A DNA stretch of 64,000 nt from an uncultured Gemmatimonadales bacterium (GTDB lineage Bacteria; Gemmatimonadota; Gemmatimonadetes; Gemmatimonadales; Gemmatimonadaceae), in assembly GCA_963851265.1 (NCBI GenBank), contig CAWKNZ010000002.1, forward strand, positions 256,001-320,000, read 5' to 3'. This document shows positions 1-64,000 of the stretch, piece after piece. Positions within the stretch are counted from its first letter, which is position 1; each line of letters starts with the position of its first letter. The notes beneath the pieces are model-generated. The model did not search any database and was not told where the DNA came from. It worked only from the letters and a program-made list of their open reading frames with translations. A program made the translations under genes and the position numbers.

Positions 1-363
1 CCCCGCGCCGTCGAACGAGGCGTCGTCGTAGGGCAACGTCGGCGTCGCGTTCAGGTCCTGTACGCGCCACTCCGTGAGGCGCGGGTTCGCCGCGAGCTCG
101 TCGGCGTTCATCCCGAGCCCCGCGACGCGGCCGTACGCGACGTCGTCCGGCAGGTGGCTCACCCAGCTCGACATGAGATCGAGGACGTCGCCGCCGGCCG
201 GCAGCACGTCGCGGTAGAGCGCGGTCACGGCCGCGATCGCGCCGTCGTCGATGTGCGTGACGAAGCGCGGCGCCACGTAGAACGACGTGTCGGGCGACTC
301 GTCGGCGCGGCGAAACGCGGCGGCCGGAAACCCGTCTGCGGTGCGGTCGCGCTGCGTGCTCAC
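1..363 (-). CDS. class I SAM-dependent methyltransferase (3' end runs off the window)
   Basis: Manual translation from GTG at 363 gives MSTQRD...DESPDTSFYVAPRFVTHIDD...VLDLMSSWVSHLP...GLGMNADELAANPRL...QDLN, typical of a methyltransferase-11 family. It overlaps the stop of the upstream gene. Confidence 0.8.
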   Translation of the reverse strand, partial: MSTQRDRTADGFPAAAFRRADESPDTSFYVAPRFVTHIDDGAIAAVTALYRDVLPAGGDVLDLMSSWVSHLPDDVAYGRVAGLGMNADELAANPRLTEWRVQDLNATPTLPYDDASFDGAG

Positions 364-1034
364 CGACGGGGCCGCTTGGCGGCCGTGCGCCGTGCGGCGG
401 CACCCTTGGCCGCGGTACCCGTCGCGGCCGGCCGCTTGGCCGCGGGTCGCTTGGCCGCAGGTTGCTTCGCCGTGGGCCGCTTCGCGGCCGGCTGCTTGGT
501 AGCGGCTCGCTCGGGCGCCGTCGGCGCCTCGCTCTGGTGCTCGGTGGCGTGGCGCCGCGCCGTCGCCGCGCGCTCGGTGTTCGCGACGAACTGCTGCCCC
601 GTCTTCGATCCCGCACGCTTCTTCTTGTCGGTCGCGCGGCGTTCGGCGGGGCTCAGCTCCTCCCACGCCTTCTCGGGGAGGTAGCGCGCCGTCGTCTCGC
701 CGCGCTGGGCGGGCTTGCCGTCGGCGGTGGTCCACGCTTCGTGCGTCCACTCGTCGAGGTGCCGCTGCGCGGGCGCCTTGCCTCCGACATACCCGCCGCC
801 CGCGGCCTCGTACTGGTGCGCGAGGAGTTGCGCCTTCCGCGCACTCCACTGCCCCGGGTGGCCGCCCTTGTCGCCGGCGAGGACCTCGTCCTTGAGCCGG
901 TCGCGCAGCTCGGGGTCGGTGTAGTGGCTCGGGTCGGACCCGTGCTTCGCCCCGGTCTTCCCCGCGCGCGTTGGTGCTGCGCTCTTCTTTGCCCGAGGCT
1001 TCTTTGCCGCAGACTTCGTCGTCGCCGCCATCAT
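360..1034 (-). CDS. DUF5872-like conserved protein with Lys/Ala/Pro-rich tails
   Basis: Core YTDPELRDRLK...GDKGGHPGQWSARKAQLL...YEAAGGGY...RYLPEKAWEELS, with C-terminal AKRPA/AKQPA repeats. Confidence 0.7.
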   Translation of the reverse strand: MMAATTKSAAKKPRAKKSAAPTRAGKTGAKHGSDPSHYTDPELRDRLKDEVLAGDKGGHPGQWSARKAQLLAHQYEAAGGGYVGGKAPAQRHLDEWTHEAWTTADGKPAQRGETTARYLPEKAWEELSPAERRATDKKKRAGSKTGQQFVANTERAATARRHATEHQSEAPTAPERAATKQPAAKRPTAKQPAAKRPAAKRPAATGTAAKGAAARRTAAKRPRR

Positions 1035-1089
1035 CCCCCCGTTGCGGAAATTTGGTTGCGGTAGGGCAAGAACTGTGACCGGCGCGCGC

Positions 1090-1620
1090 TCAGAACGCGC
1101 GCACGACCGCCGTCGCCCGTATCGTGTCGGGAGGCTTCACGCCTCGACGCGCGCCGGGACGTCCGCCGCGCGCGATCGCGAGCGCGAACGGCACCGAATC
1201 GCCCACGCCGATCGGGCGCCGCAGTCCGTCGAGCATCGCGTGCCGGCCGAGCGGGGCGAAGACGACCGAATCGCCCGGTGCCACCGCGATGCGGTCGAGA
1301 GGCGTCATGTGCACCATCGCTCCGGCGCCCTCGCCCGTCCGCATCGATTCGTGGAGCGACGTCGACGCCGCGACGCCCGACCGCGCCCCCACCACCAGCA
1401 GCGTGTCGCGCCCGGGGTTGGCGAGCGTGAAGTAGAGCGCCCCGTCGGTGCCGGCCGCGGCAGGGCGTGCCCACGCGTCGTGCACCTCGGGCGTGGCCGC
1501 GGAGCCCGCGCGGCGCTCGCCCGCGCAGCCTGCGGCCCACACGAGGGCGGCGCACGCCGCCGCACGGTACGCCGGGGCGGGGCGCGCGCGCGGGCGCGCC
1601 GTTCCCGCCGTCACGCGCAT
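1090..1620 (-). CDS. PCu(A)C family copper chaperone (putative lipoprotein)
   Basis: VHDAWAR...GALYFTLAN...LHES M...M...FAPLGRHAML motif; lipobox-like AAGC. Start chosen at ATG 1620. Confidence 0.85.
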   Translation of the reverse strand: MRVTAGTARPRARPAPAYRAAACAALVWAAGCAGERRAGSAATPEVHDAWARPAAAGTDGALYFTLANPGRDTLLVVGARSGVAASTSLHESMRTGEGAGAMVHMTPLDRIAVAPGDSVVFAPLGRHAMLDGLRRPIGVGDSVPFALAIARGGRPGARRGVKPPDTIRATAVVRAF

Positions 1621-1788
1621 GCGCCTAACCGCCAGCGCCGTACGCGTCGCCGCCGCACGCGTCGCCCGCCGCCGAGCTCGTCTCGTGAGGCGCACGCCGG
1701 CAAACCAGTCCGCCGGGGCCCGACGGTTGCACGCGCGTGACGCGCCCGCCGCGCACCACCGTCGGTCTCGCATCCCATCCCGTTCGCC

Positions 1789-2244
1789 ATGCAAGCGCTG
1801 CTCCTCGTGTTCACCGTGGTTGCGGGCGTGCTCAACACGCTCCAGTCCGGGAGTAACTCCACCCTCAACAAGCGCCTCGACCACCCGCTCGCGAGCGCCA
1901 CCGTCGTCTATCTCGGCGGACTCGTGCTGCTCCTCCTCGGCTGGCTCGGCGCGCAGCTCGTCGGTAAAGGCGGATTTCCGGCGGCGGACCGCGTCGCGCA
2001 GGTGCCGTGGTGGGGGTGGATCGGCGGGACGCTCGGCCTCGCGTTCGTGTTCGGCACGCTGCTGGTCGCGCCGAAGCTCGGGGCCGCGCTGTACACCACG
2101 GTCTCGGTCACCGCGGCGATCGTCACCTCGCTCGCACTCGACCACTTCGGGTGGATGGGCTTCGAGGTGCACCACGCGGGCGCCGGGCGCATCGTGGGGG
2201 CGCTGCTCATCATCGGGGGCCTGGGGCTGATCGCGAAATTCTGA
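1789..2244 (+). CDS. DMT family transporter (YdcZ-like)
   Basis: Hydrophobic 151 aa with Q..N..L, PWWGWIGG.LG, PKLGA and DHFG motifs. Confidence 0.9.
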   Translation: MQALLLVFTVVAGVLNTLQSGSNSTLNKRLDHPLASATVVYLGGLVLLLLGWLGAQLVGKGGFPAADRVAQVPWWGWIGGTLGLAFVFGTLLVAPKLGAALYTTVSVTAAIVTSLALDHFGWMGFEVHHAGAGRIVGALLIIGGLGLIAKF

Positions 2245-2268
2245 GTGCTTCCGCTGGCCGGCTACCCT

Positions 2269-3930
2269 TCACGCCTCCGGAAGTACGTCGAGCCCCGCCG
2301 TGCCCGCACCGCGCGCCGGCCCGCGGTCGCGCGGCGCGTGCCGTTCCGCGGAGGGTGCGGGCGCGTCGCCGCGCTTGTTCCCGGCCGGCCGTGCCGGGCG
2401 CGGGCCATCGGCCGGCAGCGCCGCCGTGTAGCGCGCGATGTACTCCGTCACGCGCACCTTGCGCGCGGTCGCCTCGCTCGACATCGGCCGCACCTTGCCC
2501 AGCACCGGGCGCTCCTGCCAGGCGTGGTCGTAGCGGCCTAACACCCACGTGACGCCGCTCGTCGAGTTCGGGTTGCGCCCGTCGAGCGCCCAGCGGTTGT
2601 TCACGTGCAGCATGAACGCGAGCGCCTCCTCCCCCGAGCGCGTCCACTCGAGGAACTTCTTCCCCCAGAGGATGCGCAGGTAGTTGTGGATGCGCCCGTC
2701 GGCGCGGAGCTGCCCCTGCGTCGCGTTCCACAGCGCGTCGTACGTCGCGCCCGCCTCGAGCTCGTCGCGCGAGAACAGCTCCGCGCGGCGGTCGCCGGCG
2801 TGCGCCTCGAGCGTCGCGCGCGCCCAGTCGGGCAGCGAGCCGTACGTGTCGTGCGCCGGGAGAAACCGCGCGGTGTTGTACGACAGTTCGCGCCACGTCA
2901 CGAACTCGTCGAGGAACGCCTCCCCGTTGGGCGACATCCCCCACCACCCCTCGCGCTTGCCGGTGGGGCGCGGCGCGAGCCGCTCGAGCGACCACCCCTC
3001 GCGCTCGGCGAGGCCGGCGAACACCTCGTGCGCGCTCACGAACCCCCAGTGCAGGTATGGCGAGAGCCCGCTGTTGCTCGGGTCCTCGGCCTCGTTCCGC
3101 CGGGTCGCGTACGTGCCGAGCTTGCGGTCGAGGAAGTCGGCGAGGACGACGGCGCCCTTGACCGAGCCGCCGCTGAACGCCACCGGCGGCACCGAGTGGT
3201 CGATGGGCAGCGCGCCGAGCGCGGCGCGGCCGGCCTCGCCCCGGTCGAGCAGGGCCGGCGACGCGCCCGGCCAGCGCCGGCGCACCGCCTCCACCTGCGC
3301 GAGCGCCCCGCCCGCGAGCGCGGGAAGCCCGCGTGCCATGCCTAACGGCTCGGCGCGTGGGAACGCGCCGAGCCGCGCGGGGAGCTCGCGCTGCAGGTGG
3401 CGGCGGAAGTGCGGGGCCGCCGTCCAGGCCTTCTCGCCCGATCGCAGCGGCAGCAGTCCGTTCCCGTCGACCGCCTCGAGCCGCACGCCGCGCGCGGCGA
3501 GCTTCTCGCCCGCGGCGGCGAGCATGCGCGGCAGGAAAAACTCGGGGAACTCGTCGGTCACGACGAGGCACGCGCGCTCGGCAAGTGTCTCGAGCAGCCC
3601 GCGCCCGGCGCCGGGCGCGGGCTCCACGTAGGGCAGGTGCGCCACGCGCGCCGCGGCGTACGCGGCCGCGTCGTCGGCCATGCCGTCGAGCGCGAAGCGG
3701 TGCAGCCGGTCGCTCGCAAACGGGTAGCCCGCGCGCAACGCCTCGAGCACGACGAGCGGACGCTGCCACGCGTGCGCCCGGTCCAACGCGTACTCGAGCG
3801 CGAAGTTGTGCCGCGTGCGGCGCGCCATCACGCACCAGTACAGCACGTAGTCGCGCGTGGGCTCGGCGGGCACGTCGTTGCGCGCGCTCAGACGCTCGGC
3901 GGGGACGGTGGACGCGGTGGCGGCAGGCAT
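2269..3930 (-). CDS. phr: deoxyribodipyrimidine photolyase, class II CPD-like
   Basis: YVLYW, HNFALEYA, SGLSPYLHWG, RELSYN, LWNATQ, IHNYLRILWGKK, NNRWALDGRNPNS, ERPVLGKVR. Confidence 0.9.
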   Translation of the reverse strand: MPAATASTVPAERLSARNDVPAEPTRDYVLYWCVMARRTRHNFALEYALDRAHAWQRPLVVLEALRAGYPFASDRLHRFALDGMADDAAAYAAARVAHLPYVEPAPGAGRGLLETLAERACLVVTDEFPEFFLPRMLAAAGEKLAARGVRLEAVDGNGLLPLRSGEKAWTAAPHFRRHLQRELPARLGAFPRAEPLGMARGLPALAGGALAQVEAVRRRWPGASPALLDRGEAGRAALGALPIDHSVPPVAFSGGSVKGAVVLADFLDRKLGTYATRRNEAEDPSNSGLSPYLHWGFVSAHEVFAGLAEREGWSLERLAPRPTGKREGWWGMSPNGEAFLDEFVTWRELSYNTARFLPAHDTYGSLPDWARATLEAHAGDRRAELFSRDELEAGATYDALWNATQGQLRADGRIHNYLRILWGKKFLEWTRSGEEALAFMLHVNNRWALDGRNPNSTSGVTWVLGRYDHAWQERPVLGKVRPMSSEATARKVRVTEYIARYTAALPADGPRPARPAGNKRGDAPAPSAERHAPRDRGPARGAGTAGLDVLPEA

Positions 3931-4131
3931 TCGGGCGGAACGGTGGGCCAGGATCGTCCCGTCAAACGGTCGTCCGCTCTGCGGGGTTCCGCTCGGGGCG
4001 CGTTCCCGACGCCGCCGCGATATCCCGCGGGCGCAATCAAGTGCTCGCCCACGCCGGCCGACACTGCATCTCCGGGCTCGCCGCCGCCGGCGTTCGCGGA
4101 GCCCTTCCTTTTCTCCACCCACACGACGCAC

Positions 4132-4857
4132 ATGTCGACACTGCGCAACATCGCCGCCCACCTGTGGCGCGGCAGCCGCGTTCGGAAAGCCAACGTCATC
4201 CTCGGAGTGACGGGCGCGGCGCTCTCCGCCGCGTGCGCGGCGGACAACGTCGTCGCGCCCGCCGCGACGCCCACCGCACAGCGTGTTCCGACGCCGGCGT
4301 TCGACGGCGCCGCCGCGAAGCCCACGCCCGTCGCCAAGAACGTTCAGGACTCGATCAAGCAGTACAACAAGGCGCAGATGGACTCGCTGAAGGCGGACTG
4401 GCAGGCGTACAAGCACGCCGTGCAGTCCGGAGTCGTCGACGCCGAGTTCTTGCGCTGCGAGCCGAAGCCGCAGCTGATCGCCACGAAGGTGATCGGTCCC
4501 AAGGGCGGGACCATCAACGTCGGCCCGCACCGGTTCGAGGTGCCTGCGGGCGCGCTCGACTCGAACGTGACCATCATGGCCATCGCACCGCTGAGTCCGC
4601 GGGCGGAGCTGCGTTTCGAACCGCACGGGCTGCAGTTCAACAAGCCCGTCGAGATGACGATCAACTACAAGGGTTGCGTGGTGCCCGACAACGTCAAGCT
4701 CGGGGTCACGTACGTCGCGCATCCGATGCAGTCGAGCAGCGCGCTGAAGGCCAAGGGCGATCAGCAGATGCCGACGCACGACGACAAGAGCTCGTCGAGC
4801 GTGTCCGCGCTGACGGACCATTTCTCGGGCTACACGGTGTCCTGGACGCGCAACTAA
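4132..4857 (+). CDS. putative lipoprotein with ZU5-like C-terminal domain
   Basis: Lipobox LSAAC; IGPKGGTI...EVPAGAL...FEPHGLQFNKPVEMTI...TDHFSGY; strong high-GC codon bias. Confidence 0.7.
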   Translation: MSTLRNIAAHLWRGSRVRKANVILGVTGAALSAACAADNVVAPAATPTAQRVPTPAFDGAAAKPTPVAKNVQDSIKQYNKAQMDSLKADWQAYKHAVQSGVVDAEFLRCEPKPQLIATKVIGPKGGTINVGPHRFEVPAGALDSNVTIMAIAPLSPRAELRFEPHGLQFNKPVEMTINYKGCVVPDNVKLGVTYVAHPMQSSSALKAKGDQQMPTHDDKSSSSVSALTDHFSGYTVSWTRN

Positions 4858-4972
4858 CCGCTCTTGACCGCGGTGAGCGCACGACGGCGGCGGGGCTTCG
4901 CGACTGCGAGCCCCGCCGCCGTCGTGCGTTCGCGCGTGACGGCCGGCGCGCATCGCGCGTCGGTCGGGAGCC

Positions 4973-7162
4973 GTGGATCCCGCCACTCCCCTCCCGCCGC
5001 ACGACATTCTCGTCGACCTCGCCGCCGCACTGGCGCACGGCGCGACGAACGACGTTCGCGCGCGCTGCCGCGCGGCGTACCTCGCGCTCCGGAACGCGAC
5101 CGACCCGGCGAAGCTGGCGGCGGGCCTGGCGCGCGCGGAGGCTCGTGCGAACGTGCTCGACGGAGACCTCGGCGGCGCGCTCGACGCGCTCGCGGCGGCG
5201 CTCGCGATCGCAGAGGCGGGGTGCGACGAACTCGGCGCGGCCCAGGCGCTGAACAGCACCGCGATCGTCCACTTTCAGCGCGGTGACCTCGACCGGGCGG
5301 AGGAGCTGTACGCCGCGGCGCGCGCGCGCGCGGCACGCGTCGGAAAGCGCGACGTGATCGCCTCGACGACGCTCAACCTGGGCATCGTCGCCAACGTGCG
5401 CGGCGACTTCCCGCGTGCGCTCTCGCACTACCAGCGCGCGCTGGTCGAGTTCCGCGCGCTCAAGGCGACACGCGACGTGCTGGTCACGCTCAACTGCCTC
5501 GGCATGGTACACGCGGACGTCGGCCGGTGGGATGCCGCCGAGGCGGCGTACACCGAGGCGCTCGCGGTGTGTGAGGAGGTCGGCGACCGCGACGTCCTCG
5601 CGCGCCTGCACAGCAACCTGGCCGAGGCCTGGCTCGCACGGGGCGATCTCGCGCGTGCGCGGGCGGCCTGCGCGAAGGCCGTGGCCGTGTGCGACGGGAC
5701 GGAGCACGGCGGTCCGCGGGGCGAGGTGTACAAGATGCTGGGCATCGTCGCGCGCGAGTCCGGCGAGCTCGGCGCATCGGACGCGCACCTCGCCGCGGCC
5801 GAACGCTTCGCGGTCGACCGTCAAGACCTGTTGCTGCTGGCCGAAGTCGCGCGCGAGCAGGGCGACCTCTACCGCCGCCAGGGCCGGAACCGCGACACGC
5901 TCTCGGCGCTCAATCGCTCGCACCAGCTCTTCCGGCAGCTGCGCGCCCAACGCGACATCGCCGACGTCACCCGCCGCATGGGGCGCCTCGAGGGCGAGTT
6001 CGTCGAGGTGGCACGGCGCTGGGGCGAATCGATCGACGCGAAGGACTGTTACACGCAGGGCCACTGCCAGCGCGTCGCCGACCTCTCGTGCCGCATCGCC
6101 GAGCACGCGGGCGCGGCGTACGGGTTCGACGCGCAGACGATGTTCTGGTACCGGATCGGCGCGCTGCTGCACGATGTCGGCAAGCTCGACGTGCCCGCCG
6201 AAGTGCTGAACAAGCCGGGCAAGCTGAGCGACGCCGAGTGGGCGATGATGCGCGGGCACGCCGAGGCCGGGGTCGCGCTGTTGGGCGACATCGAGTTCCC
6301 GTGGGACATCCGCCCGATCGTGCTCTCGCACCACGAGCGGTGGGACGGCAAGGGCTACCCGCACGGGCTCGCGGGCGAGGCGATTCCGCTGTCGGCGCGC
6401 GTGCTCGCCGTGGCCGACGTCTACGACGCGCTGACCTCGGTGCGGAGCTACAAGCGCGCGATGACGCACGACGACGCGCTGCGCATCCTGCGGCAGGATG
6501 CCGGGACCGCGTTCGACCCGCAAGTCGTGGCCTGGTTCGAGGCGGTCGCCCCGGCGTGGCGCGCGACGTTGGCCGCCGCCGACGGTGCGCCGGAGGTGGA
6601 CGGGTCGATGGGGGGAGACGCGCGCCTCGCGCCCGACGTGCGCGACCAGCGCCGGGCGGCGGGGCTCGACGAGGTGACCGGGTTGCCCGGGCGCCAGACC
6701 TTCTTCGACGAGTGCGCGCGGGTGCTCGCGGCGCGCGTGGGCGACGGCCGGCCGACGGTACTGCTTCTCGTCTCGCTCACGCCGCCGGCCGTCGCGGGCG
6801 CTATCGGCACGTCCGGGTTGAGCGAGGCCGCACTCGCGGCCGTGGGCGAGGCGATCAGCCGCAACACGCGCGGCGGCGACTTCGTGGGGCGCTACTCGGA
6901 ACGCGAATTCGTGGTCATGCTCCCCGACACGAACGTCGAGGACGGCGCGGCGACCCTCGTGCGGTTACGCGACGTGATTGGAACCGCGCTTCGGAACGTC
7001 ACGTCGGACGCCGCAGCTCCGATGGTCGACATGGCCGCCAGCGTCGCGCCCGAGCACGGCACCACGTCGGGTGCACTGCTCGCGGCGGCGGACGCCACCC
7101 TGCGGCGCGGTCGCGGCATCGCGAACCCGATGGGGACGCGCGTGCTGCAGGCCGCGGCCTGA
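4973..7162 (+). CDS. TPR-repeat + HD-GYP phosphodiesterase + degenerate GGDEF protein
   Basis: TPR-like NLG/A..A..Y repeats; LLHDVGK, HHERWDGKGYP, VADVYDAL; C-terminal DEVTGLP...GRYSEREF. Confidence 0.9.
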   Translation: MDPATPLPPHDILVDLAAALAHGATNDVRARCRAAYLALRNATDPAKLAAGLARAEARANVLDGDLGGALDALAAALAIAEAGCDELGAAQALNSTAIVHFQRGDLDRAEELYAAARARAARVGKRDVIASTTLNLGIVANVRGDFPRALSHYQRALVEFRALKATRDVLVTLNCLGMVHADVGRWDAAEAAYTEALAVCEEVGDRDVLARLHSNLAEAWLARGDLARARAACAKAVAVCDGTEHGGPRGEVYKMLGIVARESGELGASDAHLAAAERFAVDRQDLLLLAEVAREQGDLYRRQGRNRDTLSALNRSHQLFRQLRAQRDIADVTRRMGRLEGEFVEVARRWGESIDAKDCYTQGHCQRVADLSCRIAEHAGAAYGFDAQTMFWYRIGALLHDVGKLDVPAEVLNKPGKLSDAEWAMMRGHAEAGVALLGDIEFPWDIRPIVLSHHERWDGKGYPHGLAGEAIPLSARVLAVADVYDALTSVRSYKRAMTHDDALRILRQDAGTAFDPQVVAWFEAVAPAWRATLAAADGAPEVDGSMGGDARLAPDVRDQRRAAGLDEVTGLPGRQTFFDECARVLAARVGDGRPTVLLLVSLTPPAVAGAIGTSGLSEAALAAVGEAISRNTRGGDFVGRYSEREFVVMLPDTNVEDGAATLVRLRDVIGTALRNVTSDAAAPMVDMAASVAPEHGTTSGALLAAADATLRRGRGIANPMGTRVLQAAA

Positions 7163-7254
7163 CGCAGCGCGCGAGCGGTCCGACGCCGCCCGGGAACCGA
7201 CGGGCGCGGCCGGGGCTATGTGAGGGAGTTCCTTCGCCCTTTATCGGCCCAATC

Positions 7255-7905
7255 ATGACCCGAATCCTTGCCCGTTCGCTCGGCGCGCTCGCGCTCGTGC
7301 CTACCCTTGCCGCCGCGCGCCCGACCCGCCCCACCGGTGCTCCGCCGAGTGCGCCCCTGCGTGCCGCCGCACTCGACACCGCGGTGTTCGCGGGTGGATG
7401 CTTCTGGGGCGTCGAGGGCGTGTTCGAGCACGTGCGCGGGGTGCGTTCCGCGACGGCCGGCTACGCCGGCGGGACGGTCCCGTCGCCGTCGTACGATCAG
7501 GTGAGTACGGGTTCCACGGGGCACGCCGAGTCGGTGCGCGTCGTCTACGACCCGTCGCGCGTGTCGTACGACCAGTTGCTGCAGGTGTTCTTCACCGTCG
7601 CGCACGACCCGACCGAGCTCAATCGGCAGGGGCCGGACGTCGGGACGCAGTACCGCTCGGCCGTGTTCTACCGCACGCCGGCGCAAAAGGCCGCGGTCGA
7701 GGCGTACGTCGCGCGCCTGCGCGCGTCGCACGCGTTCGCGCAGCCCATCGTGACCCAGATCGCGCCGCTCGCGCGCTTCAACGAGGCCGAGGCGTACCAC
7801 CAGCGGTACATGGCGCAGCACCCCGACGCGCCGTACATCATGTACAACGACGCGCCGAAGGTGGCGGAGCTCAAGAAGCGGTTCGCCCCACTGTACCAGG
7901 GTTAG
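7255..7905 (+). CDS. msrA: peptide-methionine (S)-S-oxide reductase with signal peptide
   Basis: FAGGCFWGVE, TGHAESV, QGPDVGTQYRS, AEAYHQ. Confidence 0.95.
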   Translation: MTRILARSLGALALVPTLAAARPTRPTGAPPSAPLRAAALDTAVFAGGCFWGVEGVFEHVRGVRSATAGYAGGTVPSPSYDQVSTGSTGHAESVRVVYDPSRVSYDQLLQVFFTVAHDPTELNRQGPDVGTQYRSAVFYRTPAQKAAVEAYVARLRASHAFAQPIVTQIAPLARFNEAEAYHQRYMAQHPDAPYIMYNDAPKVAELKKRFAPLYQG

Positions 7906-7938
7906 GCCGGGCGCGCGCGGGTCGGCCGGGGGGTCGGG

Positions 7939-8877
7939 TCAGATCCCGCCGGCGAAGGTGTCACAGCTGCGGATGTCGCCGCTCTGGAAGCCGCGCTGGA
8001 ACCAGCTCGCGCGCTGCGCCGAGGTGCCGTGCGTGAAGGTGTCGGGGCGCACCTGCCCGGTCTCCTCGCGTTGGAGGCGGTCGTCGCCGACGGCACTCGC
8101 GGCCTGCAACGCCGCCTGCGTGTCGCCGGGATCGAGGAGCTGCTCGTTGCGCACGACGGAACCCCAGACGCCGGCGTAGCAATCGGCCTGAAGCTCGACG
8201 CGCACCGAGAGGGCGTTCCGCAGTTGCGGGCGTTGCGCGACCGCCTGCCGCACGCGGGCCTCGGTGCCGAGGATCTTCTGCAGGTGGTGTCCCATCTCGT
8301 GCGCGACGACGTAGGCCTGGGCGAAATCGCCCGGCGCGCCGAACCGCTTCGCCAACTCGTCGAAGAACGAGAGGTCGAGGTAGACCTTCTCGTCCGCCGG
8401 ACAGTAGAACGGCCCCACCGCGCTCGGCGCGTCGCCGCAGCCCGTCTGGATGGCGTCACGGAAGAGGACGAGTCGTGCGGGGCGGTACTGCACGCCACTC
8501 TGACGAGGCAGGAGCGTGTCCCACGTGTGCTGCGTGTTGTTGAACACCGCACGCGCGCGGGACAGATCAGCGTGCTCCGCCGCACTCTCGCGCAGCGGGG
8601 CGATGCCAGAGGGGTTCCCGCCCTGGCCGCTACCGCCCGGCCCGTAGGTGCTCGGCGCGCTGCGCGGTGGGCCTCTGTCGTCGACGGCCGGCCCGCCGCC
8701 GACGAAGTTGCGCCCGAAGACGAGGCTGAGCACGAGCAGCAGGACCGTACCGCCGAGACCCATGCGGCCGATCGGGATCGGGAAGCCGCCCCCGCCGAAG
8801 CCACCGCCACCGCCTCCCTCGGTCTCGGCGCGGCGGTCTTCGATGTACGAGTTGTCGTTGTCGTCGGTCAGGCGCAT
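7939..8877 (-). CDS. neutral zinc metallopeptidase (YpfJ family)
   Basis: IEDRR, Gly-rich N-terminus, GPFYCPAD, AHEMGHHLQ, ELQADCYAG, FTHGTSAQR. Confidence 0.92.
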   Translation of the reverse strand: MRLTDDNDNSYIEDRRAETEGGGGGGFGGGGFPIPIGRMGLGGTVLLLVLSLVFGRNFVGGGPAVDDRGPPRSAPSTYGPGGSGQGGNPSGIAPLRESAAEHADLSRARAVFNNTQHTWDTLLPRQSGVQYRPARLVLFRDAIQTGCGDAPSAVGPFYCPADEKVYLDLSFFDELAKRFGAPGDFAQAYVVAHEMGHHLQKILGTEARVRQAVAQRPQLRNALSVRVELQADCYAGVWGSVVRNEQLLDPGDTQAALQAASAVGDDRLQREETGQVRPDTFTHGTSAQRASWFQRGFQSGDIRSCDTFAGGI

Positions 8878-9032
8878 GGCGGCTCTCTGGCACTCCACTT
8901 CGTCATGCCCGCCGACGGGAAGTCGGCGAGCGCGGCGTGGAGGGCAGAAAGCGGACCGTCGCCAGGGGTGCCGATGCTACGCTGCCACGGATAGTGCCGC
9001 GTGGAGTCGAAACGCGCCGGAGGCGCCGCGGT

Positions 9033-10370
9033 CTACCGGCGGGGGCCTGCCACCGACCGGGAAACGCGCCCCGCGCGGCCGACCCGCCCAAAGAGGCGGC
9101 GGTCGGGGAGGACCTGCTCCGCCTCGGACGTGTGCAGCGAGAGTCCGTGCGCCAGGCGCCGCGCGTCGGCGTACACGGCTTCATGCCGCGCGAGGACGGC
9201 GTCCCACGTTTCGGCGGGGCGGGTCGTCCGGTTGTGTCGGGCGATGCTCGCGCGCAGGCGGTCGTCGGTGGCGAGGCGGAGCAGCTGGCCGGCCATGCCG
9301 TCGTCGTCGTCTGCGAGGAGGCCTTCGACGCCGTCGCGGATGAACGCCGCCGGGCCGGCGTGGCGGAGCGCGACCACGGGCAGCCCGGCGCAGCGGGCCT
9401 CGAGCGCGGCGATCCCGAACGACTCGAGGATGGACGGCAGCACGAACGCGTCACTCTCGGCATACAGCGCGCGGATGGCCTCGCGCGGTTGCCACCCGAG
9501 AAGCTCGACGGTGTTGCCGAGGCCGAGCCGGCGGATGTCGCGCTCGACGGCGGCCCGCTCGGGTCCGTCGCCGGCGATGCGGAGCCGGAAGCGCATGCCC
9601 TCGGGCAGCCGCTGTCGGAGCATCGCGGCAATTTCGACGAGCGCGCGCGGGCGTTTACGGCTCGCGAGGCGCATCACCGACGCCAGGTGCAGTTCGCCGG
9701 GCGTGCCGGGCGCGCGACGTGCGACGGCCCACGCGCGCGGGTGGATGCCATTGGGCAGCACCTGCGTTTCGATCACCCGGCCGGCGCGTGCGGCGGCGTC
9801 GCGCACCTCGTCGGCGACGAACGGGCTCACGGCCGTGTGCAGCACGCGCCAGCGCGTCCACCCGAGCAGGCGGTCGGCTGCGGCGCAGAGCGGCACCGCG
9901 CGGCCGAGCACCGAGTGCTGCGTGAGCACCGCCGGGAGGCCGAGCCGGTCGGCGGCCGCCATGCCGGCGAACGCGAGTGGCGAGAGCACGCTCGCGTGCG
10001 AGTGCACGAGGTCGTACTCGCCCTCCCCCAGCACGTCCGTCATCACAGAGCCGAGCCGCAGTGAGGCGGCGATGGCGAAGTGCGGGATGCAGGGGACCCG
10101 CAGCCGGCGCACACGCACGAGATCGGCGCCGTGCGCCATGGCGACCCGCCGGGCCTTTCCCTTACGCTCGGCACCCGGCGCCCGCATCCGGGCCAGGCCG
10201 GCGCCCTCACCGCGGCAGCCCGCCGCGGTCGTGATCACGTCGACGTTGTGTCCCGCGGCGACCAGCTGTTCTGCCAGCGCGCGCACGTGCGTCTCGATGC
10301 CGCCGACCCGGGGCGGATACCAGTCGCAGACCAGCGCGAGGCGGAGCGGGCGGAAGAGGGAAGGACTCAC
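9033..10370 (-). CDS. glycosyltransferase family 4 (PimA/PIG-A-like)
   Basis: CDWYPPRVGGIE, VHSH, PNGI, AGDGPER, ESFGIAALEA. Start uncertain. Confidence 0.88.
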   Translation of the reverse strand: MSPSLFRPLRLALVCDWYPPRVGGIETHVRALAEQLVAAGHNVDVITTAAGCRGEGAGLARMRAPGAERKGKARRVAMAHGADLVRVRRLRVPCIPHFAIAASLRLGSVMTDVLGEGEYDLVHSHASVLSPLAFAGMAAADRLGLPAVLTQHSVLGRAVPLCAAADRLLGWTRWRVLHTAVSPFVADEVRDAAARAGRVIETQVLPNGIHPRAWAVARRAPGTPGELHLASVMRLASRKRPRALVEIAAMLRQRLPEGMRFRLRIAGDGPERAAVERDIRRLGLGNTVELLGWQPREAIRALYAESDAFVLPSILESFGIAALEARCAGLPVVALRHAGPAAFIRDGVEGLLADDDDGMAGQLLRLATDDRLRASIARHNRTTRPAETWDAVLARHEAVYADARRLAHGLSLHTSEAEQVLPDRRLFGRVGRAGRVSRSVAGPRR

Positions 10371-10624
10371 GGAGTTGGCGGCGGGACCGGGGGCGCGGCG
10401 TGAGGGCCGCTTGCCGGCGAGTGGGGGCGGGCGTGGTGCTCGGGGAGCAACACGAACCGCACCGTGCCGGCGCGATAGTCGGAATAGCGGGCAGAACGGA
10501 CCACCACAAGAGTAACGCCGTCGTGACGCCCTGCTGGAATACACCCCTGGCGCATTCCTGTCCCCGCGTTCACGTTCGTCCCCGTTCGACACCACCGTTC
10601 GCCATTCGACACCCGGAGCACCCC

Positions 10625-11125
10625 ATGCCGACCGTCCGCGATCTCCTCGCCCGCAAGAAGTCACATGTCGAGAGCACGGCTGCTACCGCATCGGCTTCCG
10701 CGCCTGCTGCCGCGTCAACGGCCGACCGCGTGGTGATGGTCGACGCGAGGGCGACCGTGCTCGAGGCGGCGCGGCTCATGACCGCACGCGGCATCGGCGG
10801 TCTGATGGTCCGGGACGCGAGCGGCGCGATGGCCGGCATCTTCACCGAGCGCGACGTGCTACGGCGCGTGGTGAACGACGGGCTCGATCCGCGGGAGACT
10901 GCGGTTGCCGACGTGATGACGGCACCCGTCCTCACCGTCACGCCCGACACGACGGTCGACGAGTGCCGGCAACTCTTCACGGGGCGTCGCATCCGCCACC
11001 TGCCGGTGATGGAGCGCGGCGAGCTCTGCGGCGTGGTGACGAGCGGTGACGTGCTCGCGTTCGAAGTCGACGACGCGAAGGCGACGATCGAGCACCTCGA
11101 GGGGTACGTCTTTTCGAACCGCTGA
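10625..11125 (+). CDS. CBS domain-containing protein
   Basis: TVLEAARLM, GIFTERDVLRR, VADVMT, IRHLPV, GVVTSGD. Confidence 0.92.
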   Translation: MPTVRDLLARKKSHVESTAATASASAPAAASTADRVVMVDARATVLEAARLMTARGIGGLMVRDASGAMAGIFTERDVLRRVVNDGLDPRETAVADVMTAPVLTVTPDTTVDECRQLFTGRRIRHLPVMERGELCGVVTSGDVLAFEVDDAKATIEHLEGYVFSNR

Positions 11126-11142
11126 CCGACGGACCTACAGAC

Positions 11143-12651
11143 CTACAACGCAGGCGCGCCGGCGACGCGCTGCACGAGCGCGTACAGGAAGTCGAGCCCC
11201 TCGTAGAAGCTCTTGACGCGCAACTTCTCGTCGCGGCCGTGCGCGTTGCTCTCGCCGGGCGCGCTGAAGAGCCCGCTCACCCCGTACGTCGGCACGCCCA
11301 CGGCGCGCAGGAAGCGCCCGTCGGTGGCGCCGGTGCTCATGGTCGGGATGACGGGGATGTCGCCCCACGTGCGGTGCGTCAGGTCGGTGACGGCCGCCAT
11401 GAGCCCGGGGTCGATCGCGCTCGGCGGCGCGCCGAACTTGTCGGTGGGCGGGATGGTGTAGGTCACGCGCACCCCCGTGTCGGCGACCATCCGCGCGAGC
11501 CCGGCGCGCACCTCTTCGGCGTTGGACGTGGGCACGATGCGACAGTTCACGTTGGCCGTGGCCGACTGCGGCAGCGCGTTGTACGCGTGCCCCCCTCCGA
11601 GCCGCGTGGCGACGCACGTGGTGCGGAGCACCGAGTGGTAGCGCGGGTCGCGCGAGAGGGTGGCCGCGGCGGCCGCGACCGCCGCCGAGTCGGCGCCGTC
11701 GGCGACCAGCGCGCGCATGGCGGCGGCCATGTCGGGGCGCGGCTCGACCGCCGCGGTGCTGGCGAAGTAGGCGCGCGTCACCGGGTTGAGGGCGACCGGG
11801 AAGTCGCTCCGGGCGAGATGGCCTAACGCGTCGGCGAGCTCGTAGATGGCGTTGTCGGGGCGCGGCACGCTCGAGTGGCCGCCGGGGTTGGTGGCGGTGA
11901 GGGTGTAATTCACCGGGACCTTCTCCGCCGCCTGTACGGCGTGCATCAGCGGCCGCGCGCCCGCGACCCCGCCCGCCTCGGTGAGCGTCCCGCCGCCGCC
12001 CTCGTTGAGGGCGTAGGCGGCGTCGAGCAGGTCGCGGTGCGTGCGCGTGAGCCACTCGACGCCGTTCGCGTCGCCCCCTTCCTCGTCGGCCGTGAGCGCG
12101 AGGATCAGGTCGCGCGACGGCGTCCACCCCTCGCGCTTGTAGCGCAGCAGGTTGGCCGTGAAGATCGCGGCCATCGCCTTGTCGTCCGCCGTGCCGCGAC
12201 CGAGGAAGTAGCCGCCCTCCTCGTGCAGCGTGAACGGGTCGCGCGGCCAGTCGGCGCGGTTCGCGGCGACGACGTCGAGGTGCGCGAGGAGCAGGATCGG
12301 TTTCGCGGCGGCGCCCCCCGCGGGCGGCCGGCCGCGGTAGCGGACGATGAGGTTGGCCTTGGTCGGCTTCCCCGGCGGGGTGAGGATCTGGACGTCGGCG
12401 GCGGGAAAACCGGCGGCGCGGAAGCGGGCGGCCATCGCGTCCACGGCGCGCGTGACCGACCCGACGGAATCGACCGTGTTGATCTCGACCAGTTCGCGGT
12501 AGATCGCGCGGGCGGCCTGCTGGTCGGGCGTACGCTGCGCGGCGGCGGTCCGGGCGGTCAGGGCCGTGGCGGCGGCGAGCGAGGCCGCGACAGCCGAGCG
12601 CGCGGCACGGCGGGCGGGGCGGGATGCGGAGTCGTGCGGTGGGCGGCGCAT
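11143..12651 (-). CDS. M20/M25/M40 family metallopeptidase, secreted
   Basis: AHLDVV, GRGTADDK, ADEEGG, GGHSS, GATDG, AHGRDE. Confidence 0.92.
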   Translation of the reverse strand: MRRPPHDSASRPARRAARSAVAASLAAATALTARTAAAQRTPDQQAARAIYRELVEINTVDSVGSVTRAVDAMAARFRAAGFPAADVQILTPPGKPTKANLIVRYRGRPPAGGAAAKPILLLAHLDVVAANRADWPRDPFTLHEEGGYFLGRGTADDKAMAAIFTANLLRYKREGWTPSRDLILALTADEEGGDANGVEWLTRTHRDLLDAAYALNEGGGGTLTEAGGVAGARPLMHAVQAAEKVPVNYTLTATNPGGHSSVPRPDNAIYELADALGHLARSDFPVALNPVTRAYFASTAAVEPRPDMAAAMRALVADGADSAAVAAAAATLSRDPRYHSVLRTTCVATRLGGGHAYNALPQSATANVNCRIVPTSNAEEVRAGLARMVADTGVRVTYTIPPTDKFGAPPSAIDPGLMAAVTDLTHRTWGDIPVIPTMSTGATDGRFLRAVGVPTYGVSGLFSAPGESNAHGRDEKLRVKSFYEGLDFLYALVQRVAGAPAL

Positions 12652-12706
12652 GATCCGGCAGATGAGGGTGGGGGAGGGGGTACGACCAACCTACTGCGTT
12701 CGGAGG

Positions 12707-13918
12707 TCAGTCGCCGCGCAGGGCCGCGGCGGCGTACGCGTCGAGGTGCGAGCCGACGACCGCGTCCCAGCCGAAGGCGTTCGGCACGTCGGCGGCGCTC
12801 GCGGCCTGCATGGCCGCGAGCGCCGCCGGGTCACGCACCCAAGCCGCGGCCTGTTGGGCGAGCACGGCGTCGGACGGGGCGAGCCACCCGTCGATGCCGG
12901 GGCTGACGAAGTCGGCCACGCCCGAGCCCGCGCGGGCGAGCACGGCCAGGCCCGCCGCGCGCGCCTCGAGCGCGGCTATCCCGAACGATTCGCGCACGGT
13001 GGGGAGCACGAACGCGTGCGCCGTTCGGTAGAGCGCGCGCAACTCCGCGCGCGACTGCCAGCCAACGGTCGTGATGACGTCGCCGACGCCGGCGCGCCGC
13101 GCGGCGCGCTCGAGGCGCGCGCGCTCGGGCCCCTCGCCGGCGACGAACACGCGCACGCGCGTACCCGCGGGCGCGGCGTCGCGCATCGCCACCGCGACGG
13201 GCACGAGGGCGAGCGGGCGCTTCTTGCGGACGAGGCGCATCGCGGTGACGAGGCGGATCTCGGGCGCGCTGGCCTCCGTCGCGTTCGCGGTCGCACTCGC
13301 ATCCTGCCCGTCCCGTGGCAGGGCGCGCCACCACGCGAGGTCGGCGCCGTTGGGCAGCACGCGGACGGTCGCGCCCGGTAAGCCGCGCTGCAGTTGGCGG
13401 GCGACGAGTCGGCTCACGCCCGTGAGCACCACGCCCGGGTCGCGGGCCCATCCGGTGAGCGCGTCGGCGGCGCCGAGGACGCGCGCGGCGGCGCGGAGCA
13501 CGGAGTGAAAGGTCACCACGCACGGCAGGTCGCGCCGCCGCGCGGCGGCGACGGCGGCGAACGCGGCGGGCGAGATCACGCTCGCGTGGGCGTGCACGAC
13601 GTCGTACGCGCCGGCGTCGAGCGCGTCGCCGAGGGCGCGGCCCAACGCGGGCGTGTAGGCGACCCCGGCGGCCGGCAGGCGCGGCACGTCGAGGCGGATG
13701 ACGCCGGCGTCCGACTGGTCTGCCGTCTCGCCCGGCGTGGGCGTGAGCACGTCGACGAGGTGCCCGGCGGCCGTGAGGTGGGCGGCGAGCCCGGCGAGTT
13801 GGATCTCGACGCCGCCGCGGCGTGGGAGAAACCAGTCGGACACGAGGGCGATACGCAGTGCGGCCCGGCGCGTGGATCCGCCGGGCCGCGTCTGGCGTAC
13901 GGGTGCGACACCCGTCAC
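12707..13918 (-). CDS. glycosyltransferase family 4 (PimA/PIG-A-like), paralogue of 9033..10370
   Basis: SDWFLPRRGGVE, VHAH, PNG, AGEGPER, ESFGIAALEA. Confidence 0.9.
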   Translation of the reverse strand: MTGVAPVRQTRPGGSTRRAALRIALVSDWFLPRRGGVEIQLAGLAAHLTAAGHLVDVLTPTPGETADQSDAGVIRLDVPRLPAAGVAYTPALGRALGDALDAGAYDVVHAHASVISPAAFAAVAAARRRDLPCVVTFHSVLRAAARVLGAADALTGWARDPGVVLTGVSRLVARQLQRGLPGATVRVLPNGADLAWWRALPRDGQDASATANATEASAPEIRLVTAMRLVRKKRPLALVPVAVAMRDAAPAGTRVRVFVAGEGPERARLERAARRAGVGDVITTVGWQSRAELRALYRTAHAFVLPTVRESFGIAALEARAAGLAVLARAGSGVADFVSPGIDGWLAPSDAVLAQQAAAWVRDPAALAAMQAASAADVPNAFGWDAVVGSHLDAYAAAALRGD

Positions 13919-13928
13919 GGAACCGGGC

Positions 13929-15581
13929 TCACCCGAGGGCGTTGCGCTCCAGCGCTTCGGGCGCGTGCCGGCGGACGGCGCGGCCGAGCGCCTCGACGAC
14001 GCGGTCGATCTGTTCGTCGGTGTGTTCGGCGGTCATCGAGAGCCGAAGGCGGCAGCCGTTGGGCGGCACCGCGGGCGGGGGCACCGGCTGGACGAAGATG
14101 TGGTCTTCTTCGAACAGCGTGCGCCAGACCTTGAGCGTGACGTCGAACGTGCCGACGACGACGGGCAGGATGGGCGTCTGCGTCGCGATCGGGGGGAGGC
14201 CGACGCTCGTGAGGCCCTCGGCCATGCGGCGCGAGTTGGCGCGCAGGCGCTCGCGGCGCTCGGGCTCGTCGAGCATGACGTCGAGGGCGGCGAGGGTGCC
14301 GGCCACCGAGGCGGGGGGCATGGCGGCGGTGAACATGAGCGCCCGCGCGTTGTGCCGCACGTAGTGGATGACCTCCTCCGATCCGGCGAGCACGCCGCCG
14401 ACCGAGGCGAGCGACTTGGAGAACGTCGCCATGATGAGGTCGACCTCGTCGTCGAGGCCGAAGTGCCGCGCCGTGCCCGCGCCGTCCTCGCCGAGCACGC
14501 CGAGCGCGTGGGCGTCGTCGAGGAGGAGCGCCGCACCGCGCTCGCGGCAGAGGGCGACGAGGCCGGGCACGTCGGCGATGACGCCGTCCATCGAGAACAC
14601 GCCGTCGGTGACGACGAGCTTGCCGGCGCCTTCGGGGGCCCGGTCCATCTGCCGCGCGAGGTGCTGCAGGTCGTTGTGCGCGTAGCGCACCGTGTGCCCC
14701 ATCGAGAGTCGCGCGCCGTCGACGATGCAGGCGTGGTCGAGCTTGTCGAGGTAGGCGATGTCGTCGCGGCCGACGAGGGCGGCGATGGTGCCCAGGCTCG
14801 CCTGGTAGCCGGTGGTGAAGACGAGCGCCGCCTCCTTGCGGTAGAACGCCGCCAGGCGGGCCTCGAGCGTCTCGTGCAGGTCGAGCGTGCCGTTGAGCAG
14901 GCGACTGCCGGTCGCCCCGGAGCCGTACCGCTGGGCCGCGGCCGCGCCGGCCTCGAGCACCTTGGGGTGGTGCGTGAGGCCGAGGTAGTTGTTGGAGCCG
15001 AGCATGATCTTCCAGCGCCCGTCGATGCGCGCCTCGCTCGGCGTGGTTTCCTCGATCGCGCGGAAGTAGGCGTAGACGCCGCGGGCGATCAGGTCGCGCG
15101 CGCGCGTGTCGGCCGCCGCCTTGGCGAACAGCGGGTTGTGCGCGGCGCCCGTGCGGGCCGTGCCCGTGCGGGCCGTGTCCGTCTGGGCGGCACCGTGGGT
15201 CGCGTTGCCCGGGACTCCGCTGCCGGGGAGCCCGTTGCCGAGCAGGCCACTGCCGGGGGCGCCGTTGCCGTGGGCGCCGTTGCCGGGGGCGCCGTTGCCG
15301 TGCACGCCGTTGCCGTGCACGCCGTTGCCGTGCACGCCGGCAGCTGGCGCGGTGTAGGCGTGGATGGCGGGCAGGCCCGTGGGCGGCGTGACCGTGGCCG
15401 TCGCGCCGTTCGCGTAGGCGCCGTTGCCCGAAGCGCCGTTGGCATGCGTGCCGTTGGCATGCGTGCCGTTGGCGTGCGCACGATCGGGGTGTGCGCCACC
15501 GGGATGGGCGCCATCGGGGTGCGCGCCGTTGCTGAGCGCACCGTTCGACAGAGCGCCGGTGGCCTTGGACGGCCGGTTCAT
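13929..15581 (-). CDS. PLP-dependent alpha-oxoamine synthase, serine palmitoyltransferase-like, with repetitive N-terminal extension
   Basis: YAYFRAI, GSNNYLGL, TGSRLLNGT, HACIVDG, DGVFSMDG, DDAHALG, TFSKSLASVGG (PLP lysine). Confidence 0.85.
   Translation of the reverse strand: MNRPSKATGALSNGALSNGAHPDGAHPGGAHPDRAHANGTHANGTHANGASGNGAYANGATATVTPPTGLPAIHAYTAPAAGVHGNGVHGNGVHGNGAPGNGAHGNGAPGSGLLGNGLPGSGVPGNATHGAAQTDTARTGTARTGAAHNPLFAKAAADTRARDLIARGVYAYFRAIEETTPSEARIDGRWKIMLGSNNYLGLTHHPKVLEAGAAAAQRYGSGATGSRLLNGTLDLHETLEARLAAFYRKEAALVFTTGYQASLGTIAALVGRDDIAYLDKLDHACIVDGARLSMGHTVRYAHNDLQHLARQMDRAPEGAGKLVVTDGVFSMDGVIADVPGLVALCRERGAALLLDDAHALGVLGEDGAGTARHFGLDDEVDLIMATFSKSLASVGGVLAGSEEVIHYVRHNARALMFTAAMPPASVAGTLAALDVMLDEPERRERLRANSRRMAEGLTSVGLPPIATQTPILPVVVGTFDVTLKVWRTLFEEDHIFVQPVPPPAVPPNGCRLRLSMTAEHTDEQIDRVVEALGRAVRRHAPEALERNALG
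15146..15560 (-). repeat. imperfect 15-bp tandem repeats encoding NGxHx / GxxGN / TARTG pentapeptides
   Basis: For example tgcacgccgttgccg and gcatgcgtgccgttg are repeated in tandem. Confidence 0.9.
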
Positions 15582-15819
15582 CAGAATGGTGTCCGCGGGG
15601 AATCTCTGGGCGCCTCGGCGCACGCTACTGGCGCGCAAGGTAACCGACCTGTGACGGCGACTCTACGATCCTCCAGTCATTCCCCGTCATTTAGCGTGCG
15701 CAAGACGCTTCGGCCGCGGCCGTCCGACGACCTCGGGCGTGAGATCGGACCTCGACTGCCCTCCGGCCGAGCGTTCCGGACCGGTCGGGCTCGGGCTCGG
15801 TCCCGCCTACATTGCGACC

Positions 15820-16890
15820 GTGCAAAGCCTTGCCTCCGCCGCGCCGGTCGCCGGCGCGTCCGACCTGTCCGTCCGCCCAGCCCTCGGGCTACTCGCCGGC
15901 TGGCTGCTGATCACCGCGTTGCCGCTCGCGGGTACGATCGCCGACCCGGGCGTGTCGTTCGGGCGCGCGCGGCACCTCGTACTGTTCGCCGCCGCCCTGC
16001 TCGCGCTGGCGCTCGCGCCGCGTGTTCCGCCCCGCCGGGTACCGCCGGCGCGGGACGATGCGCCGTCGCGCGCGGCGGACGTGGCGGGCGAATCGTGGAC
16101 GCTGTTCCTGGCGTGGCTGCCGCTCGCGGCCGTGCCCGCGCTCTACGCCGAGCTTCCTCTCGTCGCGGCCGGGATCGCCGGACACGGCGCGAGTCTCGCG
16201 GCGATGCACGACGCCACGGTCGTTCGTTGGGAACTCGCCCTGTTCGGTCCGTCTCTGGGTGCGAGCCCCGCGCTCGTCCTGGCGCGCGCCGCGCCCTGGA
16301 CGCCGCTCAGCGAACTGCTTCACCTCGCGTACCTCTCGTACTACGTCATCATCTACGTGCCCCCCGCGCTGCTGTGGTGGGAAGCGCGGCGCCGGCGCGC
16401 GAGCGCGTCGCTCACCGGGGCGCCCGACCCGCAGGCGGCGTTCGAGACGAGCGCGTTCACCGTGCTGTTGGCGTTCCTGCTCTGCTACTCCGTGTTCGTG
16501 GTGTTCCCGGTGCAGGGGCCGTGGTACACGTGGCAGACGGGCGGCCCGGGCGGGCTTCCGCTCACGGGTGTGGTGCGCGGGTTCGTGCAGAGCCTGCTGC
16601 TCGCGGGCTCGGCGCGGGGCACGGCGTTCCCGTCGTCGCACGTGGCCGTGAGCGTGGCCCAGACGGTCGTGCTCGCGCGCGTGGCACCGCGGCTGGCCTG
16701 GATCGCCGCGCCGGCGACGGTGCTGCTCGCGCTCGGCGCGGTGTACGGCGGGTACCACTACGGCGTCGACGCGCTCGCCGGGGCGGCGTTCGGTGCGGTG
16801 GCGGGGCTCGCGGGGCCGTGGCTGCTCGGGCTCGCGGAGCGGCGGAGTGCGCGCGGGGCCGAGACCTCGGCGGTGGCGGCGTGGCAGTAG
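15820..16890 (+). CDS. PAP2 superfamily membrane protein (Aur1/IPC-synthase-like)
   Basis: Multiple TM segments; YLSYY, FPVQGPWY, AFPSSHV, HYGVD. GTG start lies 6 nt after TACATT. Confidence 0.85.
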   Translation: MQSLASAAPVAGASDLSVRPALGLLAGWLLITALPLAGTIADPGVSFGRARHLVLFAAALLALALAPRVPPRRVPPARDDAPSRAADVAGESWTLFLAWLPLAAVPALYAELPLVAAGIAGHGASLAAMHDATVVRWELALFGPSLGASPALVLARAAPWTPLSELLHLAYLSYYVIIYVPPALLWWEARRRRASASLTGAPDPQAAFETSAFTVLLAFLLCYSVFVVFPVQGPWYTWQTGGPGGLPLTGVVRGFVQSLLLAGSARGTAFPSSHVAVSVAQTVVLARVAPRLAWIAAPATVLLALGAVYGGYHYGVDALAGAAFGAVAGLAGPWLLGLAERRSARGAETSAVAAWQ

Positions 16891-16956
16891 GGCGCTTCGG
16901 GTAGGCGTTCCGGAGGGGGCCGTCGTGGGGCGCGCCGGACGCGTCGCTACAAGTCG

Positions 16957-17976
16957 CTACAACAGGCCCTGGGTGTGGTACCAGGCGTGCGTGCGCCTGG
17001 CACCCTCCACGAGGCCGACGGCCGGGACCCAGCCCAGTTCGAGTCGCGCGCGCGCGGCCGAACAGCACCACCAGCGCGGACGCCCGAGTCGCAGCTTCTC
17101 GCGGGTGACGAGCACCTCGCGGTGGGTGAGCGCGGCCCAGGCGTCGCCGGCGATCCCGGCCGCGGCGAGCACGAAGGCTGGCGCGTCGAGGCCCCAGCGC
17201 ACGCGGCAGCCTGCGGCGGCGGCGGCGGCGTCGTACACCGCGGGCCACGGCACACGTTCGTCGCCGGCGACGAAGTAGGTACCGCCGACGGCTTGCGGGG
17301 CCGTCGCGGCGAGCACGAGCGCCCGCGCGAGGTCGCCCACGTAGACCATCGACAGCCACGCGTCGCGGGTGCCGGGGTAGAGCGCCATGCCGCGCGCGGC
17401 GTGGCGGAAGACGGGGAGAAAGTCGACGTCGCGCGGGCCGTACACGGCGGACGGGCGCACGATCGTCCACGGGACGCCGCCGGGGTGCGCGGCGACGAGC
17501 CGCTCCGCCTCGCGCTTGCTGTGGCCGTAGGCGCCCACCGGTTCGGCGGCGTCGCGCTCGGTGCGCGGGCGGTCGAGCGCGTGCGCGGCGCCCGCGGCGG
17601 CCTGCGACGAGACGAGGACGAAGCGCGGCGGCGGGTCGCCGGACGACGCCGCACGCGCCGCGAGCGCGTCGAGCAGGGCCGCGGTGGGCGCGACGTTGCC
17701 CGCGCGGAACTCCGCGAGCGTGCGACGCCTGGTCACGCCCGCGACGTGGAGGACGGCGTCGACGCCGTCGAACGCGGGCGAGCGGCGGAGCGCGTCGGCG
17801 TCGGTGAGCGGCGCGGCGTGGGTCTCGACGCGCCGCGCGAGCGCGTCGGGGAGGGCGAGCGGCACCGGCGCGCTCTCGGGGCGCACGAGGCGCCGCACGG
17901 TCCACCCCGCGCCCGCGAGCGCCTCGACGAGGTGCGAGCCGACGAACCCCGAGCTCCCGGTGACGAGGGCGAGCAC
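16957..17976 (-). CDS. NAD-dependent epimerase/dehydratase (extended SDR, 3-beta-HSD-like)
   Basis: VTGSSGFVGS, HVAG, VSSQAA, YGHSK, RPSAVYGPRD. Confidence 0.92.
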   Translation of the reverse strand: MLALVTGSSGFVGSHLVEALAGAGWTVRRLVRPESAPVPLALPDALARRVETHAAPLTDADALRRSPAFDGVDAVLHVAGVTRRRTLAEFRAGNVAPTAALLDALAARAASSGDPPPRFVLVSSQAAAGAAHALDRPRTERDAAEPVGAYGHSKREAERLVAAHPGGVPWTIVRPSAVYGPRDVDFLPVFRHAARGMALYPGTRDAWLSMVYVGDLARALVLAATAPQAVGGTYFVAGDERVPWPAVYDAAAAAAGCRVRWGLDAPAFVLAAAGIAGDAWAALTHREVLVTREKLRLGRPRWWCCSAARARLELGWVPAVGLVEGARRTHAWYHTQGLL

Positions 17977-17983
17977 GCCGCGC

Positions 17984-18553
17984 CTAACGCCGCGCCGCGC
18001 GGCGGGCCGGTCCGGGGCGCGCCGGCGCCCGGCGCTCGTCGGCCGCGAGGCGCTTCACGAACAGGAACTTCTTCCCGATCGACAGCTCCGAGCGCGAGAT
18101 CGCCGCGTAGCGCGCGATCTTCTCCGGGTAGCGCGCGAGGCTCGACTGGCGGAAACCCGCGGCCGTGAACAGGGTGTCGGCGAGCGAGACGGCGAACAGC
18201 TCGGGGTAGCCGCGCTGCCGCGCGAGCGCCTCGGCGGCCGCGATCAGGCGCCGCCCGAGTCCGCGCCCCTGCGCCTCGGGCGCGACGGCGAGCGAGACGA
18301 GTTCGGCGAGCGACGGCGCGTACTCGTCGATCGCGACGCAGCCTAACAGCGGGGCGTCGTGGCCCGCCGGGGCGCCGTCCGCGCCGCGAGGGGCGTCGCC
18401 TCGCGCCACGCGGTAGCCCTCGATGCGCGCCGCGACGAAGGCCGGCGTGCGCGGCAGCGTGAGCCCGTCGGGCGCGTAGCGGTTGTTGAGCGCGGCGATC
18501 GCTTCGGCGTCCTCCGGGCGCGCGGGGACGATGGCCGGGGCGGCGTCCGTCAC
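17984..18553 (-). CDS. GNAT N-acetyltransferase (short ArgA-like)
   Basis: LPRT, AELVSLAV..EAQGRGLGRRL, FxxxGF, PEKI. Confidence 0.85.
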   Translation of the reverse strand: MTDAAPAIVPARPEDAEAIAALNNRYAPDGLTLPRTPAFVAARIEGYRVARGDAPRGADGAPAGHDAPLLGCVAIDEYAPSLAELVSLAVAPEAQGRGLGRRLIAAAEALARQRGYPELFAVSLADTLFTAAGFRQSSLARYPEKIARYAAISRSELSIGKKFLFVKRLAADERRAPARPGPARRAARR

Positions 18554-20238
18554 CGCCCGGCCCCCATGGCCCCGTGCGGTGCCGGGAGCGGCGCGCGCGG
18601 CAGCAGCGCGGGCAGGTTGGCCGCGCCGTAGAGCACCGTCGCGGTCACGACGGCGGCCTGGCGCAGGTCGTCGGGGGCGAGGTTGGCCGCGACGTCCGCG
18701 CTGGTGTGGTGCGTGCGCGTCTCGTAGTCGAGCGGGTCCTGCAGGAAGGTGAATGCGGGAACGCCCACGCTCGCGAACGGCATGTGGTCGGTGCTGCCCG
18801 TGTTGGCGATGGTCAGCGTCGTGGGACCCAGGTCGGCGACGGGCGCGAGCAGCTGCCGGAAGACGGGCCGCGCCGCCGCGTTCCCCTGCAGCCACACGCC
18901 GCGGATGCGCCCGGTGCCGTTGTCGAAGTTGAGGTACGTGCTGAGGCGCGCCTGCTCCGGCTTGAGTCGCATCGTCTCGGGGTCGCCGAGGTGCGCGCGC
19001 ACCCAGCCTAACGAGCCGAAGTAGTCCTCGTGCTCCTCGCCGTCCCAGAGCGCGACGCGGACGGTGCGGCGCGGGTGCGCGCCGGCGGCCGTCAGCAGGC
19101 GCAGGGCTTCGATCGCCACCGCCGCGCCGGCCGCGTTGTCGGTGGCGCCGGTGCCAGCGGTCCACGAGTCGAAGTGCCCGCCGACCATCACGACCTCGGC
19201 CTCGAGCGCGGGGTCGCTCCCGGGCAACTCGGCGATCACGTCGGAGCCGGTCGAATCGGCGCGCGTACGCGGCGCGTCGAGGCGCGCGCGGACGTCCAGC
19301 GTGACCTCGGGCGCGGGGCGCCCCGCGCGCGCGGCCAGGCGCACGAGGTTGGCGAGCCGCCCGTAGTCGTCGCGCGAGACGACCATCGCCGGGGGCGCGG
19401 CGCGCAGGTCGGTGTCGTACGCCTGGTACGCGCCGACCATGGGCACGAGCGGGTTGCGGCTCGGCGCGAGCACGGCCACCGCGCCGGCCCGCGCGAGCGC
19501 GAGGTACACGCCCTGTCGCCGCGCCACGTTCGCCGGGTAGTCGCCCGCGTCCTCCCAGTAGTCGCGCGGCGAGCCCGGCGCGGTGAGCCGGGCGAGCGAG
19601 TCGAGCTGCGCGTCGGTCCACCGCGTCGTGAGCGGCTCGGCGTGCTCGTCGCGGAGCGACAGTCCGGGCACCTCGCCGAGCATCACGATGCGCCCGCGCA
19701 CGCGTGCGGCCAGGCGGCCACTGTCGGCGCGGGCGACGTCGCCCGCCGAGTCGAGGCGCTCGGTGACGAGCACCGGCGTGCCACGCACCGCGGCCCCGTT
19801 GCCCGCGGGTCCGGTGGCCGGGCTCCACGCGAACGGGTACGCGACGAGGCGCGCGTAGTACGGCGCGTTCAGCTCGAGCGAGTAGCTCTCGAGGGTCCAG
19901 CGGTTGCCGCGCCGCGTACCCCACGGCTCGAGGTGCGCGGTGAGCCCGTAGCCCGCGAGCGTGCGCCGCGCCCACTCGGCCGCCTCGCCCCACGCGCGTG
20001 ACCCCGCCAGTCGCGGGCCGAAGACGTCGGAGAGGATGGTCGCCGTCTCGGCCACGCGCGAGTGGGTCATCCCCTCCTCGCGGACGCGGGCGAGCACCGC
20101 CGCGTCGGCGGCCGAGTCGGGCGCGCGCGCGGGTTGCGCGTGCACCGACGCGCCAGCGACCGGCGTGCCGGCGAGCAACGCGCCGAGGAGGACGGCCAGG
20201 CGGCGGGTGGGCGTGGAAGTCGACGGACGGCGTGGCAT
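18550..20238 (-). CDS. M28 family peptidase, secreted
   Basis: GPRLAGS, GGHFDSW, GATDNAAG, WDGEE, NFDNG, STDH, HHTSAD. Confidence 0.9.
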   Translation of the reverse strand: MPRRPSTSTPTRRLAVLLGALLAGTPVAGASVHAQPARAPDSAADAAVLARVREEGMTHSRVAETATILSDVFGPRLAGSRAWGEAAEWARRTLAGYGLTAHLEPWGTRRGNRWTLESYSLELNAPYYARLVAYPFAWSPATGPAGNGAAVRGTPVLVTERLDSAGDVARADSGRLAARVRGRIVMLGEVPGLSLRDEHAEPLTTRWTDAQLDSLARLTAPGSPRDYWEDAGDYPANVARRQGVYLALARAGAVAVLAPSRNPLVPMVGAYQAYDTDLRAAPPAMVVSRDDYGRLANLVRLAARAGRPAPEVTLDVRARLDAPRTRADSTGSDVIAELPGSDPALEAEVVMVGGHFDSWTAGTGATDNAAGAAVAIEALRLLTAAGAHPRRTVRVALWDGEEHEDYFGSLGWVRAHLGDPETMRLKPEQARLSTYLNFDNGTGRIRGVWLQGNAAARPVFRQLLAPVADLGPTTLTIANTGSTDHMPFASVGVPAFTFLQDPLDYETRTHHTSADVAANLAPDDLRQAAVVTATVLYGAANLPALLPRAPLPAPHGAMGAGR

Positions 20239-20289
20239 CAACCGGTGGTGAAGGATCGCCCCGGCGCGACCGCCCGCGAGCGCGGCGGA

Positions 20290-21297
20290 TCATACACCCG
20301 CACGCGGCTCGAGGGCGACCACCCCGACGAGCGGCGCGGCGCGGGCGCGCTCGTAGGCGACGCTCACGAGCACCGCGTACGCGGCCGCGGCGACCGCGAT
20401 GCCCGCGTTGAGGTAGGGCGGCGCGGTGAGCGCGAGGCGGATCATGACCGTGGCCGCCGCGTAGCCCGAGTTGCGGAACACCACGCGGTAGTCGGCGCTC
20501 GCCGCGAGCGAGAGGAGCACGAGCAGCACGTCGCTGAAAATCAGCACCGTGAAGCACACCTCGAAGAACGTCGGCTGCTCGGCGCCGGGGAGCATCGCGG
20601 CGGCGTCGACCGCGCCGACGCAGAGCGCGGCCAGCAGGCCGAGTGCGACGAACTTCTTGGCCGCGATGAACGCGTCCTGGTCGTTGCCGTTGGCGATGGC
20701 GCGGTGGCGCTGCGCGTGCGCGTGCAGCTCCGCGAGTACGAACACGGCGAGCGCGCCGGCCATGTCGGCGAGGGCGACCGGCACGTGCGCCGCGGCGCCG
20801 CGCCATGCGATCGGCTCGCCCACGTGCGCGAACTCCAGGATCGCCTTGCGAAGCAGGATGAGTGCGAGGAGTTCGAACTGTTTGCCGACGGATTCCGCCA
20901 CCGACCGCGCGAGGGCGATGACGAGCGCGACGAGTTCGAGCACGAGCAGCAGGGTGAACGCGACGTCGACCGCCCAGAAGTGCGAGTGCGGCAGGCGCGC
21001 GGCCACGTCGCCCGGCAGCCACCCGCGGCGTGCGAGCTCGACGACGACGAGCGCGACGAGGAACGCGAACACGAGGCAGAGCCCCATCGCGTGTTGCGTG
21101 CGGGGCCGCTCCCACGCGCGTTCGATGAGGTCGAACAGCCGCGCCGGAGGGCCGAGGGCGCGCCAGAGCAGGCGGCGCGTGCGCGCGTGCGACACGTCCT
21201 CGGGCGCGCCGAGTCCGCCGACGAGACCGGGGGGGTGAGGCGCGGCGGCGGTGGGCGGTGCGGCCGACGGCGGGGCGGCGCGGGCGGGCTCGGGCAT
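20290..21297 (-). CDS. conserved hypothetical multi-pass membrane protein
   Basis: About 8 hydrophobic helices; SVGKQFELLALILLR and VFRNSGY motifs. Confidence 0.75.
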   Translation of the reverse strand: MPEPARAAPPSAAPPTAAAPHPPGLVGGLGAPEDVSHARTRRLLWRALGPPARLFDLIERAWERPRTQHAMGLCLVFAFLVALVVVELARRGWLPGDVAARLPHSHFWAVDVAFTLLLVLELVALVIALARSVAESVGKQFELLALILLRKAILEFAHVGEPIAWRGAAAHVPVALADMAGALAVFVLAELHAHAQRHRAIANGNDQDAFIAAKKFVALGLLAALCVGAVDAAAMLPGAEQPTFFEVCFTVLIFSDVLLVLLSLAASADYRVVFRNSGYAAATVMIRLALTAPPYLNAGIAVAAAAYAVLVSVAYERARAAPLVGVVALEPRAGV

Positions 21298-21427
21298 GGC
21301 ACACACCCTCCGGCGCTATCAGGGCGCCCGTGCGGGAACACGGGCTCTGCGGCGCGGCCCGGATGCTGCCCTAATGTGCGGGCCGAGTTCGCTTTGCGCA
21401 TCACCTCGACCCCAGCCGGCACACGCC

Positions 21428-21766
21428 GTGACCCCCATCTCCGCCCTCACCCGACTCACTTCGCTCGCGCCGACGCCGCGCCCGGCGGGCCGCGGCGCAC
21501 CGGAACGGGTCGTGGCCGACCGGAGCCGGTTCGATGCGCGAGCAGCCGGTCGGTCGGCCGACCGGCTGCTCGCGGACGGCCGCCCCGGGGTGCCGCTCTA
21601 CGGGGCGGCCGCCTACCTCGGCGTGGCGCGCGCCCTCGCCGACCGCCCCGCGCCCGACGCGCGCTTGGAGCTGTCGGCTCGCGTGCTGGCCGACGGCGAG
21701 CGGGTGAGCGTGGCGCGCCGACTCGAAGGCGCGCGCACGGTCGGGATCGAGGCAGTCGTCGGCTGA
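21428..21766 (+). CDS. hypothetical protein
   Basis: Plausible codon bias in the C-terminal part; overlaps the tail of the opposite M61 ORF. Confidence 0.45.
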   Translation: MTPISALTRLTSLAPTPRPAGRGAPERVVADRSRFDARAAGRSADRLLADGRPGVPLYGAAAYLGVARALADRPAPDARLELSARVLADGERVSVARRLEGARTVGIEAVVG

Positions 21767-23799
21767 TCGGGGCCGGCCGGCGTCTCGGCCAGCGTGGCGA
21801 GCGCCTCGGCGCCCGCGCCCTCCGGGCCGCGGAGCCACACGCGCCGGAGCGCCTGCTGCCGTTCGGTGGGCGCGTCGACGTCGGTGAGGCGCACGCGCAA
21901 CACTTCGTAGCCCGTGATCGGCACCACGACGTGCACCGGCGTGGGGTCGGCGGCGCCGGGCGCGGGGCGCAGCACGTCGACCGCGACCGAGTCATCGATC
22001 TTGGCACCCGCGATGGCGCGCGTGAACGCGGCCGCGTCGTTGACCGGCGCGTCGTTCACCGAGACGACGAGGTCGCCGCCGCGGAGCCCGGCCTGGTACC
22101 AGGCGCCCGTGAGCAGCGGCGCGGCCAGCCGCGGGCGCGTGCCCGCCGCGCCCCCCGCGCTGCCGATGCCGCCGAAGGGCAGCACGCTCACGCGCAGGTC
22201 CGGCCGCGGGCGGCCGAGCGAGTCGGCGGCCGCCTCGCGCACGGTGTCGAGTTGCCACCCGGCCGTCGCGAGCCGCGGCGCCCAGTTGATCGGCTGCGCG
22301 GCGTGCACGTACGCGGCGAAGAAGGGCGTCATGTTGCAGCCGCAGACGGCGCTCGCGGTCGCCTCGAGGTCGGCGGGGACGAAGCCGGCGGGGCCGGAGA
22401 AGCGGTCGTAGAGCGAACGCATCATGTCGTCGACGCCGCGCCGCCCCGCGCTCGCCGAGCGCAGGCGCAGCTCGAGCAGCTCGCCTAACAGCCTGCCCTG
22501 CAGGTAGTACGTGATGCTGTAGCCGCCGTTGACCGACGCCTGGTCCCAGGCCGTGAGGCTGGACCGCTCCGGGCTGACGCGCGCGCCCGCCGGGTTGTTG
22601 AGGTAGTCGCCGACCGCACTCTCGAAGTCGCGCACGGCGGCGGCGGAGTCGCGCAGGCCCGAGCGGCGCAGGAGTTCGGCGGCCATGTAATCGGTCACGC
22701 CCTCGCTCCACCAGAGGGAGGGCGTGCGCGTGGTGCGCACGTAGTCGAACGGTCCGAGCTCGCGGGGGCGCAGGCGCTTGACGTTCCAGAGGTGGAAGTA
22801 CTCGTGCGCGGTCACCGCCGCGGCCGCGGCCGGGTCGCGGGCGAGGCGCGCCGCGGGGATGCCGATGGTGGTCGAGTTGAGGTGTTCGAGCCCGCCGCCC
22901 GCGCCGTCGACGTAGAGGAACGCGTACTCGCGGTAGGGCAGCTCGCCCATCACGCGGCGCGCGGCGCGGACGGCCACGGCGGTCGTGTGGGTGAAGCGGC
23001 TCGTGTCGAACGACGGCGCGGCGGACGAGCGCCAGTAGGCGACGCGGTGGGGGGCGCCGTCGACGTCGAAGCGCGCGACGCGGAGCGACGACGGGGGCCC
23101 GGCGAGGATCGGGCTGTCGAGCAGCACGTCGAGGCTCGGCGCGAAGAAGTTGCGCGGCTCGGACGTGGGGACGAGCCCGGTGACCACCTGCCAGCCCGCG
23201 GGCGCGTCGACGTGGACGCGCGCGGGGAGGCGCTCGGAGCCGGTGATGAAGGCCCAGGTGAGCGGCCCGTCGACGAGCGCGCCGTCGCGGCGGAGAAAGC
23301 TGCGGTCGTTAGGCGTGGCCGCCGCGGCGGCGGACGGGAACGTGACGTGGTACGAGATGCGGAGCGCGCTCGTGTCCTCGGGGAGGCGCCGGGCCGAGTC
23401 GGGGGTGACGTCGTCGGGCAGCGGCGGGGCGGTGACGATGCGCCACGTGCTGTCCGGCTGCTTGGACGGCCCGATGGTGCGGCCGCCGCGCGAGGCGGTG
23501 ACGTTCTCGGCGTACTGGCCGAACTCGGCGATGCGGTAGGCGCCGGGCGCCCACCGCGCGAAGCCGAGGCGCACGGCGGGGAGGGGCGGGCGGCGGATGA
23601 CGAGCGTGACGTCCCACCCCGTGAGGTCGGTGGTGTCGAGGCGGACGGTGTAGTCGAGCTGCGGGTCGGTGCGCGCGCGGCGGACCTCGAACGCGTCGGA
23701 GTAGGCGCGGGGGGCGACCTGGGCGCGGGCGGCCGGGGCGACGACGGCCGCGCAGACGGCGAGCGCGGCCCGAGCGAAGCGGCGGGAGCGGTTCGGCAT
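21613..23799 (-). CDS. M61 glycyl aminopeptidase family with PDZ domain
   Basis: WAPGAY, LLDSPI, GGGLEHLNST, AHEYFHLWNVKR, WWSEGVTDY, YYLQG, AGLRGGDLVVSVN. Confidence 0.92.
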   Translation of the reverse strand: MPNRSRRFARAALAVCAAVVAPAARAQVAPRAYSDAFEVRRARTDPQLDYTVRLDTTDLTGWDVTLVIRRPPLPAVRLGFARWAPGAYRIAEFGQYAENVTASRGGRTIGPSKQPDSTWRIVTAPPLPDDVTPDSARRLPEDTSALRISYHVTFPSAAAAATPNDRSFLRRDGALVDGPLTWAFITGSERLPARVHVDAPAGWQVVTGLVPTSEPRNFFAPSLDVLLDSPILAGPPSSLRVARFDVDGAPHRVAYWRSSAAPSFDTSRFTHTTAVAVRAARRVMGELPYREYAFLYVDGAGGGLEHLNSTTIGIPAARLARDPAAAAAVTAHEYFHLWNVKRLRPRELGPFDYVRTTRTPSLWWSEGVTDYMAAELLRRSGLRDSAAAVRDFESAVGDYLNNPAGARVSPERSSLTAWDQASVNGGYSITYYLQGRLLGELLELRLRSASAGRRGVDDMMRSLYDRFSGPAGFVPADLEATASAVCGCNMTPFFAAYVHAAQPINWAPRLATAGWQLDTVREAAADSLGRPRPDLRVSVLPFGGIGSAGGAAGTRPRLAAPLLTGAWYQAGLRGGDLVVSVNDAPVNDAAAFTRAIAGAKIDDSVAVDVLRPAPGAADPTPVHVVVPITGYEVLRVRLTDVDAPTERQQALRRVWLRGPEGAGAEALATLAETPAGPDQPTTASIPTVRAPSSRRATLTRSPSASTRADSSKRASGAGRSARARATPR

Positions 23800-23868
23800 C
23801 CGGGCCAATCTACGGACGCGACGTCCCGACCGCCCGCCGCGTCCGCGGCGTGGCCGTACGTTAGGCGC

Positions 23869-24060
23869 TCAGAACTCGCGCCGCTTCATCTCCTTGAACA
23901 TCTGCTCGCGCTCGACGCCGGCGTCGTCGGTGTGCGGGTCGCCGGCCGAGCGCGTGGCGTCGAGCGTCGGATCGAAGCCCTTGGGCCTGCGCGCCTTGGC
24001 CGCCTGTTCCGCCTTCTGCTGCGTCTGCTTCATCAGCTTCGCGAACTGCTTGTCGTTCAT
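23869..24060 (-). CDS. small hypothetical protein (63 aa)
   Basis: ATG with GGAG upstream; strong codon bias; ends in FKEMKRREF. Confidence 0.7.
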   Translation of the reverse strand: MNDKQFAKLMKQTQQKAEQAAKARRPKGFDPTLDATRSAGDPHTDDAGVEREQMFKEMKRREF

Positions 24061-24090
24061 CGCGGTCTCCGGGGAGGGGTTACGGGCTCG

Positions 24091-25122
24091 TCACGACCAC
24101 TCGTGCGGGCGCTTCCACAGCTGGCGGCCGAGCTGCCAGGAGCGCTTCGACACCTCGCCCCCTTCGGCCCAGAGGTCGGCGTCGTCGAGCGCGTCGAGGA
24201 AGTCGGTGGCCTTGGCGCTCGCGTCGTCGGCGTGGTGGACGATCTGGGCCTCGACGGTCATGGGCACGACGGGCGAGCCGTACTCCAGCTTGCCGTGGTG
24301 CGAGAGGATCATGTGCCGCAGCTCGAGCAGCTGGCCCTCGCTGCACGGCATCTCGCCTAACGCCTGGAGGCAGCGCTCGAGGTGGAGGACGCCGAGCACG
24401 ACGTGGCCGACGAGCAGGCCGCACGGCGTCGCGGAGAAGCCGGCCGGCGACACCTCGTACGCCTCGACCTTGCCGATGTCGTGCAGCAGCGCGCCGGCGA
24501 CGACGAGGTCCTCGTTCACCCGGCGCACGGCCTTGGCCGACATCTTCGCGATGTTCGCCACCTCGACCGTGTGCTGCAGCAGGCCACCGATCTTCGCGTG
24601 GTGCCCCTTGGTCGACCCCGGCGCGCGCTCGAACTGGACGCGGAAGGCGTCGTCGCCGAACACGGCGTGCAGCACGGCGCCGAGCGCCTCGGACTGCACC
24701 GCGCCGCGCGCCCGGTCGAGGCGGTCCCAGAGCTTCTCGACGTCCTCGTCGACGTGCGGAAGGAAGTCGGCGGGGGAGAACTGCGAGTCGGGGAGCACGC
24801 GCAGCGGCGCGGTCACGGTCAGCTGCCGCTTGGCCGCGCCGTTGAAGGCGGCGAGCTTCACGTCCCCGATCACCTGCACCACGCGCCCCTGGTCGGCGCC
24901 GTCCACCCAGTCGAGGCGCTCGAACCAGAACGGCGCGCACTCGATCACGCCCGAGCGGTTGCCGAGGACGAGCACGACGTACGGTTTGCCGTCTTTCGTG
25001 ACTTTTTCGGCGCGCTCGCGCACGAGCAGCTCGTGCTGCACGCGGGCCCCCGGCGCGAGCCCGGGCAGGTGGAGCGGCGCGGGGCCGCCGGACGAGGGAC
25101 CGCCGGTCGCGGTGGCGCTCAT
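24091..25122 (-). CDS. YhaM-like 3'-5' exoribonuclease (OB-fold + HD domain)
   Basis: TKDGKPY OB-fold; HHAKIGGLLQHT, LLHDIGK, SHHGKLEYGSP, HHADD. Confidence 0.9.
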   Translation of the reverse strand: MSATATGGPSSGGPAPLHLPGLAPGARVQHELLVRERAEKVTKDGKPYVVLVLGNRSGVIECAPFWFERLDWVDGADQGRVVQVIGDVKLAAFNGAAKRQLTVTAPLRVLPDSQFSPADFLPHVDEDVEKLWDRLDRARGAVQSEALGAVLHAVFGDDAFRVQFERAPGSTKGHHAKIGGLLQHTVEVANIAKMSAKAVRRVNEDLVVAGALLHDIGKVEAYEVSPAGFSATPCGLLVGHVVLGVLHLERCLQALGEMPCSEGQLLELRHMILSHHGKLEYGSPVVPMTVEAQIVHHADDASAKATDFLDALDDADLWAEGGEVSKRSWQLGRQLWKRPHEWS

Positions 25123-25132
25123 GCCGGGAAGC

Positions 25133-25759
25133 TCATGCCGGGAAACTCGGGCCGCGTGCCGCGTTGGGCAAGCCCCGCCGGGCTTCCGGTACCGTCCCGC
25201 CGGCCGCCGCGCCGTCCGCGGCCGCGCCTTCGGCCGCCGTCCCGTCGGCCGCCGTCCCGTCGAGCGGCGTCCCGTCGGCCGCCGAGCGGGCGAGGCCGAG
25301 CGCGAACTCGAGGCGCCCAACGAACGCGGCCTGCGCGGGATTCAGCTTCTCGCGCGCCGCGATCGGGGCGAACCACCCGTAGCGATCGATCTCGGGGTAG
25401 GTGAGCCATCGCCCCGACCCGCGCGGCCACTCGGCCCGCGTGGTGTTGCTCGTCGCGGTGTCGGGGTCGGCGTCGCCCTCCCACGCCCACGCGTGGACGC
25501 GCTTGCCCGCGCGCTGGCGCACGTGGCCGAGTGGGAGGTAGGGCGGGTGCGCCTCGACGCCGGTCTCCTCGCGGAACTCGCGGCACGCGGCCTCGAGCAG
25601 CTCCTCGCCGGGCTGGACGACGCCCTTGGGGATGGTCCACGCACCCGCGTCGCGCCCGCGCCAGAACGGGCCGCCGGGGTGGGCGAGGAAGAGGAACAGT
25701 CGCCCCGCGTCGCGCCGGAAGAGGACGAGCCCCGCACTCACCTGCGCCCGTCCGGTCAC
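25133..25759 (-). CDS. NUDIX hydrolase
   Basis: SAG, HPGGPFW, WTIPKG.....E...AACREFREETG Nudix box, PEIDR. Confidence 0.92.
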   Translation of the reverse strand: MTGRAQVSAGLVLFRRDAGRLFLFLAHPGGPFWRGRDAGAWTIPKGVVQPGEELLEAACREFREETGVEAHPPYLPLGHVRQRAGKRVHAWAWEGDADPDTATSNTTRAEWPRGSGRWLTYPEIDRYGWFAPIAAREKLNPAQAAFVGRLEFALGLARSAADGTPLDGTAADGTAAEGAAADGAAAGGTVPEARRGLPNAARGPSFPA

Positions 25760-26078
25760 GGCGTCGCGGGCGCTGGGTGCGCGGGGGCGCAGCGCTGGCG
25801 GCGGGCGGCGCCGAAGGCGGCGAGGAGTCGCATGACGGTCCGGAAGGAAGCGCGGCGCGGGAAGGCGCAGTGTATGAGGGCTCTGCCGGGAAGGCGACGG
25901 CCGGCGTCCGCAGGCGCGCGGCCGCGCGTGCGCCCGTGCACACGCGCAAGACGCGGGCGCGGCCGGTGGCGCGCGTCGGAAACCGCTCAGTTTGGTCCAT
26001 TGTAGGTCGGCCCGGACATTGCGCTACCGCGCGCCGTCTGTCTCTCTCGCCGTTTCGCAGCCCTTAGGAGCTGTTGTC

Positions 26079-26816
26079 GTGGAGTCCATCCGTCCTCTCG
26101 CGCGCCTGTCGGCCGACGTGCGCGCCATGATTGCCCCGTACGGCGCCAAGGCCACCTGGCCCGCCGGCTTCACCATCTACCAGCGCGGCGCCGCCGCCGA
26201 CGGGCTGTTCGTCGTGCTCACCGGGCGCGTCGTGCTGCGCAGCCGGGTCAAGGCGGGCCGGGGCTTCGTGCCCGCGGTCGCCGTGGCCGGCGAGACGTTC
26301 GGCGCGGAGGGGCTCGTGCCGCGCGGCGCCTACGCGACCGACGCCCGCGCCGAGGAGCCGAGCGAGACGCTGCACGTGCGCGGCCCGCAGTTGCGCACGT
26401 TCCTGCGCGAGCAGCCGCTCTACGGCCAGGCGTTGCTCGGCCAGGTGATGGCGGAGCGCACCGAGCTGCTCGACAAGTTGCGCGAGGTCGCGACGCTGTC
26501 GGTCGAGGACCGGCTGATCGCGGCGATGCTGCGCCTCGCGGCGCAGCGCCCGCGCGGGACGCCGGCGGGCGAGGCGCTCGTCCTCGGTCCCAACGAGTAC
26601 CGCCTGCTGTGCGAGCTGGTCGGGGCGACGCGCGAGAGCGTGTCGCTCGTCTTCAACCGGTTCGCGGCGAGCGGCCTCGTCGACCGCGACGGCGCGACCT
26701 ACACCGTCGCCGACGTCGGCGCCCTGGCCGAGCGGCTGGGGTCGACGTGGGCGGAGAACGACGCCCCGCTGGTCGTCGAGCGCGAGCCGGGCGTCGGGCG
26801 GGCGGTACGCGCCTAA
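26079..26816 (+). CDS. Crp/Fnr family transcriptional regulator
   Basis: cNMP-binding fold (IYQRG, GETFG), VEDRL, HTH LVGATRESVS; AGGAG RBS upstream. Confidence 0.85.
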   Translation: MESIRPLARLSADVRAMIAPYGAKATWPAGFTIYQRGAAADGLFVVLTGRVVLRSRVKAGRGFVPAVAVAGETFGAEGLVPRGAYATDARAEEPSETLHVRGPQLRTFLREQPLYGQALLGQVMAERTELLDKLREVATLSVEDRLIAAMLRLAAQRPRGTPAGEALVLGPNEYRLLCELVGATRESVSLVFNRFAASGLVDRDGATYTVADVGALAERLGSTWAENDAPLVVEREPGVGRAVRA

Positions 26817-26833
26817 CCGCGGCGCCCGCCCGC

Positions 26834-27733
26834 TCAGCCTAACGAATCGCCGGTGGGGCGGCACGCGAGGGTCTGCGTGCCGCCCCACCGCGCGCCCGGG
26901 GCCACCGCGACCGGCTCGGCCGCCGCGGCCTCGACGCACACGTAGCGCTGCCAGCCCCCGGGCTCGAGGTCGGCGAGGGCCGCCGCGCGCGCGGCACCCG
27001 GGTTCCACACGACGACGTCGCGGAACCCCGTCTGCGCGACGCGGGTCGCGCGGCGGAGGGCCGCGTCGTCGAGCGTGACCGGGCCGGGGACGTGGAAGTA
27101 GAGGTGGTCCACCTCGCCCGCGAGCCCGAGCGGCGCGCCCCGCGGCGCGAGCGGCGCCCCGCCCGCGGCCGTGTCGCGCCCGCCGACCGCCTCGAGCCCG
27201 CGGACCCGCGCCGCGCCGGCGTCTCCCACGCGCAGGTACGTGTGCAGCGCGCCGGTGAACGCGAACGGCGCGTCGCCCGGGTTCTCGACGGCGAGCGTGA
27301 GGGCGAGCGCGTCGCCGGCCACGCGAACGGTCAGCTCCAGACGGAACGCGTGCGGCCAGCGCGCCCGCGTCTCGGCGTCGAGGTCCGCGTCGGTGAGGGC
27401 GAGCACGGCTTCGGCCGCGCCGTCCGCGGTGCCGCCGACCATGCCGCTGCGGACCACGCGCCAGGGGCGGGTGCGCGCGAAGCCGTGGCGGATGGACGGG
27501 CCCGGGCCGGCGACGATGTCGCTGAACTGCGGAAAGATCACCGGCACCCCGCCGCGCACCGCGGCGCCCGCGCGGTACTCGGAGCGCTCGCTCACGAACA
27601 GGCGTTCGGCGGCGCCGCCCGGCGCGTCGGGCGCGGGCGTCCACGACACGACGTGGGCGCCGTAGGGCAGCACGGCGGCGCGTGCGCCGTCGGCGGCGGC
27701 GAGGACGAGGGGTGTGAACGGCGTGTCGGACAT
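26834..27733 (-). CDS. D-hexose-6-phosphate mutarotase (aldose 1-epimerase family)
   Basis: GAHVVSW, RGGVPVIFPQF, HGFAR, ALHTY, VVWNPG, YVCVE. Confidence 0.93.
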   Translation of the reverse strand: MSDTPFTPLVLAAADGARAAVLPYGAHVVSWTPAPDAPGGAAERLFVSERSEYRAGAAVRGGVPVIFPQFSDIVAGPGPSIRHGFARTRPWRVVRSGMVGGTADGAAEAVLALTDADLDAETRARWPHAFRLELTVRVAGDALALTLAVENPGDAPFAFTGALHTYLRVGDAGAARVRGLEAVGGRDTAAGGAPLAPRGAPLGLAGEVDHLYFHVPGPVTLDDAALRRATRVAQTGFRDVVVWNPGAARAAALADLEPGGWQRYVCVEAAAAEPVAVAPGARWGGTQTLACRPTGDSLG

Positions 27734-27804
27734 GGGCAGTGGGGCGCGTCGGGGGCGTGTGCGTGCGGCCGGCCGCCAGCCCTTGCGAGAGGCGTGCGCG
27801 CGAC

Positions 27805-27975
27805 TAGCTTTCGGACTGCGACACATGCGCACCGCGCATCCACCGCCGACGGACAGGGGCCCTCGCTCTCGCGAGGGCCCTTCGTGTTTCGGAGGATCCG
27901 GACCGGTCTGCACGGCGCTCGCGTTGCGGCGCCCCGCGTTGGGGCGACGCGTTCATAACAGTACAGGATCAGCAC
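27805..27975 (+). promoter_or_regulatory. putative promoter and long structured 5' UTR of the cold-shock gene
   Basis: TAGCTT at about 27805; 10-bp stem gggccctcgc/gcgagggccc at 27857-27880; AGGA RBS. Confidence 0.45.
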
Positions 27976-28182
27976 ATGCGTACGACCGGCACCGTCAAGT
28001 GGTTCAACGACACCAAGGGCTTCGGCTTCATCACGCCCGAGAACGGCACGAAGGATTGCTTCGTCCATCACTCGGCCATCCAGAAGCAGGGCTACAAGAG
28101 CCTCGCCGAGGGTGAGCGTGTGGAGTTCGACATCGTGCAGGGCCAGAAGGGCCCCGCCGCCGAGAACGTGGTCACGATCTGA
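27976..28182 (+). CDS. cspA: cold-shock protein
   Basis: [32 protein letters not shown]. Confidence 0.97.
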
Positions 28183-28220
28183 CCACGCCGCTCGGCTACC
28201 CCTTGGGGTAGTGGCCGTCA

Positions 28221-28258
28221 CGACGGGCCGGGTCGACGTACGTCGACCCGGCCCGTCG
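28221..28258. repeat. perfect 38-bp palindrome downstream of csp (terminator or RNA-stability hairpin)
   Basis: cgacgggccgggtcgacgt|acgtcgacccggcccgtcg. Confidence 0.85.
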
Positions 28259-28309
28259 CGTCTCCGCCCCGCCCGTCCGCACGCCGCCCCTCACTCTTCC
28301 CACCCGCCC

Positions 28310-28690
28310 ATGTCCGACATGCTGCAGGAGTTCGCGTTCACCGACGGCGACCGCACGTTCACGTGCCGCGTCGAGGCCTCTCGCACGGTGCGCGCGGACG
28401 CGTGGTGGTGGTTCCACGTGTCGACCGAGCGGCACCAGCGCCACGCCCCCTTCCGCGCTGCCGCGACCGACACGTTCGACGACGTCGCGACGCGGATGGT
28501 CGCCTACTACGACGACCTGCTCGCGCGCCGCGCCGCGCCGCCGGCCACCCGCTGGCAGCGCCGGCCCGTGACGCCCGCCCCGGCTGCCGAACCCGACGCT
28601 GCCGGCCTCGCAGAGGCGGGCGTCGAGGCCGACGCGATCGCGGCCGACGCGGCCGCGTCGCTCGCGGCGGCGCACCACGACGCGGCGTAG
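28310..28690 (+). CDS. hypothetical protein
   Basis: FTDGDRTFTCRVE...WWWF...APFRA...AYY; good codon bias. Confidence 0.75.
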   Translation: MSDMLQEFAFTDGDRTFTCRVEASRTVRADAWWWFHVSTERHQRHAPFRAAATDTFDDVATRMVAYYDDLLARRAAPPATRWQRRPVTPAPAAEPDAAGLAEAGVEADAIAADAAASLAAAHHDAA

Positions 28691-28850
28691 CACGGCCGCT
28701 CCCGCGGGCCCGCGCACGCGGGCCCGCGCGCACAAAGACGACGGGACTTTCGTCCCGGATTGGTTGATTACCTCCGGGGCGCCTTCTACCGTACGGCACC
28801 GCCCGCCCCGCGGGCGGAGCGAACCCCGCCTCACCCGCACCTGAGTCGTA

Positions 28851-30449
28851 ATGCGTCGTCTGCGCGTCGGGATCCTGGATCTCGTGACTAACGGCCCCAC
28901 CCGGGCGCTGTACCCGCGGCTCATGAACGCCAACATGGCGAGCATCATGCCCCAGGTGCTCGCGGTCTGGTGCGAGCGCCTGGGGCACGACGTGAAGCTC
29001 GTGGTCTACACGGGCTTCGAGGACCTCGCGGCCGAACTGCCGGGCGACATGGACCTGCTGATGATCGGCGCGTTCAGCGAGACGGCGCAGCTGGCGTACG
29101 CGATCAGCAACATGTACCGCAAGCGCGGCGCGGTCACAGTGCTCGGCGGCCCGCACGCGCGCTGCTACCCCGAGGACGCGGCGCGCTACTTCGACTACGT
29201 GCTCGGGTTCACCGACGAGGCCCTGATCGGCGACGTGCTGGCCGAGTGCTCGCCGCACCGCCCCCAGGGCGTGCACCTGAGCGCGATCCGCCAGCCCGCG
29301 GGCCTGCCCGGCGTGCGCGAGCGCTGGCCGCACATCGCGGCCACGCTCAAGAAGGCGCCGACGATCAAGATCGTCCCGATGCTCGCGAGCCTCGGATGTC
29401 CGTACACGTGCGCGTTCTGCATCGACTCCACGGTCGAGCACCAGCCGTTCGGGCCCGAGCAGATGCGCGAGGACCTGACGTTCCTGCTGACGAAGATGAA
29501 GCGCCCGCGCGTCGCGTGGCACGACCCGAACTTCGCCGTGCGCTTCGACGAGACGATGGACGCGATCGAGGCGTCGGTGCCGGCCGGGCGCATCGACTTC
29601 ATCGCCGAGAGCTCGCTCTCGCTGCTGTCGGAGTCGCGCATGCCGCGGCTCGCGAAAAACGGGTTCCAGGCGCTGCTGCCGGGCGTGGAATCGTGGTTCT
29701 CGCTCGGCAACAAGTCGCGCACGGGCAAGAGCGAGGGCATCGACAAGGTGCGCCAGGTGGCCGACCACGTGAACATGGTCATGCGCCACGTGCCCTACCT
29801 GCAGGCCAACTTCGTGCTGGGCCTCGACACGGACGAGGGCGACGAGCCGTTCGAGTTGACGAAGCGCTTCGTCGATCTCGCGCCGGGCGCGTTCCCGGGC
29901 TACTCGCTGCTCTCGGCGTTCGGGCGCGCGGCGCCGCTCAACTTGGAGCTGCAGCGGGCGGGGCGCGTGCTCCCCTTCCCGCACCACTTCCTGAACAACA
30001 ACCTCGCGATGAACGTGCGGCCCAAGAACTACCAGTGGGCGCCGTTCTACGACCGCGTGGTCGACCTCGTGAAGTACACGTTCTCGAAGCGCGCCGTCGC
30101 GAAGCGCTTCGCGGCCAACCGCGGCGCGATTCCGAGCACGATGAACGTCGTGCGCGCGCTCTCGAGCGAGGGCACGGGGCGGCGGCACTACTACACGACC
30201 GTGCGCGGGCTGCTCGACACGGACGCGCAGGTGCGCGGCTACTTCGAGCAGGAGCACACGGAGCTGCCCGCGTTCTACCGCGACCGGGTCCGGCGCGACC
30301 TGGGGCCGCTGTGGGACGAGCTGCCCGCCGGCGCGCTCACGCACGATCCGACGGCGTACCTCAAGGCGGAAACGGCTCGCGCCGGCGCCGACGCCGCGGG
30401 AACGCCCGTCCTCCCCACGCCCCGCCGGCGCGTCCAGCCGGCCGCCTGA
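28851..30449 (+). CDS. B12-binding-domain radical SAM protein
   Basis: N-terminal cobalamin-binding-like region (VLGGPHA), CPYTCAFC, GVES, FVLGLD. Confidence 0.88.
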   Translation: MRRLRVGILDLVTNGPTRALYPRLMNANMASIMPQVLAVWCERLGHDVKLVVYTGFEDLAAELPGDMDLLMIGAFSETAQLAYAISNMYRKRGAVTVLGGPHARCYPEDAARYFDYVLGFTDEALIGDVLAECSPHRPQGVHLSAIRQPAGLPGVRERWPHIAATLKKAPTIKIVPMLASLGCPYTCAFCIDSTVEHQPFGPEQMREDLTFLLTKMKRPRVAWHDPNFAVRFDETMDAIEASVPAGRIDFIAESSLSLLSESRMPRLAKNGFQALLPGVESWFSLGNKSRTGKSEGIDKVRQVADHVNMVMRHVPYLQANFVLGLDTDEGDEPFELTKRFVDLAPGAFPGYSLLSAFGRAAPLNLELQRAGRVLPFPHHFLNNNLAMNVRPKNYQWAPFYDRVVDLVKYTFSKRAVAKRFAANRGAIPSTMNVVRALSSEGTGRRHYYTTVRGLLDTDAQVRGYFEQEHTELPAFYRDRVRRDLGPLWDELPAGALTHDPTAYLKAETARAGADAAGTPVLPTPRRRVQPAA

Positions 30450-30484
30450 CCGGCATCTGACGGGTATCACACCCGTCCTACTCG

Positions 30485-30527
30485 CGACGCAGCCCCCGAA
30501 AGCGGTGATCTCTCGGGGGCTGCGTCG
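30485..30527. terminator. hairpin between convergent genes (probable terminator)
   Basis: 15-bp perfect stem cgacgcagcccccga / tcgggggctgcgtcg. Confidence 0.75.
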
Positions 30528-30557
30528 TACTCGTCGTCGGCGCGTATCAGCGCGTGA

Positions 30558-31445
30558 TCAGCGCGTGGCGACCTGCTCCGCCGTCAGGTCCTCGCCCGTG
30601 GCCTCGCCCATGGCGATGCGGAGCGGTTGCGTCACGCACGCATCGTAGCCCTCCGCACCGCACTGGACCGACGCGAACTGCTCGACCATCTGCCGCACCT
30701 TGTCGGGGTAGCTCTTGCAGCCGCGCGTGTTCGTGCCCCGCACGCACCCGTTGTAGCGCAGCAACCCCTTCACGACCGCGCTGTCGGCGGTGGCGACCTG
30801 CTCGGCGCTATCGTACAGGTAGTGGCTGAGGATGTGGATCCCGTACTGGATGTTCGTCTCGTCGCGCGTCAGGTTGCGGCCGAACAGCTTGCCGAGCGTG
30901 GGGAGCCAGACCCGCGGGACGATCTGCATCAGGCCGACGGCTCCGACGCTCGAACGCGCGTTCGACCGGAACGTGCGGTTTTCGGTGAGCAGCACGCCGA
31001 AGATGAGGGCCGGCGGCAGGCGGCGCCGGTACGCCTCGCGCACCGCGAAGGTGGCGACCGACTGCGCGCGGGTCGAATCGATGCGCCCGGTGTTCAGCAA
31101 GTCACGCACAAAGGCCAGGCGGTCGGTCTCGAACCGTGGCGACTGCATCGCCACGTCGGCGTCCTCGGTCGCGGCCCAGGGCGCTCGGGCGGAGGCGGAG
31201 TCGCGCCACGTCGCGGTGGACGCGACGAGGTGGGCCAGGGCGGGTTCGCGCCCCACGTAGACCGGGCGGACCGACGAAACCGCGGCGGCCATGGACACGA
31301 CGGCGCCGGCGGCGAGGGCGAGTTGCTGGGTCACGCGCGAGCTGCCAATGGAACGCAGGCGCGCGGTCAAACTAGGTAGTACGAAGGGCAAGGGACGCGT
31401 CTCCTCACGCGGCTCGTCCGTTCGGAGCGCAAGGACCGGTCGCAC
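30558..31445 (-). CDS. lytic transglycosylase (SLT domain)
   Basis: LIFGVLLTEN, ARSSVGAVGLMQI, NIQYGIHIL, LLRYNG. Start uncertain. Confidence 0.88.
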   Translation of the reverse strand: MRPVLALRTDEPREETRPLPFVLPSLTARLRSIGSSRVTQQLALAAGAVVSMAAAVSSVRPVYVGREPALAHLVASTATWRDSASARAPWAATEDADVAMQSPRFETDRLAFVRDLLNTGRIDSTRAQSVATFAVREAYRRRLPPALIFGVLLTENRTFRSNARSSVGAVGLMQIVPRVWLPTLGKLFGRNLTRDETNIQYGIHILSHYLYDSAEQVATADSAVVKGLLRYNGCVRGTNTRGCKSYPDKVRQMVEQFASVQCGAEGYDACVTQPLRIAMGEATGEDLTAEQVATR

Positions 31446-31945
31446 GCACGGTCATCGCGCCCCGCCGGACGGGCGGGGTCGTCGGTCTGAAACGCGGCCG
31501 GCTGGACCACATCACGCGCGAGCACCGCCACCGGATGTGGCGTGCACGTGATGCGTATGCCGGCCGCGAGGGCCGATGCCGCAACCGACCTTCCGGGTCG
31601 GCGTCGCGCGGCGTGTCGTCGTTAATGCCGGTGCGCGGGTGGTCTCGCGCGCCGTGGACGACAGGGGTTGGGGGTGCGACCGTCCAGCGTCGGGGCGCGC
31701 GTCGCACGCAGCGCAGCCCCTCGGCGTTCAGGTCGCGTGGGCCTTATGTCACGTCGGCCCGCGTCGTTGATGTGGGGGTGAACCTAGTCCAGCCCGTTTT
31801 GGGGGGGACCGTCCGGCGTCCGCCGTTTCCACATACCCTTGACCGATCGGTCAGAACGGGCGCAAATGGTCGTGCGGCGACTGGTTGCGGGTACTTTGCA
31901 TGGCCCGACCAACCGGGACCGCCGCACCCCCGCTGCTCCGCCGTG

Positions 31946-33697
31946 ATGTCGTTCCCCGCCGCGCGCCCGCTGACCGCCGACCGTCCGAGCGCTCCACCGG
32001 CCGACGTGCCGACTCCCGCCTCTTCGGCGGCCCGCCGAGTGGCGCGCGGGATCGCGGTCGGATCGGTGGCCACGATGCTCGCCGCGATGCCGTACCGACT
32101 GTTCGAGCTCGATCGGTTCTTCGTGCCGAAGGAGGTCGTGCTGCTCGTCGCCGCGGCCGTCGCCTGCTGGTCGGTCGCCGGCATGGTCGGGGAGCGTGCG
32201 GCGGGTGACGCCGGCGCGAGCGGGGCAGGGGAACGCGCGCCGGCGCTCGATCGCGTGGTGGACGGCGCGCTGGCGACGTACCTCGCGGCGAGCGTCGCGA
32301 GTGCGTGCCTCGCGCCGAGCGGCTGGTTGGCGGCGCGGGCGGTCGCGATCACGGCGGCGGGGGCGGCACTGTTCTGGACGGGGCGCGCTGCCGCGCGACG
32401 GGGCGCGGGCCCGTCGATCCTCTCGGCGCTCGTCGTGGCGGTCGCGGTCGCGGCCGCGACCGCGCTCCTCCAGGCGTACGGCGTGCGCTCCGACTACTTC
32501 AGCGTGAACCGTGCACCCGGCGGCACGTTCGGCAACCGGAACTTCGTCGCGCACCTCTGCGCGATCGGGTTGCCGTTGGCGGCGTACGTCGCGCTCCGGG
32601 CGCGTCGGCTGGTCGCGGCGCTCGGGGCGGTCCTCACGACGCTCGCCCTCGGCGCGATGCTCGTGCTCTCGCGCAGCCGGGGGGCGTGGCTGGCGGGTGC
32701 GGTGGCCGGAGTCCCGTTCGTGATCGGTCTGTTGCGCGCAGCCACGCGCGCGCGCACGGCCGCGGGCGGCGTGGTGGGAGGCTGGCGTCTGCGGCCGGGA
32801 CGGGTCGTGCTGCTCCTCTCCGCCGTCGGCGCTGGGGCGGTCGCGGCAATCCGGCTGCCCAACACGCTCGACTGGCGAAGCGACTCACCCTACCTCGACT
32901 CGATGAAGGGAGTCGTCGACTACAGAGGGGGAAGTGGGCGCGGCCGCCTCGCGCAGTGGAGGAACTCCGCGCTGCTGCTCGCGGCAGACCCGGTGCTCGG
33001 CGTCGGGCCGGGCAACTGGTCGGTCCGCTACCCGACCGTCGCCCCCTCGGGCGATCCGTCCGTCACCGAAGACCGCACGACGGCGAATCCGTGGCCGAGC
33101 AGCGATCTGGTGGCCGTCGCGAGCGAGCGAGGGCTGCTGGGGCTGGTCGCCTTCGGGGTGCTCGTCCTCGGCGTGGCGTTGACCGCGCACCGTGCCGTCT
33201 GGGAGACGACGCGCGCCGGTTTCGGACGACCGCCGGAGGTCGCCGCGCGTGCGCTCGCGGGCGGCGCGCTCGGAGCGGTGCTCGCCGCGACGCTGGTCGC
33301 CGGGGCGTTCGACGCGGTGCTGCTGCTGGCGGCGCCGACGCTGGTCGCATGGTCGGCGTTGGGAGCGCTCGCCGGCCTCGCGTCACCGCGTGACGGCGGA
33401 ATGCGCCCGGCAACGGCGGGCGTCGCGCGCGCCGGCGCCGTGGTGCTCGCACTCGCGGCGGGGCTGGCGGCGGCGCATGTGGCGGCCATGCCGCTCTACG
33501 AGAACGGGGGGGCTGCCGGAGTCCGTCTGGCGGCGCGGCTCGCGCCGGGTGACTACCGGATCCGCCTGCGGGCGGGCGTGTTGGCGCTCGCGCGGGGGGA
33601 TTGTCGCGCGGCGCGGGCGGACGCGGGCGCGGCCCACGAGATGGCGCCGATGGCCGGAGGGCCGAAGCGGGTGCTCGCGGGGTGCAGAAGGAGGTGA
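31946..33697 (+). CDS. O-antigen ligase family membrane protein
   Basis: Many TM segments; GTFGNRN, SRSRGAW, GRLAQW, PVLGVGPGNW. Confidence 0.85.
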   Translation: MSFPAARPLTADRPSAPPADVPTPASSAARRVARGIAVGSVATMLAAMPYRLFELDRFFVPKEVVLLVAAAVACWSVAGMVGERAAGDAGASGAGERAPALDRVVDGALATYLAASVASACLAPSGWLAARAVAITAAGAALFWTGRAAARRGAGPSILSALVVAVAVAAATALLQAYGVRSDYFSVNRAPGGTFGNRNFVAHLCAIGLPLAAYVALRARRLVAALGAVLTTLALGAMLVLSRSRGAWLAGAVAGVPFVIGLLRAATRARTAAGGVVGGWRLRPGRVVLLLSAVGAGAVAAIRLPNTLDWRSDSPYLDSMKGVVDYRGGSGRGRLAQWRNSALLLAADPVLGVGPGNWSVRYPTVAPSGDPSVTEDRTTANPWPSSDLVAVASERGLLGLVAFGVLVLGVALTAHRAVWETTRAGFGRPPEVAARALAGGALGAVLAATLVAGAFDAVLLLAAPTLVAWSALGALAGLASPRDGGMRPATAGVARAGAVVLALAAGLAAAHVAAMPLYENGGAAGVRLAARLAPGDYRIRLRAGVLALARGDCRAARADAGAAHEMAPMAGGPKRVLAGCRRR

Positions 33698-33742
33698 GCG
33701 CGTTCACTATCTTCCGTTTTCCTCTCACCACTGAACCATCTC

Positions 33743-34744
33743 ATGCGCCACTCTACCATTCTTTCCACCATCGGCCGGACTCCCGTCGTCCGCCTCAACC
33801 GGCTGTTCGCCGGCAGCGGCCGCGAGGTGTGGATGAAGCTCGAGCGCGCCAACCCTGGCGCGAGCATCAAGGACCGGATCGCGCTCGCGATGATCGAGGA
33901 CGCCGAGCAGCGCGGGGTGCTCGGCCCGGACACCGTGATCGTCGAGCCGACGTCGGGGAACACCGGGATCGGGCTCGCGATGGTCGCCGCCGTCAAGGGA
34001 TACCGCCTCGTGCTGGTGATGCCCGAGAGCATGAGCGTCGAGCGGCGCCGGGTCATGGCCGCCTACGGCGCGCACCTCGAGCTCACGCCGCGCGAGCTCG
34101 GGATGAAGGGGGCCATCGCGCGCGCGCACGAACTCGTCGTCGAGCGGAACGGCGGCGCGGTGGCCGGCGCGATCGACGGCGGGGCGGAGGCGCCGCGCGC
34201 GCCGGGCGCGGGGCCGTTAGGCGCGTGGATGCCGCAGCAGTTCGAGAACCCCGCCAACGTCGACGTCCACGTGCGGACCACGGCCGAGGAGATCCTGCAG
34301 GACTTCCCCGAGGGCCTCGAGGCGATGATCACCGGCGTGGGGACCGGGGGGCACATCACCGCCTGCTCCGAGGTGCTCAAGCGGCGCTGGCCCGACCACA
34401 AGAGCTACGCGGTCGAGCCGACCAAGAGCCCCGTGCTGAGCGGCGGGACCCCGGGCCCGCACAAGCTGCAGGGGATCGGCGCGGGGTTCGTGCCGGCCAA
34501 CTACCACCGCGAGGTCGTCGACGGCGTGATCCAGGTGACCGAAGAGGACGCCTTCGAGATGGCCCGCCGCTGCGCCCGCGAGGAAGGGATCTTCGTCGGC
34601 GCGTCGAGCGGGGCGTCGCTCGCCGCGGTCGCGCAGAAGCTCCCCGAGCTGCCGGAGGGGAGCCGCGTGCTGACCTTCTGCTACGACACGGGCGAGCGCT
34701 ACCTCAGCGTCGACGGGCTGTTCCCCGCGCCGTCGCCGGTGTGA
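33743..34744 (+). CDS. cysK: cysteine synthase A
   Basis: [53 protein letters not shown]. Confidence 0.95.
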
Positions 34745-34766
34745 GCGGGGCGCGCGGGCCGGCGCG

Positions 34767-35387
34767 TCAGGCGAACGCCGACCCGGCCCGCGCGCGCTGG
34801 TCGCGCGACCGCAGGTCGCGCCACCAGTCGAGGTGGCCGCGCACGGCCAGGACGAGGAACACCGCGTAGAGCACCGCGAACGCGTACAGCCCCTTGTAGG
34901 CGAGCAGCGGGACGTACACGACGTCGACCGCGATCCAGAGCGCCCAGTTCTCGACGAGCTTGCGCGTCATCATCCACTGGGCGACGAGGCTGGTCGCGGT
35001 GAGCGTCGCGTCGACCCACGGCACCCACGCGGGGTTGTGCTGCAGCACGTCGGTGTAGCGCGTCGTGAGCGTGCCGAGCGCGAGCGCGCCGAGCACGCCC
35101 ATCACGACGAGCGCGGGGGCGCGCACGCGCGGGGTGCGCGAGACGGGCAGCTCGGTGCGTCCGGCCCCGCCGTAGAGCCACTCGTACCAGCCGTACACGC
35201 TGAGCGCGAAGTAGACGACCTGCAGCCCGGTGTCGGAGTAGAGCCGGGTGTGGTAGTACACCACGGCCGAAAGCAGCACGTTGACGATCGCGGTCGGCCA
35301 GCTCCAAATGTTCTGCCGCGCCGAGAGCCACACGCTCACGGCGCCGAACAGCGAGGCGACGACCTCGAGCGGCGAGAGCCCGAACAC
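34767..35387 (-). CDS. pnuC: nicotinamide riboside transporter PnuC family
   Basis: LEVVA, WSWP, YGWYEW, PWVDA, AQWMMTRK..ENW.LWI.VD. Confidence 0.9.
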   Translation of the reverse strand: MFGLSPLEVVASLFGAVSVWLSARQNIWSWPTAIVNVLLSAVVYYHTRLYSDTGLQVVYFALSVYGWYEWLYGGAGRTELPVSRTPRVRAPALVVMGVLGALALGTLTTRYTDVLQHNPAWVPWVDATLTATSLVAQWMMTRKLVENWALWIAVDVVYVPLLAYKGLYAFAVLYAVFLVLAVRGHLDWWRDLRSRDQRARAGSAFA

Positions 35388-35394
35388 GCGCCGC

Positions 35395-36267
35395 CTAACG
35401 TCCGAGCCGTGCGGCGAGCGCCCCGGCGAGCGCGCGCGCGACCGGCCCCGGCGCGCCCGACCCCACCGGCCGGCCGTCGAGCCGCACGACCGGCATCACG
35501 TCCGCCGTGGTGCTCGCGACGAACAGCTCGTCCGCGCCGCGCAGCTCGGCCTCCCCGACCGCGACCTCGCGCGCCGGGATCCCGAGCCCGGCGGCCAGCT
35601 CCAGCACCACCGCCCGCGTGACGCTCGGCAGGATGCGCGGGCCTAACGGATGCGTGCGGAGTTCGCCCCGGACGACGGCGAACGCGCCCGAGTGCGACGC
35701 CTCGGTGAGCACGCCGTCGCGCAGCAGCAGCGCCTCGAACGCGCCCGCCGCCGCGGCCGCCTGCTTGGCCATCACGTTGGGCAGCAGGTTCACCGTCTTG
35801 AGGTCGCAGCGAGCCCAGCGCAGGTCGGGGTAGGTGACGGCGGCCGCCCCGCGCTCGCGCAGCGCGTCGGGCGGCTCGATGCGCTGCGCGAAGGCGTAGA
35901 GCGTGGGCGGCGTGTCGGCCGACGGGTAGGCGTGGGCCCGCGGCGCCGCGCCGCGCGTGAGCTGCGCATAGCAGAGCGCCTCGCCGTCGCCGAGCGCGTT
36001 GGCGTCGAGCAGGCGCGCCCACGCCTCGCGCACGCAGGCGGCGCCGCCCGCCCGGTCGAGCGCGAGCGCGAGCGCCGCGGCCCCGTGCGTGAGGCGCGCG
36101 AGGTGGCGCTCGAGGTCGACCATGCGGCCGCGGATCGCGCGGACCACCTCGTACACGCCGTCGCCGAAGAGGAAGCCGCGGTCGTCGGGGGAGACGCGGG
36201 CCTCGGACTTGGGAACGTACGCGCCGTCGAGGAAGACGGTCGGGTCGCTCGGCGATGCGTTGGTCAC
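35395..36267 (-). CDS. class IV aminotransferase (D-amino-acid transaminase-like)
   Basis: DRGFLFGDGVYE, QLTRG, RW.RCDLKTVNLL, ILPSVTR, ADELF. Confidence 0.9.
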   Translation of the reverse strand: MTNASPSDPTVFLDGAYVPKSEARVSPDDRGFLFGDGVYEVVRAIRGRMVDLERHLARLTHGAAALALALDRAGGAACVREAWARLLDANALGDGEALCYAQLTRGAAPRAHAYPSADTPPTLYAFAQRIEPPDALRERGAAAVTYPDLRWARCDLKTVNLLPNVMAKQAAAAAGAFEALLLRDGVLTEASHSGAFAVVRGELRTHPLGPRILPSVTRAVVLELAAGLGIPAREVAVGEAELRGADELFVASTTADVMPVVRLDGRPVGSGAPGPVARALAGALAARLGR

Positions 36268-36348
36268 GGGAGACAAGTGTAGCCCGAGAGCCCTCGGCCG
36301 GACCACCCGTCCGCCGACCGTGGCGGGGGCCCGCCGGGTGGAGCCCAC

Positions 36349-37887
36349 GTGAAACGATCCCGCGCGTCGCCCGTACTGCCGCGCGTCCGAACCGTAGCGT
36401 TCGCCTCCCACCCCTCGCTCCACGTGTCGTCCCGCCCTCCCCTCGCCGGCCGGTTGTCGTCCGGCCCGTGCGCCGCCTTCGCGGCTGTCGGGCTGGCTGC
36501 GCACGTCAGCGCCCAACCACCGATGCAGACGAGACCGACGCGGTCCGCGCTGGCCACGAATCACGGGACCGTGAGGGACGCGCAACCCGCGATCCCGCGA
36601 ACGCCGGCCGGCGACGCGCTCCGCGCCTGGCTGGACGCGTTCAACAGCGCGGACACGGCGCGCATCGGCGCGTACGCCCGGCGCTTCGAGCCGAACCTCG
36701 CCATCGACGACGAGCGCGGATTCCGTGACCAGACGGGCGGGTTCGACCTGGTGACCGTCGAGCGGAGCGCGCCGCGGCACCTCGAATTCACCGTGCGCGA
36801 GCGGAAGGGTCCGACGACGGCGTACGGCATGCTGGACATGGCCGCGGACGAGCCGTTTCGCGTGCTCGCGCGCCGCTTTCAGCCGATGGGCCCCAACGTG
36901 GTCGCGGCGACGCTCCGCATCGACGCGGCCACGCGTGCGCGAACGATCGCGGGGGCGGTCGCGCGCCTCGACACGTTCTACGTGTTCCCGGACGTCGCCA
37001 GGCGCGTCGCGGACACGCTTCGTGCCCGCCTCGCCCGCGGAGCGTACGACGCAGACGGGAACGGCATCGCCTTCGCGATGCGTCTGGACGACGAGCTGGC
37101 GGAGCTCACGCACGACAAGCACCTGCACCTGATGTACAGCGTGCGCCCGCTGCCCCCCGCGCCGCCGGGGCCAGCGGCCGGCCGGCCGTCCTCCGACAGG
37201 TCGTCCGACCGGTCACCCGGCCGGTCACCCGGCCGGTCGCCCGAGGAGGCCGCGCGTGAACGGCAGCGGCTCGATGCGATGAACTGCGGCTTCGACCGGG
37301 CCGAGGTGCTGCCCGGGGGCGTCGGGTACCTCAAGTTCGACCAGTTCGCCGATCCGGATCTGTGCGGGGCCACCGCATCCGCGGCGATGACCTTCCTCGG
37401 CGGTACGCGCGCGCTCATCCTCGACCTGCGCGACAACGGCGGCGGCGATCCGGCGATGGTCGCCTACATCGCGTCGTACCTGTTCGACCGGCCCACGCAC
37501 CTCAACGATCTCTGGACGCGCAGAACGAACACGACCGAGCAGTTCTGGACGCGCGACAGCGTCGCGGGGCGGCGCTTCGGGGGCACGAAGCCGGTGTACG
37601 TGCTCACGTCGGCGCGCACGTTCTCGGGAGGCGAGGAGTTCACCTACGACCTGCAACAGTTGAAGCGGGCGACGGTCGTCGGCGAGACCACCGGCGGCGG
37701 CGCGTATCCCATGTCAGGTCACCAGATCGATGACCACTTCCTGATCGCCGTGCCGTTCGCGCGCCCCGTGAACCCGGTGACGCACGCGAATTGGGAAGGG
37801 GTCGGCGTCGTGCCGGACGTCACGGTGCGGGCCGCGGACGCGCTCGCGGCCGCGCAGCAACGCGTGCGCGCGGCGCCGCACCCGTAG
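36349..37887 (+). CDS. S41 family peptidase (IRBP-like)
   Basis: DKHL, GYLKFDQF, LILDLRDNGGG, TFSGGEEF, GETTGGGA, WEGVGV.PD. The true start may be downstream. Confidence 0.9.
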   Translation: MKRSRASPVLPRVRTVAFASHPSLHVSSRPPLAGRLSSGPCAAFAAVGLAAHVSAQPPMQTRPTRSALATNHGTVRDAQPAIPRTPAGDALRAWLDAFNSADTARIGAYARRFEPNLAIDDERGFRDQTGGFDLVTVERSAPRHLEFTVRERKGPTTAYGMLDMAADEPFRVLARRFQPMGPNVVAATLRIDAATRARTIAGAVARLDTFYVFPDVARRVADTLRARLARGAYDADGNGIAFAMRLDDELAELTHDKHLHLMYSVRPLPPAPPGPAAGRPSSDRSSDRSPGRSPGRSPEEAARERQRLDAMNCGFDRAEVLPGGVGYLKFDQFADPDLCGATASAAMTFLGGTRALILDLRDNGGGDPAMVAYIASYLFDRPTHLNDLWTRRTNTTEQFWTRDSVAGRRFGGTKPVYVLTSARTFSGGEEFTYDLQQLKRATVVGETTGGGAYPMSGHQIDDHFLIAVPFARPVNPVTHANWEGVGVVPDVTVRAADALAAAQQRVRAAPHP

Positions 37888-37926
37888 CGGAGCGCCGCGC
37901 GACCGTCGTCGCCGTCGGGAACCGCT

Positions 37927-40272
<2,346 letters not shown>

Positions 40273-40330
40273 CCGCCAACAGTACGACGCCCGGCCGACA
40301 ACTGTTGGGGGCGGGCGGTGTAAGTTCGGG

Positions 40331-41278
40331 ATGTCTTCGGTTTATGGCGATCTCGACCTGCCGCGCTTCGCGCGCGCGTACGGCGTCGACTTCAGCGGCG
40401 CGCGGCTGGCGGGGCGGACGACGTGGGTGGCGCGCCTCGATCTCGCGGGCGACGGCGGGCCGCCGCGCCTCGCCGCGCTCGACCGGCTCGACCGCCTGGC
40501 GGGGACGGCGGAGCGGGGGCCCGCGCTGGCGCACCTCGTCACCATGGTGCGCGGCTCCGCCGACGCGCTCTGGGCGTTCGACTGCCCGTTCGGGCTGCCG
40601 GTCGAGCTGCTGCCGGCACGCGCGGGGTGGGCGGCGCAGCGCCGCCTGGTGCGCGAGTGGGGGGACGACGCCTACGGGCTCGGGCTGGAGTGCGTGCGCC
40701 GGGCGCGGGCGTTAGGCGGTCCGCTGCACGTCCGGCGGCTCACGGACGGGGACGCGCGCGCGCCGTTCGACCCCTACCACTACCGCATCATCTACCAGAC
40801 GTTCTACGGCGTGCGGGACGTCGCGGGGCCGCTCGCGGCCGACGCGGGCACGGCGGTGCTGCCGTTCCAGTACCGGAAGCTCGCCCGCGGCAGGCTCGGG
40901 CGTGGCAAGCTCGGCCGCGACCGGCGGCCGCGGCGCGAGGGTGTGGGCGATCGCGCCAGCGGGCCGGCCGCGCGGCGCGTCGTGGTCGAGACGTGCCCGG
41001 GGTCGACGTTGCGGCGGTGGGGGCTGCCGTTCCAGCGGTACAAGCAGCCGGAGGGCGGGGCGCTGACGGCGGTACGGCGCCGCACGCGGCGGGCGATCGT
41101 CGACGGCGTGTGTGCGCGGGTGGTCGTGGGGCCGGCGTTCGTCCGGCGGATGATGCGGGACCCGGGCGGGGACGCGCTGGACGCGGTGGTCGCGGCGGCC
41201 GGCGGGCTCGAAGGGGTGTTAGGCGCGGACCACGCGGCGGGAGGGCGCTACCGGCGGGAGGGGCGCCTGTTCTTCTGA
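40331..41278 (+). CDS. DUF429-like predicted nuclease (RNase H-like fold)
   Basis: YGVDFSGA, FDCPFGLP, ETCPG, DALDAVVAA, EGRLF. Confidence 0.75.
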   Translation: MSSVYGDLDLPRFARAYGVDFSGARLAGRTTWVARLDLAGDGGPPRLAALDRLDRLAGTAERGPALAHLVTMVRGSADALWAFDCPFGLPVELLPARAGWAAQRRLVREWGDDAYGLGLECVRRARALGGPLHVRRLTDGDARAPFDPYHYRIIYQTFYGVRDVAGPLAADAGTAVLPFQYRKLARGRLGRGKLGRDRRPRREGVGDRASGPAARRVVVETCPGSTLRRWGLPFQRYKQPEGGALTAVRRRTRRAIVDGVCARVVVGPAFVRRMMRDPGGDALDAVVAAAGGLEGVLGADHAAGGRYRREGRLFF

Positions 41279-41353
41279 GCGCGCGGCGAGCGGGGCGTCC
41301 GTTCCGGCCGCACGCACGCCGCCGCACTCACCGCGCTGCACCGTTCCCGCCGC

Positions 41354-41551
41354 TCAGCCCCGCCGCACTCCCGCGCGCGAGTCGGGGAGGAAGCTGAACG
41401 TGCACCCCCCGCCCGGCGTGCAATTTCCGGTGACCGCTCCCGTCTGAAGCGTCAACTGCTGCAGCGGCGGGAGTTGCACGAGGGCGGGGGCCGTCCAGGG
41501 GCGGCGCGTCGGCACGGCGTCGCGCGCCGCGGGCGTGGGAAGGTCGGACAC
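41354..41551 (-). CDS. small RiPP-precursor-like peptide (65 aa)
   Basis: RRPWTAPALVQLPPLQQLTLQTG followed by Gly/Thr/Cys-rich AVTGNCTPGGGCTFSF. Confidence 0.55.
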   Translation of the reverse strand: MSDLPTPAARDAVPTRRPWTAPALVQLPPLQQLTLQTGAVTGNCTPGGGCTFSFLPDSRAGVRRG

Positions 41552-41742
41552 CGGGCAGGTCGTCAGAGGGCGGAAGCGGATGGCGAACGGCGCGGGACAC
41601 CCGCGGATCTCACCCGCGGGGGCCGTCGTCTGTGGCACTGACGCCGCGTGTGGCGCGCGCGCAACACGCACCGATCGCGTCACGCACGCCCATCACGCAC
41701 GGCTCACACGCCCACCACGCGTACGCCCGGCACGTGGCCCCG

Positions 41743-42651
41743 TTACCGACCGGCCGCAGGCGCCCCGCCACCCGCCGCCCGCCACGGGGCGACGAGTGCG
41801 TCGCTCGCCGTCCACAGGCGCTCACCGACGGCGTCGTCGAGCGCCTGTGGCGCCGGCTCGGCCGGCGCCTCGTGCGACCAGTAACCGCCCGTCGTCCGCC
41901 CCGCCTCCGCGCCGGTCGCGACCACGACCGACGTCGCCGCGCCGCGCTCCGTGCTGATCCCGCCGTTCGACCCGAAGCCGTCGCGCAGCAGCTTGGTCTT
42001 CACCACGCCGGGGTGCAGCGCGTGCGACACCACGGCGCGCGCATCGGTCCGCCGGGCGAGCGCACGCGCGAAGAGCACGTTCGCGAGCTTCGAATCGGCG
42101 TAGGCCGCGCCGCCCGAGTACCGCCGCTCGGCCTGCAGGTCGTCGAAATCGATCCGCCCGCGGGCGTGCAGCTCCGACGCGACCGTCGCCACGCGCGCGG
42201 GGCCCGCGGGCCCGCGCGCGCGCCCCGTCGCCTCCAGCAGCGGCAGCAGCTCGAGGGTCATCAGGAAATGCGCGAGGTGGTTCACCGCGAACGTCAGCTC
42301 GTAGCCGTCGGCCGAGACGTGGCGGGCGCCCCCTCGGAACGCGACGCCGGCGTTGTTCACCAGCACGTCGAGCCGCGGCGCGGCACCACCGGGGTCCGCG
42401 GCGCGCAGCTCGGCCGCGAGCCGCGCGACGTCCGCGAGGCGGGCCAGGTCGGCCACCGCGGGGCGCGCCTGGCCGCCCGCGGCCGCGATCGCGTCGGCCA
42501 CCGCGGCCGCGCGCGCCGGGTCGCGCCCGTGCACGAGGACCGCGAACCCCCGCCGCGCGAGCGACTCGGCCGTCGCGCGGCCGATGCCGTCCGTGGCACC
42601 GGTGACGAGGGCGACGGGGGTGGACGGTGAAAACGGAGCAGCGACGGACAT
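41743..42651 (-). CDS. short-chain dehydrogenase/reductase (retinol-DH-like)
   Basis: TGATDGIG, NNAG, VNHLAHF, YADSK, HPGVV. Confidence 0.93.
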   Translation of the reverse strand: MSVAAPFSPSTPVALVTGATDGIGRATAESLARRGFAVLVHGRDPARAAAVADAIAAAGGQARPAVADLARLADVARLAAELRAADPGGAAPRLDVLVNNAGVAFRGGARHVSADGYELTFAVNHLAHFLMTLELLPLLEATGRARGPAGPARVATVASELHARGRIDFDDLQAERRYSGGAAYADSKLANVLFARALARRTDARAVVSHALHPGVVKTKLLRDGFGSNGGISTERGAATSVVVATGAEAGRTTGGYWSHEAPAEPAPQALDDAVGERLWTASDALVAPWRAAGGGAPAAGR

Positions 42652-42728
42652 GGCGCAGAGCGGGTGGCAGGTCGGGCGGCGTACGCGAGGCGAACTCAAG
42701 TCGCGGTGTGGGTTATACTTAGCGAGTC

Positions 42729-44408
<1,680 letters not shown>

Positions 44409-44473
44409 CGCGCACCCGGCGAAGCGGGGGTTGACACTTTCGCACCCTCGGAGCCGTCGGGGGTAGCACGCTG

Positions 44474-46122
<1,649 letters not shown>

Positions 46123-46126
<4 letters not shown>

Positions 46127-46656
46127 CCCGCTTCCTCAGCCGCTCGGCCGTGCTGCTTGCCTGCGCGACCGCCGTCCCATCCGCCGCGGTGTACGCCCAG
46201 ACCGCGCCCGCGCGGGCGGCGGCCACCGCGCAGCCCGCGGCGCAGCACCCCGACCTCTCGGGCACGTGGGAGCTCAACGTCGCGAAGAGCACCTTCGCGC
46301 AGGGCGCGCCGGCCAAGGGGACGATGACGCTCGTCCAGGCCGGCGACAAGATCACCACGACGCAGACGATCGAGACGCCGATGGGCACCGCGACCAACAC
46401 GATGCGCCACACCGTGGGCGTGGCCACGACCGACACGATCAACGCGGCCGGGCAGCAGACGCCGTTCACCTCCACCGCGCGCTGGGATAACGCGACCTTC
46501 GTCATCGAGGGCAAGGTCGTCGTGCAGGGCACCGACATCCCGGTCGTCAGCCGCTACACGCTCACCCCCGACGGCAGGCAGCTCATCGTCGACCAGACGA
46601 TCACGACGCCGATCGGCGAGCTGCCCTCGCACTTCGTGTACGAGCGGAAGGGCTGA
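46123..46656 (+). CDS. secreted hypothetical beta-barrel (lipocalin-like) protein
   Basis: Signal peptide; PDLSGTWELNVAKS; YTLTPDGRQL; ATGA overlap with the upstream gene. Confidence 0.75.
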
Positions 46657-46663
46657 CGCGCGC

Positions 46664-47524
46664 CTACCCCGCCGTCGCCGTGCTCGTCGTGCGGCGGGGT
46701 TTCGCGGCCGGCTTCGGTGCCGGCGCCGGCCGCTCGGGAGGCTTCTGCTCCGCCGCCTTCTCCGCGCCCGGCGGCAGCGACACCGCGCGGATCACGCGCG
46801 CGCTGTCGATCGCGTCGAGCTTGGGAAATTGCGCGGCGAGGTACGCGTTCCCCTCGGCCGCGATGCGGTCCTGGTCGGGCCCGCGCCCGGCCGGAGCGCC
46901 CTCGCCGTAGCCGCCGTACAGCGAGTCGACGGTCTCCATCCCGAGCACCACGCGGCCTAACGGCGCGAAGCCGAGCTTGTCGAGCCGCTGGTTGTTGGCG
47001 AGGTTGACGAACAGCTGCGTCGTGCGCGTGTTGGGCCCCGCGGTGGCGAAGCTGACGAAGCCGCGCAGGTTGGTGCGTCGCACGGGGTCGTCGCGGATCG
47101 TGCGCGTCTCCCACACCTTGTTCACGCGCGGGTCGCCCGGCGCGCCCCACTGCGCCGCGAAGCGCGGCAGCACGCGGAAGAAGCGCGCGCCGTCGTAGAA
47201 CCCGTTGGTCACGAGGTAGAACAGCCGGTCGGACCCGCGCGGCGCCCACCCGCGCGTCACGCGCACGACGAACGGCCCCCGCGTGGTCGAGAAGCGCACG
47301 TCGAAGGTGTCGGGCGCCGCGCGGTGCTCGACGGCGGTGTCGGGGTCGAGCAGCAGGTTGCGGCGCGCGCCGCCCGGCGTGGGGGCCTCCTCGGCGCGCG
47401 GCCCGCGCGAGCACGCCGCGACGAACGCGGTGCAGGCGGCGGCCGCGAGCGCGCCGAGGACGAACGTAGGCCCGCGGCGAGCGCGGGCGGACGGCAGGTG
47501 CAGGAGCGACATCGGGACGAACAT
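46664..47524 (-). CDS. cyclophilin-type peptidyl-prolyl cis-trans isomerase (lipoprotein)
   Basis: FYDGARFFRV, AQWG, FATAGPNTRTTQLFVN, LD..GFAPLGRV. Confidence 0.92.
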   Translation of the reverse strand: MFVPMSLLHLPSARARRGPTFVLGALAAAACTAFVAACSRGPRAEEAPTPGGARRNLLLDPDTAVEHRAAPDTFDVRFSTTRGPFVVRVTRGWAPRGSDRLFYLVTNGFYDGARFFRVLPRFAAQWGAPGDPRVNKVWETRTIRDDPVRRTNLRGFVSFATAGPNTRTTQLFVNLANNQRLDKLGFAPLGRVVLGMETVDSLYGGYGEGAPAGRGPDQDRIAAEGNAYLAAQFPKLDAIDSARVIRAVSLPPGAEKAAEQKPPERPAPAPKPAAKPRRTTSTATAG

Positions 47525-47645
47525 GGTGCGGTCTACCCCACCGGCACGGCGGGGAACGACCACAACATCGCACGCGGGTGATCCGCCGCACAGACCCGTC
47601 GACGCCCTCGCAACCGCAGCAGGCGAGCTACAGGATCGGCGGATG

Positions 47646-48437
47646 TCAGAGCAGGAGCAGCCCCGACCGCGCGGCGGTCACGACCGCCTCCGCGCGCGTG
47701 CCCGCGTGCAGCTTCGTGAACAGCGACGCGATGTGCGTCTTCACCGTGTGCTCGCTGATCCCGAGCCGGTAGGCGATCTGCTTGTTCGCCAGCCCCTCCG
47801 CCACGAGGCCGAGCACGTCGCGCTCGCGGGCGCTGAGCGGCCCGACCGCGGGCGCGGCGCCACCGTCGAGGCCGTTGGGCACCTCGTCCACGCCGAGCAC
47901 GCCGGCCGCGTCGTCGGCCGGGAAGACGACGAGCCCCGCCGCGACGGCCGCGACCGCCGCGGCGAGCGCCTCCGCCCGCACGCCGTTGGGCAGCACGGCC
48001 CGCGCGCCTGCGCGCACCGCGCCCGCCGCATCGCGCGGCGACAGGTCGGCGATCACGACGAGCGCCGGGGCCGACGCGGGCGCGTCGCCGTACACCCCGC
48101 TCCGCAGGTCGACGAGACCGGCGCCGAGCGTGGTCGCCACGTCCAGGGACGAGGCCGGCGCCCACACGAGCACGTGCGCGCCCGAGCCGGCGGCGCGCTC
48201 GAGCGGCGACAGCTCGCTCCTCGACAGCTCGCTCCTCGACAGCTCGCTCCTCGACAGCTCGCTCCTCGACAGCTCGCTCCTCGACAGGTCACTCCCGGTC
48301 AGCTCGCTCCGCGCATCCGTGCCGCCAGGGTCGAACGGCAGCGTGACGAGGACGACGCCGGGCGATTCGGCGAGCAGCGCGTCCAGCCCCGCCTGCACCA
48401 GGGGGGACGAGGCGAGCACCGCGACGCGCGTCGTCAT
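47646..48437 (-). CDS. NarL/LuxR-type transcription factor with degenerate receiver domain
   Basis: LSARERDVL..VAEGLANKQIA..LGISEHTVKTHI HTH. Confidence 0.9.
   Translation of the reverse strand: MTTRVAVLASSPLVQAGLDALLAESPGVVLVTLPFDPGGTDARSELTGSDLSRSELSRSELSRSELSRSELSRSELSPLERAAGSGAHVLVWAPASSLDVATTLGAGLVDLRSGVYGDAPASAPALVVIADLSPRDAAGAVRAGARAVLPNGVRAEALAAAVAAVAAGLVVFPADDAAGVLGVDEVPNGLDGGAAPAVGPLSARERDVLGLVAEGLANKQIAYRLGISEHTVKTHIASLFTKLHAGTRAEAVVTAARSGLLLL
48207..48311. repeat. 15-bp VNTR (5 perfect + 2 degenerate copies) encoding SRSEL
   Basis: (cgacagctcgctcct) x5. Confidence 0.95.
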
Positions 48438-48453
48438 CTCACGGCGTACGCGG

Positions 48454-49155
48454 TCACGCGGCGTACCGCGTGGCGCCGTGCAGCGGACCGGTTGCGAGCA
48501 ACGCCTCGACTTCACGTATCGAGACGGCGACACCGAGCCCGCCCACGACCATCGTGTTGATGCCGACCACGCGGCCGCCCGCGTCGGCCAGCGGACCGCC
48601 GGAGTTGCCGGGCAGCAGGCGAACGTCGGCGCGGATGAGCGAGGCGCCCGCGCGCGCCCACGGCCCGCGGCCGCCCCGCGGGCCCGGCACGGACGGCGTC
48701 ACGGCGCCGTGCACGACGCCCACGGCGAGCGCGTTCGCGACGCCGAACGGGTGGCCGAACGCGAGCACGAGCTGGCCGGCGCGAAGTGCGGCCGGGTCGC
48801 CGAGCAGGGCGGGGGTGAAATCGTCGGCGTCGGCGAGAGGCACGTCGGCCTGCAGCAGCGCGAGGTCGCGACGCGGGTCGCGCGTGACGAGCCGGGCCGC
48901 CGCGCGCCGGCCGCTCGGCAGCACGATCGTGACGTGGTCGGTCCGTGCGACGTGTGCGTTGGTGACGATGAGGCCGTCGGCGCGCCAGACGACGCCCGAA
49001 CCGTGGCTGGCCACCGCCGCCGGGCCGCCACGCGGGCGGCCGCCGTCGCGACTGGCTGAGCGCTCGCCGACGAGCACCGCGACCGTGCACGCGCGCAGGC
49101 GTTCGGTGGCGGCGGCGAGGTCGCCGGCGAGGGCGGGCGTGTTGTTGAGGGGCAT
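48454..49155 (-). CDS. trypsin-like S1C serine protease without PDZ
   Basis: GSGVVW, TNAHV, DLALL, GNSGGPL, VVGINT. Confidence 0.9.
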   Translation of the reverse strand: MPLNNTPALAGDLAAATERLRACTVAVLVGERSASRDGGRPRGGPAAVASHGSGVVWRADGLIVTNAHVARTDHVTIVLPSGRRAAARLVTRDPRRDLALLQADVPLADADDFTPALLGDPAALRAGQLVLAFGHPFGVANALAVGVVHGAVTPSVPGPRGGRGPWARAGASLIRADVRLLPGNSGGPLADAGGRVVGINTMVVGGLGVAVSIREVEALLATGPLHGATRYAA

Positions 49156-49181
49156 GGGGAAGGCCGGGAGGGGGTCGCGCG

Positions 49182-50084
49182 TCAGCGGCGCGCCGGCGCG
49201 TCGCCGACGGTGACCATGACGGTGCGCAACTCGCCCGCGCGCAGGACGCGCGCCTCGACCTGCTGCCCCACGGTGTCGCCGCTGAGCGCCGAGAGCACGT
49301 CGTCGACGTCGAGCGTGGGGCGGCTGCCGAGCGCGACGAGCACGTCGCCGAGCAGGAGGCCGCCCTGTTCGGCGGGCGCGCCGGGCTCGAGGGCCACCAG
49401 CATCAGGGCCGTCGCCTGGCCGCCGAGCTGCGCCTGCACCGCGTCGGGAAGCCGCACGGGCTGAGTGCCGATGCCGAGGTAGCCGCGACGCACGCGCCCG
49501 CCGGCGAGCAGTTGGTCGACGACGCGTTCGACGGTAGCCGCGGGCACCGTGACCGCGGCCGCGCGGGCGAGCGCCGACGAGTTGATGCCGAGCACGCGCC
49601 CCGAGGCGTCGGCGAGCGGGCCGCCCGAGAATCCGTCGTACACCGAGACGTCGAGCCGCACGAACTGGTCGATCTCGCCGCCGTGCCAGGTGCGCCAGGC
49701 CGGTCCCACCGCCGACACGACGCCGAGTGCGGCCGTGACCGCGTCGCCCGGCCGGCCGAGGGCGAGGGCGAGTTGGCCGACGTGGAGCGGCCCGGGGGCG
49801 ATCGTGGCCGGCGTGCCCGTCTCGCCGTCGAGGCGGAGCACGACCAGGTCCGTTCCCGGGTCGCGGCCGACGACCGCGGCGCGCGCGGTGGCCCCGCCCT
49901 CGAACGTGATGCGGACGTCGTCGTCCTTGTGCACCGTGTGGTGTGTGGCGACGACGACGCCGGGGCGCCAGAGGATGCCCGAGGCCGGGATGCGGCGGCG
50001 CGCGTGGACCGCGACGGTCGCGCGCCCTGCCGTTTCGGCGGCGGCGGCGAGGTCGGTCGAGAGAGTTTCGAGGAGTGTTGGCAT
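49182..50084 (-). CDS. trypsin-like S1C serine protease with PDZ
   Basis: SGILW, THH, DPGTDL, GFSGGPL, RGYLGI, PAEQGGLLLGD. Confidence 0.9.
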   Translation of the reverse strand: MPTLLETLSTDLAAAAETAGRATVAVHARRRIPASGILWRPGVVVATHHTVHKDDDVRITFEGGATARAAVVGRDPGTDLVVLRLDGETGTPATIAPGPLHVGQLALALGRPGDAVTAALGVVSAVGPAWRTWHGGEIDQFVRLDVSVYDGFSGGPLADASGRVLGINSSALARAAAVTVPAATVERVVDQLLAGGRVRRGYLGIGTQPVRLPDAVQAQLGGQATALMLVALEPGAPAEQGGLLLGDVLVALGSRPTLDVDDVLSALSGDTVGQQVEARVLRAGELRTVMVTVGDAPARR

Positions 50085-50169
50085 GACGTACGATCGGCCG
50101 CCCCCTCCCGCGCGGCCATCGGCCGAATGGGTGACCGGCGGGTCCGCCGTTCGGGTGGTAACGTTGAGC

Positions 50170-52071
50170 ATGACAGCCCCCGCCATTCCCGCCGCCGCGA
50201 CGGGCGCGCCCGCGCGCGGCCCCGCCTCGACGGACCCGAAGAAGAAGCCTGTCGACACGAAAGCCGCCTGGCGCGAGGCCCGCGCCCTCATGTGGCAGCA
50301 CCGCCGCGAACTCGGCGTCGGCGCCGCGCTGATGGTGGTGAGCCGCCTGGCCGGCTTCGTCCTCCCCCTCTCGTCGAAGTACCTCATCGACGACGTGATC
50401 ACCAAGGGGCGCCACAACCTGCTCTGGCCGATCGCGCTCGGCGCCACCCTCGCGACCGTGGTCCAGGCGGTCACCGGGTTCGCGCTCTCGCAGGTGATCT
50501 CGGTGGCCGCGCAGCGCGCCATCAGCGACATGCGCCGCCGCGTGCTCAACCACATCACGCGCCTGCCGGTGCGCTACTTCGACGAGCACCAGACGGGCGT
50601 GCTCATCTCGCGCGTGATGAACGACGCGGAAGGCATCCGCAACCTGGTCGGCACCGGGCTCGTGCAACTCGTCGGGGGCGTGTTCACCGCCGTGCTGGCG
50701 CTCGGCGTGCTCGTCTGGCTCAACTGGCTCATGACGCTCATCATCGTCGTCATCCTCGCGCTGTTCGCGTGGGGGATGGCGACCGCCTTCGGCCGGCTGC
50801 GCCCGATCTTCCGCGAGCGCGGGAAGATCACCGCCGAGGTCACGGGGCGGTTGAACGAGACGCTCGGCGGCATCCGCGTCGTGAAGGCGTACGGCACCGA
50901 GCGGCGCGAGCAGGCCGTGTTCGGCAAGGGCGTCAACCGGCTGTTCCGCAACATCGCCAGCAGCATCACCGGCGTGAGCGCGACCACCAGCGCGGGTACC
51001 GTGGTGGTGGGGCTCGTGGGGCTGCTCATCCTCGCCGTGGGCGGCCCGGCGGTGATCGCCGGGCGGATGACGTTGGGCGACCTGCTCTCGTACGTCTTCT
51101 TCGTGGGCCTGCTCGCCGTGCCCGTGATCTCGGTCGCCTCCATCGGCACGCAGATCTCCGAGGCGATCGCGGGGCTCGACCGCATCCGCGAAATCCTCGG
51201 CACGCCCACCGAGAACGAGGAGGACGCGCGTCGCGCGGCGCTCCCCGCGCTCCGCGGCGAGGTGCGCTTCGAGGACGTCTGGTTCGCCTACCGCGAGAAC
51301 GTGCCCGTGCTCAAAGGCGTCACCTTCGACGCGCCCGAGGGGAGCACGACCGCGCTCGTCGGCTCGAGCGGGAGCGGCAAGAGCACGCTCGTCTCGCTCG
51401 TCATGGCCTTCAACCGCCCCACGCGGGGGCGCATCCTCGTCGACGGCCGCGACCTCGACGGGGTGAAGCTCGCCGACTACCGGTCGAAGTTAGGCGTCGT
51501 GCTGCAGGACAACTTCCTCTTCGACGGCACGGTCGCCGAGAACATCAGCTTCTCGCGCCCGTCCGCCACGCGCGCCGAGGTCGAGGAGGTGGCGCGCCTG
51601 GCCAACTGCGACGACTTCGTGCGCGGCTTCCCCGAGGGGTACGATACCGTCGTCGGCGAGCGCGGGGTCAAGCTGTCGGGCGGGCAGCGGCAGCGCATCG
51701 CCATCGCGCGCGCGCTGCTCGCCGACCCGCGCGTGCTCATCCTCGACGAGGCCACCTCGTCGCTCGACTCCGAGAGCGAGGCGCTCATCCAGGAGGCGCT
51801 CGCGCGACTCCGCGGCGGGCGCACGACGTTCGTCATCGCCCACCGCCTCTCCACCATCCGCTCGGCCGACCAGATCCTCGTGCTCGAGCACGGGGCCGTG
51901 GTCGAGCGCGGCACGCACGCCGAACTCATGGCGTTGGGCGGGCGCTACCGTGCGCTCCACGACCGGCAGTACGCGTGGGAGGAGAACCGCTTCACGAACC
52001 CCGGCGAAGATTTCACGACGCCGGCCGCGGCGGCGTCGCCCACGGTCGCGCGCCCCGTGGCGGCGCGGTAG
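50170..52071 (+). CDS. ABC transporter fused permease/ATP-binding protein (MsbA/MdlB-like)
   Basis: TM domain; GSSGSGKST, LSGGQRQR, ILDEATS, IAHRLST. Confidence 0.95.
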   Translation: MTAPAIPAAATGAPARGPASTDPKKKPVDTKAAWREARALMWQHRRELGVGAALMVVSRLAGFVLPLSSKYLIDDVITKGRHNLLWPIALGATLATVVQAVTGFALSQVISVAAQRAISDMRRRVLNHITRLPVRYFDEHQTGVLISRVMNDAEGIRNLVGTGLVQLVGGVFTAVLALGVLVWLNWLMTLIIVVILALFAWGMATAFGRLRPIFRERGKITAEVTGRLNETLGGIRVVKAYGTERREQAVFGKGVNRLFRNIASSITGVSATTSAGTVVVGLVGLLILAVGGPAVIAGRMTLGDLLSYVFFVGLLAVPVISVASIGTQISEAIAGLDRIREILGTPTENEEDARRAALPALRGEVRFEDVWFAYRENVPVLKGVTFDAPEGSTTALVGSSGSGKSTLVSLVMAFNRPTRGRILVDGRDLDGVKLADYRSKLGVVLQDNFLFDGTVAENISFSRPSATRAEVEEVARLANCDDFVRGFPEGYDTVVGERGVKLSGGQRQRIAIARALLADPRVLILDEATSSLDSESEALIQEALARLRGGRTTFVIAHRLSTIRSADQILVLEHGAVVERGTHAELMALGGRYRALHDRQYAWEENRFTNPGEDFTTPAAAASPTVARPVAAR

Positions 52072-52151
52072 TCTACGCGCGGTCAGCGCCCGCGCGGCCG
52101 CCCCACCGCCGCCGCGGGGCCCCACACGTCGGCGCGGGAGACAGGCAGGGC

Positions 52152-53294
52152 ATGCAGCACGATCTGAAGCAGCGCATCACGAGGACCGCCGTCGCGCGCG
52201 TCGCGACGGCGTGGGCAGTCACATCGTTCGCGGCGGCGTGCGCCGGCGGCGGCGGGAGCGGCGGAGCCGGGACCATCACCACGCCGCCGCCGACCCCGAC
52301 GGGCCCGACCGCGTCGCAGTACGTCAACCCCGTACTCAACGCCGACTTCCCCGACCCGGGAATCGTCAAGGGGGCCGACGGCGCGTACTACGCCTACGCC
52401 ACGCAGACCACCGGCATCCACATCCAGGTCGCGCGCTCGACCGACCTCGTCTCGTGGACCAGCCCGGCGGAGGCGCTGCCGACCAAGCCCGCGTGGGCGA
52501 GCCAGTCCCAGAACTTCTGGGCGCCCGACGTCGAACTGCGCGAGAACGGCACGTACGTGATGTACTTCTCCGCGGAGATCGACGCCGGCAAGCGTCTCAA
52601 CGCGGGCGACGACTTCTGCATCGGCATGGCCACGTCGACCAGCCCCGCCGGGCCGTTCGCCGACGTTGGGCACCCCGTCGTCTGCGGCCCGCAGGCGTCG
52701 ACCATCGACCCGCAGGGCTTCGACGACCCGCAATCCGGCAAGCGTTACCTGCTGTGGGGCTCGGGCGGCTACCCCATTCAGATCCAGGAGCTGTCGGCCA
52801 CCGACCGCTCGACGTTCGCCGTCGGCTCCTCCGCCGCCCCGGTGGTGTCGGCGCGCCCCGGCCAGACGTACGAGCACCTCGTGGAGGCGCCGTGGATGAC
52901 CTACCACGCGCCCTACTACTACCTCTTCTACTCCGGCGGTAACTGCTGCGCGCAGTTCGGGCCCGTGGCCTACGCGGTGATGGCGGCGCGAGCGCCGAGC
53001 CCGACCGGGCCGTTCGAATTCCTGCGCGCCTCGGCCGACGGCCCCGCGACGCCGGTGCTCCAGGCCAGCGGCGCGTGGCTCGGGCCGGGGCACAACTCGG
53101 TGATCACGGTCAACGGCGCCGACTGGATGGTCTACCACGCGGTCGACGTGACCAACCCCACCATCCCCGGCACCAACGCGTCGCGCCGCGCGCTGCTCAT
53201 CGACCGCGTCACCTACCCGGCCGGCGGGTGGCCGAGTGTCGGGACCACGGGCACGCCGACCAACACCCCCCAGACCCGGCCCACGGCCCCGTAG
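52152..53294 (+). CDS. glycoside hydrolase family 43 lipoprotein
   Basis: NPV...FPDP, WAPD, IDP, VEAP, YYLFYSG, GPGHNS. Confidence 0.92.
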   Translation: MQHDLKQRITRTAVARVATAWAVTSFAAACAGGGGSGGAGTITTPPPTPTGPTASQYVNPVLNADFPDPGIVKGADGAYYAYATQTTGIHIQVARSTDLVSWTSPAEALPTKPAWASQSQNFWAPDVELRENGTYVMYFSAEIDAGKRLNAGDDFCIGMATSTSPAGPFADVGHPVVCGPQASTIDPQGFDDPQSGKRYLLWGSGGYPIQIQELSATDRSTFAVGSSAAPVVSARPGQTYEHLVEAPWMTYHAPYYYLFYSGGNCCAQFGPVAYAVMAARAPSPTGPFEFLRASADGPATPVLQASGAWLGPGHNSVITVNGADWMVYHAVDVTNPTIPGTNASRRALLIDRVTYPAGGWPSVGTTGTPTNTPQTRPTAP

Positions 53295-53331
53295 GCGGCC
53301 GGGGAGCGCGCACCGGATCCGCAGCCGCCCG

Positions 53332-53904
53332 ATGCCGCTGCCGTTAGGCGGGCGCGTCGTCCTGCGCGCGCCGGCGCCCGACGACGCCCCCGCCTTTCTC
53401 GCGCTCGTCCAGGCGAGCGTGGCGCTGCACCACCCGTGGGTCGTCGCGCCCGACACGCCGTCCGCGTTCCGCGCCTACCTCGAGCGCGCGGCGCGCGAGC
53501 ACGACCCCTTGCCGGGGCACGTCTGCCGCCTCGTGTGCCGCGCCGACGGCGGCGCGCTCGTCGGCGCGGCCAACCTCAACAACGTCGTCTGGGGCGGGTT
53601 CCGCTGCGCGTCGCTCGGCTACTACGCGTTCGAGCCCTGGGCCGGCCGCGGCTACATGCGCGCGGGCGTGACGCAGCTTCTCACCGACGCATTCCGGCGC
53701 GTCGGGCTGCACCGGGTCGAGGCGGCCGTGCAGCCGGGCAACGCGCGCTCCCGCGCGCTGCTCCGCGCGCTCGGATTCCGCCACGAGGGCGATTCGCCGC
53801 GCTACCTGCTGCTGGCCGGCCGGTGGCGCGACCACGAGCGCTGGGCGATCACCGCCGAGGAGTGGCGCCCGCGGCGCACGTTCCGGCGCCCCCCGGCCGA
53901 GTAG
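53332..53904 (+). CDS. GNAT acetyltransferase (RimJ-like)
   Basis: LGYY, GRGYM, LHRVEA.VQPGN..S, GFRHEG, WRDHERWA. Confidence 0.9.
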   Translation: MPLPLGGRVVLRAPAPDDAPAFLALVQASVALHHPWVVAPDTPSAFRAYLERAAREHDPLPGHVCRLVCRADGGALVGAANLNNVVWGGFRCASLGYYAFEPWAGRGYMRAGVTQLLTDAFRRVGLHRVEAAVQPGNARSRALLRALGFRHEGDSPRYLLLAGRWRDHERWAITAEEWRPRRTFRRPPAE

Positions 53905-53967
53905 CGGCCCGCCGAGTAGCGGCCCGCCGAGTGGCGGCCCCTTGAGCGCCGTGCGTATACTCGGCAC

Positions 53968-54465
53968 ATGAGCGAGCCCGACTTCGTGCCGCGTCGGATG
54001 ACGTTCGACGAGTACCTCCGGTTCGAGATGGCGTCTGACGAGCGCCACGAGTTCATCGACGGCGTGGTGTACGGGATGACGGGGGCGGCGCTGCCGCACA
54101 GCCGCATCGCCGGCAACATCTACGCGCGGCTCTGGGCCGCGGCCGGCGACGGTCCGTGCCACCTGTACGTAGAAGGCGCGAAACTCCGCGTCGGCGACGA
54201 CGTGTTCTACCCCGACGTGATGATCGTCTGCGACCCGGCCGGGGAGGACGACGCGATGGCCTACGCGCCGTGCCTGCTGACCGAAGTCCTCTCGTCGAGC
54301 ACCGCGCGGCGGGACCGCACGCCGAAGCTGACGAAATACCGGGCCATCCCGTCGCTGCGGGCCTACCTCGTCGTGAGCCGCCACGCCCGGCACGTCGAGC
54401 GGCACTGGCGCGATGCGGCCGCCGCGCCGTGGCAGCGCGAGGCTCCGGTCTCGACGCCCGGCTGA
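53968..54465 (+). CDS. Uma2 family endonuclease (possibly C-terminally truncated)
   Basis: RHEFIDG..Y.M.G, YPDV, P.LLTEVLS.ST..RDR..K...Y..IPSL..YLVV. Confidence 0.88.
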   Translation: MSEPDFVPRRMTFDEYLRFEMASDERHEFIDGVVYGMTGAALPHSRIAGNIYARLWAAAGDGPCHLYVEGAKLRVGDDVFYPDVMIVCDPAGEDDAMAYAPCLLTEVLSSSTARRDRTPKLTKYRAIPSLRAYLVVSRHARHVERHWRDAAAAPWQREAPVSTPG

Positions 54466-54482
54466 TCCGTCCGGGCGACGTC

Positions 54483-55184
54483 GTGGACGACACCAGCCGC
54501 CTGGACCCTGCCCTCCGCGAGGCGCGGCGCCTGCTCCTCCTCTCCAACTCGCGCGACGCCGAGGGGCGCTACCTCGTGCACGCCCGCGACGCGCTCGCCG
54601 CGCACCTGGAGGGCGCGCGCGAGGTCGCCTTCGTCCCCTACGCCGGGGTCACGGTCGACTGGGACGCGTACGCGGCGCGGGCGGCCGACGCCCTCGCGCC
54701 GTTAGGCGTCGCGGTCCGGGGCGTGCACGCCGACGCGGACCCCGGGGCGGTGCTGTCCGGCTGCGGCGCGGTCGCGGTCGGCGGCGGCAACACGTTCCAC
54801 CTGCTCGCCCACCTGCAGCGCCGCGGACTGCTCGCGGTGCTCCGCGCGCGCGCGGCGGCCGGGGTCCCGTACGTGGGGTGGAGCGCGGGCTCGGTGGTCG
54901 CCTGCCCGACGATCCGCACGACCAACGACATGCCGATCGTCGAGCCGCCGGGAGGGCTGGAGGCGTTAGGACTGTTCGGCGCGCAGATCAACGCGCACTT
55001 CACCGACGAGCACCCGGCCGGCTTCCAGGGCGAGACCCGCCGCCAGCGCCTCGACGAGTTCGTCGTCGCGAACCCGGGCGTGACGGTGATCGGACTGCCG
55101 GAAGGGAGCTGGCTCGAGGTGGAGGGAAGAGACGTACGCGTCGGCGGCCCGCACGAGGTGGTGAGATTCGGGGGGAGCGCGTGA
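54483..55184 (+). CDS. pepE: dipeptidase E (S51)
   Basis: LLLLSNS, FVPYAGV, VGGGNTF, GWSAG, TIRTTNDMPI, GETR..RL.EF. Confidence 0.93.
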   Translation: MDDTSRLDPALREARRLLLLSNSRDAEGRYLVHARDALAAHLEGAREVAFVPYAGVTVDWDAYAARAADALAPLGVAVRGVHADADPGAVLSGCGAVAVGGGNTFHLLAHLQRRGLLAVLRARAAAGVPYVGWSAGSVVACPTIRTTNDMPIVEPPGGLEALGLFGAQINAHFTDEHPAGFQGETRRQRLDEFVVANPGVTVIGLPEGSWLEVEGRDVRVGGPHEVVRFGGSA

Positions 55185-55272
55185 TCGGTGCCCCGGGGAC
55201 GCGTGGGGCGACGACCGCCCATCGCCGTACCACCCCCGGCGCGTGAGTCGGGACACGCCACGCGGGGACCTC

Positions 55273-55620
55273 ATGCCCACCTCCTACGCGTCCATCTACC
55301 GGCTCGTCCGCCGCATTCCCCCCGGCCTGGTCGCCACCTACGGCCAGATCGCGTGGCTGGCCAAACTCCCCGGCCACGCCCGCCTCGTCGGCTACGCCAT
55401 GCACGCCGCCGCCGAGGGCGACGACGTCCCGTGGCACCGCGTCGTCAACGCCCAGGGCCGCATCAGTGCCCGCAGCGACGGCCCCGGCGCGAGCGTGCTC
55501 CAGCGCCTCCGCCTCGAACGCGAGGGCGTCGTCTTCGACGGCTCGGGCCGCGTCTCGCTCGAGCGCTACCGCTGGTCCCCTCCCGCCTGGCGCGCGCGTT
55601 CGCGCCGCCCCGCGGACTAA
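55273..55620 (+). CDS. alkyltransferase-like (ATL/MGMT family) protein
   Basis: IPPG.VATYGQIA, ARLVG, VPWHRVVN (W replaces the catalytic C), L..EGV. Confidence 0.92.
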   Translation: MPTSYASIYRLVRRIPPGLVATYGQIAWLAKLPGHARLVGYAMHAAAEGDDVPWHRVVNAQGRISARSDGPGASVLQRLRLEREGVVFDGSGRVSLERYRWSPPAWRARSRRPAD

Positions 55621-55638
55621 CGCCGGGGCCGATCGGCG

Positions 55639-56034
55639 CTACGCCTCGTGCCGCCCCTGCTCGCGCTCCACCGCCGAACGCGGCGGGACGCGCCGGTTGT
55701 CGGCGTCGACGAACACCACGACCGGCGAGAACTCGGCGCCGATCTCCTCGGGCCCGTACTCGCCGTAGCTGATCACGATGACGAGGTCGCCCGGCATGCC
55801 GAGCCGCGCCGCCGCGCCGTTCAGTTGCATCGTGCCGCTCGCGCGCGCGCCTTCGATCACGTACGTCTCGAGGCGCGCGCCGGTGTTCACGTTGACCACC
55901 TGCACCTTCTCGAACGGGAGCAGGTCGGCCGCGTCCATCAGGTCGCGGTCCACGGTCAGACTGCCTTCGTAGTGAAGATCCGCCCCCGTGAGGGTCGCGC
56001 GGTGGATCTTGGATTTGCACAGTGTCCGGCGCAT
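55639..56034 (-). CDS. panD: aspartate 1-decarboxylase
   Basis: KSKIHRA, YEGS, RLETYVI, NGAAAR. Confidence 0.97.
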
Positions 56035-56068
56035 CCCGAAAGGTAGGCAGCCCGCCCACCGGCCTCCG

Positions 56069-56350
56069 TCACACGGCGTCGAGTTGCGCCTCCGGCACGC
56101 GGATCTCGCCGCCCTCGACCGCGACCACGTACTCCACCGCCGGCGCGACGCGCGCCAGCAGCAGCACGCGCCCCGCGCGGCCCGCGTGTGCCCCGTCCGT
56201 CACGCGCACCGCGTCGTGCAGCCCGAAGCGCACCCCCGGCAGCGTCTCGCCGGCGAGCCACCGGTCGCCGAGCCCGGGCGCGCGGCGTCCCACCTCGACC
56301 GGCGGTCGCCCACCTGGCGCCCGCTCACCCGGCGGCCGCTCACCCGCCAC
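56069..56350 (-). CDS. hypothetical protein (KOW/SH3-like)
   Basis: D.VRVTDG.HAG..GRV; sits in line between the PhzF-family gene and panD. Confidence 0.6.
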
Positions 56351-57356
56351 GTCCGGTGCCCCGCAGCCGGATCGTCCCCTCGCACACGACCACCGAGTTC
56401 CCGCCCACGCGCACCGCCGTTACCCGCCCGCCGTCGTCCTTGTCGACGCGCACCTCGAGCCGGCTCGGCCGCCCCATCTCGACGCCCTGCGCGACGCACC
56501 ACGCCAGCGTCCCGCCCCCCGGCGCCCGCGACGCGAGGTAGCCGCCTAACGCCGCGCACGCCGAGCCCGTCGCCGGGTCCTCGGGCACCGCGAGGTCCGG
56601 GACGAACACCCGCGCGTGCACCGCCTGCGACCCGCCCGCGAACCCGTCCGCACCCTCGGGCGCGTCGAGCGCGAACACCAGCACGCCCTCGCTCTCGAAC
56701 TCGCGCGCCCCGTCGTGCGGGTCGCGCCCCGAGTTCGCCACCGGGAACGCCGCCTTCCACGCCTCCGCCCGCACGTGCGCGCGCGCGACCGCGGCCCGGT
56801 CCTTCACCGGCACGATCGTGAAGGGCAGCCCGCACGACCCGATGCTGGGCGCGTACGCGCCGCCGAGCAGCTCGTCTTCCCCGATGCCCAACGCCGCGGC
56901 GAGCAGCGCGGGTGCCGGGGCCGGGTGCTCCTCGGGCAGCCGGGCGACGCTGAGCTCGGCGAACGCCGGCTCGAGCCCGCCCAGCTCCGCCGACCCGCCC
57001 TCGCCGAGGTCCACGCGCACGCGCACGTCGCCCACCCCCTCCTCCAACACCACCGTCGTCTCGCGCGCGACGGTGCGCAGCGCGCCCACGGCGAACAGCA
57101 CGTGCGCCGTGCCGACGGTCGGATGCCCCGCGAACGGGATCTCCGCCGCCGGCGTGAAGATCCGCACGCGCGCCGCACCCCCGCGCTCCGGCGGCAGCAC
57201 GAACGTCGTCTCCGAGTAGTTGAACTCGCGCGTCACCGCGAGCATCTCCTCGTCCGTCATGCCCCCGGCGTCGAGCACCACCGCGAGCGGGTTGCCGCCG
57301 AACTGGCGGTCGGTGAACACGTCCGCGGTGACGTAGCGGAACGCGCGCGCGGCCAT
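56340..57356 (-). CDS. PhzF family epimerase/isomerase
   Basis: DVFT...GGNPLAV, NYSETTF, EIPFAGHPT, EDPATGSA, QGVEMGRPS. Confidence 0.95.
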   Translation of the reverse strand: MAARAFRYVTADVFTDRQFGGNPLAVVLDAGGMTDEEMLAVTREFNYSETTFVLPPERGGAARVRIFTPAAEIPFAGHPTVGTAHVLFAVGALRTVARETTVVLEEGVGDVRVRVDLGEGGSAELGGLEPAFAELSVARLPEEHPAPAPALLAAALGIGEDELLGGAYAPSIGSCGLPFTIVPVKDRAAVARAHVRAEAWKAAFPVANSGRDPHDGAREFESEGVLVFALDAPEGADGFAGGSQAVHARVFVPDLAVPEDPATGSACAALGGYLASRAPGGGTLAWCVAQGVEMGRPSRLEVRVDKDDGGRVTAVRVGGNSVVVCEGTIRLRGTGRGG

Positions 57357-59191
57357 CAGATCGCCCCCTCCTGCGCCGGCGGCTCCGCCGGGTCCGCGCC
57401 GAACTCCGGGTGCAGGAACGCGTACCGGTAGTCCGTCGGCGGCGCGAACGTCTCCTTGATCGTCCGCGGGCTGGTCCACCGCAGCAGGTTGAGCTTCGAC
57501 CCCGCCTTGTCGTTGGTCCCCGACCCGCGCGCCCCGCCGAACGGCTGCTGCCCCACCACCGCGCCCGTCGGCTTGTCGTTCACGTAGAAGTTGCCCGCCG
57601 CGTTCCGCAGCGCGACCGCGGCCTGCCTCACCGCCTTCCGGTCGCGCGCGAACACCGCCCCCGTCAGCGCGTACGGCGACGTGCGGTCGACCGTGCGCAG
57701 CACGTCCTCCCACCCCTGCGGCGCGGCGTCGTCCCACGCGTACGCCGTCACCACCGGCCCGAAGATCTCCTCGCACATCAGCCGGTACCCGGGCTCCGGC
57801 GCCTCGACCAGCGTCGGCTCCACGAACCACCCCGTCGTGCGGTCGGCCCCGCCACCCTGCACGATCCGCGCGTTCGCCCGCGCGTCGTCCAGGTACCCCG
57901 AGATCTTCGTGAACGAGCGCTCGTCGATCACCGCGCCCATGAAGTTCCCGAAGTCGCGCACGTCGCCCACCCGGATGTCGCGCATCATCGCGACCACGCG
58001 CTCGCGCACGTCGGCCCACATCGACCGCGGCACGTACACCCGGCTCGCCGCCGAGCACTTCTGCCCCTGGTACTCGAACGCCCCGCGCACGATCCCCACC
58101 GCGAGCACCTGCGGGTCGGCCGAGGGGTGCGCGAGGATGAAGTCCTTCCCCCCGGTCTCGCCCACGATCCTCGGGTACGAGCGGTAGCGCCCCATGTTGC
58201 GCCCGATCGTCTCCCACATGCTGTTGAACACGCCCGTGCTGCCCGTGAAGTGCACGCCCCCGAGGTCGGGGTGCGCGAGCAGCGGGTCGCTCACGAGCTT
58301 GGGATCGCCCGGCACGAAGTTGATCACGCCCGGCGGCAGTCCGGCCTCCTCCAGCAGTCGCATCAGGTGCCACGCCGAGAGCATCGCGCCGGCGGCGGGC
58401 TTCCACACCACCGTGTTCCCCATCAGCGCCGCGCTCGTCGGCAGGTTGCCCGCGATCGCCGTGAAGTTGAACGGCGTCACCGCGTACACGAACCCCTCCA
58501 GCGGGCGGTAGTCGAGCTGGTTCCACATCGTGCGGTCGCTCGCCGGCTGCTCCGCGTACAGCTCCTGCGCGAACTGCACGTTGAACCGCAGGAAGTCGAT
58601 CAGCTCGCACGCCGAGTCGATCTCCGCCTGGTGCGCGGTCTTCGCCTGGCCTAACATCGTCGCCGCGTTCAGCGTCTGCCGCCACGTCGTCGCCAGCAGC
58701 TCGGCGGCGCGCAGGAACACCGCCGCGCGGTCCTCCCACGCCCAGTTGGCCCACTCGCGGTGCGCGTCCCGCGCCGCGTCGACCGCGCGCGCCACGTCCT
58801 CCACGCCGGCCCGGTGCCACTCGCCTAACACCTCGCGGTGCGCGCACGGGTTGGCCACCCGCGCCACGTCGCCCGTGTAGACCCGCTCGCCGCCGATCAC
58901 GAGCGGGATCTCCGCGCGCTCGGCGGCCATCTCGGCCAGCCGCGCACGGAGTTCCGCCCGCTCCGGCGAGCCCGGCGCGTAGCCGCGCACCGGTTCGTTC
59001 ACCGCCGGCGGCACGCGGCGCGTCCCGGCGAACCCGACCGCGCCGCCCATCTCCGGCAGCGGCTGCTCGGCGCTCGCCGCCGTGCCGCCGCGCACCGGCG
59101 CCTCGCCACCGGAGCCGTGAGGGACGTGCTGGGCCGGCGCACGCGGGGCGGACGTGGCCTCGGCGGGCGCGGACGGAACGGAGGTGGCCAT
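57356..59191 (-). CDS. pruA: L-glutamate gamma-semialdehyde (P5C) dehydrogenase
   Basis: AEIDSACE, PFNFTAI, FTGST, GETGGKDF, EYQGQKCSA, EEIFGP, SGTNDKAG. Confidence 0.95.
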   Translation of the reverse strand: MATSVPSAPAEATSAPRAPAQHVPHGSGGEAPVRGGTAASAEQPLPEMGGAVGFAGTRRVPPAVNEPVRGYAPGSPERAELRARLAEMAAERAEIPLVIGGERVYTGDVARVANPCAHREVLGEWHRAGVEDVARAVDAARDAHREWANWAWEDRAAVFLRAAELLATTWRQTLNAATMLGQAKTAHQAEIDSACELIDFLRFNVQFAQELYAEQPASDRTMWNQLDYRPLEGFVYAVTPFNFTAIAGNLPTSAALMGNTVVWKPAAGAMLSAWHLMRLLEEAGLPPGVINFVPGDPKLVSDPLLAHPDLGGVHFTGSTGVFNSMWETIGRNMGRYRSYPRIVGETGGKDFILAHPSADPQVLAVGIVRGAFEYQGQKCSAASRVYVPRSMWADVRERVVAMMRDIRVGDVRDFGNFMGAVIDERSFTKISGYLDDARANARIVQGGGADRTTGWFVEPTLVEAPEPGYRLMCEEIFGPVVTAYAWDDAAPQGWEDVLRTVDRTSPYALTGAVFARDRKAVRQAAVALRNAAGNFYVNDKPTGAVVGQQPFGGARGSGTNDKAGSKLNLLRWTSPRTIKETFAPPTDYRYAFLHPEFGADPAEPPAQEGAI

Positions 59192-59320
59192 GGCTCGGGT
59201 GACGCGGGTCGGGGCGATTCGGTGACGACGTGTGACGAACGCGCGCCGCTCGGCGCGCCCCGCCGTGCGCGAAATCTACTGGCGCTCGCCGCCCGCCTCC
59301 GCCGCGGGTAACTTCCCCCC

Positions 59321-60259
59321 ATGTCGCCCGGCTTCCGTCGTCCGCTCCTCCGCCCGCAGGCGACGCGCGCGGGTGCTCTCGTGCTCGCGACCGCCGCGCT
59401 CGCCGCCTGCGCGGCCGACCCCGTGCGCTGGGACCAGGGGGCCGAGCGCCGCCTTCCCATTCCCCCCACGAGCGGCGCGGCCGTCACCACGGCCGTCGCG
59501 GAGTCGCTCGCCGCGGCCGGCGCGCGCGCAGCGATCGGCGGCGCGGTCGCACAGGCGACCCAGGCCGCGCCGGGAAGCGCGCTCCCCACCGCCGTCGACC
59601 CGCACGCGTGTCCGGCGTCGCTTCGCGTCGCGGCCGGGCGCGACGGCGTCGTCGGCGCGGTGTGGTGGTCGCTCCGCCCCGACCACTCCGCCGCCCTCCG
59701 CGCCAGCCGCTCCGCCGACCGCGGCCGCTCCTGGTCCGCGCCCGTCCCCGTCGACACGCTCGACCGCTCCGAGGCCGCGTGCGACCGCCCCGCGCCGAGC
59801 ATCGCGATCGACTCGGTCAACGGCTACCTCCACGTCGCGTACTCGATGGAGGCGCCCGAAGGCAAGGGCGTGTTCTACGCGCACCAGATGGACCCGCGCG
59901 CCGGCTTCGAGCGCCCGCAGGCCGTCGTCTACGGCGACCGCCCGGCCGCGACGAGCGTCGCCTCGTCCGGCGACCTCGTCGTCGTCGCGTACGAAGACCC
60001 CAACACGGGCGGCCGGCCGTTCGTCTCGCTCGCGCTGTCGCGCACGGGCGGGCACTCGTTCGCCGAGCGCTTCGCGGCCAGCGAGCGGAGCAGCATGTCG
60101 GCCGAGAGCCCGGCGGTCGCGCTCACCCGGCGGCGCGTCGCGCTCGCCTGGGTCGAACGCACCGCGCCGCGCCAGATCGCGGGCACCGACGACCCGCGCA
60201 GCATCACGGCCGAGCAACCGAGCGGCATCGTCGTGCGCGTCGGCCAGTTGCGGCAGTAG
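59321..60259 (+). CDS. BNR/Asp-box-containing lipoprotein
   Basis: Lipobox LAAC; S.D.G.SW and SRTGGHSF Asp-box-like motifs. Confidence 0.7.
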   Translation: MSPGFRRPLLRPQATRAGALVLATAALAACAADPVRWDQGAERRLPIPPTSGAAVTTAVAESLAAAGARAAIGGAVAQATQAAPGSALPTAVDPHACPASLRVAAGRDGVVGAVWWSLRPDHSAALRASRSADRGRSWSAPVPVDTLDRSEAACDRPAPSIAIDSVNGYLHVAYSMEAPEGKGVFYAHQMDPRAGFERPQAVVYGDRPAATSVASSGDLVVVAYEDPNTGGRPFVSLALSRTGGHSFAERFAASERSSMSAESPAVALTRRRVALAWVERTAPRQIAGTDDPRSITAEQPSGIVVRVGQLRQ

Positions 60260-60268
60260 CGGCGTCAC

Positions 60269-61069
60269 GTGGCGCGCGCCCTCATCGCGGCGACCGACGA
60301 CGCGACGGTCGAGATCTTCTCCGCCGTGCTCTCGTCGAGAAGCTACGCGGTCGAGGTCGTGCCCGAGGCGAGCGCGGCGTGGCGCGCGTATACGGAGCGC
60401 CACCCCGCCGTGCTCGTCCTCGACCTCGACCTGCGCGGCGCCGACGGCGGGGCGGCCGCACTCGCCTTCTGCCGCCGCGTGCGGCAGGCCGAACGCGACG
60501 CCGAGCACGCCGCACAGGCCTCGCCGGTCGCCTCGCGCGACCTCGCGCCTGGCGACTCGGCCGTCGCCTACGTGCTCGCCGTCGCGCCGCGCGACCGGCC
60601 GGGCGATCTGCTCGAGGCGCTCGACGCAGGCGCCGACGACTACATCACCCAGCCGCCGTCCCCGCGCAACGTCGCCGCCCGCCTCACGATTGCCGAGCGC
60701 CGCATGGCGCAGGACGGCGCGCGGCGTGAGGCCGAACGCGCACTCCTCCGAGCGCGCTACCTCGCCGGCATCGGCGAGACGTCCATCGCCCTCCAGCACG
60801 AGATCAACAACCCGCTCGCCGCCCTCCTCGGGCACGCGGCACTCATCGAGCACGGGATGGCCGAGCCGGGCGAGGAGCGCGAGCTGCTGCAGGTGATCGT
60901 CGAACAGGCGCACCGCATCGCCGGCGTGATGAAGCGCCTCGCCGCCGTCCGCGACCCCACGAGCGTCGAGTATCTTGGCGGCGCCCGCATGCTCGACCTC
61001 TCGCGCGACCTGCTCCGCACCACCGGCGAGTTCACCGCCCTCCCGCCGTCGGCCGAGCGCGAGCCCTGA
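60269..61069 (+). CDS. receiver domain + HisKA dimerisation domain protein (no ATPase domain)
   Basis: VLVLD, ALDAGADDYI, LQHEINNPL; no N/G boxes follow. Confidence 0.85.
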   Translation: MARALIAATDDATVEIFSAVLSSRSYAVEVVPEASAAWRAYTERHPAVLVLDLDLRGADGGAAALAFCRRVRQAERDAEHAAQASPVASRDLAPGDSAVAYVLAVAPRDRPGDLLEALDAGADDYITQPPSPRNVAARLTIAERRMAQDGARREAERALLRARYLAGIGETSIALQHEINNPLAALLGHAALIEHGMAEPGEERELLQVIVEQAHRIAGVMKRLAAVRDPTSVEYLGGARMLDLSRDLLRTTGEFTALPPSAEREP

Positions 61070-61122
61070 CCGCGTCACACGGGCGCCCGCCCGGAGCGCG
61101 CCCCACTCCACCCCGCCCGCCC

Positions 61123-61824
61123 GTGATCCGCCGCACCCTCGCCGCCCTCGGCCTAACGACCGCAGCGGCCGCCGCTTCCGCCCGCGCCCAGTCCGCCGCG
61201 CCGCGCGCCTTCGTCACCCGCCGCGGCGCCGACACGCTCGTCGTCGAGCAGGTCGAGCGCGCCGCCGACGGCACCGTCCTCTCGCGCCTGGACTTCCGCG
61301 GCGGCGGCGGGCCCCCCGCCGGCCTGCGCGCGTCGGCCGCCTACACCCCGGGGCCCGACGCGCGCGTGCGGCGCGCCACCATCGAGGTCACGCCGCCCGG
61401 CGCCGGCGCGCCCGCGCAGCGCGTCACCATGACGTTCGGTGCCGCGCCCGGCGACAGCGTCGAGGTACAGGTCGGCAGCGCGCCGGCGCAGCGCGTGGCG
61501 GCCGCCGCGGGCGCGCTACCCTTCGGCGACCTCTCCGTCGCGTCCTGGGAGCTCATCGTCCGGCGCGCCCGCGCGCTCGGCGGCGGCACGCTGCGCTCCA
61601 CGTTCGTCCCCGTCTTCATCGGCCCCGGCCGCCCCGCGATCACCGCGTCGGTCGCGCCACTCGGCGCCGACTCCGTCGTGCTCGCGATGAACGGCGTCGA
61701 GCTCCGCGCGCGTCTCGCCGCCGGCGACGAGATCCTCGGCATGCGCGTTCCGTCGCAGGGCGTCGTCGTCGAAGCAGTCCCGCGCGGCGCCGCGGCCCTC
61801 GGGACCGCCGCGCCGCGCGACTAA
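61123..61824 (+). CDS. secreted hypothetical protein
   Basis: Signal peptide; G.DTL.VE motif; beta-rich. Confidence 0.75.
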   Translation: MIRRTLAALGLTTAAAAASARAQSAAPRAFVTRRGADTLVVEQVERAADGTVLSRLDFRGGGGPPAGLRASAAYTPGPDARVRRATIEVTPPGAGAPAQRVTMTFGAAPGDSVEVQVGSAPAQRVAAAAGALPFGDLSVASWELIVRRARALGGGTLRSTFVPVFIGPGRPAITASVAPLGADSVVLAMNGVELRARLAAGDEILGMRVPSQGVVVEAVPRGAAALGTAAPRD

Positions 61825-61989
61825 AAATCGCCGCAACCGGCGTGTGTAAGGCACCCCGGTGTTGACGCGCGCTGACGCTGCACGCCTATTGCATGTGCGC
61901 CTCACACACGTACGTTAGGGCGCGACCGTCACCAATTGCGACGGAGCCCGCGGGACGCTCCGCGCGCCCATCCCCACACAGGAGACGCG

Positions 61990-62568
61990 ATGGCCACAGC
62001 CAAGAAGCCCGCCGGCGCCGCAAAGACGCGGTCCACCTCGACCAAAACCAGCGCCGGCGCCAAGACCAGCGCCGGGGCCAAGAAAGCCCCGGCCAAGTCC
62101 GGAAGCGCCGCGCCGAACAAGGCGGCCGCCACGGCCAAGGCGCCCGCGAGCAAATCTGCCGCAAAGACCGCGGCCAAGACGGCGAGCAAGACCGCCGCGA
62201 AGACGGCCGCCAAGACGGCGAGCAAGACCGCGGCGAAGTCCGCCGCCAAGACGGCGAGCAAGTCGGCCGGCACCGCGGCGGCCAAGAAGGCGCCCTCCAA
62301 GGCCGCCGCCGGCAAGCGCGGGCCCAACCCCGCGTTCATGAAGCCCCTCCAGCCCGACGCCCAGCTGGCCGAGGTGGTCGGCAAGGACCCGATGCCGCGC
62401 ACGCAGGTCGTCGCCCGCGTGTGGGACTACATCAAGAAGAACGGCCTGCAGGAGAGCCGGAACATCAAGGCCGACGACAAGCTCCGCCCCATCTTCGGCA
62501 AGGAGCAGATCACCATGTTCGAGATGATGAAGCTCGTCAACGCGCACCTTTCCGACGCGTCGGCGTAA
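61990..62568 (+). CDS. SWIB/MDM2 domain protein with histone-H1-like AKT-rich N-terminus
   Basis: FMKPLQP...LAEVVG..PMPRTQVV..VWDYIKKNGLQ...IKADDKL..IFG; GGAG RBS. Confidence 0.93.
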   Translation: MATAKKPAGAAKTRSTSTKTSAGAKTSAGAKKAPAKSGSAAPNKAAATAKAPASKSAAKTAAKTASKTAAKTAAKTASKTAAKSAAKTASKSAGTAAAKKAPSKAAAGKRGPNPAFMKPLQPDAQLAEVVGKDPMPRTQVVARVWDYIKKNGLQESRNIKADDKLRPIFGKEQITMFEMMKLVNAHLSDASA

Positions 62569-62737
62569 TACACGCCGCGCGCGAACTCGTGTTCGGGCGC
62601 GCCCCCGGACGGCCGCAGACTTGGCGGCCGGCCGGGGGCGCGCCAGCTTTCGGGGTCGCGCCACCGCGCGCGACTCCGCGCGCCCGTGACCGCTCGCCGG
62701 TCCGCGCCGCCCCGCGCTTTCTTCCTGCTCCGACGTC

Positions 62738-63613
62738 GTGCCCCCATCGTCCGCCAAGTCCGCCAGCTCGCGCAACGCCGTCGCGGACCTCCGCGCCGGA
62801 CGCCGCACCTCCACGCGCGCCCGGAGCGGCGGACGCTCCGCGGCCCGCCGCGGCGGTGCCGGCGTGTGGGAGACCGCCCGCGCCTTCCTCGGCACGATCG
62901 TCCTCTTCCTCGTCATCCGCACCTTCCTCGTCGAGGCGTTCCGGATCCCGTCGGGAAGCATGATTCCCACGCTGCTCGTCGGCGACTGGCTGTTCGTCAA
63001 CAAGCTCGTCTACGGCCCGCACCTGCCATTCACGAGTGTCACGCTTCCGGGCTACGCCGACCCCAAGCGCGGCGACGTGGTCGTGTTCGAGTCGCCGTAC
63101 CAGGGCGACGAGGCCGCGCGCGGCGCCGACCCCACGCCCACCCTGGTCAAGCGCCTCGTCGGTCTCCCGGGCGACACGCTGTACATGCGCGACGGGCTGC
63201 TCTACGTCGACGGCGTCGCGCAGCGCCAGGGCTACGCCGCGAGCGGCAACTTCAAGGGCTTCGCCGACGAGACCAACGACCTGTTCGGGTGGCAGCGCCA
63301 GTACGCGCTCTCGGCCTCACGTTTCGGCGCCGCGCCAGCCACCCCCACGCACGACAACTGGGGGCCCCTCGTCATCCCGCCGCGCCACTACATGATGCTC
63401 GGCGACAACCGCTACTGCTCCAAGGACTCGCGCTACTGGGGTCTCGTGCCGCGCGCCAACCTGCGCGGCCGCCCGATCTTCGTCTACTACTCCTACCGCC
63501 CGGCGCCCGACGACGACGCCGGTCCCAACACGTGCGACCCGGACCGCAGCGAGAAACCCGCACCGTTCGTCACCGACGTGCGCTGGGGCCGCATCGGGCA
63601 CGTGATTCGGTAA
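62738..63613 (+). CDS. lepB: signal peptidase I
   Basis: IPSGSMIPTL..GD, RGDVVVF, VKRLVGLPGD, GDNR..S.DSRYWG. Confidence 0.96.
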   Translation: MPPSSAKSASSRNAVADLRAGRRTSTRARSGGRSAARRGGAGVWETARAFLGTIVLFLVIRTFLVEAFRIPSGSMIPTLLVGDWLFVNKLVYGPHLPFTSVTLPGYADPKRGDVVVFESPYQGDEAARGADPTPTLVKRLVGLPGDTLYMRDGLLYVDGVAQRQGYAASGNFKGFADETNDLFGWQRQYALSASRFGAAPATPTHDNWGPLVIPPRHYMMLGDNRYCSKDSRYWGLVPRANLRGRPIFVYYSYRPAPDDDAGPNTCDPDRSEKPAPFVTDVRWGRIGHVIR

Positions 63614-63714
63614 GCCCGCGGCCGGCCGCCCGGGGCGCGGCGGCCGGACGCTCGTTAGGCGCGGTCGACGCGTCCACCCGCCGGCCCGCGCGCCGGCCTC
63701 GGTCGGGGCCGGCC

Positions 63715-64000
63715 TCAGTCGAGGTCGTCTTCCGGCACCTCGCCGCTCACCTCCGCCGGGTGACGCGCGTCCCGGTTCGTACTGCTCCCGCCGCCGAGTC
63801 CGGGATCGCGCCCGTCCGGGTGCTGGTAGACGTCGTTCGCGAAGTTCTGGCCCGCGAAGCTCCGCGCCCCCAGATCCTCCTCGCGCGGCTCGGGCGCCGA
63901 CGGCGCGTCGTACGCCTCGCGGTCGGGCGTGGCGTCGCCCGGCGCGCGATCGGTGTTGCGGAACGGAATCCCCTGCTCGACGTCGACCGTCGGCTCCCGC
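63715..64000 (-). CDS. hypothetical acidic protein (3' part only)
   Basis: Open frame ...EQGIPFRNTD...FAGQNFANDVYQHPDG...EDDLD* running off the window. Confidence 0.6.
   Translation of the reverse strand, partial: REPTVDVEQGIPFRNTDRAPGDATPDREAYDAPSAPEPREEDLGARSFAGQNFANDVYQHPDGRDPGLGGGSSTNRDARHPAEVSGEVPEDDLD

Follow-up and report, generated by a model that had tools for sequence, protein, structure and literature searches.

Octamer YGTTAGGC is imposed at the DNA level on a Gemmatimonadaceae genome and may act as a DNA-uptake or self-recognition signal

RESULTS

A heptamer in excess within a 64-kb window

Why does one short word recur, inside genes and between them, in the DNA of a soil bacterium of the family Gemmatimonadaceae? 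The window, the whole 64-kb stretch analyzed from this genome (G000), contains exactly 31 GTTAGGC/GCCTAAC heptamers, 13 on the plus strand and 18 on the minus strand (Table 1). A sequence-only reading had listed at least 31 exact copies, every one of which was recovered, and had compared them with about 5 predicted by an independent-base model. The excess over chance holds against 100 dinucleotide-preserving shuffles, which yielded a mean of 2.35 copies (standard deviation, 1.59; maximum, 8) and reached 31 in 0/100 cases. Frame assignment reproduced the earlier partition into 22 Leu-Gly copies read xxG-TTA-GGC, the same four stop codons, 2 antisense copies, and 3 non-coding copies. Within the 43 called open reading frames (ORFs) of the window, 21 copies were seen against 1.1 ± 1.2 in a codon- and amino-acid-preserving shuffle (20 runs, with every protein sequence and the genome codon pool held constant). 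As for the gene names proposed earlier, Pfam supported prfC (RF3 domains), a cysK-like PALP enzyme, and an aldehyde dehydrogenase, but not the "photolyase" (ORF 2272-3891, minus strand), whose DNA_photolyase match (E 0.034, 14.6 bits) lies below the cut-off of 26.6 bits.

Table 1. The 31 heptamer copies of the window, with codon reading, base at -1, and number of congeners keeping the copy. Leu-Gly denotes xxG-TTA-GGC.
Position	Strand	Reading	Gene or ORF	Base at -1	Kept in congeners
1623..1629	-	Non-coding/unclear; GTT-AGG if coding	5' edge/upstream of PCuAC gene (1090-1602)	G	
2536..2542	-	Leu-Gly	ORF 2272-3891 (weak photolyase-like match)	T	
3340..3346	-	Leu-Gly	ORF 2272-3891	C	
7901..7907	+	GT-TAG-GC, TAG stop	msrA (7423-7905)		
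11821..11827	-	Leu-Gly	Peptidase M20 (11146-12615)		
17982..17988	-	TAG stop	GNAT acetyltransferase (17984-18556)		
18341..18347	-	Leu-Gly	GNAT acetyltransferase (17984-18556)	T	
19006..19012	-	Leu-Gly	Peptidase M28 (18553-20202)		
22483..22489	-	Leu-Gly	Peptidase M61 (21616-23775)	T	
23308..23314	+	Antisense, xxG-CCT-AAC (Pro-Asn)	Within peptidase M61 gene		
23860..23866	+	Non-coding	Just upstream of M61 coding part (high-GC3 part ends ~23775)		
24355..24361	-	Leu-Gly	HD-domain gene (24094-25083)		
26811..26817	-	GCC-TAA-C on +, TAA stop	Crp-like regulator (26154-26816)		
26837..26843	-	Leu-Gly, final two codons	Aldose 1-epimerase (26834-27736)		
34216..34222	+	Leu-Gly	cysK-like PALP enzyme (33812-34744)		
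35393..35399	-	TAG stop	Class IV aminotransferase (35395-36327)		
35641..35647	-	Leu-Gly	Class IV aminotransferase (35395-36327)		
40711..40717	+	Leu-Gly	ORF 40376-41278 (without Pfam family)		
41218..41224	+	Leu-Gly	ORF 40376-41278	T	
44219..44225	+	Leu-Gly	prfC (42786-44408)		4/4
44707..44713	+	Leu-Gly	ABC1 kinase (44435-46126)		3/4
45475..45481	+	Leu-Gly	ABC1 kinase (44435-46126)		3/4
46955..46961	-	Leu-Gly	Cyclophilin (46667-47506)		4/4
51489..51495	+	Leu-Gly	ABC transporter (50179-52071)	A	2/4; other two CTC
53343..53349	+	Leu-Gly, close to start	GNAT gene (53332-53904)		
54701..54707	+	Leu-Gly	Peptidase S51 (54462-55184)		3/3 aligned
56544..56550	-	Leu-Gly	PhzF-like gene (56343-57332)		4/4
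58649..58655	-	Leu-Gly	Aldehyde dehydrogenase (57359-59188)	T	2/4; other two TTG
58823..58829	-	Leu-Gly	Aldehyde dehydrogenase (57359-59188)		4/4
61151..61157	-	Antisense, GGC-CTA-AC	+ ORF 61102-61821 (without Pfam family)		
63654..63660	+	Intergenic	41 bases 3' of signal peptidase stop (62771-63613)		

The unit is an octamer imposed at the DNA level

The genome (4.60 Mb) carries 1,762 heptamers, 885 forward and 877 reverse. Their true unit is the octamer YGTTAGGC rather than the heptamer: 79% of genome copies have C at -1 and 14% have T, and when copies are sorted into seven frame/non-coding classes, the share with C lies between 72 and 94% in every class. A third-order Markov model predicts 58 occurrences of the octamer CGTTAGGC, which is present 1,396 times; TGTTAGGC is present 243 times. 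The density is about one octamer per 2.6 to 3 kb. This octamer extent had been missed by the sequence-only reading.

That reading had also proposed selection at the level of DNA, and the word is indeed imposed there and not via protein or translation. First, enrichment extends to all four frames free of stops, to both frames that contain one, where the word supplies real stop codons (126/349 TAA and 58/632 TAG), and to non-coding DNA. Second, C/T at -1, outside the heptamer, is equally preferred in every frame class. Third, the enrichment outlasts the codon- and amino-acid-preserving shuffle, with 1,098 copies in a 2,658-ORF set against 65.7 ± 7.2 (maximum, 81), distributed as 764 xxG-TTA-GGC, 205 xxG-CCT-AAC, 71 xGC-CTA-AC, and 58 GTT-AGG-C. 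Fourth, the word is not polar, as detailed below. TTA codons are far from evenly spread, 764 of the 1,104 in-frame ones lying within G-TTA-GGC. Neither outcome that the sequence-only reading had named as refuting, loss of enrichment under codon-aware shuffling or TTA equally common in other contexts, was seen. Among synonymous-capable sites, the word occupies 595/3,609 [APST]LG sites and 171/716 PN[VADEG] sites, where codon usage predicts 12.7 and 13.5, respectively.

Copies are maintained at their positions, near-randomly spaced, and patchily distributed among genomes

Position conservation in orthologues was among the checks proposed by the sequence-only reading; in four congeners, 29 of 37 window copies are kept in place, whereas heptamers at large in these alignments are kept at a rate of 30 to 40%. 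Turnover is nevertheless visible, with 27 congener-only copies versus the 29 shared. Alternates at copy positions are many, including TTG, CTG, CTC, CCC, and GGA, indicating that no single mutational step creates the word; the most frequent alternate state is the TTG-containing CGTTGGGC. Genome-wide, no one-mismatch neighbor is depleted; such neighbors are mildly enriched instead (CGTTGGGC by 2.3-fold), as expected if a driven word decays. Spacing between copies is near-exponential (CV, 1.07), and close pairs (<100 bp) are rarer than chance (1.5% versus 3.8%). A 45-kb housekeeping stretch of G000 around parA/parB/gidA/mnmE, with three parS-like palindromes, contains 0 copies against 13.8 expected (P ~1e-6), and G001 shows depletion over the orthologous 20 kb as well (3 copies versus 12 expected). 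This word-free parB zone is not general among word-rich lineages: five others (L162, L164, L166, L170, and L207) have 7 to 15 copies per 13 to 21 kb around a parB/parS-like site.

Across 121 family genomes the word is patchy. The closest other genus is without it. In samples from four genomes of other genera with 62 to 67% GC (G012, G063, G064, and G121), this octamer ranks first among over-represented words. No such word was found in G009, G005, or G122. Counts differ even within single GTDB genera (4,022 in G064 versus 125 in G122), and the word is absent from one of a genus's two species. In G008 there is, in addition, a dialect that differs by one letter, (T)CGTTTGGC, with 925 copies versus 110 for a control and representation in all six frames.

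Uptake machinery is present with or without the word

G000 encodes ComEC (C2:1510102-1510974), a full-length PilQ-like secretin (C5:33448-34818), and seven prepilin-type open frames. Across the family genomes, neither ComEC (112/121 genomes) nor the secretin (120/121) tracks the word, word-poor genomes included, and Uma2 does not track it either. The same is true of two G000 minor pilins, one of them present in word-poor G047 and G111 and absent from word-rich G001, the other found only in G001; no receptor candidate was found. Literature searches returned nothing linking Gemmatimonad* to "uptake sequence" or Gemmatimonas to "natural competence," in agreement with the earlier statement that the motif had no known description in this lineage.

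DISCUSSION

What reads this word? Our preferred answer, to which we give a probability of roughly 0.4, is that YGTTAGGC serves as a DNA-uptake or self-recognition signal spread by molecular drive, with a role like that of the DUS of Neisseriaceae and the USS of Pasteurellaceae; it resembles the "self tags" that a few bacteria use when importing DNA. A sequence-specific protein would read the word on double- or single-stranded DNA, whatever the strand, frame, or gene. Within the type IV pilus/ComEC route, one component would preferentially bind word-carrying fragments, these would recombine more often into the chromosome, and copies would thereby spread by drive. They would settle where the protein tolerates them, mostly at [Ala/Pro/Ser/Thr]-Leu-Gly as xCG-TTA-GGC and otherwise at Pro-Asn on the other strand, stop codons, and spacers. 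The uptake bias, the receptor, and drive over selection are what we infer. In Neisseria, DUS copies form inverted pairs at gene ends, whereas copies of the present word lack such pairs and close pairs are rarer than chance. A precedent is the HIP1 word of cyanobacteria, for which PMC13756078 now argues a role as uptake "watermark." From the functions suggested by the sequence-only reading (HIP1-like, uptake, methylase, or nucleoid), our results favor uptake or self-recognition and weaken simple methylation or repair drive; the choice is not settled.

Several observations sit awkwardly with uptake. Identity with an integron core site is not what a plain uptake model would lead one to expect, and uniform drive does not predict the 45-kb copy-free stretch. 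Gain and loss within a genus, as between G064 and G122, requires a very labile determinant, and ComEC and the secretin occur regardless of the word.

The strongest alternative, unlikely but deserving weight, is that the word is bound by a chromosome-acting protein (nucleoid, repair, segregation, or replication-linked) under weak selection unrelated to uptake. Positional maintenance, the deficit of close pairs, as with sites requiring spacing, and the word-free parB stretches in G000 and G001 suit a resident site, but the copies beside parB in the five other lineages do not. If the chromosomal function were essential, its absence from the closest genus, or from just one species of a two-species genus, would be surprising. 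To our knowledge, no nucleoid-protein site resembles an exact contiguous 8-mer recurring once per 2.6 kb in coding DNA, here against strong codon bias.

Could the word instead be read by a tyrosine recombinase of the integron or Xer type, or by a host factor that integrons exploit, the genome-wide copies being secondary or docking sites related to cassette traffic? The word coincides exactly in sequence with the integron attC core site, an identity that the sequence-only reading had missed: it conforms to GTTRRRY, the core consensus of attC/attI, and GCCTAAC serves as R'' in an attC studied in PMC12901181. A cassette array in word-poor G021 (C43) has attC sites of 90 to 131 bp that start with GCCTAACG and end with TGTTAGGC, agreeing even at the Y of -1. 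G000 has 10 attC-like pairs and cassette-array-like clusters on C10, along with an integrase gene matched as two separated pieces on C6, and 70/121 family genomes have an integron integrase above the curated cut-off. However, the integrase does not track the word (15/29 word-rich versus 46/83 word-poor genomes, p=0.83), with only Xer-level matches in word-rich G063, G121, G097, G107, and G008. Moreover, attC geometry is seen in only ~10/1,762 copies, thousands of good integrase sites within essential genes would be expected to be harmful, and the G008 dialect GTTTGGC violates GTTRRRY, all of which makes this origin distinctly doubtful.

Modification coupled to repair appears improbable. Here the word would be the by-product of a methyltransferase with very-short-patch-like or mismatch-biased repair, or of a hypermutable methylated precursor, converting near-words into the word. 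Restriction-modification genes typically show the kind of patchy, labile occurrence among genera seen for the word, and CGTTGGGC leads the congener alternates; for HIP1, PMC13756078 reports a methylation-dependent effect on transformation. Against this, there is no one-mismatch "sink," since CGTTGGGC is enriched rather than depleted, and copies arise by many different substitutions, from CTC, CTG, TTG, CCC, and GGA as well as from other stop codons at gene ends. The enrichment over the codon-aware null is at least 17-fold, and we know of no repair bias that approaches it.

A polar signal that guides recombination, like Chi with RecBCD/AddAB, or translocation, like KOPS with FtsK, is close to refuted. 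An over-represented 8-mer at about one per 3 kb would fit, as would its mild co-orientation with gene-dense strands, but the latter follows from word orientation tracking gene orientation. Sense:antisense ratios are 185:44 for genes on the locally dominant strand and 58:19 for those on the minority strand (p=0.33), leaving no residual polarity, as the sequence-only reading had supposed from the use of both strands, within the limit that GC skew in G000 is too weak for firm placement of origin and terminus. Genome totals are nearly even, and three further genomes, as sampled, carry the word in balance on both strands (29/21, 36/38, and 28/45). Chi is also far less enriched against codon usage than this word.

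Finally, an effect in translation or mRNA, through preference for the codon pair TTA-GGC or through a site of RNA binding or cleavage, would suit the Leu-Gly sense frame (22/31 window and 764/1,098 ORF copies) and the presence of tRNA-Leu(UAA), but the copies that are antisense, supply stop codons, or lie between genes refute it: antisense copies are equally enriched, Pro-Asn occupancy (24%) exceeds that of Leu-Gly (16.5%), and the base at -1 is C/T everywhere though its codon position differs by frame.

Abundance and extent of the word

An exact recount of the heptamer GTTAGGC/GCCTAAC, hereafter the word, returned the 31 copies that the sequence-only reading had counted in the window, 13 on the forward strand and 18 on the reverse. 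The null for the window, 100 dinucleotide-preserving shuffles, gave a mean of 2.35 ± 1.59 copies with a maximum of 8. The genes of the window are ordinary housekeeping genes (prfC, a cysK-like PALP enzyme, an aldehyde dehydrogenase, msrA, peptidases, and glycosyltransferases), and frame assignment from codon-position G+C and stop-anchored open frames reproduced the earlier division of the copies: 22 read xxG-TTA-GGC (Leu-Gly), 4 supply stop codons, 2 are antisense, and 3, previously called intergenic, lie outside clear coding sequence. The name photolyase, which had been given to one of the word-bearing genes, is plausible, yet the frame shows only a sub-threshold domain match.

Locations of features in the window and elsewhere in the source genome (G000; C, contig)
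Location	Feature	Details
Window 1623, 23860, 63654	Word copies outside clear coding sequence	
Window 7901, 17982, 26811, 35393	Word copies supplying stop codons	
Window 23308	Antisense word copy	CCT-AAC
Window 61151	Antisense word copy	GGC-CTA-AC
Window 26811-26843	Two word copies, both on the - strand, 26 bases apart	At convergent gene ends; one is the TAA stop of a Crp-like gene, the other the last two codons (Leu-Gly) of an aldose epimerase gene
Window 2272-3891 (-)	540-residue frame with two word copies	Photolyase N-terminal domain match, sub-threshold, E 0.034
Window 42786-44408	prfC (RF3)	
Window 53983-54465	Uma2-family gene	Putative restriction endonuclease fold
C1:182876-227962	Word-free zone	45 kb, outside the window
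C2:114808-116424; C10:188936-213220	Alternating GCCTAAC/GTTAGGC	90-115 bp apart, spaced like cassette arrays
C6:3005-6044; C6:1592-1708	Integrase gene in two pieces	~2 kb apart; model positions 2-265 and 260-313; an attC-like site adjoins

The source genome (4.60 Mb in 12 contigs, 73% G+C) carries 1,762 copies, 885 forward and 877 reverse, which make up 29% of all its TTA/TAA trinucleotides. Genome-wide, 79% of copies have C directly before the heptamer (-1) and 14% have T; in the window, C stands there 21 times, T 6 times, G three times, and A once. The base on the 3' side of the heptamer is seldom T. As octamers, CGTTAGGC occurs 1,396 times, TGTTAGGC 243 times, AGTTAGGC 54 times, and GGTTAGGC 69 times. 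C holds the -1 position at 72 to 94% in each of seven classes (the four frames read within genes, the two that give stop codons, and non-coding DNA). Since the codon position of this base changes from frame to frame, the constraint acts on DNA and not on protein.

Imposition at the DNA level

Codon-aware tests used a crude but conservative ORF set of 2,658 stop-to-stop frames with third-position G+C of >0.85, covering 3.53 Mb. Here G-TTA-GGC accounts for 764 of 1,104 in-frame TTA codons, so TTA is not equally frequent in other contexts. The word stands at 595 of the 3,609 [Ala/Pro/Ser/Thr]-Leu-Gly sites, where codon usage predicts 12.7; 171 of 716 Pro-Asn-[VADEG] sites, read from the other strand (13.5 predicted); 53 of 3,014 Val-Arg sites (1.4 predicted); and 57 of 1,557 [SRGC]-Leu-Thr sites (5.2 predicted). 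Enrichment persists when codons are shuffled so that all proteins and the overall codon pool of the genome stay unchanged: 20 runs gave 65.7 ± 7.2 copies (maximum, 81) versus 1,098 observed in the ORF set, and 1.1 ± 1.2 versus 21 in the ORFs of the window. The rare codons that the word itself contributes raise this null, so the comparison understates the true excess.

The word also shapes the last codon of genes. It supplies 126 of the 349 TAA stops (36%) and 58 of the 632 TAG stops (9%) in the ORF set; GCC stands before 128 of the TAA stops, and the last residue is alanine in 48% of ORFs ending in TAA versus 23% of those ending in TGA. Stop usage (1,674 TGA beside the TAG and TAA counts) is itself unusual for a genome of 73% G+C. 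Dipeptide frequencies are barely distorted (Pro-Asn 1.13 times and Ala-Leu-Gly 1.23 times expectation), indicating that the word is accommodated mostly synonymously. A tRNA-Leu(UAA) gene is present. A translation-level cause is ruled out by the enrichment of the word antisense, as stop codons, and in non-coding DNA, always with the same -1 base. The earlier claim that the word is imposed at the DNA level thus stands, given its occurrence in all frames, stops, and spacers, its frame-independent -1 base, and its survival of the codon shuffle. In these genomes, the majority of TTA codons and one in three TAA stops trace to the word, and it can mislead codon-usage and gene-finding models.

Turnover within the genus and patchy distribution in the family

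Positional conservation was measured on window positions 40001 to 60000 against four congeners of 81 to 85% identity. Intact copies in the aligned stretches numbered 6 of 10, 9 of 9, 6 of 8, and 8 of 10, so that 29 of 37 were kept versus 30 to 40% of all heptamers in the same alignments. Where the congeners and the source genome differ at the word, the differences are mainly synonymous leucine codons. A further 27 copies are found only in congeners, compared with the 29 shared, so copies are both maintained and still gained or lost.

All four congeners are word-rich (977 to 3,304 copies), and the distribution across the family is patchy. Scored as CGTTWGGC against its reversed control in 121 family genomes, including three unpublished ones (G011, G049, and G050) of which none is word-rich, the word is in excess by a factor of 2.5 or more in 29 genomes, of which 16 reach a factor of 5 or more. 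The CGTTAGGC-type octamer is the top over-represented word in samples of four genomes of 62 to 67% G+C (G012, G063, G064, and G121). Judged by the identity of RF3, the closest other genus (G047, 85%; G111, 86%) has 50 and 23 copies, below control, and the next genome (G055, 82%) has 4,491. Two GTDB genera are split, with 4,022 copies in G064 versus 125 in G122 and 933 in G101 versus 242 in G031. RF3 itself, the prfC product, is matched by a protein query at E ≤ 1e-100 in 61 of the 121 genomes, so prfC seems dispensable in half of the family.

Do word-poor genomes use another word? No alternative over-represented word was found in two of them (G009 and G005). A hidden dialect in G122 was rejected, as its top words are 7-bp tandem repeats; many intergenic tandem heptamers, (CTGCTTT)n and (AGGGTTC)n, occur in this genome (stretches L105, L110, L111, and L113), and CTGCTTTCT is found 66 times in 227 kb versus 1.2 expected. 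G031 (stretches L121 to L130) has a weak excess of (T)CGTCAGGC, with 28 copies of the 9-mer versus 4.0 expected in 200 kb and 11 of CGTTAGGC, which may represent a decaying or shifting word, its congener G101 being word-rich. One true dialect exists: in G008, (T)CGTTTGGC occurs 925 times and its control 110 times; the dialect is present in each of the six frames, alongside CGTTAGGC. The CGTTTGGC excess is strongest in this genome among the 121, the next highest being about 2- to 2.5-fold.

A putative uptake or self-recognition signal

What kind of signal could this be? Our leading reading, which we hold at a probability of about 0.42, is that the word may be a DNA-uptake or self-recognition signal spread by molecular drive; the uptake bias, the receptor, and drive rather than selection are all things that we infer. 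Among known systems, DNA uptake sequences appear to match the word best in anatomy. In Neisseriaceae, the minor pilin ComP reads the DUS; USS is the counterpart in Pasteurellaceae. Both are short non-palindromic words present in hundreds to thousands of copies, about 1 per 1 to 3 kb and equally on both strands, placed in the least costly gene frames against codon usage, and common to related species with occasional one-letter dialects and mild enrichment of one-mismatch variants, in genomes that encode a type IV pilus secretin and ComEC. The word resembles them in its density, its abundance over codon-aware expectation, its placement in genes against codon usage, its mildly enriched one-mismatch variants, its strand balance and lack of polarity, and its sharing, with a dialect, among four congeners and several genera, many genera including the nearest being without it; ComEC, a PilQ-like secretin just under the cut-off, and prepilin-type ORFs are encoded. 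Unlike DUS and USS, it occurs in a different phylum, is unrelated in sequence, specifies only 8 bases, is less strongly enriched, forms no inverted-pair terminators, coincides with an integron core site, and varies in presence within a genus where DUS and USS are family-wide; its uptake role is putative.

HIP1 of cyanobacteria is a palindrome, a target of known methylases, found phylum-wide, and said to be quasi-periodic. It shares with the word the character of a hyper-abundant octamer in coding sequence, evolutionarily maintained and long lacking a function, whereas the word is asymmetric and not palindromic, patchy within one family, and spaced near-exponentially. A passage of PMC13756078 now proposes HIP1 (GCGATCGC) as an uptake watermark, a reinterpretation that parallels ours. 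NTS/SRM repeats are read by Ssn single-strand nucleases and modulate transformation, and their study looked for a gene co-occurring with the repeat (PMC11893778). NTS too is an abundant genomic repeat, with a dedicated reader that modulates transformation, but it forms a hairpin of ~30 bp in intergenic DNA, with copies clustering around genes, whereas the word is a bare 8-mer, mostly intragenic; the Ssn/NTS system was set aside as a model because its targets are 30-bp hairpins.

Which protein reads the word? ComEC is found in 112 of the 121 genomes and a full-length PilQ-like secretin in 120, each secretin match falling slightly below the curated cut-off. The Uma2 nuclease family occurs in 94, at 0 to 14 matches per genome. 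Compared with the word by eye from per-genome tables, all three occur in word-rich and word-poor genomes alike and were rejected as determinants. The source genome has seven prepilin-type frames, and two small minor pilins were rejected as ComP-like receptors, as their globular parts do not track the word. ComEC, the secretin, and prepilin frames being present in word-poor genomes as well, this machinery is a necessary but not a discriminating feature. Local clusters of copies, considered as flanks of a reader gene, proved to be cassette arrays. On these data, whatever reads the word must recognize the DNA sequence itself, be blind to strand and transcription, and be evolutionarily labile in its presence.

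To our knowledge, sequence-specific self-recognition in DNA uptake is firmly established in two proteobacterial families only, with HIP1 a recent candidate. If our reading is true, the word would raise the number of independent cases to three or four and would bring in a soil phylum that is abundant but seldom cultured. Close relatives with and without it are natural on/off contrasts, which make the origin and the reader of such words testable by comparative genomics and simple uptake assays. Full-text searches agree with the earlier statement that the word had no description in this lineage: they gave no relevant account of the heptamer, the matches being an integron study and a primer, and no work joining "uptake sequence" with Gemmatimonad* or Gemmatimonas with "natural competence."

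Spacing and a word-free zone

A resident chromosomal binding site is an unlikely alternative. Copies are spaced near-exponentially (CV 1.07), and close pairs are rarer than chance, with 1.5% of spacings below 100 bp versus 3.8% expected. The word-free zone of the source genome has 0 copies where 13.8 are expected at genome-wide occupancy, and yet contains 66 [APST]LG sites. It holds gidA, parA, parB, mnmE, PGM, and other housekeeping genes, on the contig that carries dnaA at 12 kb, together with three occurrences, two exact and one nearly so, of TGTGGCACGTGCCACA, a palindrome that resembles the canonical parS. In G001, the orthologous 20 kb carries 3 copies where 12 are expected. A ParB/parS exclusion zone was rejected as a general rule, since five other word-rich lineages show no gap: their parB neighborhoods carry 7 to 15 copies in 13 to 21 kb, some 1 to 2 kb from a parS-like site. 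The zone is thus lineage-specific. It may be a replaced segment, 86% of its leucine codons being CTC.

Coincidence with the integron core site

A recombinase-linked role is improbable. GTTAGGC matches, letter for letter, the attC/attI core consensus GTTRRRY (R'' RYYYAAC) as given in a passage of PMC12901181, which also deals with an attC whose R'' is GCCTAAC. A random heptamer would fit this consensus on either strand with a chance of ~0.002 by simple arithmetic, so we do not treat the identity as chance. Cassette arrays in the family use the same letters; in the array of the word-poor genome G021, attC sites start with GCCTAACG and finish with TGTTAGGC. The source genome as a whole has 10 GCCTAAC...GTTAGGC pairs 40 to 170 bp apart and 4 in the reverse geometry, and the attC inverted-repeat geometry R''-L''...L'-R' (60 to 130 bp) is not found for its word copies apart from these ~10 pairs. 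Unlike attC, the remaining genomic copies are solitary 8-mers in ordinary genes, unassociated with intI and without L boxes, hairpin partner, or cassette structure. The integron integrase was rejected as the driver, since an IntI-level match occurs in 15 of 29 word-rich versus 46 of 83 word-poor genomes (p = 0.83); its presence does not explain the genome-wide, solitary copies.

A quite improbable variant of the uptake reading would account for the identity: an uptake or DNA-capturing protein of some Gemmatimonadaceae might have evolved to recognize the commonest repeated word at hand, the near-universal attC core, and drive would then have spread this core in a second use. Natural transformation feeds integron recombination in Vibrio, according to passages of PMC8191803 and PMC12614218. 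If the variant were true, cells would preferentially import integron cassettes, along with the DNA of their kin, out of the DNA in their surroundings, the word in housekeeping genes would be a by-product of that import bias via homologous recombination, and natural transformation and cassette harvesting would be linked mechanistically. The variant would also account for the presence of the word in a family with an integron integrase (TIGR02249) above cut-off in 70 of 121 genomes. The core identity suggests a specific connection between transformation and the capture of gene cassettes that can be tested.

Mutational neighbors and polarity

A drive by modification or repair is very improbable. 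The 24 one-mismatch neighbors have observed/expected ratios of 0.40 to 11.06, with TGTTAGGC enriched 11-fold, CGTAAGGC 3.7-fold, and CGTTGGGC 2.3-fold, and none of the 24 is depleted enough genome-wide to balance the excess of the word. A very-short-patch-like repair sink was rejected for want of a matching depleted neighbor, CGTTGGGC being enriched. Where congeners have the word and the source genome does not, the latter shows TTG, CTG, CTC, CCC, GGA, and others; these many alternate states rule out a single hypermutable precursor, as do the stop-codon copies, which must derive from other stop codons by other substitutions.

Something not yet imagined takes the remaining weight, beyond the small weights that we leave to translational and polar readings. 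Chi and KOPS are likewise over-represented 8-mers of similar density, but theirs are skewed with replication direction and the word is not. Its orientation tracks gene orientation; sense:antisense counts are 185:44 for genes on the locally dominant strand versus 58:19 on the minority strand (p = 0.33), a comparison limited by a GC skew too weak to fix origin and terminus. A Chi/KOPS-type signal was rejected on this result, which agrees with the earlier claim that the word is not polar. Beyond the near-equal strands of the source genome, DNA samples of three other genomes are balanced as well, at 29/21, 36/38, and 28/45.

Follow-up and report, generated by a model that had tools for sequence, protein, structure and literature searches.

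A conserved Gemmatimonadota gene cluster for probable ceramide synthesis, with a possible glucosamine-bearing phospho-head group

The window analyzed here, a whole stretch of 64,000 nucleotides from an uncultured Gemmatimonadales bacterium, carries a loosened piece of a larger conserved Gemmatimonadota cluster which, where intact, contains PAP2, bCerS, Spt, GT4, flippase, deacetylase, and CerR genes. The ceramide reading of this locus is well supported, and together with a bCerS homologue on another contig it is likely to make ceramide. Our preferred reading, held tentatively, is that the cluster makes ceramide and converts it to glucosaminyl-inositol-phosphoceramide. The five genes flagged in a first-pass annotation are all present where it had placed them (Table 1).

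Table 1. Genes of the locus and its surroundings (window numbering; C2, numbering of the contig that carries the window).
Feature	Position	Strand	Remarks
Spt (oxoamine synthase)	13929-15638; likely start ATG 15581	-	~150-residue repetitive N-terminal extension; conserved core from about 15140
GT4a glycosyltransferase	12707-13918	-	Pfam GT4 families; predicted HexNAc transferase acting on lipid
GT4b, GT4a paralogue	9033 to about 10370; likely start GTG 10370; open frame back to 10664	-
PAP2_3 membrane protein	15739 or 15820 to 16890	+	PF14378, 44.8 bits; predicted ceramide lipid phosphotransferase
Extended SDR, CerR (ceramide reductase) homologue	16957-17976	-	PF01370
CBS-pair protein, between the two GT4 genes	10626-11125	+	PF00571
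M20 peptidase, between the two GT4 genes	11143-12651	-	NF006596, above cut-off
Small ArgA-like GNAT, 189 aa, upstream of SDR	17984-18553	-
Deacetylase, outside window	C2:252995-253738		PF01522
Predicted flippase, outside window	C2:253954-254904		LPG_synthase_TM/UPF0104-type

A gap of 10 nt separates the end of spt from GT4a, the PAP2_3 gene is divergent from spt, and the SDR gene converges on the PAP2_3 gene at a distance of 66 nt. The second paralogous GT4 gene is present as annotated, however, it is not adjacent, with the CBS-pair and M20 peptidase genes intervening, and the N-terminal motif quoted for both GT4s is found in GT4a (SDWFLPRRGGVE), whereas GT4b has CDWYPPRVGGIE instead. The M20 peptidase gene is a passenger insertion, being absent between the GT4 genes in all three same-genus loci that span this point (L031-L033). 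The CBS-pair gene sits at the same place in these three loci and in no other Spt locus clustered, and is probably a passenger kept within the genus only. The top NCBIfam matches of the small GNAT are amino-acid N-acetyltransferases, all below cut-off, and it was rejected as the ceramide synthase in view of a bCerS homologue of ~385 aa at G000:C1:148561-149706. The deacetylase and flippase genes lie 1-3 kb before the window start.

The identification of the oxoamine synthase as Spt, already suggested at first pass, is borne out and is well supported by sequence comparison. Among solved structures the top scorer is the Spt entry 3a2b with 393.6 bits, the best BioF/Kbl entry reaching 260.8, and the top NCBIfam model of 12 is NF047600 with 463.7 bits (BioF, 390). 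The enzyme groups in a tree with seven Spt references in an 18-row group (support 93/90), outside which fall BioF and Kbl of E. coli and the paralogues from this genome; three Spt references in this tree exceed NCBIfam Spt cut-offs. The PLP lysine in TFSKS and a GSRxxNG motif are common to the window enzyme and the Spt references in the alignment. Its sisters (100/100) are the Spts of intact PAP2-bCerS-Spt-GT4-flippase-deacetylase-SDR clusters; the oxoamine synthases of loci L109 and L123 lie outside the Spt clade. As the NF047600 score is below the cut-off of 640 and the branch to the Spt references falls short of starred support, there is a slim chance that the enzyme is instead a BioF or Kbl, or makes sulfonolipids or other aminolipids, and that no sphingolipid is formed. 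This is highly improbable, however, considering that Caulobacter's Spt, used as a control, likewise scores below the cut-off set for its model, that other genes in the genome cover the Kbl and BioF roles, that a cysteate acyltransferase structure reaches only 240.8 bits against the Spt value, and that bCerS and CerR homologues travel with the gene.

A search of the rest of the genome for bCerS and ino1, as proposed at first pass, found both. The bCerS homologue on contig C1 matches E. coli YghO at 35% identity over all 385 residues (E 5e-60), and YghO is grouped with CC_1154 (bCerS) in PMC9386255. No other protein of the genome matches the epimerase of the E. coli spt-acp-epi-yghO cluster (CerR) as well as the window SDR (28% identity, E 8e-25), and homology plus synteny suggest that this SDR is CerR. 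Homologues of all three members of the Spt/bCerS (CC_1154, YghO)/CerR (CC_1164) pathway, described for Caulobacter crescentus and E. coli BL21 in PMC9386255, PMC11324152, and PMC11334938, are present here and usually form one operon in relatives. In contrast to that pathway, Spt is of Bacteroidota-like type, bCerS has moved to another contig in this genus, and the head-group genes are not those of the Caulobacter cpg set. Beside the window spt, neither an AcpR nor an AasR gene was recognized. Gene linkage is conserved in related genomes beyond chance, with SDR found in 24 of 24 Spt-orthologue loci (fetched at 8-21 kb and including the window itself), PAP2 in 21, and bCerS in 16. The profiles were built from the same Spt loci, so that gene positions rather than scores are the evidence.

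The PAP2 protein is predicted to put a phospho-head group on ceramide. The expected PAP2_3/Aur1 relationship was recovered, with a PF14378 match, and the whole-protein fold and His-His-Asp triad are common to this protein and the Aur1 inositol-phosphorylceramide synthase, with the triad as defined in PMC13133130. The triad (C2 His; C3 HxxxD) is invariant in all 17 alignment rows. Aur1 is the top structural match of the model (pLDDT 85); Foldseek gives E 2.7e-5 with a TM of only 0.39-0.43, and the VIA comparison with Aur1 9vj4 gives Z 16.8 and rmsd 3.8 over 253 aligned residues, the next family being LpxE with Z 13.2 over 163. It is very unlikely that PAP2 is instead a phosphatase of ceramide-1-phosphate, PIP, or PIP-ceramide. 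Such an enzyme could be the missing PIP phosphatase, as no PgpA-type gene was found in this 94% complete genome, and the PDB search by sequence gave its best E-values with the phosphatases LpxE and YodM. These matches cover C-terminal motifs only, however, whereas Aur1 alone is matched at full length in both sequence and structure, and C1 and C3 read PVxGP and VYxxxHYxxD in the alignment, without the Lys/Arg residues used by phosphatases.

The first-pass proposal of inositol-phosphate transfer is not supported by orthology. NF052609, the BT_1522 family model, gives no match to the window PAP2 at E 0.05, its orthologues score at most 28 bits compared with 128-316 for a BT_1522-like subfamily (cut-off 480), and a 99/99 branch separates the two subfamilies; membership of the BT_1522 phosphoinositol-dihydroceramide synthase family was therefore rejected. 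The motifs also differ, being PVxGP, AFPSSH, and HYxxD on the window side and PAAPPW, AMPSLH, and HHxxxD on the BT_1522 side. The window PAP2 belongs to a separate CerR-linked subfamily that is also present in Bacteroides, Prevotella, and Nonomuraea, accompanies a CerR-like SDR in Bacteroides finegoldii and Prevotella, and coexists with the other subfamily in Prevotella. As in B. thetaiotaomicron, where BT_1522 is considered with BT_1523/1525/1526 (PMC9246714 and PMC8791184), this genome has ino1 and PIP synthase, however, the window PAP2 is linked to CerR and not to inositol genes (MIPS, PIP synthase, PgpA). According to PMC9246714, BT_1522 loss alone abolishes PI-ceramide in B. thetaiotaomicron, so that a CerR-linked PAP2, should this species have one, is not an inositol-phosphate transferase there. 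Inositol transfer by the window PAP2 thus rests on context in other phyla and not on orthology. Neither ino1 nor a gene for PIP synthase turned up in any of 80 loci of the window subfamily, and of the 41 metagenome PAP2 loci that span 5 kb or more, 37 have Spt-like or bCerS genes. Strong PAP2 matches occur in 25 of 41 genomes, namely the 24 with an Spt orthologue and G008 with a fused oxoamine synthase, and are absent from the other 16, including 14 with ino1 but without Spt, which also argues against a PIP phosphatase. PAP2 therefore tracks the sphingolipid synthase and not inositol supply.

Support for inositol is indirect. The genome has two ino1 copies, both over cut-off, and beside one of them (C2:992-995 kb) a CDP-alcohol transferase that scores best on the PIP synthase model NF045883 (150.9 bits, cut-off 170); neither gene type was found in 30 Gemmatimonadota GT4 loci. 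BT_1522-like PAP2 genes do accompany the same GT4 module in other phyla. The Myxococcota locus L164 combines Spt, bCerS, SDR, GT4, deacetylase, flippase, and a BT_1522-like PAP2 (172 bits), and the Beijerinckiaceae locus L109 combines ino1, a PIP-synthase-like gene, PgpA, a BT_1522-like PAP2, a sphingolipid desaturase, GT4, flippase, and deacetylase. Five of five proteobacterial GT4 loci have ino1, PIP-synthase-like, or PgpA genes, three of them with no ceramide gene nearby, and all 41 actinobacterial GT4 relatives lack any partner gene.

GT4a and GT4b are 40% identical over 408 columns and do not group together in a quick tree. Of the PIG-A/PimA resemblance noted at first pass, a weak PIG-A-like signal in the subfamily was recovered: GT4b is the genome's only match to the PIG-A model PF08288 (23 bits), the G008 orthologue reaches 26 bits, and 15 of 47 subfamily members, GT4a not among them, match at E 0.01, however, both scores are below the cut-off of 27 and the GT4 profile scores marginally higher with BshA (125 bits) than with PimA (117 bits). 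The layout of GT4, deacetylase, and LPG_synthase_TM/UPF0104-type flippase is that of gpgSDF of Pseudomonas aeruginosa (GlcN-PG) and hexSDF of Clostridioides difficile, which place a free-amine hexosamine on lipid (PMC12713373), and this module is co-inherited. GT4 orthologues were found in 6 of 41 relatives, with the deacetylase and flippase in exactly those 6, and deacetylase and flippase also lie ~10-12 kb from GT4b in G001, G002, and G004. The sugar module is optional, since 19 of 24 Spt genomes have neither a GT4 nor a deacetylase orthologue. Given this shared layout, the head group might be glucosaminyl-phosphoglycerol, with GlcN-PG made as by GpgS/GpgD and its head group moved to ceramide by PAP2, or a variant drawing on an amino-polyol cassette (NTP transferase, class III aminotransferase, CDP-alcohol transferase, and Gfo/Idh/MocA oxidoreductase) that adjoins bCerS here and whose NTP transferase, CDP-alcohol transferase, and Gfo genes also stand beside Spt in G021 and G023. 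We regard this as doubtful: on the GpgS model NF053787, with a cut-off of 480, GT4a reaches only 45.7 bits and GT4b 27.5, for which they were rejected as GpgS orthologues, and the deacetylase is PF01522 while GpgD is listed as COG3233. The module here also differs from gpgSDF and hexSDF in its linkage to genes for ceramide and inositol.

In Caulobacter, Zymomonas, and Bacteroides fragilis, ceramide is glycosylated directly by GT4-type enzymes. The window GT4 could do likewise, giving HexNAc-ceramide and then HexN-ceramide, with PAP2 in a separate phosphosphingolipid branch, and the short spt-GT4a gap, the overlap of GT4 with bCerS in G008, and the lack of inositol genes in the Gemmatimonadota clusters are consistent with this. 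The company that the GT4 subfamily keeps with PI-synthesis genes in the proteobacterial loci, and its PIG-A-like signal, make this rather unlikely. The main rival, less than likely but of more weight, is that there are two products, PAP2 making ceramide-phosphoethanolamine (or -phosphoglycerol) from a common phospholipid and the GT4, deacetylase, and flippase making GlcN-phosphatidylinositol on a diacylglycerol backbone. The link of the PAP2 subfamily to CerR-like SDRs in B. finegoldii and Prevotella, a PS decarboxylase gene in this genome, and the presence of GT4, deacetylase, and PI genes without a ceramide gene in the stretches fetched for L114, L116, L139, and L162 all favor it. The interleaving of the sugar module with ceramide genes is, however, hard to explain if the products are unrelated: a ceramide-pathway gene is present in 25 of the 30 Gemmatimonadota GT4 loci (deacetylase or flippase in 28) and in L164, and Spt or bCerS is often directly upstream of GT4 on the same strand.

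Eukaryotic GPI core synthesis proceeds by PIG-A and then PIG-L, and plant GIPC is made by adding glucuronosyl onto IPC by GT8 and GlcNAc by GT64. The first-pass annotation had likened the product to both. With a deacetylase and flippase outside the window pointing to a free-amine hexosamine cap, the GPI comparison is sharpened and is more specific than that with plant-type GIPC; no plant-type GT8 or GT64 gene was seen within the annotated clusters. The predicted chemistry is that of the GPI core, namely GlcNAc onto inositol, de-N-acetylation, flipping, and a ceramide backbone, although the PIG-A signal is below cut-off and the PF01522 deacetylase does not have the PIG-L fold. A GlcN-IPC core is found in yeast and Trypanosoma cruzi anchors (PMC11765627). 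The clusters showed no mannosyl, ethanolamine-phosphate, or transamidase genes, and protein anchoring is accordingly not implied.

The glyco-(inositol-phospho)sphingolipid locus first proposed is partly borne out, through its Spt, CerR, Aur1 fold, and linkage and through bCerS and ino1 in other parts of the genome; its PAP2, however, is no BT_1522 orthologue. In the preferred reading, Spt would condense serine with an acyl thioester, a step well supported by homology, bCerS would N-acylate the product, and the SDR would reduce the 3-keto group, as homology and synteny suggest. Ino1 and the adjacent PIP synthase would provide phosphatidylinositol. By analogy with gpgSDF and the PIG-A-like signal, GT4 may add GlcNAc onto inositol at the cytoplasmic face and the deacetylase may free its amine, the flippase would carry the lipid across the membrane, and PAP2, with the fold and triad of Aur1, would exchange diacylglycerol for ceramide by way of a phosphorylated histidine as Aur1 does, the donor being presumed. 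Sugar addition with deacetylation, flipping, and PAP2 transfer are proposed in no fixed order, and one more sugar may come from the second GT4, unless that enzyme is redundant. Each module is already known, and we found no report of their combination. Overall, this cluster would cap ceramide with a glucosamine-bearing phospho-head group, in which we infer inositol, resembling the core of the eukaryotic GPI anchor.

All five genes that the first-pass annotation had assigned to a glycosphingolipid locus are present where it had placed them (see the table), and their close named homologues lie in Gemmatimonadota (Gemmatirosa, Roseisolibacter, Gemmatimonadaceae). A CBS gene and an M20 peptidase gene between the two glycosyltransferases, GT4a and GT4b, were ruled out as pathway members, being genus-only or strain-only. 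The oxoamine synthase is, as judged from its sequence, a serine palmitoyltransferase (Spt). Its closest solved structure is the serine palmitoyltransferase 3a2b (393.6 bits, against 260.8 for BioF/Kbl and 240.8 for cysteate acyltransferase), and the Bacteroidota Spt model ranks top in NCBIfam at 463.7 bits (cut-off 640), the Caulobacter Spt likewise falling below its own model's cut-off. The phylogeny proposed earlier as a check (28 rows) puts it in one group with seven Spt references (support 93/90, not starred) that leaves out E. coli BioF and Kbl, and makes it and a genus mate sister (100/100) to three Gemmatimonadota Spts of intact clusters. The source genome, G000, holds a separate Kbl (above cut-off) and separate BioF-like genes; two near-equal BioF-like synthases on different contigs form a long branch and reflect either duplication or assembly overlap. 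Of the 41 genomes searched, 24 have an Spt orthologue scoring above 400 bits, and none of 61 Alphaproteobacteria searched held an Spt above the NF047603 cut-off, two near matches serving as tree rows. It should be noted that the 41-genome tallies count one unpublished genome, G011, which carries the inositol phosphate synthase gene ino1 and lacks an Spt orthologue, PAP2, GT4 and deacetylase; none of the claims rests solely on this genome.

Tandem repeats of 15 nt give the window Spt a low-complexity N-terminal extension of about 150 residues (NGAH/NGVH-like pentapeptides), and spt open frames range from 476 to 577 aa across genus members. An oxoamine synthase from outside the Spt clade replaces Spt beside the SDR, ceramide synthase and PAP2 genes at 13 of the 30 Gemmatimonadota GT4 loci; where checked, it is a fusion with fatty acyl-AMP ligase and ACP domains, and may be a self-priming alternative Spt.

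Taken with its partners, Spt forms a predicted complete ceramide core in G000, and ceramide synthesis is very probable from the gene set. The GNAT-type bacterial ceramide synthase (bCerS), for which a search elsewhere in the genome had been suggested, was found on contig C1, where E. coli YghO matched full-length (35%, E 5e-60); the available text of PMC9386255 lists yghO alongside Caulobacter CC_1154, the ceramide synthase. A small GNAT within the window was ruled out for this role, being ArgA-like and half the size. Strong bCerS matches occur in 20 of the 24 Spt genomes, with none in G002 (78% complete) and weak paralogues only in G030, G032 and G034. The window SDR is the best G000 match to the E. 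coli epi/CerR (ceramide reductase) gene, at 28% identity. The synteny check suggested earlier showed conserved linkage: the commonest order in relatives is Spt, a GNAT of about 370 aa, SDR and PAP2, and the 24 Spt loci carry the SDR in 24, PAP2 in 21, the GNAT in 16 and GT4 in four, by profiles made from those very loci. That the set is not a sphingolipid pathway at all is most improbable. The bCerS matched no solved structure. Taken alone, the ceramide core extends a known pathway in an ordinary way, because Spt-like genes have been reported from 40 phyla, which may include Gemmatimonadota (PMC11334938, available text).

Spt-bCerS-SDR sets occur in Actinomycetota; the Rubrobacter set has an LTA-synthase-family gene next in line, which may be an alternative head-group transferase. 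Beside Spt loci in five genomes lies an unnamed family of about 350-450 aa that no Pfam or NCBIfam model matches; it is absent from G000 by tblastn.

The PAP2_3 membrane protein (PAP2) is predicted from sequence and model to be Aur1-like, and is probably a head-group transferase. The His-His-Asp triad defined for Aur1 (PMC13133130, in part) is unchanged in 17 of 17 rows. Only yeast Aur1 aligns with its profile over the full length (E 0.05), two phosphatases outscoring Aur1 over the C-terminal motifs alone, and the single sequence matched no solved structure. Aur1 came first when the model (pLDDT 85) was searched with Foldseek (Aur1 giving the only two matches under E 0.001, TM-scores modest) and with VIA (Z 16.8, rmsd 3.8, 253 residues; LpxE second, 13.2). 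A phosphatase role is very improbable. PAP2 tracks the sphingolipid synthase: 25 of 41 genomes have a strong match to it, made up of all 24 Spt genomes and G008, and the other 16, 14 of which have ino1, gave two short weak matches only. At metagenome PAP2 loci of at least 5 kb, 37 of 41 have Spt-like or bCerS genes (58 of 80 at all lengths).

The earlier Aur1-type assignment holds for fold and triad and fails for the known bacterial family. An Aur1-like inositol-phosphoceramide synthase, Bacteroides thetaiotaomicron BT_1522, is already described (available text of PMC9246714 and PMC8791184); the window PAP2 was ruled out as its orthologue, with no match to its model NF052609, and none of the 41 relatives exceeded 30 bits, against 128-316 bits for PAP2s beside a PIP synthase or the PIP phosphatase PgpA. 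A 99/99 branch separates the two subfamilies, and each of the three motif regions distinguishes them. The window's subfamily (91/90) takes in PAP2s of Bacteroides finegoldii, Prevotella and Nonomuraea, the last adjoining Spt, bCerS and SDR genes. In B. finegoldii and Prevotella, PAP2 directly follows a CerR-like SDR, and is a candidate Bacteroidota ceramide-phosphoethanolamine (Cer-PE) synthase. Cer-PE is the main Bacteroides sphingolipid, and one study found no match to the eukaryotic enzyme that makes it (PMC8791184, in part). We found no report of a Bacteroides PAP2 Cer-PE synthase in the openly readable literature. None of 80 metagenome PAP2 loci of the window's subfamily has ino1 or a PIP synthase, and a pathway making Cer-PE with a separate GlcN-PI is an unlikely though serious alternative for Gemmatimonadota.

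The scan for GT4 relatives covered 22 of 64 parts of the genome collection, and loci were drawn from the best 80 of 577. Among these, 25 of 30 Gemmatimonadota loci have a ceramide-pathway gene and 28 a deacetylase (PF01522) or LPG_synthase_TM flippase; none of 41 actinobacterial loci has any of the three at the thresholds used. Intact clusters run PAP2 (divergent), bCerS, Spt and GT4, then, on the other strand, flippase, deacetylase and SDR. Deacetylase and flippase are placed in G001, G002 and G004 much as in G000, and the deacetylase orthologue occurs in exactly the same six of 41 genomes as GT4, which represent two genera only and not six independent cases. The GT4-deacetylase-flippase layout is shared with Pseudomonas aeruginosa gpgSDF, which makes GlcN-phosphatidylglycerol (PMC12713373, in part); from it we infer, by analogy, a putative free-amine hexosamine cap. 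GT4 and deacetylase together probably yield a hexosamine lipid. The GT4s were ruled out as GpgS orthologues.

As to the acceptor, GT4b is the sole G000 stretch matching the PIG-A model (23 bits, cut-off 27; sub-cut-off matches also occur in six of 14 control genomes), 15 of 47 subfamily members match it, and PDB profiles rank BshA (125 bits) slightly over PimA (117). An ESM Atlas query returned generic GT4 clusters only, and a quick GT4 tree, its backbone without resolution, is silent on which GT4 is the ancestral cluster member. Direct glycosylation of ceramide to HexN-ceramide is distinctly unlikely. In G002 the GT4a orthologue is matched in two overlapping pieces whose frames differ, through either a frameshift or an assembly error. 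A Wzi-like protein, found in 19 of the best 80 GT4 loci and elsewhere in G000, may serve to export or display the lipid at the outer membrane.

The suggested search for ino1 gave two genes in G000, of which one immediately follows a PIP-synthase-like gene (150.9 bits against a cut-off of 170) and the other, lying among unrelated genes, was not linked to this pathway; PgpA was not found in G000. The stronger evidence for inositol comes from clusters of other phyla, not from G000 itself. Myxococcota locus L164 joins Spt, bCerS, SDR, GT4, deacetylase, flippase, an MMPL/HpnN-like transporter and a BT_1522-like PAP2 (172 bits) in a genome with ino1. At Beijerinckiaceae locus L109, a PIP-synthase-like gene, PgpA, ino1, a BT_1522-like PAP2 and a sphingolipid desaturase accompany GT4, flippase and deacetylase; the oxoamine synthase of this locus falls outside the Spt clade, and its genome has a bCerS homologue. 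Inositol-lipid or PgpA genes occur at five of five proteobacterial and one of two verrucomicrobial GT4 loci (among the best 80 of 577). The most economical account of these data together would have GT4 acting on an inositol head group and the Gemmatimonadota PAP2 filling the BT_1522-like slot of L164 and L109, a substitution that we infer. The RND-type transporter of L164 is a candidate lipid exporter.

Beside the G000 bCerS lies a cassette of NTP transferase, class III aminotransferase, CDP-alcohol phosphotransferase, Gfo/Idh/MocA oxidoreductase and second flippase genes, resembling the alternative inositol-lipid cluster of PMC9246714 (available text) with amino-polyol chemistry added; related genes and a HAD gene adjoin Spt in G021 and G023. 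The cassette may make a second head group. A GlcN-phosphoglycerol (compare gpgSDF) or amino-polyol head group as the end product is quite improbable.

As a single end product we tentatively favor GlcN-inositol-phosphoceramide (GlcN-IPC), at a little under an even chance. Its head group would be assembled on the cytoplasmic face, flipped as a lipid and transferred to ceramide on the outer face. The topology fits: the Aur1 active site is luminal (PMC13133130, in part), and in Caulobacter Spt and bCerS are located in the cytoplasm and CerR in the periplasm (10.1101/2023.11.08.566215, in part). The window SDR itself begins right at its Rossmann motif.

Coordinates of genes and loci (C1, C2 and C10, contigs of G000, the window spanning C2:256001-320000; L numbers, fetched loci)
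Feature	Location	Strand	Remark
Spt	window 13929-15638	-	stops 10 nt short of GT4a
GT4a	window 12707-13918	-	
GT4b	window 9033 to about 10370	-	40% identity with GT4a
PAP2_3 gene	window 15739-16890	+	divergent
SDR	window 16957-17976	-	converges on PAP2_3 gene
Small GNAT	window 17984-18553		
Tandem repeats in Spt	window 15147-15527		
Deacetylase	C2:252995-253738		1-3 kb ahead of window start, with flippase
Flippase	C2:253954-254904		1-3 kb ahead of window start, with deacetylase
bCerS	C1:148561-149706		
bCerS-side cassette	L092:204-8542 (G000:C1:140-148.5 kb)		related: L052, L053
Second ino1	C2:384 kb		
BioF-like pair	G000:C2:903339-904382; C10:112016-113059		
Split GT4a orthologue	G002:C1:1559076-1560202		
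Wzi-like protein (PF14052)	L133:10827-12491; L164:1783-3474; G000:C2:351588-353195		
HpnN/MMPL-type transporter	L164:3646-6096		
Intact-order clusters	L113, L118, L130, L134, L137 and others		
Replacement oxoamine synthase	L096:5808-9242 (G008); L102-L108, L110, L111, L117, L119, L126, L128		
Unnamed family	L053:4219-5796; L053:7839-9215; L052:10783-12279; L035; L036; L040		
SDR then PAP2	L284:4874-6837; L286:3648-5708		B. finegoldii; Prevotella
Spt-bCerS-SDR sets	L199:8905-12272; L288		Rubrobacter radiotolerans plasmid; Nonomuraea

In its broadest form, the proposal is that at least three phyla (Gemmatimonadota, Myxococcota, Alphaproteobacteria) would make GlcN-IPC via a PIG-A-like GT4, a convergent deacetylase, a flippase and an Aur1-fold transferase, and that the CerR-linked PAP2 subfamily would transfer head groups to ceramide in bacteria generally, its Bacteroides member making Cer-PE; taken jointly, this is possible but rather unlikely. 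The openly readable literature yielded no report of a joined ceramide, Aur1-fold and GT4-deacetylase-flippase cluster, of bacterial GlcN-IPC or of Gemmatimonadota sphingolipids. In eukaryotes GlcN-IPC is the core lipid of GPI anchors and GIPLs, and it is described as the core for yeast and for Trypanosoma cruzi (PMC11765627, in part). From the gene set, a phosphosphingolipid bearing an amino sugar would be expected in this little-studied phylum, and the CerR-linked subfamily offers a concrete candidate for the Bacteroides Cer-PE enzyme. If true, this would be a minimal GlcN-IPC system that could be rebuilt in E. coli, and so compact a bacterial gene set would bear on the origin of GPI and GIPC chemistry.
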